A stretch of 64,000 nucleotides of DNA from Monocercomonoides exilis PA203 (Eukaryota; Protista; Preaxostyla): assembly GCA_001643675.2 (NCBI GenBank), contig LSRY02000053.1, forward strand, positions 124,001 through 188,000, written 5' to 3'. Positions 1 to 64,000 of the stretch are shown here, piece by piece (within the stretch, counting starts at the first letter, position 1; each line of letters opens with the position of its first letter). The notes beneath the pieces are model-generated. The model was not told the origin of the DNA. It saw only the letters and a program-made list of their open reading frames with translations, and did no database searches. A program made the translations under genes and the position numbers.

Positions 1-745
1 AAGCAAAGTCATAACGCTCATTCTCTGCTTCCATATTCTACAACTTCTTAGTACTTAACTGTACATCCGCTGAAAATGAGTGGACAATCTGAAATGCTTT
101 TAGAGGCATCGCTACTGCTTGCTCATTCTCTGTATTGCATTCGATTGCATCACCGTTATCAGCATCAGCACTGCCAATGCACCTGCTCCTGCCGTCTCAA
201 CCATCAACATTGCCATTCTACCACTCAACCTCACCTCTCTTTCAATCTGCTTCGTCTGCCTCATCTGCTATTTCGCTTCAGTTGCACCTCCAAGCAGACA
301 CAGCATCAGCTTCAGCTCGTCATTGTTCCGAATGTTTCACCCACCCATTGCGCGCATGTCACTCAGCTGCACATCGTTGAAAATAATCTTCTGCATGTCA
401 GGCAGAATCCCTTCTTTATTCTGCACAAGCTCCATTAGCTTTATCGTTGCCGTCTCATTCGAAACGCAAACTCAAATCACCTTCACTTCCATCGTTCTGA
501 TATGTACTTTCATCTTGTGACAAAACCCCTCTTTCGTTGAATGCTCGCGCCGATGCTCCTTTCACACTGCTCTTTCTTCTTTCTTCTTCTTCTTCTGCCT
601 CAATCAACCCCTCAACATCCAATCCCGATCGAAGCACTGTCTCAAACATCTTCTCCTCTTCTTTCTTATATCTCGCTTGCTTCTTCATCTTCACTTTCAC
701 ATTCTCCACAAGCGCCACACATTTCCTCACACTCCTCTTTAGTAA

Positions 746-804
746 TTCTTCTCCTCTTCCTTCTCCTCTTCCTTCTCCTCTTCCTTCTCCTCTTCCTTCT
801 CCTC
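746..804. repeat. 12-bp tandem repeat (tctcctcttcct)n, encoding GRGE repeats on the minus strand
   Basis: About 4-5 units visible directly. Confidence 0.85.
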
Positions 805-1116
805 TTTTCTTCGCCTTCTGCCCCAACTCCACCAGTCTTGCTAGCACAGGCACTTGCTTAACTGAATTCGGCCCAGCACACAAAGCTGTCTCTGCGTATT
901 CCTCAAACATCCCCACGTCGCACAAGCCCTGAAAATAGTGGTTAATTATCTTCTTATTTATGCTTGCTCAACTAGGCCGAATCGCTTTCGCAAAGTATTT
1001 CGATGTTCTTTTGAATATCAGACCATGAAACTGTTCATATGTAAATTCGCTGTCTTGATCGCAAAACTCTTGGAATTTCTTCTTCTCTTCTCCTTCTTCT
1101 TTCTCTTCTTCTTTCT

Positions 1117-1177
1117 CTTCATCTTCATCTTCATCTTCATCTTCATCTTCATCTTCATCTTCATCTTCATCTTCATC
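1117..1177. repeat. (ttcatc)n microsatellite encoding poly-(ED)
   Basis: About 10 units visible directly. Confidence 0.9.
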
Positions 1178-4100
1178 CTCATCAACCAACTTGTACAGCT
1201 CCTCAAATGCGTTACACCACACATCAAATGCCCTCACTTTTGCCTCGTCTCCCTCATTCTTCTTCGTCTTCGCCTTCATCACGCACTTCAGCAGATGAAG
1301 AATTCCTCCAAAGCAACTGTAGCATTCATATGAAGATGTCGACAGATCTTTTTTCTTCCGCGTCGCAACACATTTCGAAAGATTTGCTTTCTTCAATGAC
1401 ACTCCTCCTGTCTTCTTCCCATTTGAACTGGAACATTCACTTTCACATCTTGATGATGTTGATAAAGATGATTTTATTTTCTCCTTCTCCTTCTCCTTCT
1501 GTTCCTTCTTTTCTTCCTTCTTTTCTTCATCCTTCTCATCTTCTGCTTCCCAACATCTGCTTCTCAGCACTTTTTCTGGCAGAATCAGCGCCGAGTGCAT
1601 CTTCTGCAAAACATGCTTCTTCGGGTCAAACACATTCATCAGCCGCATTTCACTCAATCGTCCTTCTCCTCCTCCTTCTTCTTTTCCCTCAATTTTCCTT
1701 CTTCCGTGACACAAACTTGATCCGCATCCATCACCTTCGCTTCCTCGCTCTCATCGGCTGTTGTCACTACGGTAATGCTCTGCCCCTTCCCTGCAATCAC
1801 TTCCGTCGAAATAACCACACGCCTCCTCTTCCCCTCCATTGTCTCTTCATTCAACTCAACAGTCGTCGTCTCCCACAAAAAGAAGATGATCTTCCGGTTC
1901 TGCGCTCCTTCCATTCCCTCTCCCATCACTATGTTCTTCATGTTCTTCATCTTTATCGTCTTCGAGACCACAATTTTCTCTTCGCTTGCTGCTTCTTTAC
2001 AGATCGTATCCCATGCATCTGAACTTGCCTCAATCCTCCAAGTCTTCTTTGTCACAACCTGATGCATCAGTACAGACTTTTAATCCATTGTATTCCTTAG
2101 CCACGCTGCTGACTTCAACCACAAATGGAAGTTATCTTTTTCTGTGTCCAGCCTCTTTTCCAACTTGAAGAACGACCACTCCACCTTTGCTGTCTGCATC
2201 TCTGCCTGCCTCCCCTCATGCAACCGTGTTATCTGCGTCTACGCATCAGACGGGTCATCAAACACACTTACAAAAGCATGAGCTCACATTGTCAACTTGC
2301 AATTGCTCGGCATCTCCTTTTCATAACCTGCTTCTGCTCCTTCTCTGGTATCCATGTCATTTCAACACACTCCGCCGTTTTTGACATAGCATTTTCCCAA
2401 TCATCCATGTATCATTCCAACCTGCGCTACCACGTCATTGCATCACATATGCATATGCTGCAAGAAGCATGCAAAGCATTTGAATCAACTCCTTCCAGAC
2501 GATGCAGATACGACAAGCAAACTCGCGCTCCTCTGCTTTGTACCTGAAACGTTCTCAAAAGAGCACAAAACTTGTTTACCAAGTCTTCTTCAATAGTCTG
2601 CTTCATCCATACCACCCCCCTGTTGAATATTGAACCAAAATCTCGCACGGCTCCAGTAACAACTGCTTCTTCGGTGTTGTGCTTCTGCTGTATCTACGTT
2701 CGTTGATTCACGAAGCTGTACGACTTCTTGGTAGCAGCATGTTCAGTTCGTCCAGCACAGTCACAAACCGCTTGTCTGCAAATCACACACATCATTCGTT
2801 GACTGCCTTGTTAAACCAGAACACTTCTCTTCAGCTCACCACCAGATTCAACAACAATGAGCACTCCGCTATTCTGCCTTCGCTCAACCTCTCCTCCCCA
2901 TTCCTCTTCTTCTTCCTCTTCTTATTCTTCTTATCACCCAGCACAAAGAAAGCAAGTTTCTTCCTCAACTTTTTCATCGAATTTGTCTTTTTCCTCGATT
3001 ATTGTCAAACGATCAACTGATGTTTACAACTGCTCCACATCTCCAGTTATTTCAATTCGACTTTTCATTGAAGAAATACTCAAACACTCATATTCTTTTC
3101 CTGCTGTAACATTCTTATTTCTCGCGAATTCCGATGTTACATAGCAGGCACGCAAAGTGAGTGCATTGTTCAGCATTTGTTGCAGGCGAATCTCTGAAAA
3201 AATCGCTATCCATGTCTCCGCCTTCACAAACCTCAGCCGACTCAGCCCAAGCGCCTCCACAATCAGCAGCGCAATTGCTTCTTCCAGCTTCATCTGGTTT
3301 TGTTTTATTCTTTCCACAAACTCTCTGTATGTCGTTGGATACACGCCTTTGGCCTCATTCCCATCACATTCCTCTCTATCAACTCGCACTTTGGTACTGC
3401 CAACGCAATCACTGCTGGAGACAGAACCACATCCTCTATCCTCAGCCCTGCCTCCGACTGCCCCTTCTCTGCAATCTCCACCGCTTCGCGCATTATCACC
3501 TCATCTTTCAGCTTCACCATCACATGCCTCGCTGATGTTAACGCTTCTCCAGCCGCTCAATACAGACGACATCAGCGATGGTTCAAATAGATCGTTGATT
3601 GACAAGAATGCTATTCACATCTGCAGCTGCAAAGATCTTCTTGTTCCCCGACTTCGTGCCTACTGAAACTGCAAGTGACGGAAGCGGCACCACCAGCGGA
3701 ACCGAAAGCATTGTCTAAAGCTCCACATCGTGTGCGCACATAACACATTTCCATGCAGCACAACACACCGTGCCACAACATATTCCTGTTGTGCCTGCTG
3801 CTCCCGCGGTGATAGCAGCAGCTGCAGCGACAGCGGAATGTGCTGCCCATACACTCCAGCCGCCTCTCGATGTCGTCCAACACCACTTCCGACGTGTTTG
3901 AAGCTGATGACGCAGAAGCATCCGAAGGATCAATTGCAGGTGCTGATGATGAAAGAAAATTGTTTGATACAAACTGTTTGAATATTTATATTTGAAGAGA
4001 TTACATTTTTGAGTTTGTAATAAATGGAGATTTTTTTGAAAATTAAAATATCTAACTTCAATTTTAAAAAATAATATAAATAATTGCTCAATGTTTACAA

Positions 4101-5401
4101 CTCTTCGAATATCTTTCGATTGTTATAAGCGTTGTTTTAATAAAATTTTCCTGTTTGATAATTCTTAATTAAAATATTCTTTTATTCAAGCGAACAAAAT
4201 TTTATTTATCTTTCAACAAAAATAACATTAAAAACAAAGTAATTATCCATGAATTCATAATGAATATTCGAACAGATGAAATGAAAATGAAGAAATAAAA
4301 ACATTTAATTCATTTTATTCAAATAGCTGGTATGCATATGTTGACATAAGTGTATCACAAAATAAAGTTAAAAATCTATATAATTTCAACATATTTCTAT
4401 CCTGTTTTTCTTTTAAAAGCGAAATAAATTACAAAATATAACATTTTCAAAACAATAACGGGAACGGAATGATCAACATTTTTTGATCTTTTTTGATCTA
4501 ATTTTCAGATCAGTTAAACGTTTGCGACTTTTCAAAAAGAATAACCCATGTCTTCTCTAGTGTTATTCGGATGCCTGTGAACTTGATAATAATCAAAACA
4601 AATGAAATGATATAATTTTTGATCAAAACTTGAAAAATCAACCATTTTCCAAAAATTATAAATTTTGAACATTCCAACTCAACAAATGACCAATCATTTT
4701 TTTCAGCTCTTCTATTTTTTTGCTTTATGCAGCACTCTTTTGAAAAAAAAGAAATAATAAAGTTTCCGTCAATATTTGAATAATGTCAAATTAAAACGAT
4801 TTCTTTTGATTTTGCACTGTTTTGAAATTCCACAGGCAAGCTTGTTAAAAAATCCTCATAAGTTGTCAATTGATTCATGATATCTGTCAAATAATCAATT
4901 TTTCTGGACGAACAACTGATCTGCTCGACTGACTGATCTTTATTGAAAAAATGAATTTTTGAAACAAATGAAAAATAGAAAATCTTTTGATAAAAAAGGA
5001 TACTAAGTTATTTTTCATGGACTAATGATAATTTTTTAATTTCGAAACCATGAAAAATCAAATTCATATTAGCAAAATGTTAAAAATAAGTCATTTCCAT
5101 CAAAAAAAAAAAAGAGAATCTTAGATTTGTTTGTTTTTCTATTTATTAATCGAAAAATTGAGATACCATGATTAGAAAAAACGAATAAGAAAAAATAAAA
5201 ATTCAATTAATTTTTACAGAAATATTTTTGCATTGTCAGTCGACTTGTCGAACATTTTGGAAAATGTCGGTCTGTCGCAAAGGCTTTTATTGTGTAATGA
5301 TAGAAGAAGCATCATTTAATTCTTAAACATTCTCCTGAATTTCAACGAAATAATTATTCTTTGAACATACTTAAGTGATAGGCAGAAAGAATGTCGTGTA
5401 A

Positions 5402-6376
5402 CACTTTCACCTCTGACCCTTTTTTTACCCCCACCTTTTTTTTTGTGGAGCTGGCCACGGCTTAATACAAGCTCATAGCCAACAAAAAATAACTAGAAAT
5501 GTTTATTTTAATAGATTTGACTTATACCGAAAAAATTTATTAACGAAAATTTTTTAACTTTGAGATCTCGGTATTTTTCAATTTTATTTTTTGATCATTA
5601 AATTGATGGTCTTTCCATGGATATAACATTCTGGAAGTTTTAAGCTACACCATCATTACACATCTTATCCTTTTTATTATTTTTATAACTTTTCACATTT
5701 CACTTGTTTCTTTATCACGTGTTTTCTCATTTCATCGACTTTTCGAAAAAATGGAATTATTAATAGAATGATGAATTTTTGTTAAAATTTTAAGATAATC
5801 CTTATTATATATTAGAATGTTAATTATGTTGATATACAATATAGTTTTTCAAATTTGATTTAATATAGAAAAATGAAAAACATCAATTTCGGTAGTTTTG
5901 ATTTTTCCAACCAGAAACAATTTTTTCAGCAAAAAATTATGTGAGTGTTCAACAATATATTGAGTCAAAAATAAGAGACAGCTTATAAAATAAAAAAATT
6001 GTCTTTTATACAATCAAAAATTTTCATTTTTTCGAAAAGTGGATGAAATGAGAAAACAAGTGAAAAAGAAACGTGTGAAATGTGAAAAGTTTTAAAAATA
6101 ATAAAAAGGATAAGATGTGTAATGATGGTGTAGCTTAAAACTTCCAGAATGTTATATCCATGGAAAGACCATCAATTTAATGATCAAAAAATAAAATTGA
6201 AAAATACCGAGATCTCAAAGTTAAAAAATTTTCGTTAATAAATTTTTTCGGTATAAGTCAAATCTATTAAAATAAACATTTCTAGTTATTTTTTGTTGGC
6301 TATGAGCTTGTATTAAGCCGTGGCCAGCTCCACAAAAAAAAAGGTGGGGGTAAAAAAAGGGTCAGAGGTGAAAGTG
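5402..6376. mobile_element. Non-autonomous foldback/MITE-like element with ~352-bp terminal inverted repeats
   Basis: 5402-5753 is the reverse complement of 6025-6376 (CACTTTCACCTCTGACC...GGTCAGAGGTGAAAGTG), with a few mismatches only near the inner ends. The 271-bp spacer is AT-rich with no ORF. No target-site duplication is visible. Confidence 0.85.
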
Positions 6377-6630
6377 CCACCCTTATTATCCAATGACACA
6401 TCACATAAAATGTGATCGAAGGCTGAATGAAACATACAAAGTCAAAGAAATAGAAGAGGATCTGTACAAAAACATTGAAGGAATATTGACTTTATTTTCA
6501 AATTATCACCAATCAACAAATACCCTTCCATTTCATGTTGTAAAACCAAAATCACTCATATTTTCCTTTCACCTAATACATAAAATTTCATAAAAATTAG
6601 AATGCATGACTCAATTGTGCATCAATCATA

Positions 6631-7990
6631 TTAACGAGAAATGACTTTAATGCGGATTGGAGAAGACGGAGCTGGCTTGTTCTTGGAGGAAGAGAAAAGA
6701 GAAGGAGAATAGGAGTTTGAAGCAGCCTTTGCCTTTGCCTTTGCCTTTGCAGCTGGATGTGACACTTCATACGAAGATGTTGACGTGATGGAATACGAAG
6801 AACTGGCAATCCCCGGCTCAACAGGCGTAAGCATCTCCAAGCACTTCTGAATCATCGTGATTGCCTTCTGCTCCATCTCTTTTTCTTTCGCTCTTCCTTT
6901 CTCCCGCTTCGCGCGCTTTTCTCCCTCACCGCCTGCCTCCCCTGCCCCACTTCCACTTCCACTTCCACTTCTTTCTCTCAGCTTCTCTCTTCTCTTGTAT
7001 TGCTTCATGGCATCTTTAAGCGCTCCAATCCCGTCTGACTGGATGACCCACAGCCGATATTTCTTCAGGTCTTGCATGATGATGCACAGCACTGTGGCAC
7101 TTCGAAGAACAACTTCCGCAGACGAAGTGGGCGAAGGCGGAATGAGCGCCTGCGAGTGAGTAGAATCAGCAGCTGGTCCTGCTGAAGAAGAAGAAGAAGT
7201 TGAAGAAGATGAAAACGGAGGAGGAGAAGGAGTCTGAGAGAACTGAGTCAAAAGAGAAAGCAACGTCAGAAGTCCATTGCAAATTGCAATGTCGTTTTCG
7301 TTGTTGCGCAATTTGACAAGAAGACACAAAGTATCCAAGCACCGAAGAATAAGAAAATCATAGTATCCAACACTCAGTCCAGGGAATACTGATGATGCAA
7401 CATCTTCTTCTTCCTCATCCTCATCATCATCTTCTTCATCTTCTTCATCTTCTTCATCTTCTTCATCTTCTTCATCTTCTTCTTCGCCTTCCCCTTCCTC
7501 TCTTCCCTCCTTTTCTTTCTCCTTCCCTTTTTCTTTCTCCTCCTCCTCCTCCTCCTCCTCCTCCTCCTCCTTCTTCTTCTTCTTCTTTGGCTAAATTACA
7601 TAGTTTCAAAAGTTAGTTTCCTCAAAATTCTTCCTCAACCACATAGCATCCATCATCCTTTATTCAAATGCCTCTTGTTTTTGTGCTTAAGCAGCCTTTC
7701 TGTTTTTTCCTCTTCAGACTGTCTGAAGCACAAAAAGCATCTTCTTATCTTTTCTCGCTTTCTTTGCCTGTGTTTATTCTTCCTCAATTGTTCTAATGGT
7801 ACATTCTGCTTATCGCTGGCAAAGTTTGTGATTTCTGTTTCAAGTTTTAGACTGATAGTTTGCTTTATGATGTTAATGAATCATTCTAGAAATAACAGCG
7901 CTTCTCAAAAATCCAAAAATACGTTGTACAGCTCAGCAGTCATTTCTTCAATCAGCTCCTTTGTCTTCTTCGTCTGTTTCTTCGCTATTT
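6631..7990 (-). pseudogene. Hypothetical protein 3' fragment (helical/ARM-like, low complexity), disrupted upstream of ~7400
   Basis: 235-aa ORF 6631-7338 ends in TAA. Coding-like composition continues to ~7990 through acidic and Gly repeats but with stops and frameshifts, and no clear start codon. Confidence 0.45.
7425..7588. repeat. (tcttcatct)n, (cct)n and (tct)n microsatellite cluster
   Basis: Visible directly. Confidence 0.85.
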
Positions 7991-7996
7991 GCGCAA

Positions 7997-8665
7997 CGCA
8001 AAAGAGAAGAGAAGAATGCAGCAGGAGACAAGCGGTCATTCCCATCATCCACCGCTCCTTCGATTGAACCTTCAGATTCCTTGATGGAAAAGGTGTTATG
8101 CACGTCTACAGCAGCGATGGACTTCATCAATAGACGGATGCGGATTGTTGTGCCAGAAGAAACTGGGGCACATGCAAATCACATGAAGTTGTTACCAAGT
8201 GCGCTACAGACACTGCTGGGATATACTGTGTCACAGTGGGCGGTGCTGTGTGGGGGGTGTTGTATGTGCATACGATGTGGCGCTTTCAGCGATGCTTTCG
8301 GTTCCGCTGGTGTGTCCGCTTCCTTTCTTGCAGCGTCGGTGGGAACAAAGGCTGGGGGCAAGCGGATCTTTGAAGCAGTGGATGTGAATGCGTTCCCGTC
8401 GACCTACGATCAGTTTGACTCGTCGCTGTTGCTGTTGCTATTGCGATAATTGCAGTCGAGGCGTGTGGTGGTAAAGCTTGACGAGGAAGCGATGGGGCGA
8501 GGGGTTGCAGTGCGTGAAGTGGGGGAGATTGCAGAGAAGGAATTGGAGAAGGGACTGGATGAGGTCCTGCCGCCTTTAGCAATTTTGTTGGGGGTGCTGG
8601 AAAAACAAAAAAAGGAAAAAAGAAAGAGGAAAAAGAATAAGAGGAAGAGGAAGAAGAAGAATTAA
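7997..8665 (+). pseudogene. Gene fragment paralogous to the 5' part of the 1-3970 relic
   Basis: CGAFSDAFGSAGVSAS (here) vs CGALDNAFGSAGGAAS (3611-3886 minus). VVVKLDEE..VREVGEIAEK vs MMVKLKDEVIMREAVEIAEK. Shared DNA ATGCTTTCGGTTCCGCTGGTG. In-frame TAA at 8447-8449. Confidence 0.65.
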
Positions 8666-8699
8666 CACCCTAGACTACAATATAGAGTTGATAAGGAAG

Positions 8700-9450
8700 A
8701 TAATAATTTTCAAACTTCTGTGCTTGAATGATATGACTCTTCGACCTGTGTGATAAAAAGGTATCATATGTCAATGAGATTGTGTATGACGAAGATAATC
8801 CCTGATGAAAATCAATTGAATGGGTTGGTTGTGTTTCAACATCGAGGAGGAAGATGGATGGAAAGGTTGGCATTCGCTTATCAATGCTCTTGATGCAGAT
8901 AACGATGCTTCTGAAATGCATTCTCTGATGCTCGAGGCACAAAATTCAAAGAACCGTGCACAAACATAGAAGATGAGTGAAACAACAGCTTTGTTGAAAA
9001 ACAAACGATGAAAGCAAAAGCCATCGAATTCTCTTTCATCGGCTGTGGTATCGAAGAAAGCAAACTTCGAATGATAATCACATTGCTCACTCAAAATGGC
9101 TGTCCCTTCGAAGAATGAAATCTAAAAGCAGCTGTACCTAATGCTGTTTGATTCCCAAAAAGCATTCGACAATTGCTATCTCGTTAATGGTGTTTCTCAT
9201 TTGTTTTGAAGCAAAAAGGAATCAAAAATAACTTTTTCTTACTTTCCGTATCTGCATGGCACAGTCAGAGAAACAGGAAAGCCTAATAAATAAAACTGAT
9301 ATTTCTAAGCTCTCCTTTTTTCCGTTGAATTCTTGACTTCTTTAGTGATTAATATCCTTCCCTTGATATTGCCAGTTGCTTTCCTTGCCAAAAAATACCC
9401 CAAACTGCTCTCCCTGCCTAATATTCCAAAATGCTATATAATTTTGTGCA
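8700..9450 (-). pseudogene. Possible highly degraded protein-kinase relic
   Basis: Kinase-like fragments in the right order but in different frames: NYIAFWNIRQGEQFGVFF (Gly loop-like), REIAIV (alphaC-like), ILSEQCDY (hinge-like), CLEHQRMHFRSIV (pre-HRD-like). No HRD or DFG survives. Confidence 0.2.
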
Positions 9451-10090
9451 GATTTTGGCCTTCACAGAATTCCATCCATAAATCTTCATTCAACAAAAAT
9501 ATCAGCTGAATTTGTTTTCACCTCTTGTTCCAAACAAAAATCATGTATCTTCCGTAACTTCATTTATTTCCCAATGTCTATATAATAATCAGCTCCATTC
9601 TCGTAGTATTGCTCGACAAAGCGGAGATTGGCCATTTCAATAATAATTCGGATTCCTGCACTTTGGAAAGGATACGAATGGAAATATCTTCACAACATAA
9701 AGAACAATATGAAATGCATGCATGCAGTTATTTTCATTTAAAAATAAAATTGTTGTATTTCGTCGGACATCCAATTTCAAAAATCATCTTAATGAATATC
9801 AACATAAATGCATCTCATCATTTCTTTTTGCCTACAAATGAAAAATTATTTCTAATTCTATAGATTATGTTTACTCACGGAATTCTAATCCTGCACAAGA
9901 ATATTCAATTTCAAAGAAAACAATTCGATCAATGAATCCATTACAAATAAAGAAAAAACATTTGGTTTTCTTCAAAATCTTTTACCAGAATGTTAGCAAA
10001 AGAAAGAATGGTATAAACACATATTTTTATGGATGTTTTGAATTTTTATTTTTCATCTATTTCTTCTGTCCAATGATATTCGAATTCAAT

Positions 10091-11551
10091 ATGAATGATA
10101 AAAATGCTGTTGTTTTCTGGTACAGTATTTCTTTAAAACACAGACGGAATACAACACAAAAAAATTCACCGGTTTGCAGATATTGTTACGTTTGAATTCT
10201 TGGCTTTCACATTTCTTCGTTTTTAAGAATTGTTATCTGAGCTTGAGCATTGCGATGAAGAAGATCAAAGACAGATAATCCTTGAAATGAATGAAATGAT
10301 TAATGGAATGAATAAAGAAGAATTGGAACCTGTTTTTTCAGAAGAAACGTTTAATGAAATGAACAAAATGATTGAAAAAAAGAAAATTTCAATGGAAAAT
10401 GCCATTTTGTTATTGAAGCATGTTGGATATTGCGAAGTTCTTTTGTTCTTGTGGAGTAATAACTTTAATAATTCTTTGCTGCACAGAAAATTTGAAAAGA
10501 TGATTATTGAAGAAGAAAAGAAAAAAGATGAAAAGAATGAAAAGCTTCTGACTGATCTTTGCGAGTGCTTTGTTTTGCTCAAGTGTGGGATTTCATCGGA
10601 TTTGTTATCAATTTGTGTGCCTTATCTCCTGAAAATTGCCTTGAAGAAAAAAGAAAGCGAAGAAACTCAAATGGAAGTGGAAATGGAATTGCTGGCTTTA
10701 AGCAATATTGAGTATAATGTGGTTTGATTATTTTTGTGTTTTATTATTATTATTATTATTATTATTAGAAAATAGATAAAGAATTGTACTTGAATGAGAT
10801 CAAAGAAATCATCAAATATCATAAGGAGCATCATAATCTGACACGAATCGCATATCAATCGGCTTGGATGTTTTTGATAGACAGATTTGTCGCAGACAAA
10901 AGTTTGGAAGAAATCGTTGTGAATGAGCTTCATTTTGGAAGAGAAGCAGCAAAAGAACTGGAAGAGCTGATGAAATGTGTGGATTGGAAGAAAAATGAAA
11001 AAAAGGGAGAGAGAAAAGAAGAGGAAGATATGATAACAATATTGAGATGGTGCAAACTACTGCAGAAGTTGTTTTCTGGTGTTAAGGAAGGCTTAGGCGA
11101 ATGCTCTGATCTTCTTGGCTGTCTTGTCAGTCTGTTCAGAGCAGCAAGGAACAATCAGAATGAATTGCACAGAGAATTGTGTTATGATTGTATTTATTGC
11201 GTAAAGAAAATGTATACAAGAAACTTCATATCGGAAACCGATTTGCTGGAAGAAGGAGCAGCTAACTTGTTTGTGGAAGAAATTTCCCAATCAACATTGA
11301 ACAGATCTCTAACGGAGGAAATTCTAAGTTTACTTGGATTTGTTTCGAAAAGACTGAAAGGAAAAACAAGCAAAGAAAGTGAAGAAAAACCTTCGAAGAT
11401 GGAAAGGAAGATGATAAAAAGAAAGATATTTGAAAGGTTTGAGGAAGAAGGATATGAAGATGAAATCACCAAGCATTATGAAACTATTTTTTGGAGGTAT
11501 TTTTTGCTTGGTGTATCAAAAGATGTGAATGATTATAATGTTTATTGCTGA
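10091..11551 (+). CDS. Uncharacterised expanded-family protein, copy 1 (~430-450 aa, helical; 'HHNLTRxAYQSAW' and 'EEEGYED' motifs)
   Basis: ORFs 10230-10727 and 10784-11551 join in frame through GT-AG intron 10722-10768 (..YNV|KIDKELYLNE..). A probable short first exon and intron (~10172-10227) lie upstream, so the start is uncertain. Clear paralogs at 13149 and 17419. Confidence 0.8.
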
Positions 11552-11643
11552 CCGCATTTCTTGCATGTTTCGACGGGAAAATGTTTGATATTTTTTCTCA
11601 GAATTTTAATTCATAAGCTTCTTCATGTTCTTCATCTTCATCT

Positions 11644-11701
11644 TCATTTCCTTCATTTCCTTCATTTCCTTCATTTCCTTCATTTCCTTCATTTCCTTCA
11701 T
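11644..11701. repeat. 9-bp tandem repeat (catttcctt)n
   Basis: About 6 units visible directly. Confidence 0.9.
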
Positions 11702-13148
11702 CACCTTCTTCAATATTGTCGCATCATCACATTGTTTCATTTCATTGTTTCTTCATCGCTTCAAATGCAGTTCAAAGCATCATAGCTATCATTTTTCTTC
11801 TTCTTTTTTCTCTTCAGTCCGAATATCTCGTGCTTTTTCAACTTTTCTTTGAGAGTTGAAGCAAAGACGATGAATGCACTTCTGTTGCGGTTCAATGTAC
11901 TTTGCAGAATGAACTGTTTTTCGACAATCTTTGTCTCGTAACTACTTGTGCATGACAACATTTCATTTCTCAACCGTGGCAGCTTACAGAAGAAGAAGCT
12001 GAAGTCGAAGAAGAAGAAGAAGAAGAAGAAGGATAAGTTGAAGACAAAGCTGAAGCAAGAGCAAACAGATTGTTCAGAAATAAGTTGTTCAGGTTCGCCA
12101 TGTGTCAGTTTCCACTTTCCCGTTTTATCATCTGCTTTCTCAGAGGATTTATCTGTTTCAACTTCTGATTGAGACTTTGACTTCTGCCTTTCGGTTCGAT
12201 GACTTCTTTCCACTGGAATTAAACGAGTTATCTGACGAGTTGAAGGTTCTTCGTTTGCATTTCTCAACGAACTTTTTGTATTATTTATTTGGACCATCAA
12301 TTCTTCTCACGCTGCTATCTCTTTTTGCTCGAATTATTCGAAAGAAAAGGAATAGCTTTTGAAGAATGCACAAGAAAGAGATGCTTCTTTGAGATGTTTT
12401 CACAGCCAAAGTTGTTGACAGCAAATCAGTCAAGTGGAAAAGAGAGAAGCAGATACACTTTCAGCAAAAGAGAGCAAAACAAACAAATGTATTGCTTATA
12501 TCATTCCGGCATTTGCTATCAAAAGCCTGCATTGATATTTTTTTTTGTAGGAAATACTTATTGTCTTGCATTTCTGTTTTCATCTCCAACTTCTTTGCCT
12601 TTCCCTTCACTTTCTCACCTGAGAAGAATAACACACATCATCATTTCATAGCCTTATTTCATCTCAGCAGCATCTTCGGCTTATGGATCTAATTTTAGCA
12701 ATTCTCTCTTCTTGTTGGTAGATGCTTCATACAATACCTGAAAAAGACAGAAAAGTGAAAAATCGAAGAATCAAAAGACAAACAGAAACAAAGTGTGAAG
12801 CTGCTGTATGAAAGAAAATGCACCAACGCATTAGAAAGAACAACGAAATATTAAGTCGCCTTCAATTATCTTCATCTTTTCCTTCAAGTGATTATTCGGC
12901 TGAATCCTCTTCTTCTCCATTTCAAGACGCTTTGAGTGTTCAGACTCTTTGTTCAATTCACATTAATCATTATATATTTTTTGTTCTATTTGCAGAAACG
13001 ATCGAAATTCGAACCTTAAATTGCTTTTTGAATGAAAAAAGCCGAAGAAAAAAAGAAAAAGAATTTTTATAGAATTTTGAAATGAAAAAAATAAAATTAA
13101 ATAAGAAATATAAATAAAACGCTTCTTTTTTCAATATATTTCATTAAT

Positions 13149-14470
13149 TTACTTATTCACAAGATAGTCCGTCAAATCCAAAGACATTTCAGCGTAATAT
13201 TCTCCGTTAAAAATAAAAAATATACCAAAAATGTTTGTCACTTCATCTTCAAATCCTTCTTCTTCTATCTTTTCAAATATCTCCATTTTTATATCCTTTC
13301 TTTTGTCTTCATAAATTTCAATGTCATCATTCCCATCTAATTTTTTGGAAACTTCAAAGAAGAATCTCAAGCAGCCACTTGCGACATCAACATCCAACGT
13401 CGACTGCTGCATTTCCTCCAACATCACGTCAATTGCTCTTCCTTTAATCAAAACTTCAACACTCACCTTTTTCACTTCTGCAACTATTTGAAAAATATTG
13501 GCGCAATTTCGATATATTTTGCGTCCATTCCCTCTTGATGCCCTGCACAGCTGAACAAGGCAATGAAGAAGCTCGACATTGTCCTCTTTTTGCGATATCA
13601 AAAGTGGAAACTGGCTTGTGACAAGAGAGATCCATTTCTTTATTAAAAATGCTTCTTTCTTCCTTTTCGTTTCTTCTTCATTTTCCCAATCGACACACTT
13701 TGCTAGCTCTTCCAATTCTCTTGCTGTTTCTCTTGCAATATGTAATTCATTCGCAATCACTTCTTCCAGCCCTCTTTCTCCAAATGATCTGTCCATCAAA
13801 AACACCCATGCTGACAGATACGCAATATGCGTCAGATTGTGATGCTCCTGATGATGTTTGATTATCTCTATCATCTCGTTCATATAAAGCTCTTTTTCAA
13901 TTCTCTGCTCAAAAAACGCAAGTCAATAAACATCTTGAATTAAAAGAAGTTCATACCACCCATTGTCCAATGTTGCTCAATGCAGCAAATACTATTTCAA
14001 CGTCACTTTGAGTTTCCTTTCTTTTTTCTTTCTTCAAAGCAGCTTTCAGAAGGGATGACAGACAAATAGATAGCAATTTTTGTGGCAACTTCTCTGAGTC
14101 ATTGTGCAGAAGAAGATAGCATTCACAAAGATAAAGCAGTAGATTTTCATTCTTTTCTTCTTTTTTCCTATTTTCATCAACAATCATCTTCATTAACCTT
14201 TTGCATAACGAAGAACAATTGAAGCTAACACTCCATAACTTTTTAATAACTTTGTTACATCCCATTTCCTTCAACAGCAAAATGGCATCTTCCAATAGCA
14301 GTTCCTTTTCTTCTATCATTTTATCCATTTTATTGAAAAGTTCAATCGTGAAAACTGAATCAAATTCTTCTTCATCCATCTCACCAATCAGTTCATTCAT
14401 TTCTTTGATTTTCTGTTTCTGCTCATTTTCAGCGCATTTTCCGGGTTCAGTGTATAATTCTTCAAAACAA
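13149..14470 (-). CDS. Uncharacterised expanded-family protein, copy 2
   Basis: ORFs 13951-14487 and 13149-13883 join through GT-AG intron 13956-13905 (..GQWV|RIEKELYMNE..), the same position and phase as copy 1. Motifs HHNLTHIAYLSAW and EEEGFED. First exon not resolved. Confidence 0.8.
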
Positions 14471-15179
14471 ATTAGTAAATAAGTCAAAAAGTGAATAAAT
14501 AAATAAAAGTTAAACGATTTGCATTTTAAAAAACAATAAAACTATCAAACTTGAAAGCAATTCCAAAAATGAAATCTCTCGGAATTCGCTGAGATGCTTC
14601 TTGTCAGAAGATTCCTTCATTCTATTATAACATGATATGTTAAGCTTATGTGGTAAAGTTCATAATTCGAATAAATCGATAAATGCGAATTACTTTATTC
14701 ATCTTGTAAAATGGAAAAGGATCATACAATATCAATTATTTGTTGTACAAAAAGTGGATCAGTAAAAAAGAGGAAATGACTTAAAAATAGAAGTCAGTAT
14801 TTCCAAGAAATTCAATCTTTCTTTTCTTTCCTGATCGGACCAATAACCATTATAAATTTCGTGGAATACGTTTATTTAATTTATTTACAATATATATTCA
14901 AAACACATTATATCAAATTAATAACAAGATTTGAATGATGCAAAGAAAAAAGTTCGTCACAATTAAAAAAGTTTTCCAAATTAAAAAAATGAAAAAAATA
15001 AATACAAAAAATGAGATGAAAATTTATGAGACAGATGTGAATAAGAAGGAAAAGATGGTTTCGAATAATAATTCTGTTGAATGTTGCCTGAATGTGTTTA
15101 AAAAATTTACATTTGATGAAGAGGAGACGAAAAAAATTGACAACGAAATGCGATTGTTTGAGTGAATTTTGGTGTGTGA

Positions 15180-16850
15180 GCTATCTTTTTGTGGAGATGA
15201 TATAAATAGAGAAGGAGCAGAAGAAATAGAAAGAGAAAGAAAAGGACAAAAATAAGGAAAATAAGAAGGAGGAGAAGGAAGAGTAAAATAAGAAAAAGAA
15301 GAAGAAAAAGAAGAAGAAAAAGAAGAAGAAGAAGGGGAAGAAGAAGGGGAAGAAGAAGAAAAAGAAGAAGAAAAAGAAGACGACGACGAAAAAGAAGATG
15401 ACGATGAAGAATCAGAAGATTATGAAAGCAATGAAGGCGAAGCAATTGAGAATTGTGAAACGAATGCAATCCTTTTTTAAAGATGTTGAAAATAACTTGA
15501 GGAATATCGATTGATAAAAATAAATCATTCGCTGAGTTGATTTCAGGTGAAATAGACAATCTTTATCACAAAATATGTGAAAGGCAGAGAGATGCAAACA
15601 GATGAAGATGGAAGTCCACAAATCGTTAACTGTCTTTGTGTGGTTGAACTGCTTTGTCCCTCAGAAAAAGGATAATTGTGTTTGTCAAATGATGTCAACA
15701 ATTCAAATGAACTTCATGTATGATGAGGATACTGGAAGAGAAGAAGACGTTGATGATTGAAGAACTTGACTTCAATGGCAATAATTTCAAATTCAAAAAG
15801 AAGAAAATGACGAATTTTATGTTGATATGATTGACGTGTCGATTCTGGCAATGAACATATTTTGTTGAGTGAGACTGTTGGGAAAGATAAGAAAGGTGAA
15901 GAAGAAGGTGAAGAAGAAGAGAAGATATCAGCTTTTTCAAGTCATAATCATCGATAGAAAAAGACGAATTTGTTGTGAATTTGAATGCCAGCCAGCTCAT
16001 CAGCTCCAACAAACAAGTCGCTTCTGCCAAGCACTCTCAATAAATATCCCAAACAAACTGCTTTTTCTCCCTTTCAAGCTCATGTCAAGCATTGTCATGA
16101 TATGCATCGTTCAAAATAGATGGTTGAAGTCACGAATGTCACGTTCAATGTAATTCAAACATGAATAATCTCAAAACGTCTGGCTCTTTTGAAAAATGAT
16201 AAAAAGACTTCATTCAATGACATTCCTGTTCATAGTCATTCTGTATTCATTCAAAGAACACCATTAAAGAAACATGAATGACATAAAAAAAGTCAAACCA
16301 TTTTTTTGATTTTGAAATATTTTCCCATCTCCAATGGATCGGTAATTATCAGCCCAGCTGGTTTTCTTGTTCTCCAAAATTGCCTCTTGCCACATAAAAA
16401 AACAGATAACTGGATAACAAATGGATGGCAAAGAACGTCATCGAACACAGAGAATCCATTGTGAAGCCGGCTATGATTCCAAATGAAAACACATATTCTC
16501 CAAATGATAAAGTGACGAACTCCTTTTCAAAACCCAATTCAACGACAAGTCTTTGCTGATAGCATACCAGCATGCTTTGTGCAAAATGCAAATGAGATTG
16601 TTGTTGAGGCCTGCTGAGTGTTTTGCTCAACTCGTTTCCTCCATTGTCCAACCCCTCAATTCTCTTTCCTTTTCCACAAAATCATCCTTCCCCAAAAAAA
16701 CCATGTTAAACAAATCTTGCTCAAATGATATGCCAAGTACGCTGCACTTCCCTGAAATGACAAAGCGGTTCAATTCTATCTTTCTGATATTCTGCTCGCT
16801 TTTTTTGTATCTTGCTTGAATTATTTTTCATTCAAAATATCACAGCTGAT
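15180..16850. pseudogene. Unassignable degenerate coding relics (acidic purine tract 15200-15440; minus-strand hydrophobic fragment 16349-16651)
   Basis: Coding-like composition with frequent stops in all frames and no recognisable domain. Confidence 0.3.
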
Positions 16851-17418
16851 ATTGCACCATATGCTTTATAATATACAACCATGTTCAAATTTCATGCTGA
16901 TTTTCCCCTGCCAATTCACTTATTGCATTCAATCGATGCAAACAGCCACTCTCTCCTCCATCTGCATGTAAAATTATTGTTCTACTGCAGTGCAATAACT
17001 CGCATGGATGCATCCGTGGTCTTGTGTCCAAGCAATCAAACATGCTCTGGCTGTCGCAAATCATCAATCAAATATCATTTCTTATATAATTAAAGGTTAT
17101 CAACCCTTATTTATTTATTCAAAAAGAAATTTTTTAATTCAACGATTTGCTTGTTTTGATGCAAAAATCATTGATGACAAAAGAGGTTTGGACTCCCGTG
17201 TTAATGAACATTTGATCTATTGTTTTTAATTCTTTTTATTCGAATATTCAACGAATATTTCGAAAATGAATTTATTAATTGTTTTGAAATCATTTTGCCA
17301 TTGAACAGCCATCTTCAAAAAGTCAAATATATCTTGGTTTGCAAAGTGTTATAAGAAATGAATGGTTAAATTAACAAATGTGCGTTTTTTTATTTTTTAT
17401 ATTTTTTAATTTTTTTAG

Positions 17419-18736
17419 AGAAATTTTCACAGTTGGAACAATTCACTGAAGCAGAACAGAAGCAGAAAATCGAAGAAATGAATGAAATAATTGATGGATT
17501 GAATAAAGAAGAATTCAGATCTGTTTTCACAAAAGAACTGTTCAATGAAGTGAACAAAATGATTGAAGATAAGAAACTTTCGATGGGAAATGCCACTTGG
17601 CTGCTGAAGCATGTTGGATTTTGCAATATGCTAAAAAATGTGTGGAATCCATACTTCGAAGAATCTTCGCTGAAGGAAAGATTTGAGAAGTTGATAATTG
17701 AAGAAAATGAGAAGAAAAATGAAGAAAAGAACGAAAAAATTCTAACTGATCTTTGCGAATTTTATCTTTTGTTTAACTACCAGTTTTCTTGCAATTTTCT
17801 TTCAATTTGTTTGCGACATATTCTGAAAATCGCGTTGAAGAAAAAGGAAAGCAAAGAAACACGAAAAGAAGTGGAAATGGCATTATTTTCTTTGAGCAAA
17901 TGTTGTTATTGGGTTTGAATTCTTCTTTTTCAATTCAAAAAAAATTTATTTTTTCCACTTATTTTTTATAGGGAAAAAATGAAGAGATGTTATCTTATGA
18001 AATGACTGAGGTTGTCAAATATCATCAGGAACATCATAATTTGACACGACTTGCATATCAATCGGCTTGGCAGTTTTTGATAGACAGATTTCACAATGAG
18101 AAAGGCTTAGAAGGAGCAATTACAAAAATTCTTCATTTTGGAAGAGAGGCAAAAAGAGAATTGGAAGAGCTGATGAAATGTGTGGATTGGAAGAGAGAGA
18201 AAGAAGAGGAAAGAAAAAAAGAAACGAAAGAAGAACTAATTTTGATGAGATGGCTTCGAGTGTTGGAGCTTTATTTTAACCATTGTAGATTGAGGATTGA
18301 AGAAATTAATGAGGTTATTGAAAGTATCATTCAGATATATCGAGTATCAAGGGACAATCACAAAGAAATAAATGAGTGGTGCATTTTCATATTTATTCAA
18401 ATGTCAGGAAACGGATTCATGGGAATTGATGAGTTGTTGAATTGCGGTGTTGTTAATATTGTTCTGGAGGCGATTCAGCAAACAACAAATGAAAACTTCA
18501 CTGCATGTATTTGTTTGGAATTCTTTTTGAAGATTTCAGAAAGATTGAAAGGAAACTCAGACGATGAAATGGAAGATGAGAAAAGAAAAGATATGAAAAG
18601 GAAAGTGCTTGAAAAGTTGGAAGAAGAAGGATATGAAGATGGCATTACATGTTTAAATGAAAAATTTGGCGTTTCACACAAAAATCACTATCCTTATTTA
18701 TCATGGAATATTTCTGATTATTCTGTTAACGTTTGA
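17419..18736 (+). CDS. Uncharacterised expanded-family protein, copy 3
   Basis: ORFs 17433-17918 and 17987-18736 join through GT-AG intron 17913-17971 (..CCYW|GKNEEMLSYE..), the same position as copies 1 and 2. Motifs HHNLTRLAYQSAW and EEEGYED. Acceptor-like tttttag at 17418; first exon not resolved. Confidence 0.8.
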
Positions 18737-18762
18737 AGAAATTCATTGAATTTTATGTCACA

Positions 18763-18903
18763 ATTTTTTCTTTTCTTTCCTTTCCTTTCCTTTTCTTTCC
18801 TTTTCTTTCCTTTTCTTTTCTTTTCTTTTCTTTCCTTTCCTTTCCTTTTCGTTTTTTTCCTATTCTTTCCTTTCATTCTTCTTTCTTTTCTTTTCTTTTT
18901 TTT
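18763..18903. repeat. Polypyrimidine (tttcc/ttttc)n tract downstream of copy 3
   Basis: Visible directly. Confidence 0.85.
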
Positions 18904-19329
18904 AAATTTCAATACTGAACTAATCATGACATGAAAGCTGAACAAATTAGGAACAAATCGTGGGTTTTTTATGAATGAAATAATTATTTCACATTTTTAG
19001 CGAAATTTTTTCCATTATCAAAAAAACAGCGTTTTGTTTCAAACTTTTTCTCCGCCATATCCTTATCGATCCAGCATTTCCATGCATAACAATGAAGAAA
19101 ATAAAAAAAAGAGATAAATAAAAGGAAAAAATGAATGGAATAACATTCAAAAAGCAAAATATTTCTTCCCATTTTTCAATGTCAAATGAACCTAACATGC
19201 TACAGAAGAGATAATGAATATTTTGCACTATGATAATATTCGATTGAAAATGAATGAAAAATTGACAAAAAATGTTTTTGCACACAAAAATACGATTATT
19301 ACCGATGTTAATTGTTTTCGATGCTATTA

Positions 19330-19726
19330 CAGATATCGCATAAAATACAGGACATCGCACAAAATACCGGACAAGATCGATTTTACAATAACTGTAAGAA
19401 GAAAAATTCTGACAATTTTCCTCAAAATATATCTCATCAATACAAACTCAATTGATACACGGGAATTTCGGGACAGCTTCGCTTGAGCTCAGAAAAAATT
19501 TATGATTGAAATCTCGGAGAAATAGAATTTCAAGTTTCTCCGAAACATAAAAAATAATTTTCTCCGATTACGAATGAGGCGATTTCAAAAGTCTTGAATG
19601 ACATGTGAGTTTGTATTGATAAGATATATTTTGAGGATAATTGTCAGAATTTTTCTTCTTGCGGTTATTGAGATATCGATCTTGTCCGGTATTTTGTGCG
19701 ATGTCCTGTATTTTATGCGATATCTG
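19330..19726. mobile_element. Tc1/mariner-type MITE, 397 bp, ~121-bp TIRs, TA target duplication
   Basis: TA|CAGATATCGCATAAAATACAGGACA ... TGTCCTGTATTTTATGCGATATCTG|TA. 19330-19450 pairs with 19606-19726. No ORF. CAG termini with a TA TSD are typical of Tc1/mariner. Confidence 0.9.
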
Positions 19727-20361
19727 TATATCCCGTTTCAGTAAAACAAATGATATTATTAAATCCGGAGTAATAATGTTTCAGTGATAAAAGAATTTTG
19801 TTTTTAAAAAGTCAATTTGAAAAAAAGATAGAACACCCTTGTCTTTTTTTAAAATTGCTGTTGTTTTTCGAAACTTGGTCCTTAGTGTTTGGATTTTTTG
19901 GGAAGACAAAAAAAATCAGACGAACATGATCTTTTCATCTTATTTGTCTTTAGCTTATTATGACGGAATTAAAAAGCAAAGTATCTTGGAAACGGAACAT
20001 TTCTAAGTCTTCTTTTAATTTCGTTTTCATATTTCTAAAATCAATTTTTGTAAATCCATTTTATATATGGGGGAAAATACGGACTTTCAAGCTTTTTTTT
20101 GCACAAGGCATTGAAAAATTGCTTCGCTCAAAACTTTATTTAACTTTTTCAAATAACAAAATTAATTTGATTTTCATATCCTCAATCAGTCATCGTTGAA
20201 ATCAAAATATAAAGCTTTCCAACATTTAACGAATGTCAAAAAATGGACACATTTTTATTGTGTTTTTTGATCTCAAAAAATCTAAGAAAAGTACATAATT
20301 TTTCCTTGAAAATGCCTGAAATAAAATATTTTGCCGCAACTGTTCAAAATAATATATTCTG

Positions 20362-20772
20362 AAAGTTGATACGATCCATTGGATGATGGAGAACAAAATA
20401 CTGGATCAAGAAAGATACTGTTTCAAATGTCAAAGAAAAATAAAGCATTACATTTGCCATGTTTTTCCAAGTCGATTAAGATGCATGCATCAGCAAATAA
20501 ATGTTTGGAAAAATACTAATTTTGAATAATTCAGATTCAAATCATGCGATATATATGAAAAATGACATAATGCTTTCGAACTTGCATATCTCAGACTAAT
20601 TGTTCGATCGTTTGCAATAAATCCAGTTTAGCTGTTTGTCGAATGTTTTATTCAATCAGAAATTGCATTTCAAATTATACTGAATAAATTCTTTACAAAC
20701 TTATAGGAGAAGATAAAGAAGTTGAAATAGATGAAGCAATTTTTCACAAACGAAAATATAACAAATGAAGAC
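20362..20772 (+). pseudogene. Merlin/IS1595(ISXO2)-like DDE transposase relic, N-terminal part only
   Basis: Manual translation gives TIHWMMENKILDQERYCFKC (Zn-ribbon CxxC) ... INVWKNTNFE, then after stops and a frameshift IGEDKEVEIDEAIFHKRKYNK*R (20703-20771), matching the Merlin/ISXO2 VEIDE(S)xFxKRKYNxGR motif. It ends at an ~A25 run. Confidence 0.75.
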
Positions 20773-21091
20773 AAAAAAAAAAAAAAAAAAAAAAAAACGA
20801 CACAAGTTCACACTTTAGACAGACATGCATTGCTTGAAATTTCCTTGTCGCAAAGTCCTTCATCGCAATAATAAAACAACCGATTTCAAATTGAAAATAT
20901 TTGCGTTCTTTATAAAATGTTTTTCAAAAAATATCTTGTTTGTTTATTAAAAAAAACATGTCATGTTTCTTAAAACTTTGAATCGCATTTTTTCTATTCG
21001 TCACATATTTTAAACTGAAAATGGCTGAAAATTATTACTATTCAATAAACCCATTTTATTTCTTTTTTATATTTTTATTGTTAATTCGCAG

Positions 21092-24000
21092 ATGGACATG
21101 CTTGATGTTGCAAAGGGATTGAGCGATATTGTTCAAGCAATACCAATGTTTAAATTTAAACAATTAAAAGCAGAATGCGAAAATGTCAAATGCATGTATT
21201 TTTCCATATTAAAAAATTAATTAAAAGATTTGACACCTTTCAACAATAGCAATCCTTTTGAAAGACAAACCATCTCATTGGTTTGCATACAATTTTGCTA
21301 TCATTTTCTTTATTTTTGTTTTTTCAATTTTTCAATTTTTTAAAAAAGGACACGTGATTATTTTTTGCCAATTGAGCATTCTTTTGAAACTGAAAATGCA
21401 GAAATTATTGGAGCTTCATTGAACTGTGTGCAGGTATGACATTTTTTATTTTTGAAAAAGATTGCAACTTTCTCTCTTTTGTTAGAAATGGATTAGATAT
21501 GGATTTATAAACGGAAAATCTTCTGAATCTGGGTTTTCACCATCGGATAATTTGATTGATCATTTGGTCATTCTGATTGAGCCAATTTCTTCAATGCAAA
21601 AAGGGGAGATTCCTTTGTGTTGTACAAAAGTTTGAAGATTATATTTTTTCTGAAACGTTTATTAATTGACATACTTTTATTTCAGCTTTTGAGCACCATT
21701 TTGAGTTCGCCTCATTGCTTAGTTGTTGGTGAAGTTTTGACGTCTGTTCTTCAATCATACATTTGTGCTCATCTTCTTCTTCGAAAAGCCGAACACATTG
21801 ATCTTTCTCTTCATGAATTTAACACAATATGTTGCACTCTTCTTCGAAAATCAGTCTTTTCTTTACAACCAGAAATTAAATTAGAAAAAGAAAGAAACAA
21901 AAGAGAAAAGAAAGAAATCCAAGAAAAGCCAAAAGAAGAGGAAAACAAGCTAATTGTTAAAGAGACAAGAATCGACGACATAATTGTGAAAGAGCTGTCT
22001 TCTGATCCAACAACTGCGAGCTCAACAACAACGTCGCGCCCGCTGTTAAAATCTGTACACTTTCGAACGATAAAAAACGTACTCGACATTTTGTGTGATT
22101 GCCTTCTTGAGGAATCACCCGATCCACCGACATCATCTTCTGCTTCGCCTCCTTCAGCGTCGTCTGCTGGTCGTGATGCAGCAGCACCTGACCCATTCAT
22201 CACAAAGAAGCTGCTGGCTATTGGTGCCATGTCCGCCATTTTTGCCTCGCCGCTGCTTTCGTTCTTCCTCCTGTGCGATGGCGAAGAGGAAGAGCTTGAG
22301 GATGCAAGCGATGCTTCAGACGCACATGCATCTTCTGCAAACATTTCATCAACTTCCACTTCAAACACAACCACTTCCACAGCTTCTGCTGCTACTGCCA
22401 CTACTATTTCCTCTTCTGCTCCTTCTTCTTCTCTCTTCTACTCTCCATTCGCGTCTGCCTCTGCTTCCACCGAAGACACATCAGTTCTCCACTCCATCAC
22501 CTCCTCTCCGTTTCCTTCGTTAGTCCAGACAAAGATACTCGATGCTGTTATTCTGAATGCAGGCGTGCCTGACATCAACATCCTGGCGCACTCAGTCGCC
22601 ATTGCTGCCAACATACTCATCGTCTCCTGCACCATCACACAGCAGCAGCGCGAGCACCAGCGCTCCTTGCGATATTCCATGTCTCAGGCCTCGCAACCGC
22701 CTGCTCCTCCGCTTTCTGTTGGCTCTGAGAATTCGCTCCACTCAGCAAATTACACGTCCCCCGCCGTTACCAGCTCGATGAAGTCCAGCGGCAGCGTGCA
22801 GAATGGTGCTCTGCATCAGCACAGCCGCACGCACGTTCAGGGCACGCTGCTGACCGACGCGCCCACGCTGGCCTTCCGCGAAGAGCTGACGTCGGTGTTT
22901 GTGATCCTGGAGGACATCCTCTCCACGCCAGGCACCACAGTCGATGCCGAGAAGGCAACCATCCTCGCCACGCTCGTGCCGCTGTTCGCGCGGGGAGACC
23001 TGCTCGCGGCAATCTTCCACGAGTGCGACTGCGACCTGCGGCAGGAGTCGCACCTCGAGAAAATCCTCAACGGGATCTGCAGGACAGTGCAGAACAGCGT
23101 CTCGCAGTCTGCCATCGCGATGGCCGACGGCTCTGGCGGCGACTCGGCGCTGTGTGTTGACATCGAGCAGTGGAAGACAGCCAGCGGCTGGAGGCGGTCG
23201 AAGGAGCTGCTGGAGGCCGAAGTGGAAGGAAACGAGGCAGCACTGAAGACGATCTATCTGAACACGTCGGCGAAGGGTATCATTTCTGCCGACCGCACCA
23301 CGCTGTGCGTGGCAACAGTCACGTCAGAAGAGCAGCTGGCTTCGACGGCGCTTCTGTGCGTGTGCCTGTTTGTGCAGACAGTCGCTCACTTCTGCCAGCG
23401 GTATTCATCCTCTGCCCTGCTGCTAGCGATGGAAAGGGGCATGTCACTGGACACACTCCCAGCACCTTCACTCACACAGACAGAAAAGACAATTGAGCCG
23501 CGCTCAGCTGAAGTGGCGCGCAGCTCCTTCCGATCGTCTTTTTCTACGCTGTCAACAGCGAGTGATGTGTCTCTCCGTGCGTCTGCAATGTCCCAGCCTC
23601 TTTCGCCGTGCCAGTCAGACCCGTCGCTTCTCCATTCTCCTCCTGTTCTGTACTCGTCCTCCTTCACCACACGCACACTGCCACAATCCCCGCTGTTCGA
23701 ACCACTTTCTTCGAACTACAACAAGCCCCTTCTCCCACCGAAGCAACCAGGCGCTTCTCATTTGTCTTTGTCTTCTTCCGGCTATTCGTCTGCTTCTCCG
23801 CCACATTCAAGGCCGTTTCATCACTCGCAGAACTCAAGCCAGCTCTCGCCGATGCATCCTTCCACTCCATTTGCGTTTGATTCGCCTCGTGGGCAGCAGG
23901 AAGGCCTCGAGACGATGCTTCCTGGGGCAGTCTCAGCGAACAGCTCGGTGGAGATAATGAGGCAGAAAAAGAAGATGATCGAGAGATGTGTGGTGCTGTT

Positions 24001-27000
24001 CAACATGAAGCCAAAGAAAGGGATTGAGTTTGCAATCAAAAACAATCTGTGCTCAGCTGAAAACGACGAACCAATCAATGCGTCGACTCCGTCTTCTGTT
24101 GTCACTCCAAATGAAGCAGCTGTTCAGACAGCTGAAGGAAGCAATGGAGCAGACAATGCGAATGGCAACAGCAATGCTAATTATAATCCGCAATCAGCAG
24201 ACATACCTCTGACCACGCCATCTCCTTCCCCTTCTCCGCCAGCCAATCGGCCGCCGGCTGAAAATGAGATGTCACCTGCACTGATCAAGTCAGTTGCGCG
24301 CTTCTTGTTCCAAACATCTGGTTTGTCTCGCACGATGGTGGGGGAATACATCGGGCAGAACGACAAGTTCAACATCGCTGTTTTGCGGGAGTACGTTAGA
24401 AACTACAACTTCTCTGGGCTGCTTGTGGACGAAGCCATGCGCAAGTTCCTGAGCACGTTCCACCCGCCAGGAGAGTCGCAGCAGATCTACCGTGTGCTGG
24501 AGGCCTTTGCCGACGAGTACCACAGCCAAAACCCAGGCGAGTTTCCAGACGCAGACTCGGCGTTTCTCATCACCTACCAGTCGCTCATGCTGCACTCGCT
24601 GGTGCACACGAAGAACAAGCAGGTGAGCGAAGGGGGAGACGGCGGGAGCGGCGGGAGTTCGCTGCCGGAATACGGCGGGGTGACGAAGCAAGTGTTCATC
24701 AACCAGGGACAAGGGATGGGGAAGAGCGACGAGTGGCTGGGGCGCCTGTATGACAGGATTCTGAAGACAGAGATCAAAGTGATGGACGATGATGATGAGA
24801 GGAGGAGGATTGCAATTGAGGAGGAAGAGCGGAGGAAGCAGAAGGAAGGGAAAAAAGGGAAAAAAGAAGTGGAGAAGAAGAGAAGGGAAAGAGCAGAGGA
24901 AGGCAGGCAGATGCGGGCGAAGATGATGGCAGAGCGGACACGCGACATGAGAAGGAAAGAAGAAGAGCGAAGAAGAGACAGGAGCCAACTTGCAGACTAT
25001 CAGAACAGCGAAGACAGATATGATGATGAAGAGATGGAGTTTGATGAAGACGAACTGGATGGCACACGTTCTCCTTCGCGAACCACAACCCGTATGTCAG
25101 CACAACCGTCTTCCTCGTCCTCTTCCTCTTCTTCTTCCAGCTTCATCGGCTGTGTCTTCACAGCAGAACACGCCAGGCTGATGCTCGAGATGACTGTGTG
25201 GCCGACGCTTACGTGCTTCATCTCTGCCCTCGAGGCTATGAAGGACGACTCCAGCGCAGCCATTCTGCTGGATGCAGTGTGCTCCCTCCTCCGCGCCGTG
25301 TCAGTGATGGAGATGGAGCTGGAGCGCGACGGATTGTTCAATGCACTCACGAACTTCATCGGCATCACCTCTGCCGCGTCGGTTGACAAGCCTCTGCAGA
25401 TGAAACATGTGCTTGCCATCTGCTGCCTCGCAAAGATGACACTGCCGTTCCATCCACAGTCGGTGCAGCTGAACTACTCAGAAGGCGACATCTTTGTGTG
25501 GATGATGTCTTCACATGAAAAAAAGACAAAGAAAGAGAAGGAGAAAGAGAAAAAAGAGCCCAACTGGGCGAAGATCATCTTCAGCGAAGGGATGGGCTCA
25601 GCACTGGGGGGTATAGGCGACTTCCTTCGTGTGTCGAACTGGAAGCAGGTGATTCTGATTGCCACGCAAATGCGCCATCTCTCGTATGTTGTGCAAGGCG
25701 TGAGCGAGAAGGAGATCGAAAGTGCTGTCCAGACAATCAGAAGAGGGGGAAGCGACCCGATCGTGCTGAGTGTGGAGTCCCCGCCGGCTAATTTGTCGCT
25801 GCTGCCTTCTTCTTTGCAGTCATCTGGCGGAACATCAGTGCTGGCTAGTTCCTCTGCTGCAGCGCCTGCTGCTTCTGCAAATGCTTCAACAATGCCTTCT
25901 TCTTCTTCTTCTTCATTTTCTTCATCTTCGTCTTCATCGACACCTCCTCCAGCGTCTTCCTCATCTTCAACTTCAACAAATGCACCAACAATAATCTCAT
26001 CTGCAATCACAAGCAACGACAAGCCAGACGATGGCAAGATTGGCGACTTCACACTCACTTCAAACCCGTCTCAATCTGCCTCATCGTCTTCATCTCTTTA
26101 TTCCTCTGACTCTCTCCATCCATCTTCCATCTCCCAGCAAATGCTCCGTTCCAGACGCAGCCACTCATCCCCTCCTCTTCTGCTACTCCGCCAAACACGC
26201 CGTGTGCGTGCTGCCTTCACGCCTGGTCTTTCGCTCCTCACATCTCCTCTTCTCTGCCCTGTCTCCCTCCAAAGCCCGCTCATCCTGCGCCGCCCGACCT
26301 TCCGCTTCACCTCGTTCTGTCCTCCGTCTGCCATCGACCAGATGCCTAGTGCATTGGCACCTGCGGTGTCGTTCTCTGTGGAGAGCAGCAGCTCGCAGGG
26401 CACTTCGTATGTTCCGCTGCAGAGATCGAAGTATGCTGTCAGGAATGCCATTTACATCTTCCACGCACTGGGATTTTCGCTCGATGCGTTCGAATCTTTC
26501 TTCGCGACCTCGTCTGATCTGACGCCGCTTGCGCTGTTTCATCTTGTGAGTGCGCTTTGTGAACAAGCTGAGACCAATCTGAATGAGCATTCGTTTCTGT
26601 ACACCCTTTCCTCATCTCCTCCACCGTCTCAAGCAGCTTCTGCTGCTCTTTCTGTTTCGGCTTCTGTCCCTTCTTCTGCTTTCTCGCCTGTTTTGCTGGT
26701 TCCTCTGAAACTCACAACTGTTCCTTCCTTCATATCACCAATTTCCTCAAAGGCAACTTTATCAACGTCATCGTCTTCTTCCTCTACAGCTTCTATCTTT
26801 TCATCGCCCCAGTTCAACCCGCCAGCCACAAACCACCCGTCCTCTCCGCATTCGCTCAGCTCCACAGAAATGCGTCTGTATGCCTTCTTCAAACTGGCAC
26901 ACGTGTCCTATGCGAACTTCACCCGGCCGTTGTTTGTGTGGGAGGTGCTGTTTCCTCTGATCGCATGGCATGTGGAGAAAGTTGTGTTTGACGGAGGAAA

Positions 27001-30000
27001 TTCGAATCTTGCGGCGCTTTCTTTGGGAGTGCTGAAGATGGTTGTGTGTGCGCTGCTGCTGAGGAAGGACTTGGGAACTGGAAGAATGACCTCGCCTTTC
27101 AATGGAGACGAGGTTGTGACGCTGGAAGATGAGAAGAAGAATAATTCAGAAAGCTTTGGAAAAAGCGGAGCTAAATCGGAAGATGCAAAAGAAATGGATA
27201 ATTCAAACAACAAAAGCAGCTGCGATGACAAAACAGATAAACAGAAAGAAGATGATGAAAATGAGATCGATGGAGGAGCAGAAAAAGAAGAAGAGGCAGC
27301 TGAGCACAAAGATGTGCCAACTTCAAACGATTTGTTGAAAGAGCCATCTTCAGCTGAAGAAGAGAGCGATGTATACAATGGTATTCTTCCCAGTCCATCT
27401 GCTTCTGAGCCTTCACCTGCAGACAGCATTCTTCCACCAAATGACAAAGCGACTCCTCCCACGCCAGCTCTGATTGAGTGTCCGTCTCCTTCTTTGAATG
27501 CGTTTCCTCTTCCTTCTCTCCCACCACGCGTTCAACCGCCAAACAACACACATTATCTTCCTGTTGATTTTCAGGTTCTTCTTCTCCTGCCATTCTTGTC
27601 TTTCTCATGTGTTGGTGCATCTCAATTCAACACCACATCTTCCTCATCTTCCTCTGCACCCTCATCTTCCTCTTCATCTGCGTCAGCGTCTTCTGCGCTG
27701 ACTCGTTCAATCAACTCCTCCTTCTTGTCAACTCCTTCCACCTCTCTTTCTTCTGGCTCTTCATATTCGAGCGATGTGCACATGTTTCTGTTGTCCATTC
27801 TGGGCGACATTGTCATCACACAGCCACACACCCTCACTTCAGGCTGGTCCATCGTGTTCTCCATCCTCTCCTCTCTCCTCTGCGACCCTGCTGTGCACTA
27901 TCCGGCCTATCTCCTCCTCAAACAGCTTGTTGACGTGCCTCTTCTCCCTCCTTCAAAACCACACTCACGAAAGAATTCTGCAAATCTTGCTGTTTCTGAC
28001 TCAGGTGATGAAAAGTCTAATTACAAAGCAGAAGAACAACATGAAGCTGAACTTCCAGAAGTGTCTGGCCCTGCTGCTGATACTGCTTCTTCAACAAGCG
28101 TAAGTAAAGCAACAAGCGATATGCCATTCGGAATGGTTTCAGCCGCACTCACTTCGCCAATAATCTCCCAGAGCTCTCCACTTTCACCTTCCCCTGCAGT
28201 TTCTGAGTCGATGGTGAATCGAAGACTTTCAATGAATTCTGCTGGCACTCGCTCGTTGACTGCCTCTTTGGCTGCCAATTCCACTGCAGCTCATGCTGCT
28301 TTAGCTGCCACGTCTGCGCCATCAATAACTCCAGTTTCTCCTTCGCTTGCATCGTCAAGCTCTTTGTTCTCATTTGCTTCGACTGAACTGTTCATCACTA
28401 GCGAACCACCACCGCTTTCTCTGTCTCTTTATCTGCCTTACACTCTGAACGAGCTGCTGGCTGCTCTGACGGATTGTGCGCTTTGTGCGTCTGAAGAGAA
28501 AGTCAGCTTGGCTGCTGTGAAGGCGATTGAGCGGATAGCGCGGGTGTTCGGAGGGAAGACGGCGTTTGATGAAGAAGACCAGGAGAGGAGAAAGAAGGAG
28601 CTTGCGGAAAGAAGACGGAAGAGGGAGATTAGGCTGATGAGAAGAGAGGAAAAGGGATATGCAAACAGAAAGAATAATAGCCTTGCTTCAGAAGCAACGT
28701 TGGAAGAGCGAATTGATGTAACAGAAGGATATAGAAGCGGTGAAGAAGAACAGATAGGAAAAGAAGAGGAATTTGAGGAAGAGGAAGAGGAGGAAGAAGA
28801 TGATGATTGCATTTTGGAGGAAGAGGAAGAAAAGTCAAATGAGACAAACAGCAAAAAGCTGTTCACAACAGACGAAACAATCCTCATCACCAGCTTCGTC
28901 CATTCATTCACAAACACAAACTTCTTCTTCCTGTGGATGCCTGCTTTGACTTCGCTCTCGTTCCTCTGCTGCCAGCCACGCCGCGATCTTCACAGCGCAG
29001 CACACACGTCTATCACGATGCTTATGCACAGCTATGGAAAGTACTTCTCATCTGCTCAGTGGGCACTCATCTGGCGGAGCATTTTGTATCCGATCCTTCA
29101 CACTGTGCGAATTGGCATCACAAAACAGCTTATTCCAGTCACAACACTTTCAGACGATGAATTCGACTCTGAAGATGATGAGAATGATTCAGATGAAGCA
29201 GAAAAAGAGAAAGAAAAGAGAAAGGAAAATGAAGAACAGGTAAATGAAGATCAGAAATCTTCAAAGAAACAAGAACCAGAAGCTGCTGACAGAACAGAAA
29301 CCGAAGTTAAGCTTTTAGAGGGAGAACAACAAGGATCGACGCTTTCTGAAGTAAAAAACACACTGTCTGAAGCAGAGAAAGAAGAATACGAAAGAAGAGG
29401 TGATTTTCACTGCTTTATGAAGGATTCGTTGCAGTTAACAACTGTGCTATCCAAACAGAAGCAGCAAAATGTCGAGCAGAGTAGACTGCGAATGAGCTGG
29501 TTGTGTGGAAGAGAGATGATGGAGCTTGTGGATGGAGATATCAATGTGAATGACGAGCAAGCCAACTCGCATCAACAGCAGCCACAGCAAGTTCAGCAAC
29601 AAATGTCATCTTCGTTTTCTTCAAATCCTCCGAGCCTTTACTCATCTGTCATTCGGCAGCAGCCTTCTCAACCGATTCGGAAGCTTCAAAAGCAAACTCC
29701 ACCGAAGTGGTGGAAAGAAGAATGCATATCTGTGTATCAGAACGCTATCAATTTCTTCTTCACATTCTTTGACAAGCTTTGCAACGGAGGTGAGTGGAGA
29801 TGGAGGTCGTATAACTTCGAGAATGAAGAAGCAGATGTTCTTAAAGTTGCTGAAAAGAGAAGAGAGAGTATGATTCCTACACAGTTGGGCAGTTCACGTG
29901 TTTTCAATCGCCAGTCAATCCAACAAACTTCAGTAGATGACGTTAGGTGCGATGGGGTGGAAGATGTGTTTGATGCTGAGAGATTTGATGCTGAGCTAAC

Positions 30001-32575
30001 GCGTCTGCCGCGTAGCCGCGAGGCTTCTCGAATGGTGACTGTACAGCACATCAAGTGCGAAGATTCAGAAATAGACCTGTTTCCTTCACATGAAGAAGAA
30101 GTGGAAATGTGGAGAATAGTTCAGTTAACTGGAGAGGGAGAAACACAAAGCCATCTTCCTCCTCCTTCTCCTTTCAGAACAGCGAGATTCGGAAACTCAC
30201 AAAATGCAGTGGAAGGTGTTGTGACTTCGCCAACTTTCACTCTGTACGTGTTTGACCAACTTCTTGACCTCCTTGTAGATATTATATTGAATCCAACAGA
30301 CAAAACAGGTGATAGCGGAATATCTCTTCTATTCAAACTTCTGAATCATCCTTTGACTCCAACTTATTTCAATCGGCAGATGTGGATCAGAGTAGCTCGC
30401 GTTTGCGAATTCCTGTTTGAAAAAGTGCTTCCTTATGATCTGACACTTGGAAGAGTGACGGACAGAACAATATCAAAATACAGCAAGAAGTTTGCAAGTA
30501 GCATTGAAGTTTCCTCTTCACCGCTTGATCCTCGCACTTTTCTGTTATCGCTAAAGTGGAAGTGCAAGCTGCTTGATGAACTGATATCCAACGTATGTAA
30601 CTTGTTTAATCCGCAGATATTTCCTGTATCAGCCATTCCAGAGGATGTCGGATTTACACTTCTTTTGCAGCTTTCTCGCACAGCGCTGTTTTGCAATGCT
30701 TTTGATGGTGATTATCGTCTTCGGAGCATTTTGGAGCAACGGCTTGTTGGAGTGAAGAGACCGTCTATCTTCAATCTTGCTCAGAAGGCGACTGTTCGAC
30801 TGATGGAATGCTGTGAGACGCTCAGCCTTTCATCGTCGCAAAAGCAATGCCCATTCACCAATCAGAAAGAAAGCACAGAACAAGTTTCAAAAGAAAAGAC
30901 AAGTGGAATTGATACTGACGGAGTTTCAGGAGAAAGCAAAGTTGAGAACGATGAAAACAACAAAACAAAAAGTGACTCAATCGTTCATGTTTTCAATCCT
31001 AAAGCAGGCGATGAACTTGTCTCCACACCACAACAATCGCAACGAGCACAGCGCCTTCTTTTATTACACGCATTCTACATTCTCGCAGATGTTGCTGTTC
31101 TTCTTTCCCTGTTTTCTCGAATTGACCCAAGTGCTCAGCCTTGTCTTCCTCCAAGCGCCCCACCGCCTCATGCTGCTGAAAATTGCGATCCTCGTCTTCC
31201 GTATGTTGGAGGCGGAATGAGCGGAGCAAGCGTTGTGACGTCTTATGCAGCGCTTATTGTTGCGTTGGAGGATAATGACATTTCAATACAGAACGTGATG
31301 GCTTCGTTTGGACACTGCTCTTTCATGGAAGGTTCAGAGGAGTGTGAAAGAAGCGAACAGTCTGTGAATCATATTTGCTATCAATCTAAATTAACGTCAT
31401 CCGAACATTCTTCAAATAAGCATAATTATAACACAATTAAACCAATTTTCACTCCGACAGTTTGCTCTGCATTCAATCCGAAAACAGCAATTGACACCAT
31501 CTTCGAGTCAGACGAAAAAACTTTCTATAACATTTATCCTTTGGCTGAAGCAAAAACGAAGCCATCTTCGTTTCAGGAAGTTCCACAGTTGATTGGGACT
31601 TTGGAACTTGCAAAAGGTTTAGTTGACGCAGCTCGTGTGGCGCGTGTTGGAGAATTGCAGCTTTATGAAGGAATTGTCTTGAAAACATTGACGTTTCTCA
31701 GACAGGTGCCAGGACATAATCTTGCCAGATATTCTCAGTTTTTAATTCCTCTTCTTCTTCTTCATTCTTCCTCACCTTTTGCGACTTGCAGATACTCTGC
31801 GCTGTCATTTTTGCAACAAATTCTCCCGTTCTGCCTTTCGGGTTTATCAATGCCTATGCATCCTCTTCTTTCCGTCAATGATCCAATAAGCACAATGGAA
31901 GGAAAAAGAAAAAAGAAAGAAAAAAATACAAGAGGAAAAGCAATAGCTATAGGAATAATTAAAGAAGATAAAAGAAGTTCAATTGGACGTGTTAATTTCA
32001 CAGGAAACGAAGCTGAAGCTGAAAAAGAAGAATGTTTAGCACAGGGAGCAAATGTGAAGGATGATATGAATGATGATGAAGACGGATTGGCAGAAGAAAA
32101 TGAAAATGAAGAGGATTTTGGGATTTTATCGTCAAGCACTAATCAAGCAGAATCTTCGTTGAATGAAACGCGTCTTAGCTCAACGCATGTTGTATCTTCT
32201 TCTCTAAACATTTCGACTTCACATGTTTCATCCATGATTCCAGTTGTAATTCGATCAGGCCCTGCCTCACATATTCATGGCGATGGCGCTCATGGTTCGT
32301 ATTTGCAAAGAGATGGCTCTTCATTAACACCGTCTTCTCCACGTTCAGAGTCAAAAGTTGCAGATGGAGTGGAAGTAATTCCAAATCATAAGAAACCACC
32401 TCCACCTCCACCTCCATCACAACACATGAAAACAAAGATTTCGAAGACTTCAACTATGTTCACAGTCTCTGACTCTTCAGTTGGTCCTTCAATTCCTGAT
32501 CAAAATGTGATTTCTTCTTCAAATGTTATGAGTCCTTTGACTACAAATGATAATATTGCATCAACAAGTCAGTGA
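21092..32575 (+). CDS. Large Sec7-domain Arf guanine-nucleotide exchange factor (BIG/Sec7-type), ~3,749 aa
   Basis: Proposed exons 21092-21191, 21250-21280, 21349-21433, 21486-21629 and 21686-32575 keep the frame and give a DCB-like N-terminus (DYFLPIEHSFETENAEIIGASLNCVQKWIRYG). HUS-box-like FHECDCDL. Sec7 domain with LFNMKPKKGIEF, VGEYIG, MRKFLSTFHPPGESQQIYR (glutamate finger). HDS-like SGWSIVF and LWMPAL..L..YGKYFS...W segments. Confidence 0.92.
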
Positions 32576-32779
32576 AATTTACATATTTTATAGTGAAGAT
32601 TTAAACTTTTAGATTCTTTTTGATTTATTATTTGTCTGATTTGTTTTTCTCACTTTTCTGTTTTCTTGGTTTGTATCTTTGAAATATTAAAAATTTCACA
32701 ATTTAAATAAAAATTTGTGAATAAATTTTGAGAACATTTATTTATGATATTTGCACATTTTTCAATTTTTAATAAAGAA

Positions 32780-35700
32780 TTTTGATTTGCATTAAATGCC
32801 CTTTGGTTTTTCAAGATAAAGTTACGCGGGAGATATGCGTCCAGCGTTGTAATACTTTTTTTCTTGACTCAAATTCTATTTTTTAATTCCAATCAAAAGA
32901 AGCATCTCATTATTATTTTGGCAAGCAAGCTACCCAACATTTAATTTGTATTTAATTCACTCATAACGTGGATTGACAGAACAACACCACAACCCACAAA
33001 TCCACTCAAGGCAACTGCAACCCTGGAAATAAAATCATTCATGCAATGAAAATGCAACAATATAAACATATAAATAATTGAATCCTGAATAATAGCAAAG
33101 ATATAAAAAACGCAAAAACAAAAAGAGAATAGTTTATTTTGGCGAAAGCTATTTACGAAATAATAGTGTCAAAATCAAAAAATTACATTTCCAATTCACG
33201 CGAGAACATTCACCGCACAATATTTTCCTTCAGAACTCGATCTCGCTATTTTCCTCACGAGAGTTCCATTTTGAAGCCTTTCAATTTTATTTATCGGCTT
33301 AGCTTTTTATTTGCAATTGGCTTTCAGTTTCTTTTTGCAGCATTGCCCTTTCTTCAATGTTTGAACGGAATTTGAGCTCAAACGAAGCAATTACTCCCTG
33401 GCTTCATTTTGCTTTGATGAAATTTTGCTTTCACAGTTATCCAATGTCTGGCTCGTCCTTTTTTCTCTTTCGCATCCACTTTTTCCTATCCTACTATTTT
33501 CGTCCATTCCGAAGATTGCGTCAGAAATAGTAAATAGCAATGCCTCTTTTGGCAGGCATTGAGCAAACACTCTTTTCAAATTTACAAGTGCCGGGCGCTC
33601 ACTTCCGTCTTTTGTAAGGCAGCCCTTTATAACATCACAAAAAAGCGTTCCTTCAATCGCCTTCGTGTCGGGTTTTTCTCCATTGACTATTTTCTGTCCT
33701 GCTGTCTCAGCCTCGTATTCTCCAAACGGGATCTGAAGCGTCAGGCACTCCCACAGCATCATCCCGATCGAGAACACCACAGACTCCTTTGTTGCATCCA
33801 TCTTCTTGTTTATCAGCAGTTCTGGTGCCTTCCACCTCAAGCACTCCTTCCTGTTGTCTTCATCATCCTCAAACGCTGATGACGGCAGAGAATCTCTGTC
33901 GTCGTCGTCATCATCATCAGCACTTGCAGATGTCACAACCGTTGATGAAGAGACGGATGAAGTGTCAGAGTCTGAGGAACAATCAGAGTGCAATGCAATG
34001 CAGATGACCATGTGCTCCGAAAACAGCACAATGTGCGGACTCAGATTGATAAGTGATTGGAGTGGGTTTTCCATTTCGTCAAACGAGTGGAGTGCCAAAT
34101 TGACCACCCAGAACAGGATCTGAGCAGCCGAGACTTCCCTCTCCTGAAGAGTGCCAATCGCCATCTCTTTCTTCGCATTCCTTCCATGCAGCAACATGAA
34201 CAGCGAATCTCTCAAGTCCACAATCAGCTTCTCATGAGGAGACGAACAGGCCATGGCATCCACCAGATTCGACATCGATGAGGTTGTTGGACACAAATCT
34301 TCTCCGCATATAAAAGAAGAATCTGTATCTGTCGTTGAAGTCGACGAGATGGATGAGATGGATGGTGAAGGAGTTCTCTTTCTTATCTCTTCTTCCTTCT
34401 CATCAACCTTCTCCAGCATCCATTGAGGAATCTTGTCCGAGTCTCTCCCCAAAATGTATTCAGTCGATCCACTTTCACTCAGCAAATGCTCAGATGACTC
34501 TGAGTGCCCCAAGCTTTTCTCATACACCCTCTTCTTTATTCTCTCCTCGTTCTTCTTCTCTGCCTCCCTCTCTGCTCTCCTCCATTGCTCTTCAGGCGAC
34601 ATCTCCATCGTCACCATCTCAAACGCCTTCGGATCCTTCTTCACTGTGTCTTCCACAATTATCTCCAATTCTTCTGTTCTTCTTTTTTGCTTTTTCCATC
34701 GGACAACGAATATGACAAGGGCGATGAGAATAATTAAAAGAACAACAGCCATGATAATTACAATCAACACCCATGAAGATTTTCCTTCTTTTCCTCCTTC
34801 AACAAGTATTTCATTTCTGTTTGTCTGTGTTTCTGATTTGTTCTTTAATGAGAGCGGCATTGTTGAGGATGAAAATTTTCCGAACACAATTGTTGTGGAG
34901 AGTTCTGACATATCAACTGCTGATGCTAACCTTGATGATGGAATTGTTCCAACAACTTCAGTTTCAGAAACAAAGCTGTTTTCATCAAATAGATACCGCT
35001 CGGCCAACTCCACATCGTTGACTGTACATATCAATTTGAAAGATAGATCGCACGGTAGGAAAAGTGACCCTACGAATTTGATCTTGGCCTCACTCTCAGA
35101 TTCATCCAGAGTTGCTGATTCCAATTGAGGAATAAAAAACGAAGAGAGTCGTTCCTGTGCAATGCCCTCCATGCTACAATCTTCGCTCGTGATCCACAAC
35201 GAAGTATTATCTTTCAAGCCATCTCCACCTTTCAAGCTGATAATTGTTATTGAAGCAGAATTGAAGCAGAAGATATTCCGGCGGAGTGATGGATACTTCG
35301 ATATCAAGGGGCTGTTTTCATAAAATTCACCTTTCTCGATCGTCATGTTGCTTGCTTCCAACGACAATCCGCCAGATGAAGAATTCGATATTGTCACGTC
35401 CTTCATCAGCGCTGCTGCATGCGACAAATGGATGAGAGATCCATTCCATTTACAAACATTCTCTTTGCTATTAGTCATTTCCTGCCTCCCTACAAACTCG
35501 CACATGTGCATTGAAATGTCAGGCGCACTGCTGACATCCACGATGCTCCCTTTTTTCGATAATGACACACACTTCGAGCATGAGCAGTTTGACAGGTTTA
35601 TTCTGGCAGAAGGCGAAGATGACGAAAGAGCAGATGCACCAAAAGAGTCACAACTGAAATTTTTGATGGAAGAACTACCAAAAGATACAGCTCCCGACAT

Positions 35701-38700
35701 ATCATCACAAATGGCAATGACACTGCCCTCACAAGACTTCACTTCATCCACAACCACATCATCAATCACCACGCTCTTGCACTCTCCAACTTCAAATAGA
35801 TTGGATAACAGCTCAATCTGCTTTAGATTCAAACTTGCCAGAGACACGTTGTTGCTGCGAATCAGTAGGAACACTGGTTGCTCAAATGAAATCTCTAACA
35901 CGGTGCAATTATCGATGAACAGAAGCCCACTTACAACTCTGAGCAGCGACAAGTTGAGGGCTACGTGGTGGGTGCTATTTGAAAGCATGTCAGATGCAAA
36001 AAGGATAGACGAGAGATAAAGCTGTCCGTTTGTCTCGCTGATGCATGCTTCTCCTGAAAATGAAAAGGAAGAGCCAACAGAGAATGACAAGCTCTCGATG
36101 CGGACTTTCTCCGAAGTAGTGATAAGACTGTCTCCATCTGGAATTTCTGAGTTTAAGAATACCAGTGCTGTGGACGGAGATTCAAGCGAGCGGATAGTTA
36201 CATTCAGTGCATTGCATTTACTCAAGATGGCAGTGCGGTCGGAGATCAGCAGCTGCGAATACAACGACGGAATGATGTGTAGCAGCCCTTCGCTCAATGT
36301 GCTGCATGGTCCATCCAGCCCTCCACACTGCTTGCTGTCCTCGTGATTGTCACTGGCCGAAGACACAAACACCGTCTCGCTCTGGTACTTCACAACTCTC
36401 TTCAGCAGATCTTCTTCGTCCAGATACATGTCCGAGGTGCATCCCCATATTGCGAGGTCTTTCACAAATGGGGCTCTGAAGTCCAGCAAAAACTGCCCAT
36501 CTGCGATCTGTGCTTCAATCGAGCGGCACTTCACATACACGTCTCTTCCACGATATGCAGCATTGTCTTTGAACGTGATGTTCGACAACACAAATGCTGC
36601 TGGCTTGGAAGCCGCAGATGTGCATTCCAAAAACAAGCTCCCACCCCTTCCAGTTGATGAGCAGAAGCAGTCGGTGATTGCAGAATATAAGCAATCAAAA
36701 CTTCCACCTTCATTCAATCTGAACAAAACAGTCCCTCCATTTTCGCATCCAGATCCTCCACATTTTTTGATTGTTGAATTGCGGATAACCATTTTCGTTG
36801 GATCACCATCTGTATTTCGGATCATCGCAATACTGTCAGTTGCACTCTGGACCACTTCTTCAAATGTGCTCCACTCAACAACAACCCTTTCATCGGCTTC
36901 GGCATTCGTGTTCTTGTCTTCAGCGAAAGACCTATCAATATGCAATCCGCTTCTGCCTTCCAGATTTATATTTTTCATTGTCAAGTTTCTGAATGTCAAA
37001 GATGCTGCAGATGCGATTGATATAATGTCAGAGGAAAATGAAAGCGAACGTATTGTCACAAACTCCAACAAAACCGTTCCTCCATCTGCCTTGATCAGCC
37101 CAAACCTGATTATGTCTTCTCCATCTTCCTTTTTGCGAATGAACAGTTTTTCAAAGTTAACGATCCTTCTCTAGAGCAAATATGCATCAACACATTTTCA
37201 TTACCAGTGAATGAAGATGGCAGAATGAAGCTTATTAATTCGAAATAGGAAATACCTGGAATTTTCATTGCTGCGTCCTCCGCTCCCTTAAGTGAAGAAC
37301 AACACTCCAGAGAGCACATATCTGTATTATTTGAGCTTATTGAAATTCCACAAAGATCGACGCAACCCCGAAGAACTGCTCTATTAAAAATGCTTATGCT
37401 TTTATTATTTCCTTCAGGCAATCGATCCAAAGAATAATCAATTGACATACAAGGATAATCAGAAAGTCCACAAACACACACATCCTTTCCATCGCCTCCA
37501 ATAAATATCTTTGATCCAAATGTTCGCCAGAAATAAACCAGTGGAATGGCATTTGTTGCATCGATTCCATCAAAGCCGCTCAATGAATCCAACGAAATAC
37601 CTGCCAGGCGTTCGAGCACAAACGGAAGGGATGTATTTGTGATGCTCTTTGTCAAGTTGGATGATTCAACAAACAGGTCATTTCCGTATTTCGCAACATT
37701 TGGTTTGCTGTTATCAAAAACAGGGGATGTTATTGTAAATGATGGATCGCCATCAACCAACGTTAGCGTTATTCCCCCGCCAAGCCCAATCTTGCCTTCT
37801 TCGGCAGGAGCAGTACATCTTGTGAAAGTGCATGAAATCATATTCAATTGAGTATTCCTTTTCAACTGCGTGAAAATAGCACCTCCTCTGCTTCCATCAG
37901 CCAGCACAGAGCATCCATCAAAAACATTCTCTTCAATATTTATTTGTGTATTTGTATTTTCTATGTTCCTGTTGTCAACACTTATACAGCCTCCACTTTC
38001 AGTTCTTCGAACAAAAGATGCTGCTTCACATTTCGTCAAATTCAAACACAGCACATTTATGCTTTCAACCAAGCATCCACTTTGCTGCCCATTTCCTGAA
38101 AAGTTGCTTTCCACAATTTCGATCGAAGGCCCTTCTCCACCACTTCCATCAACAATAATCGCACTCACCTGCCATCCGATTGCATTGCCAAACACATTGC
38201 TCATCACAATCTCGCCTCCTTCCGCTTTCACAAAGGAAATACGCAATTCATTTTCCGATGCAACAATTCCACAGTTTTGAATTGTCAATGTGCTGGAAAC
38301 ACAATGGAAAATACTTCCATAAGATCCAATTCTTTCTGAGAGTGAAAGCACCACTTCAATGAATGATACTGGACAGTGTGTCTCGAATATTCCACTTTGA
38401 GCACCAGAAATATCACTAGCTATCCCATAATTCGATTCATTTCCTTCTCCGCTCACACTCCATTCCTCTATCTTCATGTTCAATTCTTCTCCAAAAGAGA
38501 ACGGCGAGCTCAGCTTGATTGACTTGCTTTTGCCTGAAAACCTCAAACTGGCTGCTTTTGTGATCGTGCTGCACGGAACTTGAACATATCCACAACCACT
38601 GAAATCATGAGCCTCTTGTCCACCCACGTGACATGGTGCTGTGAAGTTATTCCACAGATACACAACGAGCGGTATTTCGAATTCTTCATTTGTTGTTGAG

Positions 38701-39533
38701 CGCTCAAAGCCGTTCAACTTTTCCAAGACATTCAAATCAATACCAAAACAAAATGTTGCTGCATTAGTCACAGCACTCAAATCATCAGCATCCAGAAACA
38801 CATCTTTCCCTTTCCCTCCGTTGCACCCATCAAATAGCACACTCTTCAAAGCAAAGTCAGATGCTTCATCTTCCAAAAACAAATACAGTCCTCCTCCCAA
38901 TCCTTTGCCTCCATCTTCATTTGCAGTTGCCTCACACTCTAAAAAGCCCACCTTTGCCTTTTTCTCAATCCCATTTCCATTATTTGAAGCAGCTTCTGTG
39001 ATATTACCAACACTGAAGCTCGATCCACTTTTCATATACATCCATAATCCTCCTCCATTTCCCCTCATACTTTTGCACGAAGTTATGTTTCCTTCTTCAA
39101 GCACAAAAGAGCAGCCTTTTTCAAGTTTACATTCAATCGCTCCCCCGTTTTGATTTATTCCTACAAAGTTGTGAAGAGTGCAGCGGACAATTTCAATTTT
39201 CTTGGCACTTGTGGAAGAGGTCAAACGAGAGGATGCCATTCTTTCTGATGAAGCAGTCGAAGAAAGAATGCAATCACTCATTTGAAGTGAAGCCAGATTC
39301 TTCACTTCAAGCAAGCCTGATGCATAAGTTGTTCCAACTTCATTCATCTGAATGCTTTTTAATTCTGCTTCTGTGCTGCTTCCTGACAACGAGATCAATG
39401 GACTTCCGCTCAATATCATTGACGAAGCTGAGAATGTGTCAATTGTTAACATCCCCGAGTCAACAGACAAGAATGCAAATGTCAATTTTGATAAAGGATT
39501 TTGAAGAGAAAGGGAACATTGAGACAAAGTCAG

Positions 39534-39564
<31 letters not shown>

Positions 39565-40948
39565 ATAAAAGTGGAATGTGAAAGAGAAGGAGGAAGAGAG
39601 AAGATAAGAGTTGATAAGACTGTTTCAACCCCAACTGCAACCATTGCCGTATTTGCTCCTGCGGTGGAATCAGAAACTGTCCATCCACTTTTATCGTCTT
39701 TTCCTCGGATTTCATGTTTCTGTTCACTAAATGTCAATTCATCGCTCATCATTATCATTCCATTCACAATAATTTTCTTTGTTCCTGCCAACCGCGTGAG
39801 GGGAGTGCTTCAAGGTCAAACAAGGAAATTGGACAATTCCACAATGCGAGTGATTGGATGCCTCTACGTTACTCACGCAAATCTCTGATAGAGGAGAAAG
39901 AAGATAGATGCACAGAGGAATGGCCACACTAGCGTTTCCGCCATCGTATCCTCTCATCTTGTCAAGAGAATCCAAAGAGGCTGTTACACATGTGATTTTT
40001 TGTGACTTTGCAGTTTCTTCCAGATTTGGAGAAATGACAAAGATATCATTTCCCCATTTGGCTGTGTTTGTGCCAAAGGAAGAAGAAATCAGGAAATTGG
40101 GGTTTTCATTCATCAACCGAAGTAAGATTCCTCCTCCTAGTCCATTTGTCGCTGAGCAATAGCACTCATCAAAAGACCCATCTTTCACTTTCACCTCATT
40201 TGCATCCCCAATATACAGCATTGTTGATCCTCCATTCTCTGAAATTGCGCTCCCACACTCTTCAAATACACTTGAATTAAAGTCAATGTTTGTCTTGCTA
40301 TTGGATAATGACATCACAGCTGCATCATTTGTTGTTCTTTCAATCCCATTAAAGGCACACTCCGATAGTATCAATGAAACTGCATTCGTTGAAGAAATCG
40401 AAAACAATGAAACAGTGGAGATGGTCTTTGCCCACTTCACATGATCCATCTGCAACTTACCATTCTGAACATTTATCAGTCCTGTTGAAAAAGCTGTTTC
40501 TGAAGTTTGACCGCTTCCTGCAGATATGGTCAATCTGCTTATATGCATCTCTCCTGCACTGCTTATCTCAAACAGCTTTGAACCCCGATTATTTACATAT
40601 GAAAAGTCATATACAAGTGCAAAGTTATTCAAATTTAATGTTCCTACAGAGACTGAAAAGAGAAACAATCCAGCTGCTTCAAATTCTGTTTGCATTGTCG
40701 TGCTCGAATCACTTTGCCCGCATATTGTGAATGTGTTGGTACCACAATCCACACTGCATGTTTCGACAATTGTTCCTCCCAGTATTTCAATGTCTTGCAC
40801 AACACCTGGAATCATCTGTGTCAGACAATGGCTGACTGTGCAGCAGGGATGGCTTTCATTGATGCCACATGCAAATGCATCTCTTGCATTCTCCTGATTC
40901 TGCTTCGATCCCACATATCTGATCCTTCCTCCATCATTCCGAAGCCAG
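32780..40948. repeat. Left arm of ~8.17-kb inverted repeat
   Basis: Reverse complement of 51405-59575. The six-frame ORF translations mirror each other, and coordinate sums shift only between 92352 and 92355, explained by four 1-bp indels. Confidence 0.97.
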
Positions 40949-42525
40949 CAACTACAATCATCTATTGAAGTTGTTGCATAATTTGAGCTTACTCGTATTC
41001 CAGTTTGACGAGTTGATCGACATGACACATCGATTGTGTTTTGTTGTTGTGAAACTAACAGCACATCGCATCCTCCATATATCCCAACATTATCATGGAA
41101 AAAGCAAAAGAATATATTTTTTTCAGTGTATTGAATGTTTATACATAAACTGAGTCCACCTCCTCCATTCATGGCATAATTATTTGTGAATAAACAATTG
41201 CGGATGAGAGGATAAATTGACATATCCCAAATTTGAATTCCTCCTCCAACAGGTGTTGATTCATTAGAAGTTGTGCAATTGACGAATGAACAATCATGGA
41301 TTTTATCCCCATCAGTGAAAGCACGTTTGGAGAAAACTGATATTCCACCTCCATCATTTCCAACACAACAATTTTTGAATGAGTTGTTTTCGAGAAAATA
41401 TGTTGTTTGCGGATTGTCTATACAAATCGCACCTCCAGCTTCACCAAAAGATGGATCTGGGGCTTGACATCCGAGAAAGACACAATGTCTGATTGAGATT
41501 TGTGAGATTGATTTTGTGTATATTGCTCCTCCTCGTCCACTCTGAGCAGTATCATTTCTGAAATAGCACAATGAAAGAGTCAGTGTTGAAGCGCTGTTTC
41601 CTGATATGCAAATGGCTCCTCCATCTGTTGCGGAGGTGCAGTCCATCCATTCGCAATTGGTCATATTGATTGTGTTGGAGGTGTTAATTGTCGTTTGTTT
41701 GTCGTAATTGATGAGTTTGTTGATGTTGTTCAAGAACGAAACGTTTCTGCACACCAACTCTTTCGATTTCTTCAATCCATTCATCACTGTTCCATCCAAT
41801 GCATTTTCACATGCGAAAGCAACACAACTCTCCATCATGCTTGTCTCAATCATGTTAAACTGACCATCAGTTTTTCCTGTATGTATTTGGTTATGAACGT
41901 TGGTAATATTATTGAAAATTGAATTTTCATATGAGAACAAATGACAACTTTCAATATCAAACATTTTTCTTCCACACAGCACAATATTCTGAAAAAGAGA
42001 CGAATCAATCAACAAAGATGAAGTTTCACCTTTCACATATCCAATTGATTCGACACTTTCTTGAAGAAGATTGATATCAATTGAGAAATTGTGTGCAACG
42101 AATGATGAACTTTGGATGTTCAACAACGGTTCAAATCTTGTAGGTTTTGTGACTTGGCACGAAGTAATACAAATATTTGAAATGTCGAATGCACAGATGA
42201 GATTCGAATGAACTATTTGTTCAAAGAGAATGTTGCTTATAGCTGTTGAAGAATTAGAAATAGTATATTTACACAAAAGTGAAGTGAAACCATCACTTCG
42301 AAATGAATACTGCTTTTCAAAGCTGCCATTGTTTGTAAAGAATTTATCTTTGTGGCTTTTGTGACAATAAAGCAAGCAACGGACTTTTTCTTTAAATGTG
42401 TCTTCAATTATCTGAATGTTGAAACATTGAGTAGAGTCATTTCTCACATAAATTTGATTGTTGCTTTTGATATTTGCAGCCTTTGACAATGCCAAAAGAA
42501 GGGCAAAATTGAACAAAACAATCAT
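33391..42525 (-). CDS. Giant type-I membrane receptor A (~3,040 aa): signal peptide, Cys-rich GGAI/FxxC beta-helix-like ectodomain, TM helix, tyrosine-kinase-like pseudokinase tail; two apparent frameshifts
   Basis: ORFs 42753-39739, 39791-37110 and 37071-33391 join when an extra G at ~39800-39803 and a missing T at ~37130-37134 are corrected from the other arm. Likely start MIVLFNFALLLALSKA at 42525. TM WVLIVIIMAVVLLIILIALVIFVV-RWKK. Tail motifs RWKAPE, VFSIGMMLWECLTLQIPF and ERP. Confidence 0.85.
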
Positions 42526-43396
42526 TGAAGAATTATGGTTCGAAAGAAAGTAATTTTTGTATTTTGTGTTATTTTTAATTTCATTTTTAAGAAAATGCAA
42601 TGTTTCATATATATTTTTTCTTAAAAAAAAGCATTTGTTCCACAAAAAAAAGCTTTTTCCTCGCAAATTCTTTTTTAAACAAAGTTGGGATGCACTCTGT
42701 TGTGAAAGAATTGTTTTTCCAAAATATTGATAAAAACTCGTAAAAGAATGCAATTGAATTCAATTTATTTATCAATTTTGTTTTTGAAATGAACTTTTTT
42801 CTTGATCTCTTTTCAAATTATGACAACAGAATTTATTCAAAAAAAAAAAAAAAGACTTTTACACGAGTTTGTCACTTTAATAAAAGTGAAAAATATAGTG
42901 ACATTTAGATTTTCAAATAATTTTTTTTATCATTCATCCAAAAATGTGTATTATGCATAGAATATATTTTCGGTAATTTGAGAATTATCTTAGCAAACGA
43001 TGGTTCGAAAATTATTTGTAAGTTATCAAAATCTCAAAATGTTATATTCGAAAGCTGACACTTTTCTTTGACTAATAACTTACAAATCAAAACACTTTTG
43101 ATTATTTTCAAAAAAAAAAAAAAATAACATAACTTTTTAAAAGTTCACATAATTCAAATATAAGTTTTTCGAAAAAAATTGAGGAAATATTTCTGCAATT
43201 ATTACAAATAATTTTAGTAACAAACTATACAAAAATCATAAAAATTTGTATATAAAAATTGGTCATGTGGATTAAATACGTGAATATAATGAATATTCGA
43301 GATAAAAGGAAATGAAATGTTATTTGGTTTGATTGAATTTTTTTTTGAATATAATTGAAATCAGTTGATGCAATTTCATTTAAATCACTTCATGTT

Positions 43397-43491
43397 CAAT
43401 TCGCAATAGAGCGAATATCCGAACGCAAGGAGCAGGTTTGCTCCTCAATAATGAGTTTGATCTTAAATTATGGGTGGTTTAAGATCAAACT
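43397..43491. repeat. DIRS left terminus / left ITR
   Basis: 43447-43480 is the exact reverse complement of 49366-49399, extending imperfectly to ~43431. 43397-43458 is complementary to ICR 48674-48735 with one mismatch. Confidence 0.93.
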
Positions 43492-43558
43492 TCGCTAACA
43501 AATAAACCTTTGTTACACACCATTGTCCGCTATAATTATAACACAAGATCCTGTTAGA

Positions 43559-44769
43559 ATGGAAAACAGTGACAGCGAGGACAGAGGATTTGATCTTGCA
43601 CATAGACTTTCAAGGGTGGAAAATTTGATCGAGGAAATGGCGAGAAGCCGAGCAGTTCCGAGCCGCTCGGGAGCGGTAGGAATATTACCAATGAGAAAGA
43701 CGAAGAGGGAACGACCAAGAGGAAGATCTCTATCGAGATCAAGCGAATCTGAGTCCGAATCTGAGGTCACAGAGATGATCGCAAAGAAGAGACACAGACA
43801 GCGATTGAGGGGTAGTCGCTGACGTAACCAGACTAAGAAATGGGACGAAGAAGAAAGCAGCGAGAGCGATTCCGGAAATACAGAGAAGCGGGAAGAAGAG
43901 CAAGATAGATCCGAAGATTTCTTGGGAATTTTCCCAGACGAATGGTTAACGCCTAGGAGACAAGCAGGGGAACTGAAAAGATTCATGGACTTTTGCAAAG
44001 CCGGATCTATCAGAATAAATGATGACATCCTGAACACTTTTATCCCGGAGACGGAGAAGAACTTTTTCACTAGACACACTGACATGAGTTGGAACGCCCT
44101 AGCAGTGACGGGGGTCACTGCGGAGGGAAGAAAAGATTCCCCAGAAGCCGACCGGGTTATCGAGCTGCTTCAGCCCGCCCTGGAATCGGGGTTCGAAGCC
44201 GCTAAGGCGATTGCAGCCATTACTACAAGAGAATTGAAAAGGACGCGCTTAGAGGAAGAAGAGAAAGAGCGACTGAGGGGGCTCTTTTGCGCGTACGCCC
44301 TAATAGCAGACTGTATTAGCCGCATAAACTTGCTGAAAGTTATCCCTCAGTCAAGCTGGGAGAATGTGAAGTGTTTTCTGGATGGGGAAGTCCAAGGACA
44401 TCCCAGAGAGTTTTGGGATACTAGTGGATAGCACCAGCTTTTTTCGTCCAGGGGGGGGATGCTCCAGGGTACGGAGCATCCCCCGTTTCTTCCACAACCT
44501 TCGGACTCGCCCCAGTCAGGGGCGTGCGCCCAGGAAAGTACAGCACAGGCAGAAACGCCCAAGGCTTTGCCTACAGGCAATTCCAAAAGCAAGGTTTCGA
44601 GGGGAGTTTTACAAATTTCAAACAAAGAAGGAGGTCAACACAAACTCGACCACAACAGGCCCCAGCAACAGCTGGGAGAGCTCCCTCGTTCACAGTCCCC
44701 CTTCCTCCAGCTCCCCCGAGGATACAGGGAGAATCAGCAGCAGGAACAGCTACTGGAACGAGCCAGTAA
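43559..44769 (+). pseudogene. DIRS gag-like ORF1, disrupted
   Basis: ATG 43559 and in-frame TGA 43820-43822, with the same frame continuing to TAG 44431. Removing one G from each of the runs at 44383-44386 and 44451-44458 gives ..FLDGKSKDIPESFGILVDSTSFFRPGGDAPGY..TGTSQ* ending at 44769 (inferred). Confidence 0.65.
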
Positions 44770-47700
44770 GCTTAGAGATATCCGCGCTTTGTCGCGAGAC
44801 AGAGAGATAAGAGAGAGCCGCGCTATGCCGCGAGATAGGGACGGACATGATGCTGTCAGAGCTCAGGGGAATGACAGTACTACGGGAGGTCCCAATCGAT
44901 CGACAGACAATCACAGGGGAGGAACCCTTGGAAGTCTGCGAGAGCAACGAAGAGGCACTGAGCCCTTCCGACCGAAAGAAGAGGATAGAGATAGAAAGCT
45001 CGATCGATCGCGAGATGAGAACAGGGAGAGAGGACACAGAGGAAGACTCCGTATATCCCCAAGGGACAGAACAGGTGAACGATCAGGAACCCGAGAGGGA
45101 GGTAGTGAAGAGAGTCTGGAGAGCTTCTGGGACTGTTATCGAGTCCCCAATTGGGAGCGTCCAGGAGGAGAGCTGGAAGATAGCTACTGCAGATACTCTC
45201 GAAGGGAAAGAGACCGCACAGATCCAGACTGGTCAAAGGACACCAGAAGTGGGGAGTTGCGTAGCAGTGGGACCACCGAAGGAGCCACTTCCTGGGAGAC
45301 TGGTGAACAGGCTGAGCGAGTGGAGGAAGATTGGGGGAGACAAACAAGTGAGCCGTGGTATAAAAGCTCGATGGAAGAGTCCCCAATCCCCAATCTCACT
45401 CGAGGAGAGAAAACACAGACAAGAATTTCGGGGAACGACGGAGATGACAAACAATTATTTATCCCTCTTAGAGGAGGAATTGAAGGAAGGAGTGGTGAAA
45501 CCCATTCAGGAGTCGGAGGTGAAGTGGTTCAATCCGACATTTATGGTCCGGAAGAAGAACAGAAAGTGGAGGAAGATTCTGGATTGCAGAATTTTAAACG
45601 AGGAAGTGCTAGGGAAACACTTCAAGATGGATTCCCAGGAGACAGTTGTGGAACTCCTGGAGGAGAACGATTGGATGACTACGCTCGACATATCGAGTGC
45701 TTATCAACATGTCAAAATGGACGAGCAATTCAGTCTCTATCTGTGCTTCAGCTTTCAGAATCAATGCTACGCTTACGTGGGGATGCCATTTGGAGCAAAG
45801 GACGCGCCCAGAGTATTCACGAAGATAATGAGACGGGCAGCGTCATATATCAGAGAACATTGGAAGGTAAAGCTGGTGATATAACTGGACGACATCCTCC
45901 TCATGCACCCAGACAGGGATGCATTGAGATCGATCTCACAGGAGATAGCCTAGTTCCTGAGAAATCTGGGTTGGATACTGTCGGAGGAGAAGCTGAAGCT
46001 AGAACCCGCAAGGAGCGTGGAGTTTTTGGGATGGAGTTGGAACTCAGAGAAGATGGAAGTGACGCTCCAAGAGAGGAAGAGAGTGCTGCTCCTGGAGGAT
46101 GTGAGGAAATGGTAAGCACATGCAAAGAAGAGAAGGAAACAAAAGACGAGGGACTTAGCAGCACTCCTCGGGAGGTTGTTTTTTGTGAGGTTACAACACC
46201 CACCAGCGAGCTTGTGGATGAAACGCATGCAATACGTACTGAGGCATGCAATAGCCCGCGGAGGCTGGAATGGAACGGTGATACCCAACCCAATGATGTT
46301 AGGAGAATTAACACATTGGAGGAAAACCCTGCGAGAGAACAGACCAAGGAGTCTGAGGAGAAGGAACAGACCAGCAGAGCTAACGACGGACGCTTCAGAG
46401 CTGGGATGGGGTGCAGTATTAACAATACCAACAGAGAACAAAGAGGAGAAGATATATGTCCATGGGAGTTGGACCCTCCAGGAGAGTGCGTTAGCGATAA
46501 ACGAAAAGGAGTCCAGAGCAGTGTTGAGGACTTTAGAAAGGAAAGGAGCATGGCTGCAACAACAGAAGATAGATCATATTCGTCTGAAGACAGACAACAT
46601 GTCCTCGAGATGGACAATCCAGTAGAAAAGGGGAGCGCCATCGCTCATCCCAACACTGAGAGCATTGGAGAAGAAACTGAACAGCCTGGACTTGACAATA
46701 CAGACGGAACATCTCCCGGGAGAGCAGAACACGGAAGCAGATGCACTCAGCCGGATGGCGAAGAAGCCGGACTATGCACTGAAGGGGGAGAAAGTCGCAG
46801 AGATATTACAGACAATCGCACTGAGAACACTAGATACAATTTCAGAACAGATTGCGCCGGTGCCCTGCGGAAGTACTTGGAGACTATCCTCCATGAGAAG
46901 GAAGAGAGAGAAAGGAACACCAGAAGACGACATAGTGCTTGTCCACCCGTTCCTGAGAAACATTGGACGAGTGATGAAAGAGAAGATGAACGAAGCTCAG
47001 AGGAATCTGACGATTCTGATTCTGCCAGCCTGGCGGGGGCAGACCTGGACCCCGCTACTGCAGCCTGGGCATTTGACAAAGACCCTGGGGACCTTTCAGG
47101 AGTGCATGATACCGGGAACGAAGATGAGAAGGGAAGGCTAGAAATTACCCCCAGGAGAGGTAATAAGCGTTATACCGGAGAAGAGAATATTCAAGGGAGA
47201 GACCTCTTCTTAACATGGGGAGAACACGTTGGAGCAAAAGACATAGCAGCAGCAATACTTAGAAATCAGAAGAGTGAGAGAGATACGTGGAGAGCGCTGC
47301 GAAGATTCAAGCAATTTCTAGATAGAGAGAGTGTGGATGACACTAACCCCCTCACAACAAAAGATGCAAAATGGATTATGGCAGAGTTCATCGAAACACT
47401 CTCGAATACAAACCTCTCAAGCGGAGTGATAAATCAGACAGCACGGAAGGTGCTGGATTCTATTAACCTCTTCAGAAAGACTAAGGTTGACGTGAAAGAC
47501 ATAGAGATATTTCTTAAAACCTATGTGGGGGAGAAACCAAGAAGAGGCAATCGATACAAATCGATGTGGGACTTGACAATCATCACGAAATGGGCAGAAG
47601 CCACTCACGATATGAAAGACCCACAGACCCTCCAAAGGAGGGCTCTCATTTTAACTATGATATTTGGTGCGTTAAGGCCAGCAGAGCTGGAGAGGATGAG

Positions 47701-48172
47701 AAGAGAGACAACGAAACTTAAAGAGGATTTAGCCCAGACACAAGTACAAACAAAAACATCAGGGGGAGAGACTGTTAAGGTTATTATAAATAAGCATCCA
47801 AACCCACGTATCGATGCGGTTGTAGCGCTCCAACGCTGGATGGATTATATAAAGACAACCTTTAGAGACGAACATGTGTGGTTCGATCTCAGGGGGAGGC
47901 AACCTGCAAACTTGCAGAGGATTAAAGAAGAATTAGTGGCTGTCCTGAGAGAGAACGGAATACCAGACACATTTACCGCGTACTCGATAAGACATACAGT
48001 GATCACACATTTAGCAAGACGAGAAGGAGCGGACTGGAAGGAAATCAATGCGTATGCGAGATGGGCTCCGGGTTCGATAGTAGCCAAGGAGTATTACGCC
48101 GTGTCACTGGTACAAGATATGAAATGGATCCTGGAGACGATCAGCGGACCAGTACCACTGGCAGAGAAGTGA
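44459..48172 (+). CDS. DIRS tyrosine recombinase ORF (1,237 aa; long hydrophilic N-terminal region overlapping pol, YR domain in the last ~330 aa)
   Basis: Uninterrupted ORF with catalytic motifs in order: R (GALRPAEL), K (QTKTS), YSIRH (HxxR position), ARW and EYY (nucleophile Tyr). Confidence 0.88.
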   Translation: MLQGTEHPPFLPQPSDSPQSGACAQESTAQAETPKALPTGNSKSKVSRGVLQISNKEGGQHKLDHNRPQQQLGELPRSQSPFLQLPRGYRENQQQEQLLERASKLRDIRALSRDREIRESRAMPRDRDGHDAVRAQGNDSTTGGPNRSTDNHRGGTLGSLREQRRGTEPFRPKEEDRDRKLDRSRDENRERGHRGRLRISPRDRTGERSGTREGGSEESLESFWDCYRVPNWERPGGELEDSYCRYSRRERDRTDPDWSKDTRSGELRSSGTTEGATSWETGEQAERVEEDWGRQTSEPWYKSSMEESPIPNLTRGEKTQTRISGNDGDDKQLFIPLRGGIEGRSGETHSGVGGEVVQSDIYGPEEEQKVEEDSGLQNFKRGSARETLQDGFPGDSCGTPGGERLDDYARHIECLSTCQNGRAIQSLSVLQLSESMLRLRGDAIWSKGRAQSIHEDNETGSVIYQRTLEGKAGDITGRHPPHAPRQGCIEIDLTGDSLVPEKSGLDTVGGEAEARTRKERGVFGMELELREDGSDAPREEESAAPGGCEEMVSTCKEEKETKDEGLSSTPREVVFCEVTTPTSELVDETHAIRTEACNSPRRLEWNGDTQPNDVRRINTLEENPAREQTKESEEKEQTSRANDGRFRAGMGCSINNTNREQRGEDICPWELDPPGECVSDKRKGVQSSVEDFRKERSMAATTEDRSYSSEDRQHVLEMDNPVEKGSAIAHPNTESIGEETEQPGLDNTDGTSPGRAEHGSRCTQPDGEEAGLCTEGGESRRDITDNRTENTRYNFRTDCAGALRKYLETILHEKEERERNTRRRHSACPPVPEKHWTSDEREDERSSEESDDSDSASLAGADLDPATAAWAFDKDPGDLSGVHDTGNEDEKGRLEITPRRGNKRYTGEENIQGRDLFLTWGEHVGAKDIAAAILRNQKSERDTWRALRRFKQFLDRESVDDTNPLTTKDAKWIMAEFIETLSNTNLSSGVINQTARKVLDSINLFRKTKVDVKDIEIFLKTYVGEKPRRGNRYKSMWDLTIITKWAEATHDMKDPQTLQRRALILTMIFGALRPAELERMRRETTKLKEDLAQTQVQTKTSGGETVKVIINKHPNPRIDAVVALQRWMDYIKTTFRDEHVWFDLRGRQPANLQRIKEELVAVLRENGIPDTFTAYSIRHTVITHLARREGADWKEINAYARWAPGSIVAKEYYAVSLVQDMKWILETISGPVPLAEK
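44847..47213 (+). pseudogene. DIRS pol: reverse transcriptase - RNase H - methyltransferase-like, with five in-frame stops
   Basis: Single frame containing PGRL, KWRKILDCR, LDISSAY, MPFG, VI*LDD, FLG, TTDAS..GWG, INEKE, TDN, HLPGEQNTEADALSR, VHP..ILILPAWRGQTW and KLPPG. Stops at 45882 (TAA, the Y of YLDD), 45951, 46113, 46623 and 47139. Confidence 0.93.
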
Positions 48173-48673
48173 GACAAGTCGGAGAGAGATAGCGAAAGAA
48201 AGGATATAAGAAATAAGAATACAGAATCTGAAACAAAGGAGTATCCTGAAGAAACATCACAATCTGGGGGAGAAGCGGAGACGAGCAAGAGAAAGAATTC
48301 GAAGAGACGAGGGTCGACTCGAGAGAAGAGTTCGCATCATGAGGACGATATAACACAACCCACCAGGGGTGATGAGACACCTTCCATAATTCCCCGCAGC
48401 ATCATGGAGCTTACGGAAGGTAGACAAACTGCCTTGCAGAAGAAGCTCGAAACCGATCGGGGGAAACGCGGAGAGAGAAGCATAGGACAAATTGTCATGC
48501 CCGCTCAAGTACAGAAGACCCGATCGAGAACCCCCCGAAGACAGCGCAAGAAGGGGAGGGAGTAGGGATAGAGGCTGCACCTTCATCCGCAGTCCCTCTG
48601 TTCATCCGCCGCACGACAAGGTGCTAGGCAGGAGGGTTTAAGATCAGAGGAGAGAAGAGAACGAGGGATTTCA

Positions 48674-48772
48674 AAACTCATTATTGAGGAGCAAACCTGC
48701 TCCTTGCGTTCGGATATTCGCTCTGTTGCGAATTGATAGAACGCAGTGAGACAGGATTTGCTCCGAAATAAT
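48674..48772. repeat. DIRS internal complementary region (ICR)
   Basis: 48674-48735 is the reverse complement of the left end and 48733-48772 is the reverse complement of the right end (49394-49433). The two halves share TTG at 48733-48735. Confidence 0.95.
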
Positions 48773-49365
48773 ACTAACGCGGATGGAGAGACTCAGAGCG
48801 GCTGGGTGCGAGATGAGAGAGAAACATATGGTGAAGAATAGGACGAGGAAAAAGTGGCGAGATAGCAGAGGAGATAGGAAAAGAGAAACCGTCCAGGGAT
48901 ATTAAGCGCACCCAGAACCTGTATTTACAAACAGGAAAGCTAGTGAGACCGTTAAGAAGAACCTTACTCCTTTAATTCATGGCAAGAAAGTGCAAAGAAA
49001 AGAGTCAGACTGGTCCATACAGAGTGTGGCGAGCGGATTGGCTCTGCTGGATCAGTAGAAGAGCGGGAGGCAGAGCATAATACACGCAGTTTTCTTGTCC
49101 ACGCCTCGCGAAAGCGAGAGTGGTTTTTCTTTCTGCTCCGTTTTTAATTTTCGCCTCACCGGATCCCTGCACAGCCTGCAGGAGGGAGCTCCGAGGGGTA
49201 TGCCCCCTGCCCTCTGGTCTTCGAGACCATGGCAAAAGGCGAAGTCGGTGGTGGAGTGAAGCGGACAATGCATTATTTTATTATTATTAATTTTTAATGT
49301 TATTGTTTTGTTTTTTCATCTCGCCCTTTTTTCCACGTCATTTGTGAGGGCGAAGTTTTTCACTC

Positions 49366-49433
49366 AAACCACCCATAATTTAAGATCAAACTCATTATTT
49401 CGGAGCAAATCCTGTCTCACTGCGTTCTATCAA
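49366..49433. repeat. DIRS right ITR / right terminus
   Basis: AAACCACCCATAATTTAAGATCAAACTCATTATT is inverted relative to the left end, followed by the ICR-complementary extension ending in TCTATCAA. Confidence 0.93.
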
Positions 49434-49845
49434 CAATTCGATTTGTGAAAATTCTTATTTCAAAAGTGCATTGATTTTTTCACAATTTTTCACGTTTCAA
49501 AAATTATTGTTATTTTCATGTTTTCCATTGGATAATCAAAACGAAAATGATATTCTTCATCATTTTCATTTGAATTCACAAAATTTTTTAAGTCAAACGA
49601 AATTTTTGAAATTCAAAAAAAACTAAATGACTGGAACAACACAAATATTGTTTTATTCCTAAAAAGGAATTTCAAAATGAGTAATAATATGATTAAATTT
49701 TTTTATTTTTTAATTTTATAATTTGGTTTAAAGCTATTCCACTTTTTCTTGCAAAATTTTCGAAAAGATTAATTTGTGACATCTTTTTTTTAAATTAATG
49801 GTTGGATCACAAGTCACACAACTGCCTCATTTTTTGTTACCATTT

Positions 49846-52787
49846 ATGCGATATTCTTTGTTGTTATTTCTTTTTTTTATTTTTCAAACAACTCAAAATG
49901 AACACAATTTGATTATCAAAAAGTTGAACAAAGAACTTGAAACGAACAAAAACCAGTTTGCAAAATTCTCTTATCTGTAAATTCATTTTGGATGTTTCGA
50001 ATTTTCTTTATTCACTTGCAGAAACATCAATTACAAAGCTGATGAAGTGGATGAAGTTTATCTAACTGTGGATGCATCAATGAACACAACATGCTCAATT
50101 GTGAATTCACTTTTTATCTCCTCGAACAGCTCTGTAAAAATGATTTCATTGGTGTTTAAGACATTCAGTTCTCCGCCCACAACAATTGACAAACATTCTT
50201 CAATGAAGTTCACAAACTGTATTTTCTTCGCTTCATCATCTTCTTTGTTTGTGCTTCAAGGAGGGACTCTTTGTTTGAATAACTTAAGTGTTGTGTCTCA
50301 TGCAAATACGAATATTCAAAATCTAATAAAAACATCAAGCGAAAAATCTTCATTTGTTATTCGGAATTCTATGTTTTCAAATCTTATTGTTTCATCGCCA
50401 TCTCATTTTCTGTATTCGGAGTTGTGTCAAAGTGTGGAGGTTGGAGATTGCAACTTTTCCAATATCTCATCTAATTCTCAATCGAAGGACAATCATAAAA
50501 CAAAACATACATGCTGTTCACAATTAATGGATAATTGTGCTGTTATCTCAACCCCTTCAAACATTTTCTATTCTTGCTTTTCTGGTAATGAAGACTGTTC
50601 TCGAATGTGTTTATTTCGAAACAACTCATTTTCATTTGTGACACGAGTTGATAATTATGAACTGAAAGAAAAAGTGAACACAACAGAAACTCAATCCTTT
50701 GAACACTGCGAATGGGTGGACTGCACAGAAGAAAAAGGAGGAGCAATATTTGTTCATGATAATTCTGAAGCAACATTAACAGTTGAGAATTCATCTTTCG
50801 CAAGATGTCACGCTTCTGTTTCAAGAGGTGGTGGTTTATATGCGTTGAACATTGCTGAATGCATCGTAAAATTCACATCATTTTCTCAATGCACATGTGC
50901 AGTGACAAATATTGATTGCGGAGGAGGTGGAATAATGGCAGAGAATGTCCAAATTCAATCACTTGTTGATTGTTGTTCTTTCCAGAACTGTTCATCAGGA
51001 AACGATGGAGGAGCAATAAATTTCAAACCAACAATGACAAAAAGGCAAAAACGATGTATAGTTGATTCAACGTTTGAGCACTGCTGGGCTAACAGTACTT
51101 CAGATGGAACTGGTGGAGCAATAGAACATTGGCAAAGCGTTGATAAAGTCATAATTTCAAATTGCCTGTTTGCTCATTGTAATTCGAAGTGTGGAGGAGG
51201 GGCTGCAAGCATGCTTGTTAATGGGAAAAATAATGGCATACTTTTATATTATTGTTTTTTTCACAATAATAAATGCCTCAAATTTGGTAATGATATTATT
51301 CTTCATGATTCAATATCAAATAATATTGATATAAGCTGCTACTCAACTGGAATCTCATCAAATAGAGTTAGTACAAGTTATTTGAATTTTGTTGATAGAA
51401 GTGACTGGCTTCGGAATGATGGAGGAAGGATCAGATATGTGGGATCGAAGCAGAATCAGGAGAATGCAAGAGATGCATTTGCATGTGGCATCAATGAAAG
51501 CCATCCCTGCTGCACAGTCAGCCATTGTCTGACACAGATGATTCCAGGTGTTGTGCAAGACATTGAAATACTGGGAGGAACAATTGTCGAAACATGCAGT
51601 GTGGATTGTGGTACCAACACATTCACAATATGCGGGCAAAGTGATTCGAGCACGACAATGCAAACAGAATTTGAAGCAGCTGGATTGTTTCTCTTTTCAG
51701 TCTCTGTAGGAACATTAAATTTGAATAACTTTGCACTTGTATATGACTTTTCATATGTAAATAATCGGGGTTCAAAGCTGTTTGAGATAAGCAGTGCAGG
51801 AGAGATGCATATAAGCAGATTGACCATATCTGCAGGAAGCGGTCAAACTTCAGAAACAGCTTTTTCAACAGGACTGATAAATGTTCAGAATGGTAAGTTG
51901 CAGATGGATCATGTGAAGTGGGCAAAGACCATCTCCACTGTTTCATTGTTTTCGATTTCTTCAACGAATGCAGTTTCATTGATACTATCGGAGTGTGCCT
52001 TTAATGGGATTGAAAGAACAACAAATGATGCAGCTGTGATGTCATTATCCAATAGCAAGACAAACATTGACTTTAATTCAAGTGTATTTGAAGAGTGTGG
52101 GAGCGCAATTTCAGAGAATGGAGGATCAACAATGCTGTATATTGGGGATGCAAATGAGGTGAAAGTGAAAGATGGGTCTTTTGATGAGTGCTATTGCTCA
52201 GCGACAAATGGACTAGGAGGAGGAATCTTACTTCGGTTGATGAATGAAAACCCCAATTTCCTGATTTCTTCTTCCTTTGGCACAAACACAGCCAAATGGG
52301 GAAATGATATCTTTGTCATTTCTCCAAATCTGGAAGAAACTGCAAAGTCACAAAAAATCACATGTGTAACAGCCTCTTTGGATTCTCTTGACAAGATGAG
52401 AGGATACGATGGCGGAAACGCTAGTGTGGCCATTCCTCTGTGCATCTATCTTCTTTCTCCTCTATCAGAGATTTGCGTGAGTAACGTAGAGGCATCCAAT
52501 CACTCGCATTGTGGAATTGTCCAATTTCCTTGTTTGACCTTGAAGCACTCCCTCACGCGGTTGGCAGGAACAAAGAAAATTATTGTGAATGGAATGATAA
52601 TGATGAGCGATGAATTGACATTTAGTGAACAGAAACATGAAATCCGAGGAAAAGACGATAAAAGTGGATGGACAGTTTCTGATTCCACCGCAGGAGCAAA
52701 TACGGCAATGGTTGCAGTTGGGGTTGAAACAGTCTTATCAACTCTTATCTTCTCTCTTCCTCCTTCTCTTTCACATTCCACTTTTAT

Positions 52788-52818
<31 letters not shown>

Positions 52819-55800
52819 CTGACTTTGTCTCAATGTTCCCTTTCTCTTCAAAATCCTTTATCAAAATTGACATTTGCATTCTTGTCTGTTGACTCGGGGA
52901 TGTTAACAATTGACACATTCTCAGCTTCGTCAATGATATTGAGCGGAAGTCCATTGATCTCGTTGTCAGGAAGCAGCACAGAAGCAGAATTAAAAAGCAT
53001 TCAGATGAATGAAGTTGGAACAACTTATGCATCAGGCTTGCTTGAAGTGAAGAATCTGGCTTCACTTCAAATGAGTGATTGCATTCTTTCTTCGACTGCT
53101 TCATCAGAAAGAATGGCATCCTCTCGTTTGACCTCTTCCACAAGTGCCAAGAAAATTGAAATTGTCCGCTGCACTCTTCACAACTTTGTAGGAATAAATC
53201 AAAACGGGGGAGCGATTGAATGTAAACTTGAAAAAGGCTGCTCTTTTGTGCTTGAAGAAGGAAACATAACTTCGTGCAAAAGTATGAGGGGAAATGGAGG
53301 AGGATTATGGATGTATATGAAAAGTGGATCGAGCTTCAGTGTTGGTAATATCACAGAAGCTGCTTCAAATAATGGAAATGGGATTGAGAAAAAGGCAAAG
53401 GTGGGCTTTTTTAGAGTGTGAGGCAACTGCAAATGAAGATGGAGGCAAAGGATTGGGAGGAGGACTGTATTTGTTTTTGGAAGATGAAGCATCTGACTTT
53501 GCTTTGAAGAGTGTGCTATTTGATGGGTGCAACGGAGGGAAAGGGAAAGATGTGTTTCTGGATGCTGATGATTTGAGTGCTGTGACTAATGCAGCAACAT
53601 TTTGTTTTGGTATTGATTTGAATGTCTTGGAAAAGTTGAACGGCTTTGAGCGCTCAACAACAAATGAAGAATTCGAAATACCGCTCGTTGTGTATCTGTG
53701 GAATAACTTCACAGCACCATGTCACGTGGGTGGACAAGAGGCTCATGATTTCAGTGGTTGTGGATATGTTCAAGTTCCGTGCAGCACGATCACAAAAGCA
53801 GCCAGTTTGAGGTTTTCAGGCAAAAGCAAGTCAATCAAGCTGAGCTCGCCGTTCTCTTTTGGAGAAGAATTGAACATGAAGATAGAGGAATGGAGTGTGA
53901 GCGGAGAAGGAAATGAATCGAATTATGGGATAGCTAGTGATATTTCTGGTGCTCAAAGTGGAATATTCGAGACACACTGTCCAGTATCATTCATTGAAGT
54001 GGTGCTTTCACTCTCAGAAAGAATTGGATCTTATGGAAGTATTTTCCATTGTGTTTCCAGCACATTGACAATTCAAAACTGTGGAATTGTTGCATCGGAA
54101 AATGAATTGCGTATTTCCTTTGTGAAAGCGGAAGGAGGCGAGATTGTGATGAGCAATGTGTTTGGCAATGCAATCGGATGGCAGGTGAGTGCGATTATTG
54201 TTGATGGAAGTGGTGGAGAAGGGCCTTCGATCGAAATTGTGGAAAGCAACTTTTCAGGAAATGGGCAGCAAAGTGGATGCTTGGTTGAAAGCATAAATGT
54301 GCTGTGTTTGAATTTGACGAAATGTGAAGCAGCATCTTTTGTTCGAAGAACTGAAAGTGGAGGCTGTATAAGTGTTGACAACAGGAACATAGAAAATACA
54401 AATACACAAATAAATATTGAAGAGAATGTTTTTGATGGATGCTCTGTGCTGGCTGATGGAAGCAGAGGAGGTGCTATTTTCACGCAGTTGAAAAGGAATA
54501 CTCAATTGAATATGATTTCATGCACTTTCACAAGATGTACTGCTCCTGCCGAAGAAGGCAAGATTGGGCTTGGCGGGGGAATAACGCTAACGTTGGTTGA
54601 TGGCGATCCATCATTTACAATAACATCCCCTGTTTTTGATAACAGCAAACCAAATGTTGCGAAATACGGAAATGACCTGTTTGTTGAATCATCCAACTTG
54701 ACAAAGAGCATCACAAATACATCCCTTCCGTTTGTGCTCGAACGCCTGGCAGGTATTTCGTTGGATTCATTGAGCGGCTTTGATGGAATCGATGCAACAA
54801 ATGCCATTCCACTGGTTTATTTCTGGCGAACATTTGGATCAAAGATATTTATTGGAGGCGATGGAAAGGATGTGTGTGTTTGTGGACTTTCTGATTATCC
54901 TTGTATGTCAATTGATTATTCTTTGGATCGATTGCCTGAAGGAAATAATAAAAGCATAAGCATTTTTAATAGAGCAGTTCTTCGGGGTTGCGTCGATCTT
55001 TGTGGAATTTCAATAAGCTCAAATAATACAGATATGTGCTCTCTGGAGTGTTGTTCTTCACTTAAGGGAGCGGAGGACGCAGCAATGAAAATTCCAGGTA
55101 TTTCCTATTTCGAATTAATAAGCTTCATTCTGCCATCTTCATTCACTGGTAATGAAAATGTGTTGATGCATATTTGCTCTAGAGAAGGATCGTTAACTTT
55201 GAAAAACTGTTCATTCGCAAAAAAGGAAGATGGAGAAGACATAATCAGGTTTGGGCTGATCAAGGCAGATGGAGGAACGGTTTTGTTGGAGTTTGTGACA
55301 ATACGTTCGCTTTCATTTTCCTCTGACATTATATCAATCGCATCTGCAGCATCTTTGACATTCAGAAACTTGACAATGAAAAATATAAATCTGGAAGGCA
55401 GAAGCGGATTGCATATTGATAGGTCTTTCGCTGAAGACAAGAACACGAATGCCGAAGCCGATGAAAGGGTTGTTGTTGAGTGGAGCACATTTGAAGAAGT
55501 GGTCCAGAGTGCAACTGACAGTATTGCGATGATCCGAAATACAGATGGTGATCCAACGAAAATGGTTATCCGCAATTCAACAATCAAAAAATGTGGAGGA
55601 TCTGGATGCGAAAATGGAGGGACTGTTTTGTTCAGATTGAATGAAGGTGGAAGTTTTGATTGCTTATATTCTGCAATCACCGACTGCTTCTGCTCATCAA
55701 CTGGAAGGGGTGGGAGCTTGTTTTTGGAATGCACATCTGCGGCTTCCAAGCCAGCAGCATTTGTGTTGTCGAACATCACGTTCAAAGACAATGCTGCATA

Positions 55801-58800
55801 TCGTGGAAGAGACGTGTATGTGAAGTGCCGCTCGATTGAAGCACAGATCGCAGATGGGCAGTTTTTGCTGGACTTCAGAGCCCCATTTGTGAAAGACCTC
55901 GCAATATGGGGATGCACCTCGGACATGTATCTGGACGAAGAAGATCTGCTGAAGAGAGTTGTGAAGTACCAGAGCGAGACGGTGTTTGTGTCTTCGGCCA
56001 GTGACAATCACGAGGACAGCAAGCAGTGTGGAGGGCTGGATGGACCATGCAGCACATTGAGCGAAGGGCTGCTACACATCATTCCGTCGTTGTATTCGCA
56101 GCTGCTGATCTCCGACCGCACTGCCATCTTGAGTAAATGCAATGCACTGAATGTAACTATCCGCTCGCTTGAATCTCCGTCCACAGCACTGGTATTCTTA
56201 AACTCAGAAATTCCAGATGGAGACAGTCTTATCACTACTTCGGAGAAAGTCCGCATCGAGAGCTTGTCATTCTCTGTTGGCTCTTCCTTTTCATTTTCAG
56301 GAGAAGCATGCATCAGCGAGACAAACGGACAGCTTTATCTCTCGTCTATCCTTTTTGCATCTGACATGCTTTCAAATAGCACCCACCACGTAGCCCTCAA
56401 CTTGTCGCTGCTCAGAGTTGTAAGTGGGCTTCTGTTCATCGATAATTGCACCGTGTTAGAGATTTCATTTGAGCAACCAGTGTTCCTACTGATTCGCAGC
56501 AACAACGTGTCTCTGGCAAGTTTGAATCTAAAGCAGATTGAGCTGTTATCCAATCTATTTGAAGTTGGAGAGTGCAAGAGCGTGGTGATTGATGATGTGG
56601 TTGTGGATGAAGTGAAGTCTTGTGAGGGCAGTGTCATTGCCATTTGTGATGATATGTCGGGAGCTGTATCTTTTGGTAGTTCTTCCATCAAAAATTTCAG
56701 TTGTGACTCTTTTGGTGCATCTGCTCTTTCGTCATCTTCGCCTTCTGCCAGAATAAACCTGTCAAACTGCTCATGCTCGAAGTGTGTGTCATTATCGAAA
56801 AAAGGGAGCATCGTGGATGTCAGCAGTGCGCCTGACATTTCAATGCACATGTGCGAGTTTGTAGGGAGGCAGGAAATGACTAATAGCAAAGAGAATGTTT
56901 GTAAATGGAATGGATCTCTCATCCATTTGTCGCATGCAGCAGCGCTGATGAAGGACGTGACAATATCGAATTCTTCATCTGGCGGATTGTCGTTGGAAGC
57001 AAGCAACATGACGATCGAGAAAGGTGAATTTTATGAAAACAGCCCCTTGATATCGAAGTATCCATCACTCCGCCGGAATATCTTCTGCTTCAATTCTGCT
57101 TCAATAACAATTATCAGCTTGAAAGGTGGAGATGGCTTGAAAGATAATACTTCGTTGTGGATCACGAGCGAAGATTGTAGCATGGAGGGCATTGCACAGG
57201 AACGACTCTCTTCGTTTTTTATTCCTCAATTGGAATCAGCAACTCTGGATGAATCTGAGAGTGAGGCCAAGATCAAATTCGTAGGGTCACTTTTCCTACC
57301 GTGCGATCTATCTTTCAAATTGATATGTACAGTCAACGATGTGGAGTTGGCCGAGCGGTATCTATTTGATGAAAACAGCTTTGTTTCTGAAACTGAAGTT
57401 GTTGGAACAATTCCATCATCAAGGTTAGCATCAGCAGTTGATATGTCAGAACTCTCCACAACAATTGTGTTCGGAAAATTTTCATCCTCAACAATGCCGC
57501 TCTCATTAAAGAACAAATCAGAAACACAGACAAACAGAAATGAAATACTTGTTGAAGGAGGAAAAGAAGGAAAATCTTCATGGGTGTTGATTGTAATTAT
57601 CATGGCTGTTGTTCTTTTAATTATTCTCATCGCCCTTGTCATATTCGTTGTCCGATGGAAAAAGCAAAAAAGAAGAACAGAAGAATTGGAGATAATTGTG
57701 GAAGACACAGTGAAGAAGGATCCGAAGGCGTTTGAGATGGTGACGATGGAGATGTCGCCTGAAGAGCAATGGAGGAGAGCAGAGAGGGAGGCAGAGAAGA
57801 AGAACGAGGAGAGAATAAAGAAGAGGGTGTATGAGAAAAGCTTGGGGCACTCAGAGTCATCTGAGCATTTGCTGAGTGAAAGTGGATCGACTGAATACAT
57901 TTTGGGGAGAGACTCGGACAAGATTCCTCAATGGATGCTGGAGAAGGTTGATGAGAAGGAAGAAGAGATAAGAAAGAGAACTCCTTCACCATCCATCTCA
58001 TCCATCTCGTCGACTTCAACGACAGATACAGATTCTTCTTTTATATGCGGAGAAGATTTGTGTCCAACAACCTCATCGATGTCGAATCTGGTGGATGCCA
58101 TGGCCTGTTCGTCTCCCTCATGAGAAGCTGATTGTGGACTTGAGAGATTCGCTGTTCATGTTGCTGCATGGAAGGAATGCGAAGAAAGAGATGGCGATTG
58201 GCACTCTTCAGGAGAGGGAAGTCTCGGCTGCTCAGATCCTGTTCTGGGTGGTCAATTTGGCACTCCACTCGTTTGACGAAATGGAAAACCCACTCCAATC
58301 ACTTATCAATCTGAGTCCGCACATTGTGCTGTTTTCGGAGCACATGGTCATCTGCATTGCATTGCACTCTGATTGTTCCTCAGACTCTGACACTTCATCC
58401 GTCTCTTCATCAACGGTTGTGACATCTGCAAGTGCTGATGATGATGACGACGACGACAGAGATTCTCTGCCGTCATCAGCGTTTGAGGATGATGAAGACA
58501 ACAGGAAGGAGTGCTTGAGGTGGAAGGCACCAGAACTGCTGATAAACAAGAAGATGGATGCAACAAAGGAGTCTGTGGTGTTCTCGATCGGGATGATGCT
58601 GTGGGAGTGCCTGACGCTTCAGATCCCGTTTGGAGAATACGAGGCTGAGACAGCAGGACAGAAAATAGTCAATGGAGAAAAACCCGACACGAAGGCGATT
58701 GAAGGAACGCTTTTTTGTGATGTTATAAAGGGCTGCCTTACAAAAGACGGAAGTGAGCGCCCGGCACTTGTAAATTTGAAAAGAGTGTTTGCTCAATGCC

Positions 58801-58964
58801 TGCCAAAAGAGGCATTGCTATTTACTATTTCTGACGCAATCTTCGGAATGGACGAAAATAGTAGGATAGGAAAAAGTGGATGCGAAAGAGAAAAAAGGAC
58901 GAGCCAGACATTGGATAACTGTGAAAGCAAAATTTCATCAAAGCAAAATGAAGCCAGGGAGTAA
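49846..58964 (+). CDS. Giant type-I membrane receptor B (~3,020 aa): same stalk, TM and pseudokinase as A, different N-terminal ~505 aa; two apparent frameshifts
   Basis: Signal-peptide-like MRYSLLLFLFFIF at 49846. A probable 45-nt GT-AG intron (49977-50021) removes an in-frame TAA. ORFs 50047-53421, 53324-58123 and 58095-58964 join after removing an extra T (53407-53412) and an extra C (58115-58117) relative to the other arm. Confidence 0.85.
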
Positions 58965-59575
58965 TTGCTTCGTTTGAGCTCAAATTCCGTTCAAACATTG
59001 AAGAAAGGGCAATGCTGCAAAAAGAAACTGAAAGCCAATTGCAAATAAAAAGCTAAGCCGATAAATAAAATTGAAAGGCTTCAAAATGGAACTCTCGTGA
59101 GGAAAATAGCGAGATCGAGTTCTGAAGGAAAATATTGTGCGGTGAATGTTCTCGCGTGAATTGGAAATGTAATTTTTTGATTTTGACACTATTATTTCGT
59201 AAATAGCTTTCGCCAAAATAAACTATTCTCTTTTTGTTTTTGCGTTTTTTATATCTTTGCTATTATTCAGGATTCAATTATTTATATGTTTATATTGTTG
59301 CATTTTCATTGCATGAATGATTTTATTTCCAGGGTTGCAGTTGCCTTGAGTGGATTTGTGGGTTGTGGTGTTGTTCTGTCAATCCACGTTATGAGTGAAT
59401 TAAATACAAATTAAATGTTGGGTAGCTTGCTTGCCAAAATAATAATGAGATGCTTCTTTTGATTGGAATTAAAAAATAGAATTTGAGTCAAGAAAAAAAG
59501 TATTACAACGCTGGACGCATATCTCCCGCGTAACTTTATCTTGAAAAACCAAAGGGCATTTAATGCAAATCAAAA
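51405..59575. repeat. Right arm of ~8.17-kb inverted repeat
   Basis: Begins CTGGCTTCGGAATGATGG (WLRNDGG) and ends ~610 bp past the stop codon. Mirrors 32780-40948. Confidence 0.97.
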
Positions 59576-59979
59576 AAGAAACAAACATGGGCAAAAGAAC
59601 AGAACAATCAAACAAAATAAATTTAAATGAGCAATAGAACTTTCAAAAGTTGTCTTAAGTTCCAAATAAACATTGTAAAGCTGTAAGAAATCTTTTTAAA
59701 GAACAGACTAATTTTTTGAATTGTTAGATGAAAAACGAAAATCAAAAGCACTCTCAAATGGAAGAATAGCATAAATCAATTTATTTTAAAAAAAGAGAGA
59801 GAAAGATAAGTACTTCAATAAATTTGTACTTTTCTTTCGAAACATCAACAGAGATAAGGAATCCGCATTGATAGTAATCTGCAAGCATCGAACACAAGTT
59901 ACAAAATGTTAATCGCATGTCGCACCAAAATCGACCATCCACCGTAATTGTGCTTTCATATCGCTGTTGCTCTTCGCTC

Positions 59980-62589
59980 TCAATGCTTAAGCGTATCAAC
60001 CAGATCTATCACACTAATAACAGTAACAAAAATACTTGCTGGAATCATTATGCAGAGAACAACGATATCAATCACTTTTCTTGCGACTGATGAGCCTCCT
60101 TTCCAGCAAATCTGAATAATCCAATTGAAGCATTTAGTCATTCAAATAAATGAAAAATCCACAAGAATGTTTTAAAAATTTGGGGGGAAAAAAATAATTA
60201 ACAATAATTAAATGAATAATCATAAATATTTTAATATAAATATGGAAATTTCTTCAAATTCAGCGATTCGCTTCACTTTCTTTTCAAGTTGAACTTTGAT
60301 GCGATTTCAAAAACAATATTCCTGTTTCCATAAAATAAATGGGAAGCTTGCACACCTTAAGATGAAGAAGGGGTGGGAGAATGAATGCGAGAAATGAGCC
60401 AAAAGTTGCACCAACCAAGCCAACAAACGCTGGAAAATGAGATCTTAATAAGAAGAATAAAAGTGTAATTGGTGTTCAAATATAAAGTGAGAACGTGCAT
60501 ATATATGAACATAATAATAAATAAATGATTTCAGTTTTTTTATCACATTCAGCAAATATGGAGCACACACAAAAAAAAGATGAAAATTGATTATCATAAA
60601 AAAAAGAAAAAAATAAAATAGAACAGAAAAAGATAAGAGAAGATGGAAACATTCTCTTTTTGTCAATCAACAAATTCCAAATCAATTCACAACTCTTTTA
60701 AATTCAACATAAAATAACAAAAATTATTTTGTACTTTTTTTCACACACTTTAATGGTGTTACTGAAGGAATAGCGGTAAAGCAGATGATCAAAAACCGAG
60801 CTAAATACGCCAGTAACCAGAATTTCATTGGCTTCCTTCTTTTCATGCGGCGCATTGATTTCAGTTCGTCGAACGCTTCGAAGACAGGAAAAGCAAGAAG
60901 ATGGAACGAGACAATGAGAGTCGCCACCAAAAAGACGGTGACAATCGAGCGAAGAACCTGATTTCGCATTGAAACACAGAGAAAAGTATTGGAACAATTA
61001 AAATAAGTAGAAAAAAAAAAGAAAAAATGATTGTTATTTTCGTTTTAAAAAAATCAAAAATTAAATGAGCAATTCAAAATGCAATTCATTTTCATCAAAT
61101 CTCTTTCTCCTTTTCATCTTCATTCTGTTAGCATGTTTCCATTTCTCGGTGCATCAACAATACAAAAACATACAATATATTTATCGCTTATACTCTTCGT
61201 GATAAGCTCAGGGGTGTTTTCGCATAAAAACCAATAGTTGATAAATCCAAACATGGAATTCATTAAGCAGACGAGTATAAGGACAAATACAAGCGATTTT
61301 CCATAATGCTTCGGCTTGGCCATTGACCCTTGAATAGGCAATACCTACTCGCAAAATGCATACATACGAATTATTGATGTGTTAAATCCCATGCCAAAGC
61401 AATCAGAAATTGAGAGCAATTTTTCAAAAAAAAAAAATTGAAATAATAAATTGAAAATAAGACAAAGTCATTTCCAAACAAGTCCTGCTCCTTCAAAGGC
61501 AAATAGCACAATTCCGAAAAATGCAGGAAATCCTCGAAAGTTCACAGCTTTCGGTTCTCCCACTTTGACTCCGCCAAGAATGACTCCTCTGAAAGGAAAA
61601 CGATGCACATGTTCATGTCAAGTCATCGTTCATTTCATGCAGTCCCATAAATTGAAATGAAGTTCAAAAATAATTATTTTATTAAATTTTAGAATTTTCC
61701 ATCAATGAATATTACATAATAATCGCAAAGCAAACACTATCAACAGAATAAGCGCAACAAGAAGTGAAATGTTTGCCAAAAGTGAAAGGATTGCTGTCAC
61801 TTTAAGTGATCTGAGTTTATTAGCAACCGTAGACAATAATAAAATAAATAAATTGAGTTATAAACGATGAATGCAAACCTTATGAATGACATTATAAAAA
61901 ACAATGCAACCATGATGCATACCCAATATTCTTGCCGAATTGCAGGTACAAGTAATTCCAAGTTTTGCGTAATTATAAGCATGTAACTGCAACAACAACC
62001 AAGCTGATAGCTTATAAGTGTTATTTGGACCATCCAAATGCCAATGTTCCCAAAGGCCTCACGTCCACAATCCGCATAAGTTCGAATAAGATGTGATCCT
62101 TTGTATATCTTTTTCATTCAATAGAAAAAAAGTGCATCATCGAAAAACTATATCCTTTCAATTATCAATTATACAAAAAGAATACCTTTGAAGCAACAAG
62201 ATCCATCATACAAAAACCAGCAACCAATGAGGCAAGTGGGAAAGCGATCAATGAAAGTACCCATCCACCTTTTGAAAAACCATATGGTAATCCTTTTTTT
62301 TAAAAATAATAAAAATATAAATTCAATTATTTTCAGCCAAACAAATAAAAAATATAATAATTATTTCTTTTAAAAAATAATCTCAATCATTACCAAGAAT
62401 TCCCGAGCCAACGAAAGATTTAAAAGTGTTCATTATCACCTCAGGAACATTTGCAAGTTTGTCAATTTTAACATCTACAAGTGAGCTTAGTGATGCTGTT
62501 GAATGAATCCTTGTCGCTTCATCATTGATAATATGCCTGCTTGCTCTGCGAAGCAATGGCTCTTCTTCTTTTTCATGATCATCGGACAT
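59980..62589 (-). CDS. Amino-acid transporter, AAAP/Aa_trans (SLC36/38, AVT-like) family, multi-exon
   Basis: Exon translations include NTFKSFVGSGILG|LPYGFSKGGW, RTYADCGREAFG, FFGIVLFAFEG and PIQGSMAKPKHY, with a last exon ..VISVIDLVDTLKH* (TGA at 59980-59982). AT-rich introns separate them; not all splice sites were resolved. Confidence 0.9.
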
Positions 62590-62718
62590 TTTATTTTTTT
62601 CTGATGAATTATAGAAATTCTGATCCTAGTCACATAATAAATTATTATTTTTTACAAAAATTGTTTGCCAGCTTTGTTTTATTCACAAAAAATTACTGAT
62701 GTTTTAAAAAATTAGTCA
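62590..62718. promoter_or_regulatory. Putative bidirectional promoter (129 bp between divergent ATGs)
   Basis: Inferred from geometry only. Confidence 0.5.
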
Positions 62719-63768
62719 ATGCTTTTAGATAATGCTCCTCTTGGACGATATCGCATCGTGGTTAATGCAAATGAATGGAAAGAAACGGATAATGATGAAT
62801 TTGAAAGAGCTATAGCTCTTGTTGGGGAAGAGGAGCAGGAACGAATTCGAAAATTCAAATTCATAAAAGATGCAAAAACTGCTTTGATAGGAAGGCTTAT
62901 TCTCAATGCAATGGCAGTGAAAACATTGGGTATTCGAAATGCTTCTCTTAAATGGAAAAGAACAGATAAAGGAAAACCATTTATTGATCCTGCGTGCGTT
63001 GATGGCATTTCTACAGCAAATCATTATTCAAACTTTTCGTATAACATTTCCCATAGCGGTCATTGGGTTGTTGGTGCTTCTGAACTTGAGTTTCCGATTG
63101 GAATCGATGTTAATGATCACGGCTTAAGACCTAATTGCAAAATTGATTTTGATGAATTTGACGATGTTACTGCAGAAGAAAATTTTGAAATACTGAAATC
63201 TTATTTTTCAACATTTAAACATATATTTTCTCCTCCCGAGGCAAAACACATGGAAAGCTTACGTTTCAAATCAGGACCTGTTAGACTATTAGAATTTTCT
63301 CGTTTCTGGACATCAAAGGAAAGCTTTGTTAAAGTGAGTGGACTTGGCTTCAACTTTGACGTTGCAAGATTACATTTTGATTTTAGCGAATATCATCAAT
63401 CTGACATACCAAAAATGCCAACTAGTGTTATGGCAGCACCTATTAAAGTTAGTGTTGATGGAAAAGATGTTTCAAGTGAATGGATGTTTGAGCAATTTAT
63501 TCTTGATCGCTATCATATTGTGAATGTTGCTATTCGTACCAATCCAGAATCTTTATCAAATTCCTCTGTGTATTCAAGTTCATCATCAACTCCATCTTCT
63601 TCAACTTCTGCTGAGCATATTCTGTCTTCTGGTGAAAAAGTTGAAAGCGAGATCATTCATGCTTCTTTGGACTCCAAGGTTTATAAGGAAAAAATAGAAC
63701 ATCTTCATCCTCTGCCATTGCTATTATTAAAACCAGCTGATATCATTAAATATTTGGAGGAAAACTGA
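62719..63768 (+). CDS. 4'-phosphopantetheinyl transferase, Sfp/Lys5 (AASDHPPT) type
   Basis: Motifs EQERIRKFKFIKDAKTALIGRL, KGKP, YNISHSGHWV, IGIDV and FSRFWTSKESFVKVSGLG. Intronless 349 aa. Confidence 0.93.
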   Translation: MLLDNAPLGRYRIVVNANEWKETDNDEFERAIALVGEEEQERIRKFKFIKDAKTALIGRLILNAMAVKTLGIRNASLKWKRTDKGKPFIDPACVDGISTANHYSNFSYNISHSGHWVVGASELEFPIGIDVNDHGLRPNCKIDFDEFDDVTAEENFEILKSYFSTFKHIFSPPEAKHMESLRFKSGPVRLLEFSRFWTSKESFVKVSGLGFNFDVARLHFDFSEYHQSDIPKMPTSVMAAPIKVSVDGKDVSSEWMFEQFILDRYHIVNVAIRTNPESLSNSSVYSSSSSTPSSSTSAEHILSSGEKVESEIIHASLDSKVYKEKIEHLHPLPLLLLKPADIIKYLEEN

Positions 63769-64000
63769 TGAATTGAAATATTCGAAAGTTGTTGAGCTCA
63801 ACGCGCCTTTGTGAGATAATCTCGAACGATAACAGTAAGGTACTGTATTTTGAAATTTTAATAAATTTTTAGAAATGTGACTTTATTTCAATGATTTCCT
63901 TGAATTATTAGAATTGAATATTTATTCAAAGAGTATTAAATGCTCCTCATTATTTTGACTGCTTATTTTAAACAAGTTGAAAACTGTATCTTTTTTCGAA

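Follow-up and report, generated by a model that had tools for sequence, protein, structure and literature searches.

The gut protist Monocercomonoides exilis (strain PA203) carries two divergently oriented members of a family of >120 predicted beta-helix receptor-pseudokinases that share one body but bear different N-terminal tips, and we consider it most probable (roughly 0.78) that the palindrome in which they lie holds an old receptor pair with arms that were homogenised by recurrent arm-to-arm gene conversion. The window analysed here is the whole stretch of 64,000 nt at positions 124,001–188,000 of contig LSRY02000053.1 (assembly GCA_001643675.2). The evidence includes a comparison with a paralogous palindrome, where arm divergence is again about zero, compared with ~17% divergence between the two loci.

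Architecture of the palindrome

A repeat search and a base-by-base walk along the two arms gave 8,168 matched nucleotides with 0 substitutions, i.e., long inverted arms with >99% identity that enclose a unique spacer (Table 1). Both arms hold the last ~2,520 codons of their gene followed by 610 bp of 3' flank, and the tips with their promoters are located in the spacer. On the inner side, identity extends in both genes to exactly one base short of the W codon of WLRNDGG; on the outer side, it ends ~610 bp beyond the stop codons. The sequence-only reading had described ~2,520 aa plus ~610 bp of flank without a substitution and an abrupt stop of identity within the coding sequence at 40948/51405, and both statements hold after the walk; overlooked were four single-base differences in homopolymer length, which are the sole differences between arm A and arm B. 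Its caution that a flip of the spacer would alter neither protein is also correct, as inversion is phenotypically silent when the arms are identical.

At the outer joint, the flank is A/T-rich and non-homologous, and the flanking regions contain unique genes, Sec7 on the left and PPTase on the right. Apart from the repeats of the retroelement itself, sensitive blastn of the outer flanks and the two spacer halves detected no residual homology beyond the arms, and tblastn found no trace of a former B-type body within the window. GC3 is higher in the arms than in the tips which, with few genes compared, is weakly suggestive of biased conversion.

Table 1 Features of the palindrome, its two receptor genes and its spacer (positions within the window)
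Feature	Position	Strand	Remarks
Palindrome arm A	32780–40948	-	Body of gene A and ~610 bp of 3' flank
Palindrome arm B	51405–59575	+	Body of gene B and ~610 bp of 3' flank
Unique spacer, 10,456 nt	40949–51404	.	Both tips, both 5' regions, retroelement
Gene A (MONOS_18204)	33391–42525	-	P0002 100% identical; signal peptide, A-type beta-helix tip, body, TM, pseudokinase
Gene B (MONOS_16052)	49846–58964	+	B-type tip on the body of A; frameshifts at 53407 and 58115
Tip A, 525 aa	40949–42525	-	Discrete right-handed beta-helix domain
Tip B, main exon	50021–51404	+	29% identical to tip A; 45–60% to main-clade tips
WLRNDGG boundary of identity	51405–51426	+ (mirror in arm A 40927–40948)	Motif conservation in ~97 paralogs
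Transmembrane segment	57581–57649	+ (mirror in arm A 34705–34773)	Hydropathy peak at P0001 residues 2015–2037; TMEM154-like Pfam match
Kinase-like C-lobe	58491–58784	+ (mirror in arm A 33571–33864)	PF07714 profile positions 160–256 only
Indel	34240 (A)/58115 (B)		G3 vs G4
Indel	37135 (A)/55219 (B)		T5 vs T6
Indel	38946 (A)/53407 (B)		A5 vs A6
Indel	39803 (A)/52549 (B)		G4 vs G3
Homopolymer error, extra A in arm B	53407	+	Absent from X1 and X3 contigs at full depth
DIRS-like retroelement	43396–49450	+	PF00078 and PF00589 matches
RT frame	44847–45884		Broken or partial
Tyrosine-recombinase domain	End of ORF 44459–48172		PF00589
Retroelement inverted termini	43396–43503 and 49340–49433		Internal copy 48674–48736

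Receptor genes and their products

Both proteins carry a signal peptide and right-handed beta-helices in tandem, followed by a single TM segment and, C-terminally, a domain with the kinase fold. In gene B, the signal peptide is probably encoded by a separate 5' exon (49846–49975) followed by a 45-nt GTAAAT..CAG intron (49976–50020); the P0122 model of this gene begins inside tip B. A motif scan of the intracellular region recovered none of GxGxxG, the VAIK lysine, HRD and DFG, and only APE and the C-lobe are retained. The best PDB match of the kinase-like domain is the ILK pseudokinase, and the absence of the four motifs marks this domain as a pseudokinase.

The tyrosine-kinase-like family of M. 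exilis, with 332 predicted kinases, is the largest in the genome and overlaps the "unclassified repeats" (PMC6759080, PMC8767320). MONOS_18204 and MONOS_16052 are members, but with a kinase domain that lacks any catalytic motif. Gene conversion is mentioned in neither of the two papers (PMC6759080, PMC8767320), and the terms "palindrom" and "inverted" are absent from the latter. Both genes appear to be functional, since dN/dS is 0.22–0.32 in all parts and RNA contigs match the body without differences; RNA evidence for tip B is ambiguous.

The two tips are collinear with 29% protein identity and no detectable DNA similarity, in line with the earlier description of collinear yet heavily diverged tips. 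AlphaFold gives tip A a pLDDT of 80–93 over residues 84–530, Foldseek matches it to beta-helix lyases and tailspikes, and Pfam assigns no family to the tips or the first body pieces. Across ~97 paralogs, few motifs near the junction of tip and body are as well conserved as WLRNDGG. The motif closes the first beta-helix and is followed directly by a linker modelled at low confidence, which places it at a predicted domain boundary. As a separate observation, the GGAI/FxxN pattern resembles chlamydial Pmp repeats, as seen in weak Atlas neighbours (scores ≤0.90) and the beta-helix fold, a resemblance that we regard as a lead.

A paralogous palindrome with the same pair of tips

A paralogous palindrome formed by MONOS_17426 and MONOS_14320 lies on contig LSRY02000016.1, where an A-type and a B-type tip (85% and 79% aa identity, respectively) again stand head-to-head on one body; the gene model of MONOS_14320 does not include its tip. 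At the nucleotide level, the two loci are 88.8% identical in tip A, 83.0% in tip B and 83.8% in the body, with dS values of 0.31, 0.54 and 0.39–0.46, respectively. The arms of the paralogous palindrome are identical over ~9.6 kb. Counted from the W codon, mismatches are absent between +200 and +9,700 nt, and three occur close to the joint (at +24, +27 and +42 nt). Further out, a zone that is ~3% diverged extends up to +12,200 and is not a dispersed repeat among the examined loci. These two tiers (0% and 3%) indicate that the arms of an older duplication were later re-homogenised.

Within each locus, the final 285 nt of the coding sequence and the 3' flank do not differ from arm to arm, but they do differ between the loci, so arm-to-arm copying postdates the split of the loci. 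With an arm divergence of 0% against 16–17% at the nucleotide level between loci, the pattern is that of concerted evolution, and the arm identity is far younger than the split of the two loci, while the head pair itself appears to be old. Since the same pair recurs at the paralogous palindrome (dS ~0.3–0.5), the tips are best described as stable partners rather than exchanged cassettes. The presence of this pair at a second locus bears out the earlier idea that old tips sit on a homogenised body.

A one-off recent inverted duplication, in which a fold-back or break-induced replication (BIR) event starting from WLRND microhomology copied the body of A plus 610 bp over that of B with no later conversion, would also leave zero differences and two razor-sharp arm ends. 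The window arms, taken alone, have the form expected of such a single event since they lack a diverged outer zone, no old B body is left in the window, and the position of the outer joint in non-homologous flank requires a non-homologous step anyway. We nevertheless consider it unlikely, given that the same tip pair and body type occur at a locus that split off at dS 0.3–0.5 and that the paralogous arms are two-tiered. Moreover, an arm divergence of ~0% at both loci would be an unlikely coincidence under rare single events and is expected under frequent conversion. In an alternative history, the loci split first and the body of B was then overwritten independently at each, which would also imply recurrent arm-to-arm copying.

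Genealogies of tips and bodies

In the tip tree, tip A groups with P0004, P0056, P0060, P0069 and P0005 (SH-aLRT 99), and tip B falls inside a 36-member main clade (96); a single clade of A-type and B-type tips is rejected by the AU test (delta lnL 170, p = 0.00035). The body, in its own tree, joins P0003, then P0004, and then P0069, P0060, P0005 and P0007 (97). Tip and body trees are congruent for gene A, which is native, with tip and body of one subfamily. Gene B emerges from the trees as a chimera, with a main-clade tip and with the body of A in place of its original one.

Other family members change their nearest relatives between tip and body at the WLRND motif, namely P0077/P0079 and P0056. 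For instance, P0077 and P0079 share 92% DNA identity from 27 nt after the W codon and have tips of different clades. Congruent genealogies of tip and stalk had been named beforehand as grounds to abandon the sequence-only reading; the trees are instead incongruent, and the other chimeras break at the same motif. From the incongruent trees together with these switches, head/body re-assortment appears to have recurred in the family over evolutionary time. A pairwise scan of the family alignment for identity steps, which is confounded by uneven conservation, returned 874 steps spread across many positions, and we make no claim of breakpoint enrichment at WLRND. The palindromic state is not general for the A-clade, because P0005, P0060 and P0077 stand alone and P0004 is arranged tail-to-tail with another family gene.

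The switches in P0077/P0079 and P0056 are also what might be expected of a programmed head-swapping system similar to antigenic variation, in which tips, possibly from silent archives, are placed onto constant bodies at WLRND. Such a system is very unlikely, as the tips are stable partners at both palindromes, identity steps occur at many other alignment positions, and inversion of the spacer changes no protein. Neither rapid turnover nor diversifying selection was found at the tips, which are kept at both palindromes and have a dN/dS of 0.22–0.25, not above that of the body, and a search of annotated short proteins for close tip-only relatives of tip B gave nothing above 57% identity. The same three observations, i.e., stable tips, their dN/dS and the missing tip-only relative, speak against the earlier proposal of receptor diversification or antigenic variation at this locus. 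That proposal had offered exchange of the tips and arm-to-arm conversion of the stalk as alternatives, and it is the second that is favoured here, the tips being stable partners.

Physical presence of both arms

Each gene copy is frameshifted at two of the four indel sites (37135 and 39803 in gene A), and at precisely these sites the other copy keeps the frame. The older 454 assembly yielded a gene model that is in frame through all four. The extra A of arm B at 53407 is rejected by short-read contigs, the in-frame T6 of arm B at 55219 is retained in two cleaner DNA runs, and at 52549 no difference is listed among short-read contigs. Hence, two of the four indels are nanopore assembly errors and a third is unchallenged. 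Polishing errors are the best explanation for the frameshifts in MONOS_18204 and MONOS_16052, with the old gene model as the evidence at 58115.

The contigs of the body and of tip B have depths of ~200 versus 100, 65 versus 33 and 11 versus 6 in three DNA runs, a 2:1 ratio of k-mer depths of Logan contigs, which are not copy numbers. Unitigs break off after exactly 30 nt (k-1) of body sequence, which is the pattern of a branch in the assembly graph, and a contig from 2016 (51103–51450) spans the joint between tip B and the body. All variant contigs of substantial depth over the body are accounted for by the paralogous locus. These runs (short-read or 454) are from the same strain as the assembly and thus technically, not biologically, independent. 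Both arms are physically present, with a copy number of two.

An artefact of assembly or polishing, i.e., a false duplication or diverged arms made identical, had been put forward with the sequence-only reading as its possible refutation. The contig comes from a Canu-ONT assembly polished with Pilon, multi-copy regions escape Pilon polishing according to the assembly paper (PMC8767320), and the four indels are errors of this very type. An artefact is nonetheless extremely improbable in view of the 2:1 depth, the k-1 branching, the bridging contig and the explained variant contigs, and also of the unique outer genes and the same architecture at the paralogous locus.

The retroelement in the spacer

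The spacer contains an element with reverse transcriptase and tyrosine recombinase matches in overlapping frames (PF00078 and PF00589), inverted termini and an internal complementary copy, as is characteristic of DIRS elements. It fills exactly the homology gap (window 43399–49450) relative to the paralogous palindrome, which has none, and is a later insertion that stands outside the mechanism. The presence of a PF00589 ORF between 8-kb inverted repeats could suggest a Flp- or shufflon-like recombinase that inverts or maintains the palindrome, but the chance of this is negligible, given that the enzyme sits within an element that has an RT frame and inverted termini of its own, that this element is an exact homology break absent from the paralogous palindrome, and that neither a border-acting recombinase nor an inversion that changes a product was found, inversion being silent.

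Discussion

Under recurrent intrachromosomal conversion, breaks in one arm would be repaired with the other arm as the template. Inward copying would halt at WLRND and could not pass it, because the tips beyond share no DNA homology, and the joint would remain in frame and structurally harmless because WLRND is also the predicted domain boundary. At least one copying event would have run past the end of homology in a manner resembling BIR, since the outer ends lie in non-homologous flank. We infer either conversion or BIR as the molecular route, and the process, studied here in contigs of one strain, is probably ongoing rather than confined to a few discrete events. A benefit may come from having two sensing heads on one signalling body.

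Palindromes maintained by arm-to-arm conversion are well described from primate and mouse sex chromosomes, such as P1–P8 of the human Y (PMC3723533, PMC8600007, bioRxiv 10.1101/800185). The present locus resembles them in its kilobase-scale arms that are >99.9% identical around a unique spacer, in its sharp arm/spacer boundaries, in an arm identity far above the divergence from a homologous palindrome, i.e., concerted evolution, and in inversions that are possible but silent. It differs in that the arms are much smaller (8–12 kb), that the contig is autosome-like and from a protist, and that paralogous instead of orthologous palindromes were compared, with conversion as the probable explanation. 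In these mammalian palindromes, the arms typically contain their genes in full. Here, by contrast, the boundary falls inside the coding sequence and in frame, so that the body is common to both genes and the heads are not.

A second point of comparison is formed by the identical VSP pairs of Giardia muris and G. intestinalis, which are arranged head-to-head or tail-to-tail and for which recombination or gene conversion has been invoked (PMC7641422). Both cases concern inverted pairs with identical sequence in a surface-protein family of a metamonad, although the protein families are unrelated. Whole genes are reportedly identical in the Giardia pairs, whereas here only the body is, with heads from different subfamilies. 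Giardia VSPs, moreover, undergo antigenic variation with one dominant expressed gene, a behaviour not known for the receptors studied here.

Segmental gene conversion and mosaic formation also occur in surface-antigen families, such as VSG, var and the MSG of Pneumocystis. As in those families, heads and bodies differ in genealogy and chimeras break at conserved motifs, but here there is no expression site and no known silent donor of these tips, turnover at the locus is not fast, and the organism is a commensal. The formation of surface-antigen mosaics is discussed in PMC7641422.

Conclusions

The locus is best seen as a clear-cut instance of a process already known and not as a switch that creates new receptors, and an antigenic-variation switch is set aside for it. 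We regard it as doubtful, if worth stating, that the WLRND joint is a preferred recombination point throughout the family, at which heads would move onto other bodies, and that palindromes keep two heads on one co-evolving signalling body; if true, it would mean modular, recombination-driven diversification of the sensory repertoire across >120 receptor genes, a process that would be evolutionary and not programmed. For the annotation of the genome, such palindromes make up part of the "unclassified repeats" found to overlap with the kinase family.

Concerted evolution can be followed cleanly here, and dated, in a eukaryote that is not a model organism. The head pair common to the two palindromes provides a built-in clock for measuring arm homogenisation, which is set by the divergence of paralogous loci and not by that of species as in sex-chromosome studies. 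The case also indicates that a conversion boundary can fall inside a gene, in frame and at a predicted domain boundary, and one locus therefore encodes two receptors that differ in their sensing heads and are bound to be identical in stalk, TM segment and pseudokinase.

Two receptor genes with a shared body

Genes A and B, which stand head to head, encode giant proteins of one order: a signal peptide, a variable N-terminal tip of ~500 aa, an ectodomain body of ~2,000 aa, one transmembrane segment, and a kinase-like domain. The signal peptide of gene B requires a 45-nt GTAAAT..CAG intron that we infer. Of the kinase-like domain only the C-lobe is recognisable; it contains none of the GxGxxG, VAIK, HRD, and DFG motifs, and its closest solved structure is the pseudokinase ILK. 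For the tip plus 380 aa of body, AlphaFold predicted two right-handed beta-helix domains, with the joint between tip and body at residue 527 followed by a low-confidence linker (532–560), and Foldseek matched this model to two-domain PL6 lyases, tailspikes, and Ag43. All homologues among the matches listed (120/120) belong to Monocercomonoides exilis, in which tyrosine-kinase-like proteins form the largest family and overlap the “unclassified repeats” (PMC8767320, PMC6759080); neither genome paper mentions gene conversion, and the assembly paper (PMC8767320) does not mention palindromes. To the left of the pair lies a Sec7 gene, and to the right a gene for a phosphopantetheinyl transferase.

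Features of the window
Feature	Position	Remarks
Inverted repeat	5402-5756 / 6022-6376	355 bp, 98% identity, in 25% GC region
Dispersed repeat/ORF family	10222-11005, 13666-14438, 17424-18180	~0.8 kb, ~250-aa ORFs
Sec7-domain ORF	21617-32575	single, 3,652 aa
Gene A		MONOS_18204 (P0002)
Gene B		MONOS_16052 (P0122)
Arm A	32780-40948
Arm B	51405-59575
Arm differences (base-by-base walk)	34240/58115, 37135/55219, 38946/53407, 39803/52549	single-base homopolymer length changes
DIRS-like retroelement	43396-49450	between the two receptor promoters
Recombinase ORF	44459-48172	PF00589 tyrosine-recombinase domain at end
Partial RT frame	44847-45884	overlaps recombinase ORF

A repeat search of the window returned the inverted repeat as five perfect pieces because four single-base length changes interrupt the match, and a base-by-base walk along the arms found no substitution at 8,168 matched positions. 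The sequence-only reading had described an inverted repeat with substitution-free arms, which is confirmed here and strengthened by read contigs. Identity starts one base ahead of the W codon of the WLRNDGG motif in both genes alike and ends ~610 bp beyond the stop codons. The two tips share 29% amino acid identity over 387 aa and no detectable DNA similarity. The distinctive feature is the in-frame arm boundary inside a gene.

Outside the receptor pair, the 355-bp inverted repeat may represent the ends of a small transposon. The dispersed ORFs have no Pfam match, and the family is 67–72% identical to DNA just beyond the paralogous right arm, L006 19793-20565, L007 21475-22246. The 5′ part of the Sec7-domain ORF has 50–56% GC (~30% in intergenic DNA), and a similar gene of 3,636 aa lies upstream of the paralogue P0004 (locus L004).

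Read support for two real arms

Logan contigs from three DNA runs (X1–X3), all from the same strain as the assembly, and one RNA run were compared with window 49700-55600. An assembly artefact is rejected by per-contig depths over the body (~184–225 in X1, 61–77 in X2, 5–15 in X3) roughly twice those over tip B (~92–103, 30–35, and 5–7), by X1 and X2 tip contigs that stop exactly 30 nt inside the body, the k-1 branch signature of two different tips entering one body, and by an X3 contig (51103-51450) that bridges the joint and reaches 46 nt across. Substantial-depth variant contigs over tip B and body match the letters of the paralogous locus and do not indicate arm differences.

Each gene carries a frameshift at two of the four indel sites, and at those two the other gene is in frame. 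Full-depth contigs of X1 and X3 lack the extra A that arm B has at 53407; both runs keep the in-frame form of B at 55219, with partial base loss only in the error-rich X2, and at 52549 the contigs show no difference. The 454-era gene model P0001 reads through all four sites, and multi-copy regions escape Nanopolish and Pilon (PMC8767320). Assembly error thus accounts best for the four indels, and the arms are best regarded as truly identical. An RNA contig of run X5, labelled synthetic metagenome, lies over tip B (50494-50759) and carries three letters absent from the window and the paralogous locus, which points to either a third copy resembling tip B or a further strain in the sample.

A paralogous palindrome and the ancestry of tips and bodies

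LSRY02000016.1 carries another palindrome built in the same way, also head to head with one body type, which consists of P0003 (MONOS_14320) and the adjacent P0121 (MONOS_17426). Its A-type tip is 85% identical in amino acids to tip A and its B-type tip 79% to tip B; its homology with the window covers 33676-43399 and 49450-58679, which take in the body, the tips, and the 5′ regions. Compared between the loci, tip A is 88.8% identical in nucleotides (dS 0.31), tip B 83.0% (dS 0.54), and the body 83.8% (dS 0.39–0.46), with dN/dS at 0.22–0.32 in all parts. Over the last 285 nt of the coding sequence and the 3′ flank, the loci show no relationship to each other, while the arms within each locus are identical. 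In the paralogous arms, three mismatches fall within 42 nt after the W codon, the stretch from 200 to 9,700 nt has none, and divergence is ~3% from there to the end of homology at +12,200; this outer zone does not recur as a dispersed repeat among the loci compared. The MONOS_14320 model begins 40 aa past the WLRND joint and leaves out an intact B-type tip ORF directly upstream in frame (L001 8513-9868).

The spacer element, with inverted termini and a complementary copy inside, fills exactly 43399-49450, the segment without counterpart in the paralogous spacer. It is a later insertion, incidental to the palindrome.

Separate trees of tip and stalk, as the sequence-only reading had proposed, gave tip B and body different relatives and tip A and body the same. 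In a tree of the tips, calculated from their last 300 residues, tip A groups with P0004, P0056, P0060, P0069, and P0005 (support 99) and tip B is nested in a 36-member main clade (96); an AU test rejects A-type and B-type tips as a single clade (delta lnL 170, p = 0.00035). The body tree pairs the shared body with P0003 (100), followed by P0004 and then P0069, P0060, P0005, and P0007 (97). The relatives of the body being those of tip A, gene A is native and gene B a chimera. A search of the window for traces of an earlier B body found none.

The joint in the wider family

In ~97 aligned paralogues, few motifs near the tip/body boundary are as well conserved as WLRND[GF]G, which the AlphaFold model places where the first beta-helix domain ends. 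Copying would halt here, as the tips share no DNA homology beyond the motif. Other family genes, which lie outside palindromes, also change relatives at the joint. P0077 (MONOS_3388) has a tip resembling P0110, P0061, and P0078 (80–90%) and a body resembling P0079 (92–100%; MONOS_7096), the 6.1-kb bodies sharing 92% nucleotide identity from 27 nt past the W codon; the two loci (L002 and L007) lie ~130 kb apart on LSRY02000025.1 with tips of different clades, an older, dispersed head/body chimera. In P0056, the tip belongs to the A-type clade and the body to the P0034/P0032 group, the change falling less than 20 aa from the motif. A crude step scan also found identity steps at many non-joint positions and does not establish enrichment at the joint, where relative-switching nonetheless recurs. 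In P0099 (MONOS_12396), a short stretch after WLRN, ~20 residues past the joint, is near-identical to the window body, against ~48% identity in the remaining body, and may represent a small patch of gene conversion.

Probable recurrent arm-to-arm copying

Comparison of window and paralogue indicates that the two heads were paired before the loci split, that arm-to-arm copying, locus-specific flank included, is younger than the split, and that the paralogous locus underwent at least two copying episodes. The comparison is compatible with a single origin of the chimera ahead of the split and with independent overwriting of the B body at each locus. Arm divergence of ~0 at both loci, against 17% between them, is what frequent conversion predicts, and supports the earlier proposal of stalk homogenisation by gene conversion; under rare single events it would be an unlikely coincidence. 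Tip exchange or antigenic variation at this locus, also proposed from the sequence, is unsupported. GC3 is higher in arms (0.35–0.45) than in tips (0.27–0.32) in both palindromes and not in the solitary P0005 and P0060 (L005, L006), a pattern from few genes that is compatible with GC-biased conversion. The closest known systems include the palindromes of sex chromosomes and, in Giardia, VSP genes in identical inverted pairs. Either history of the chimera implies recurrent arm-to-arm copying that ends at the same motif.
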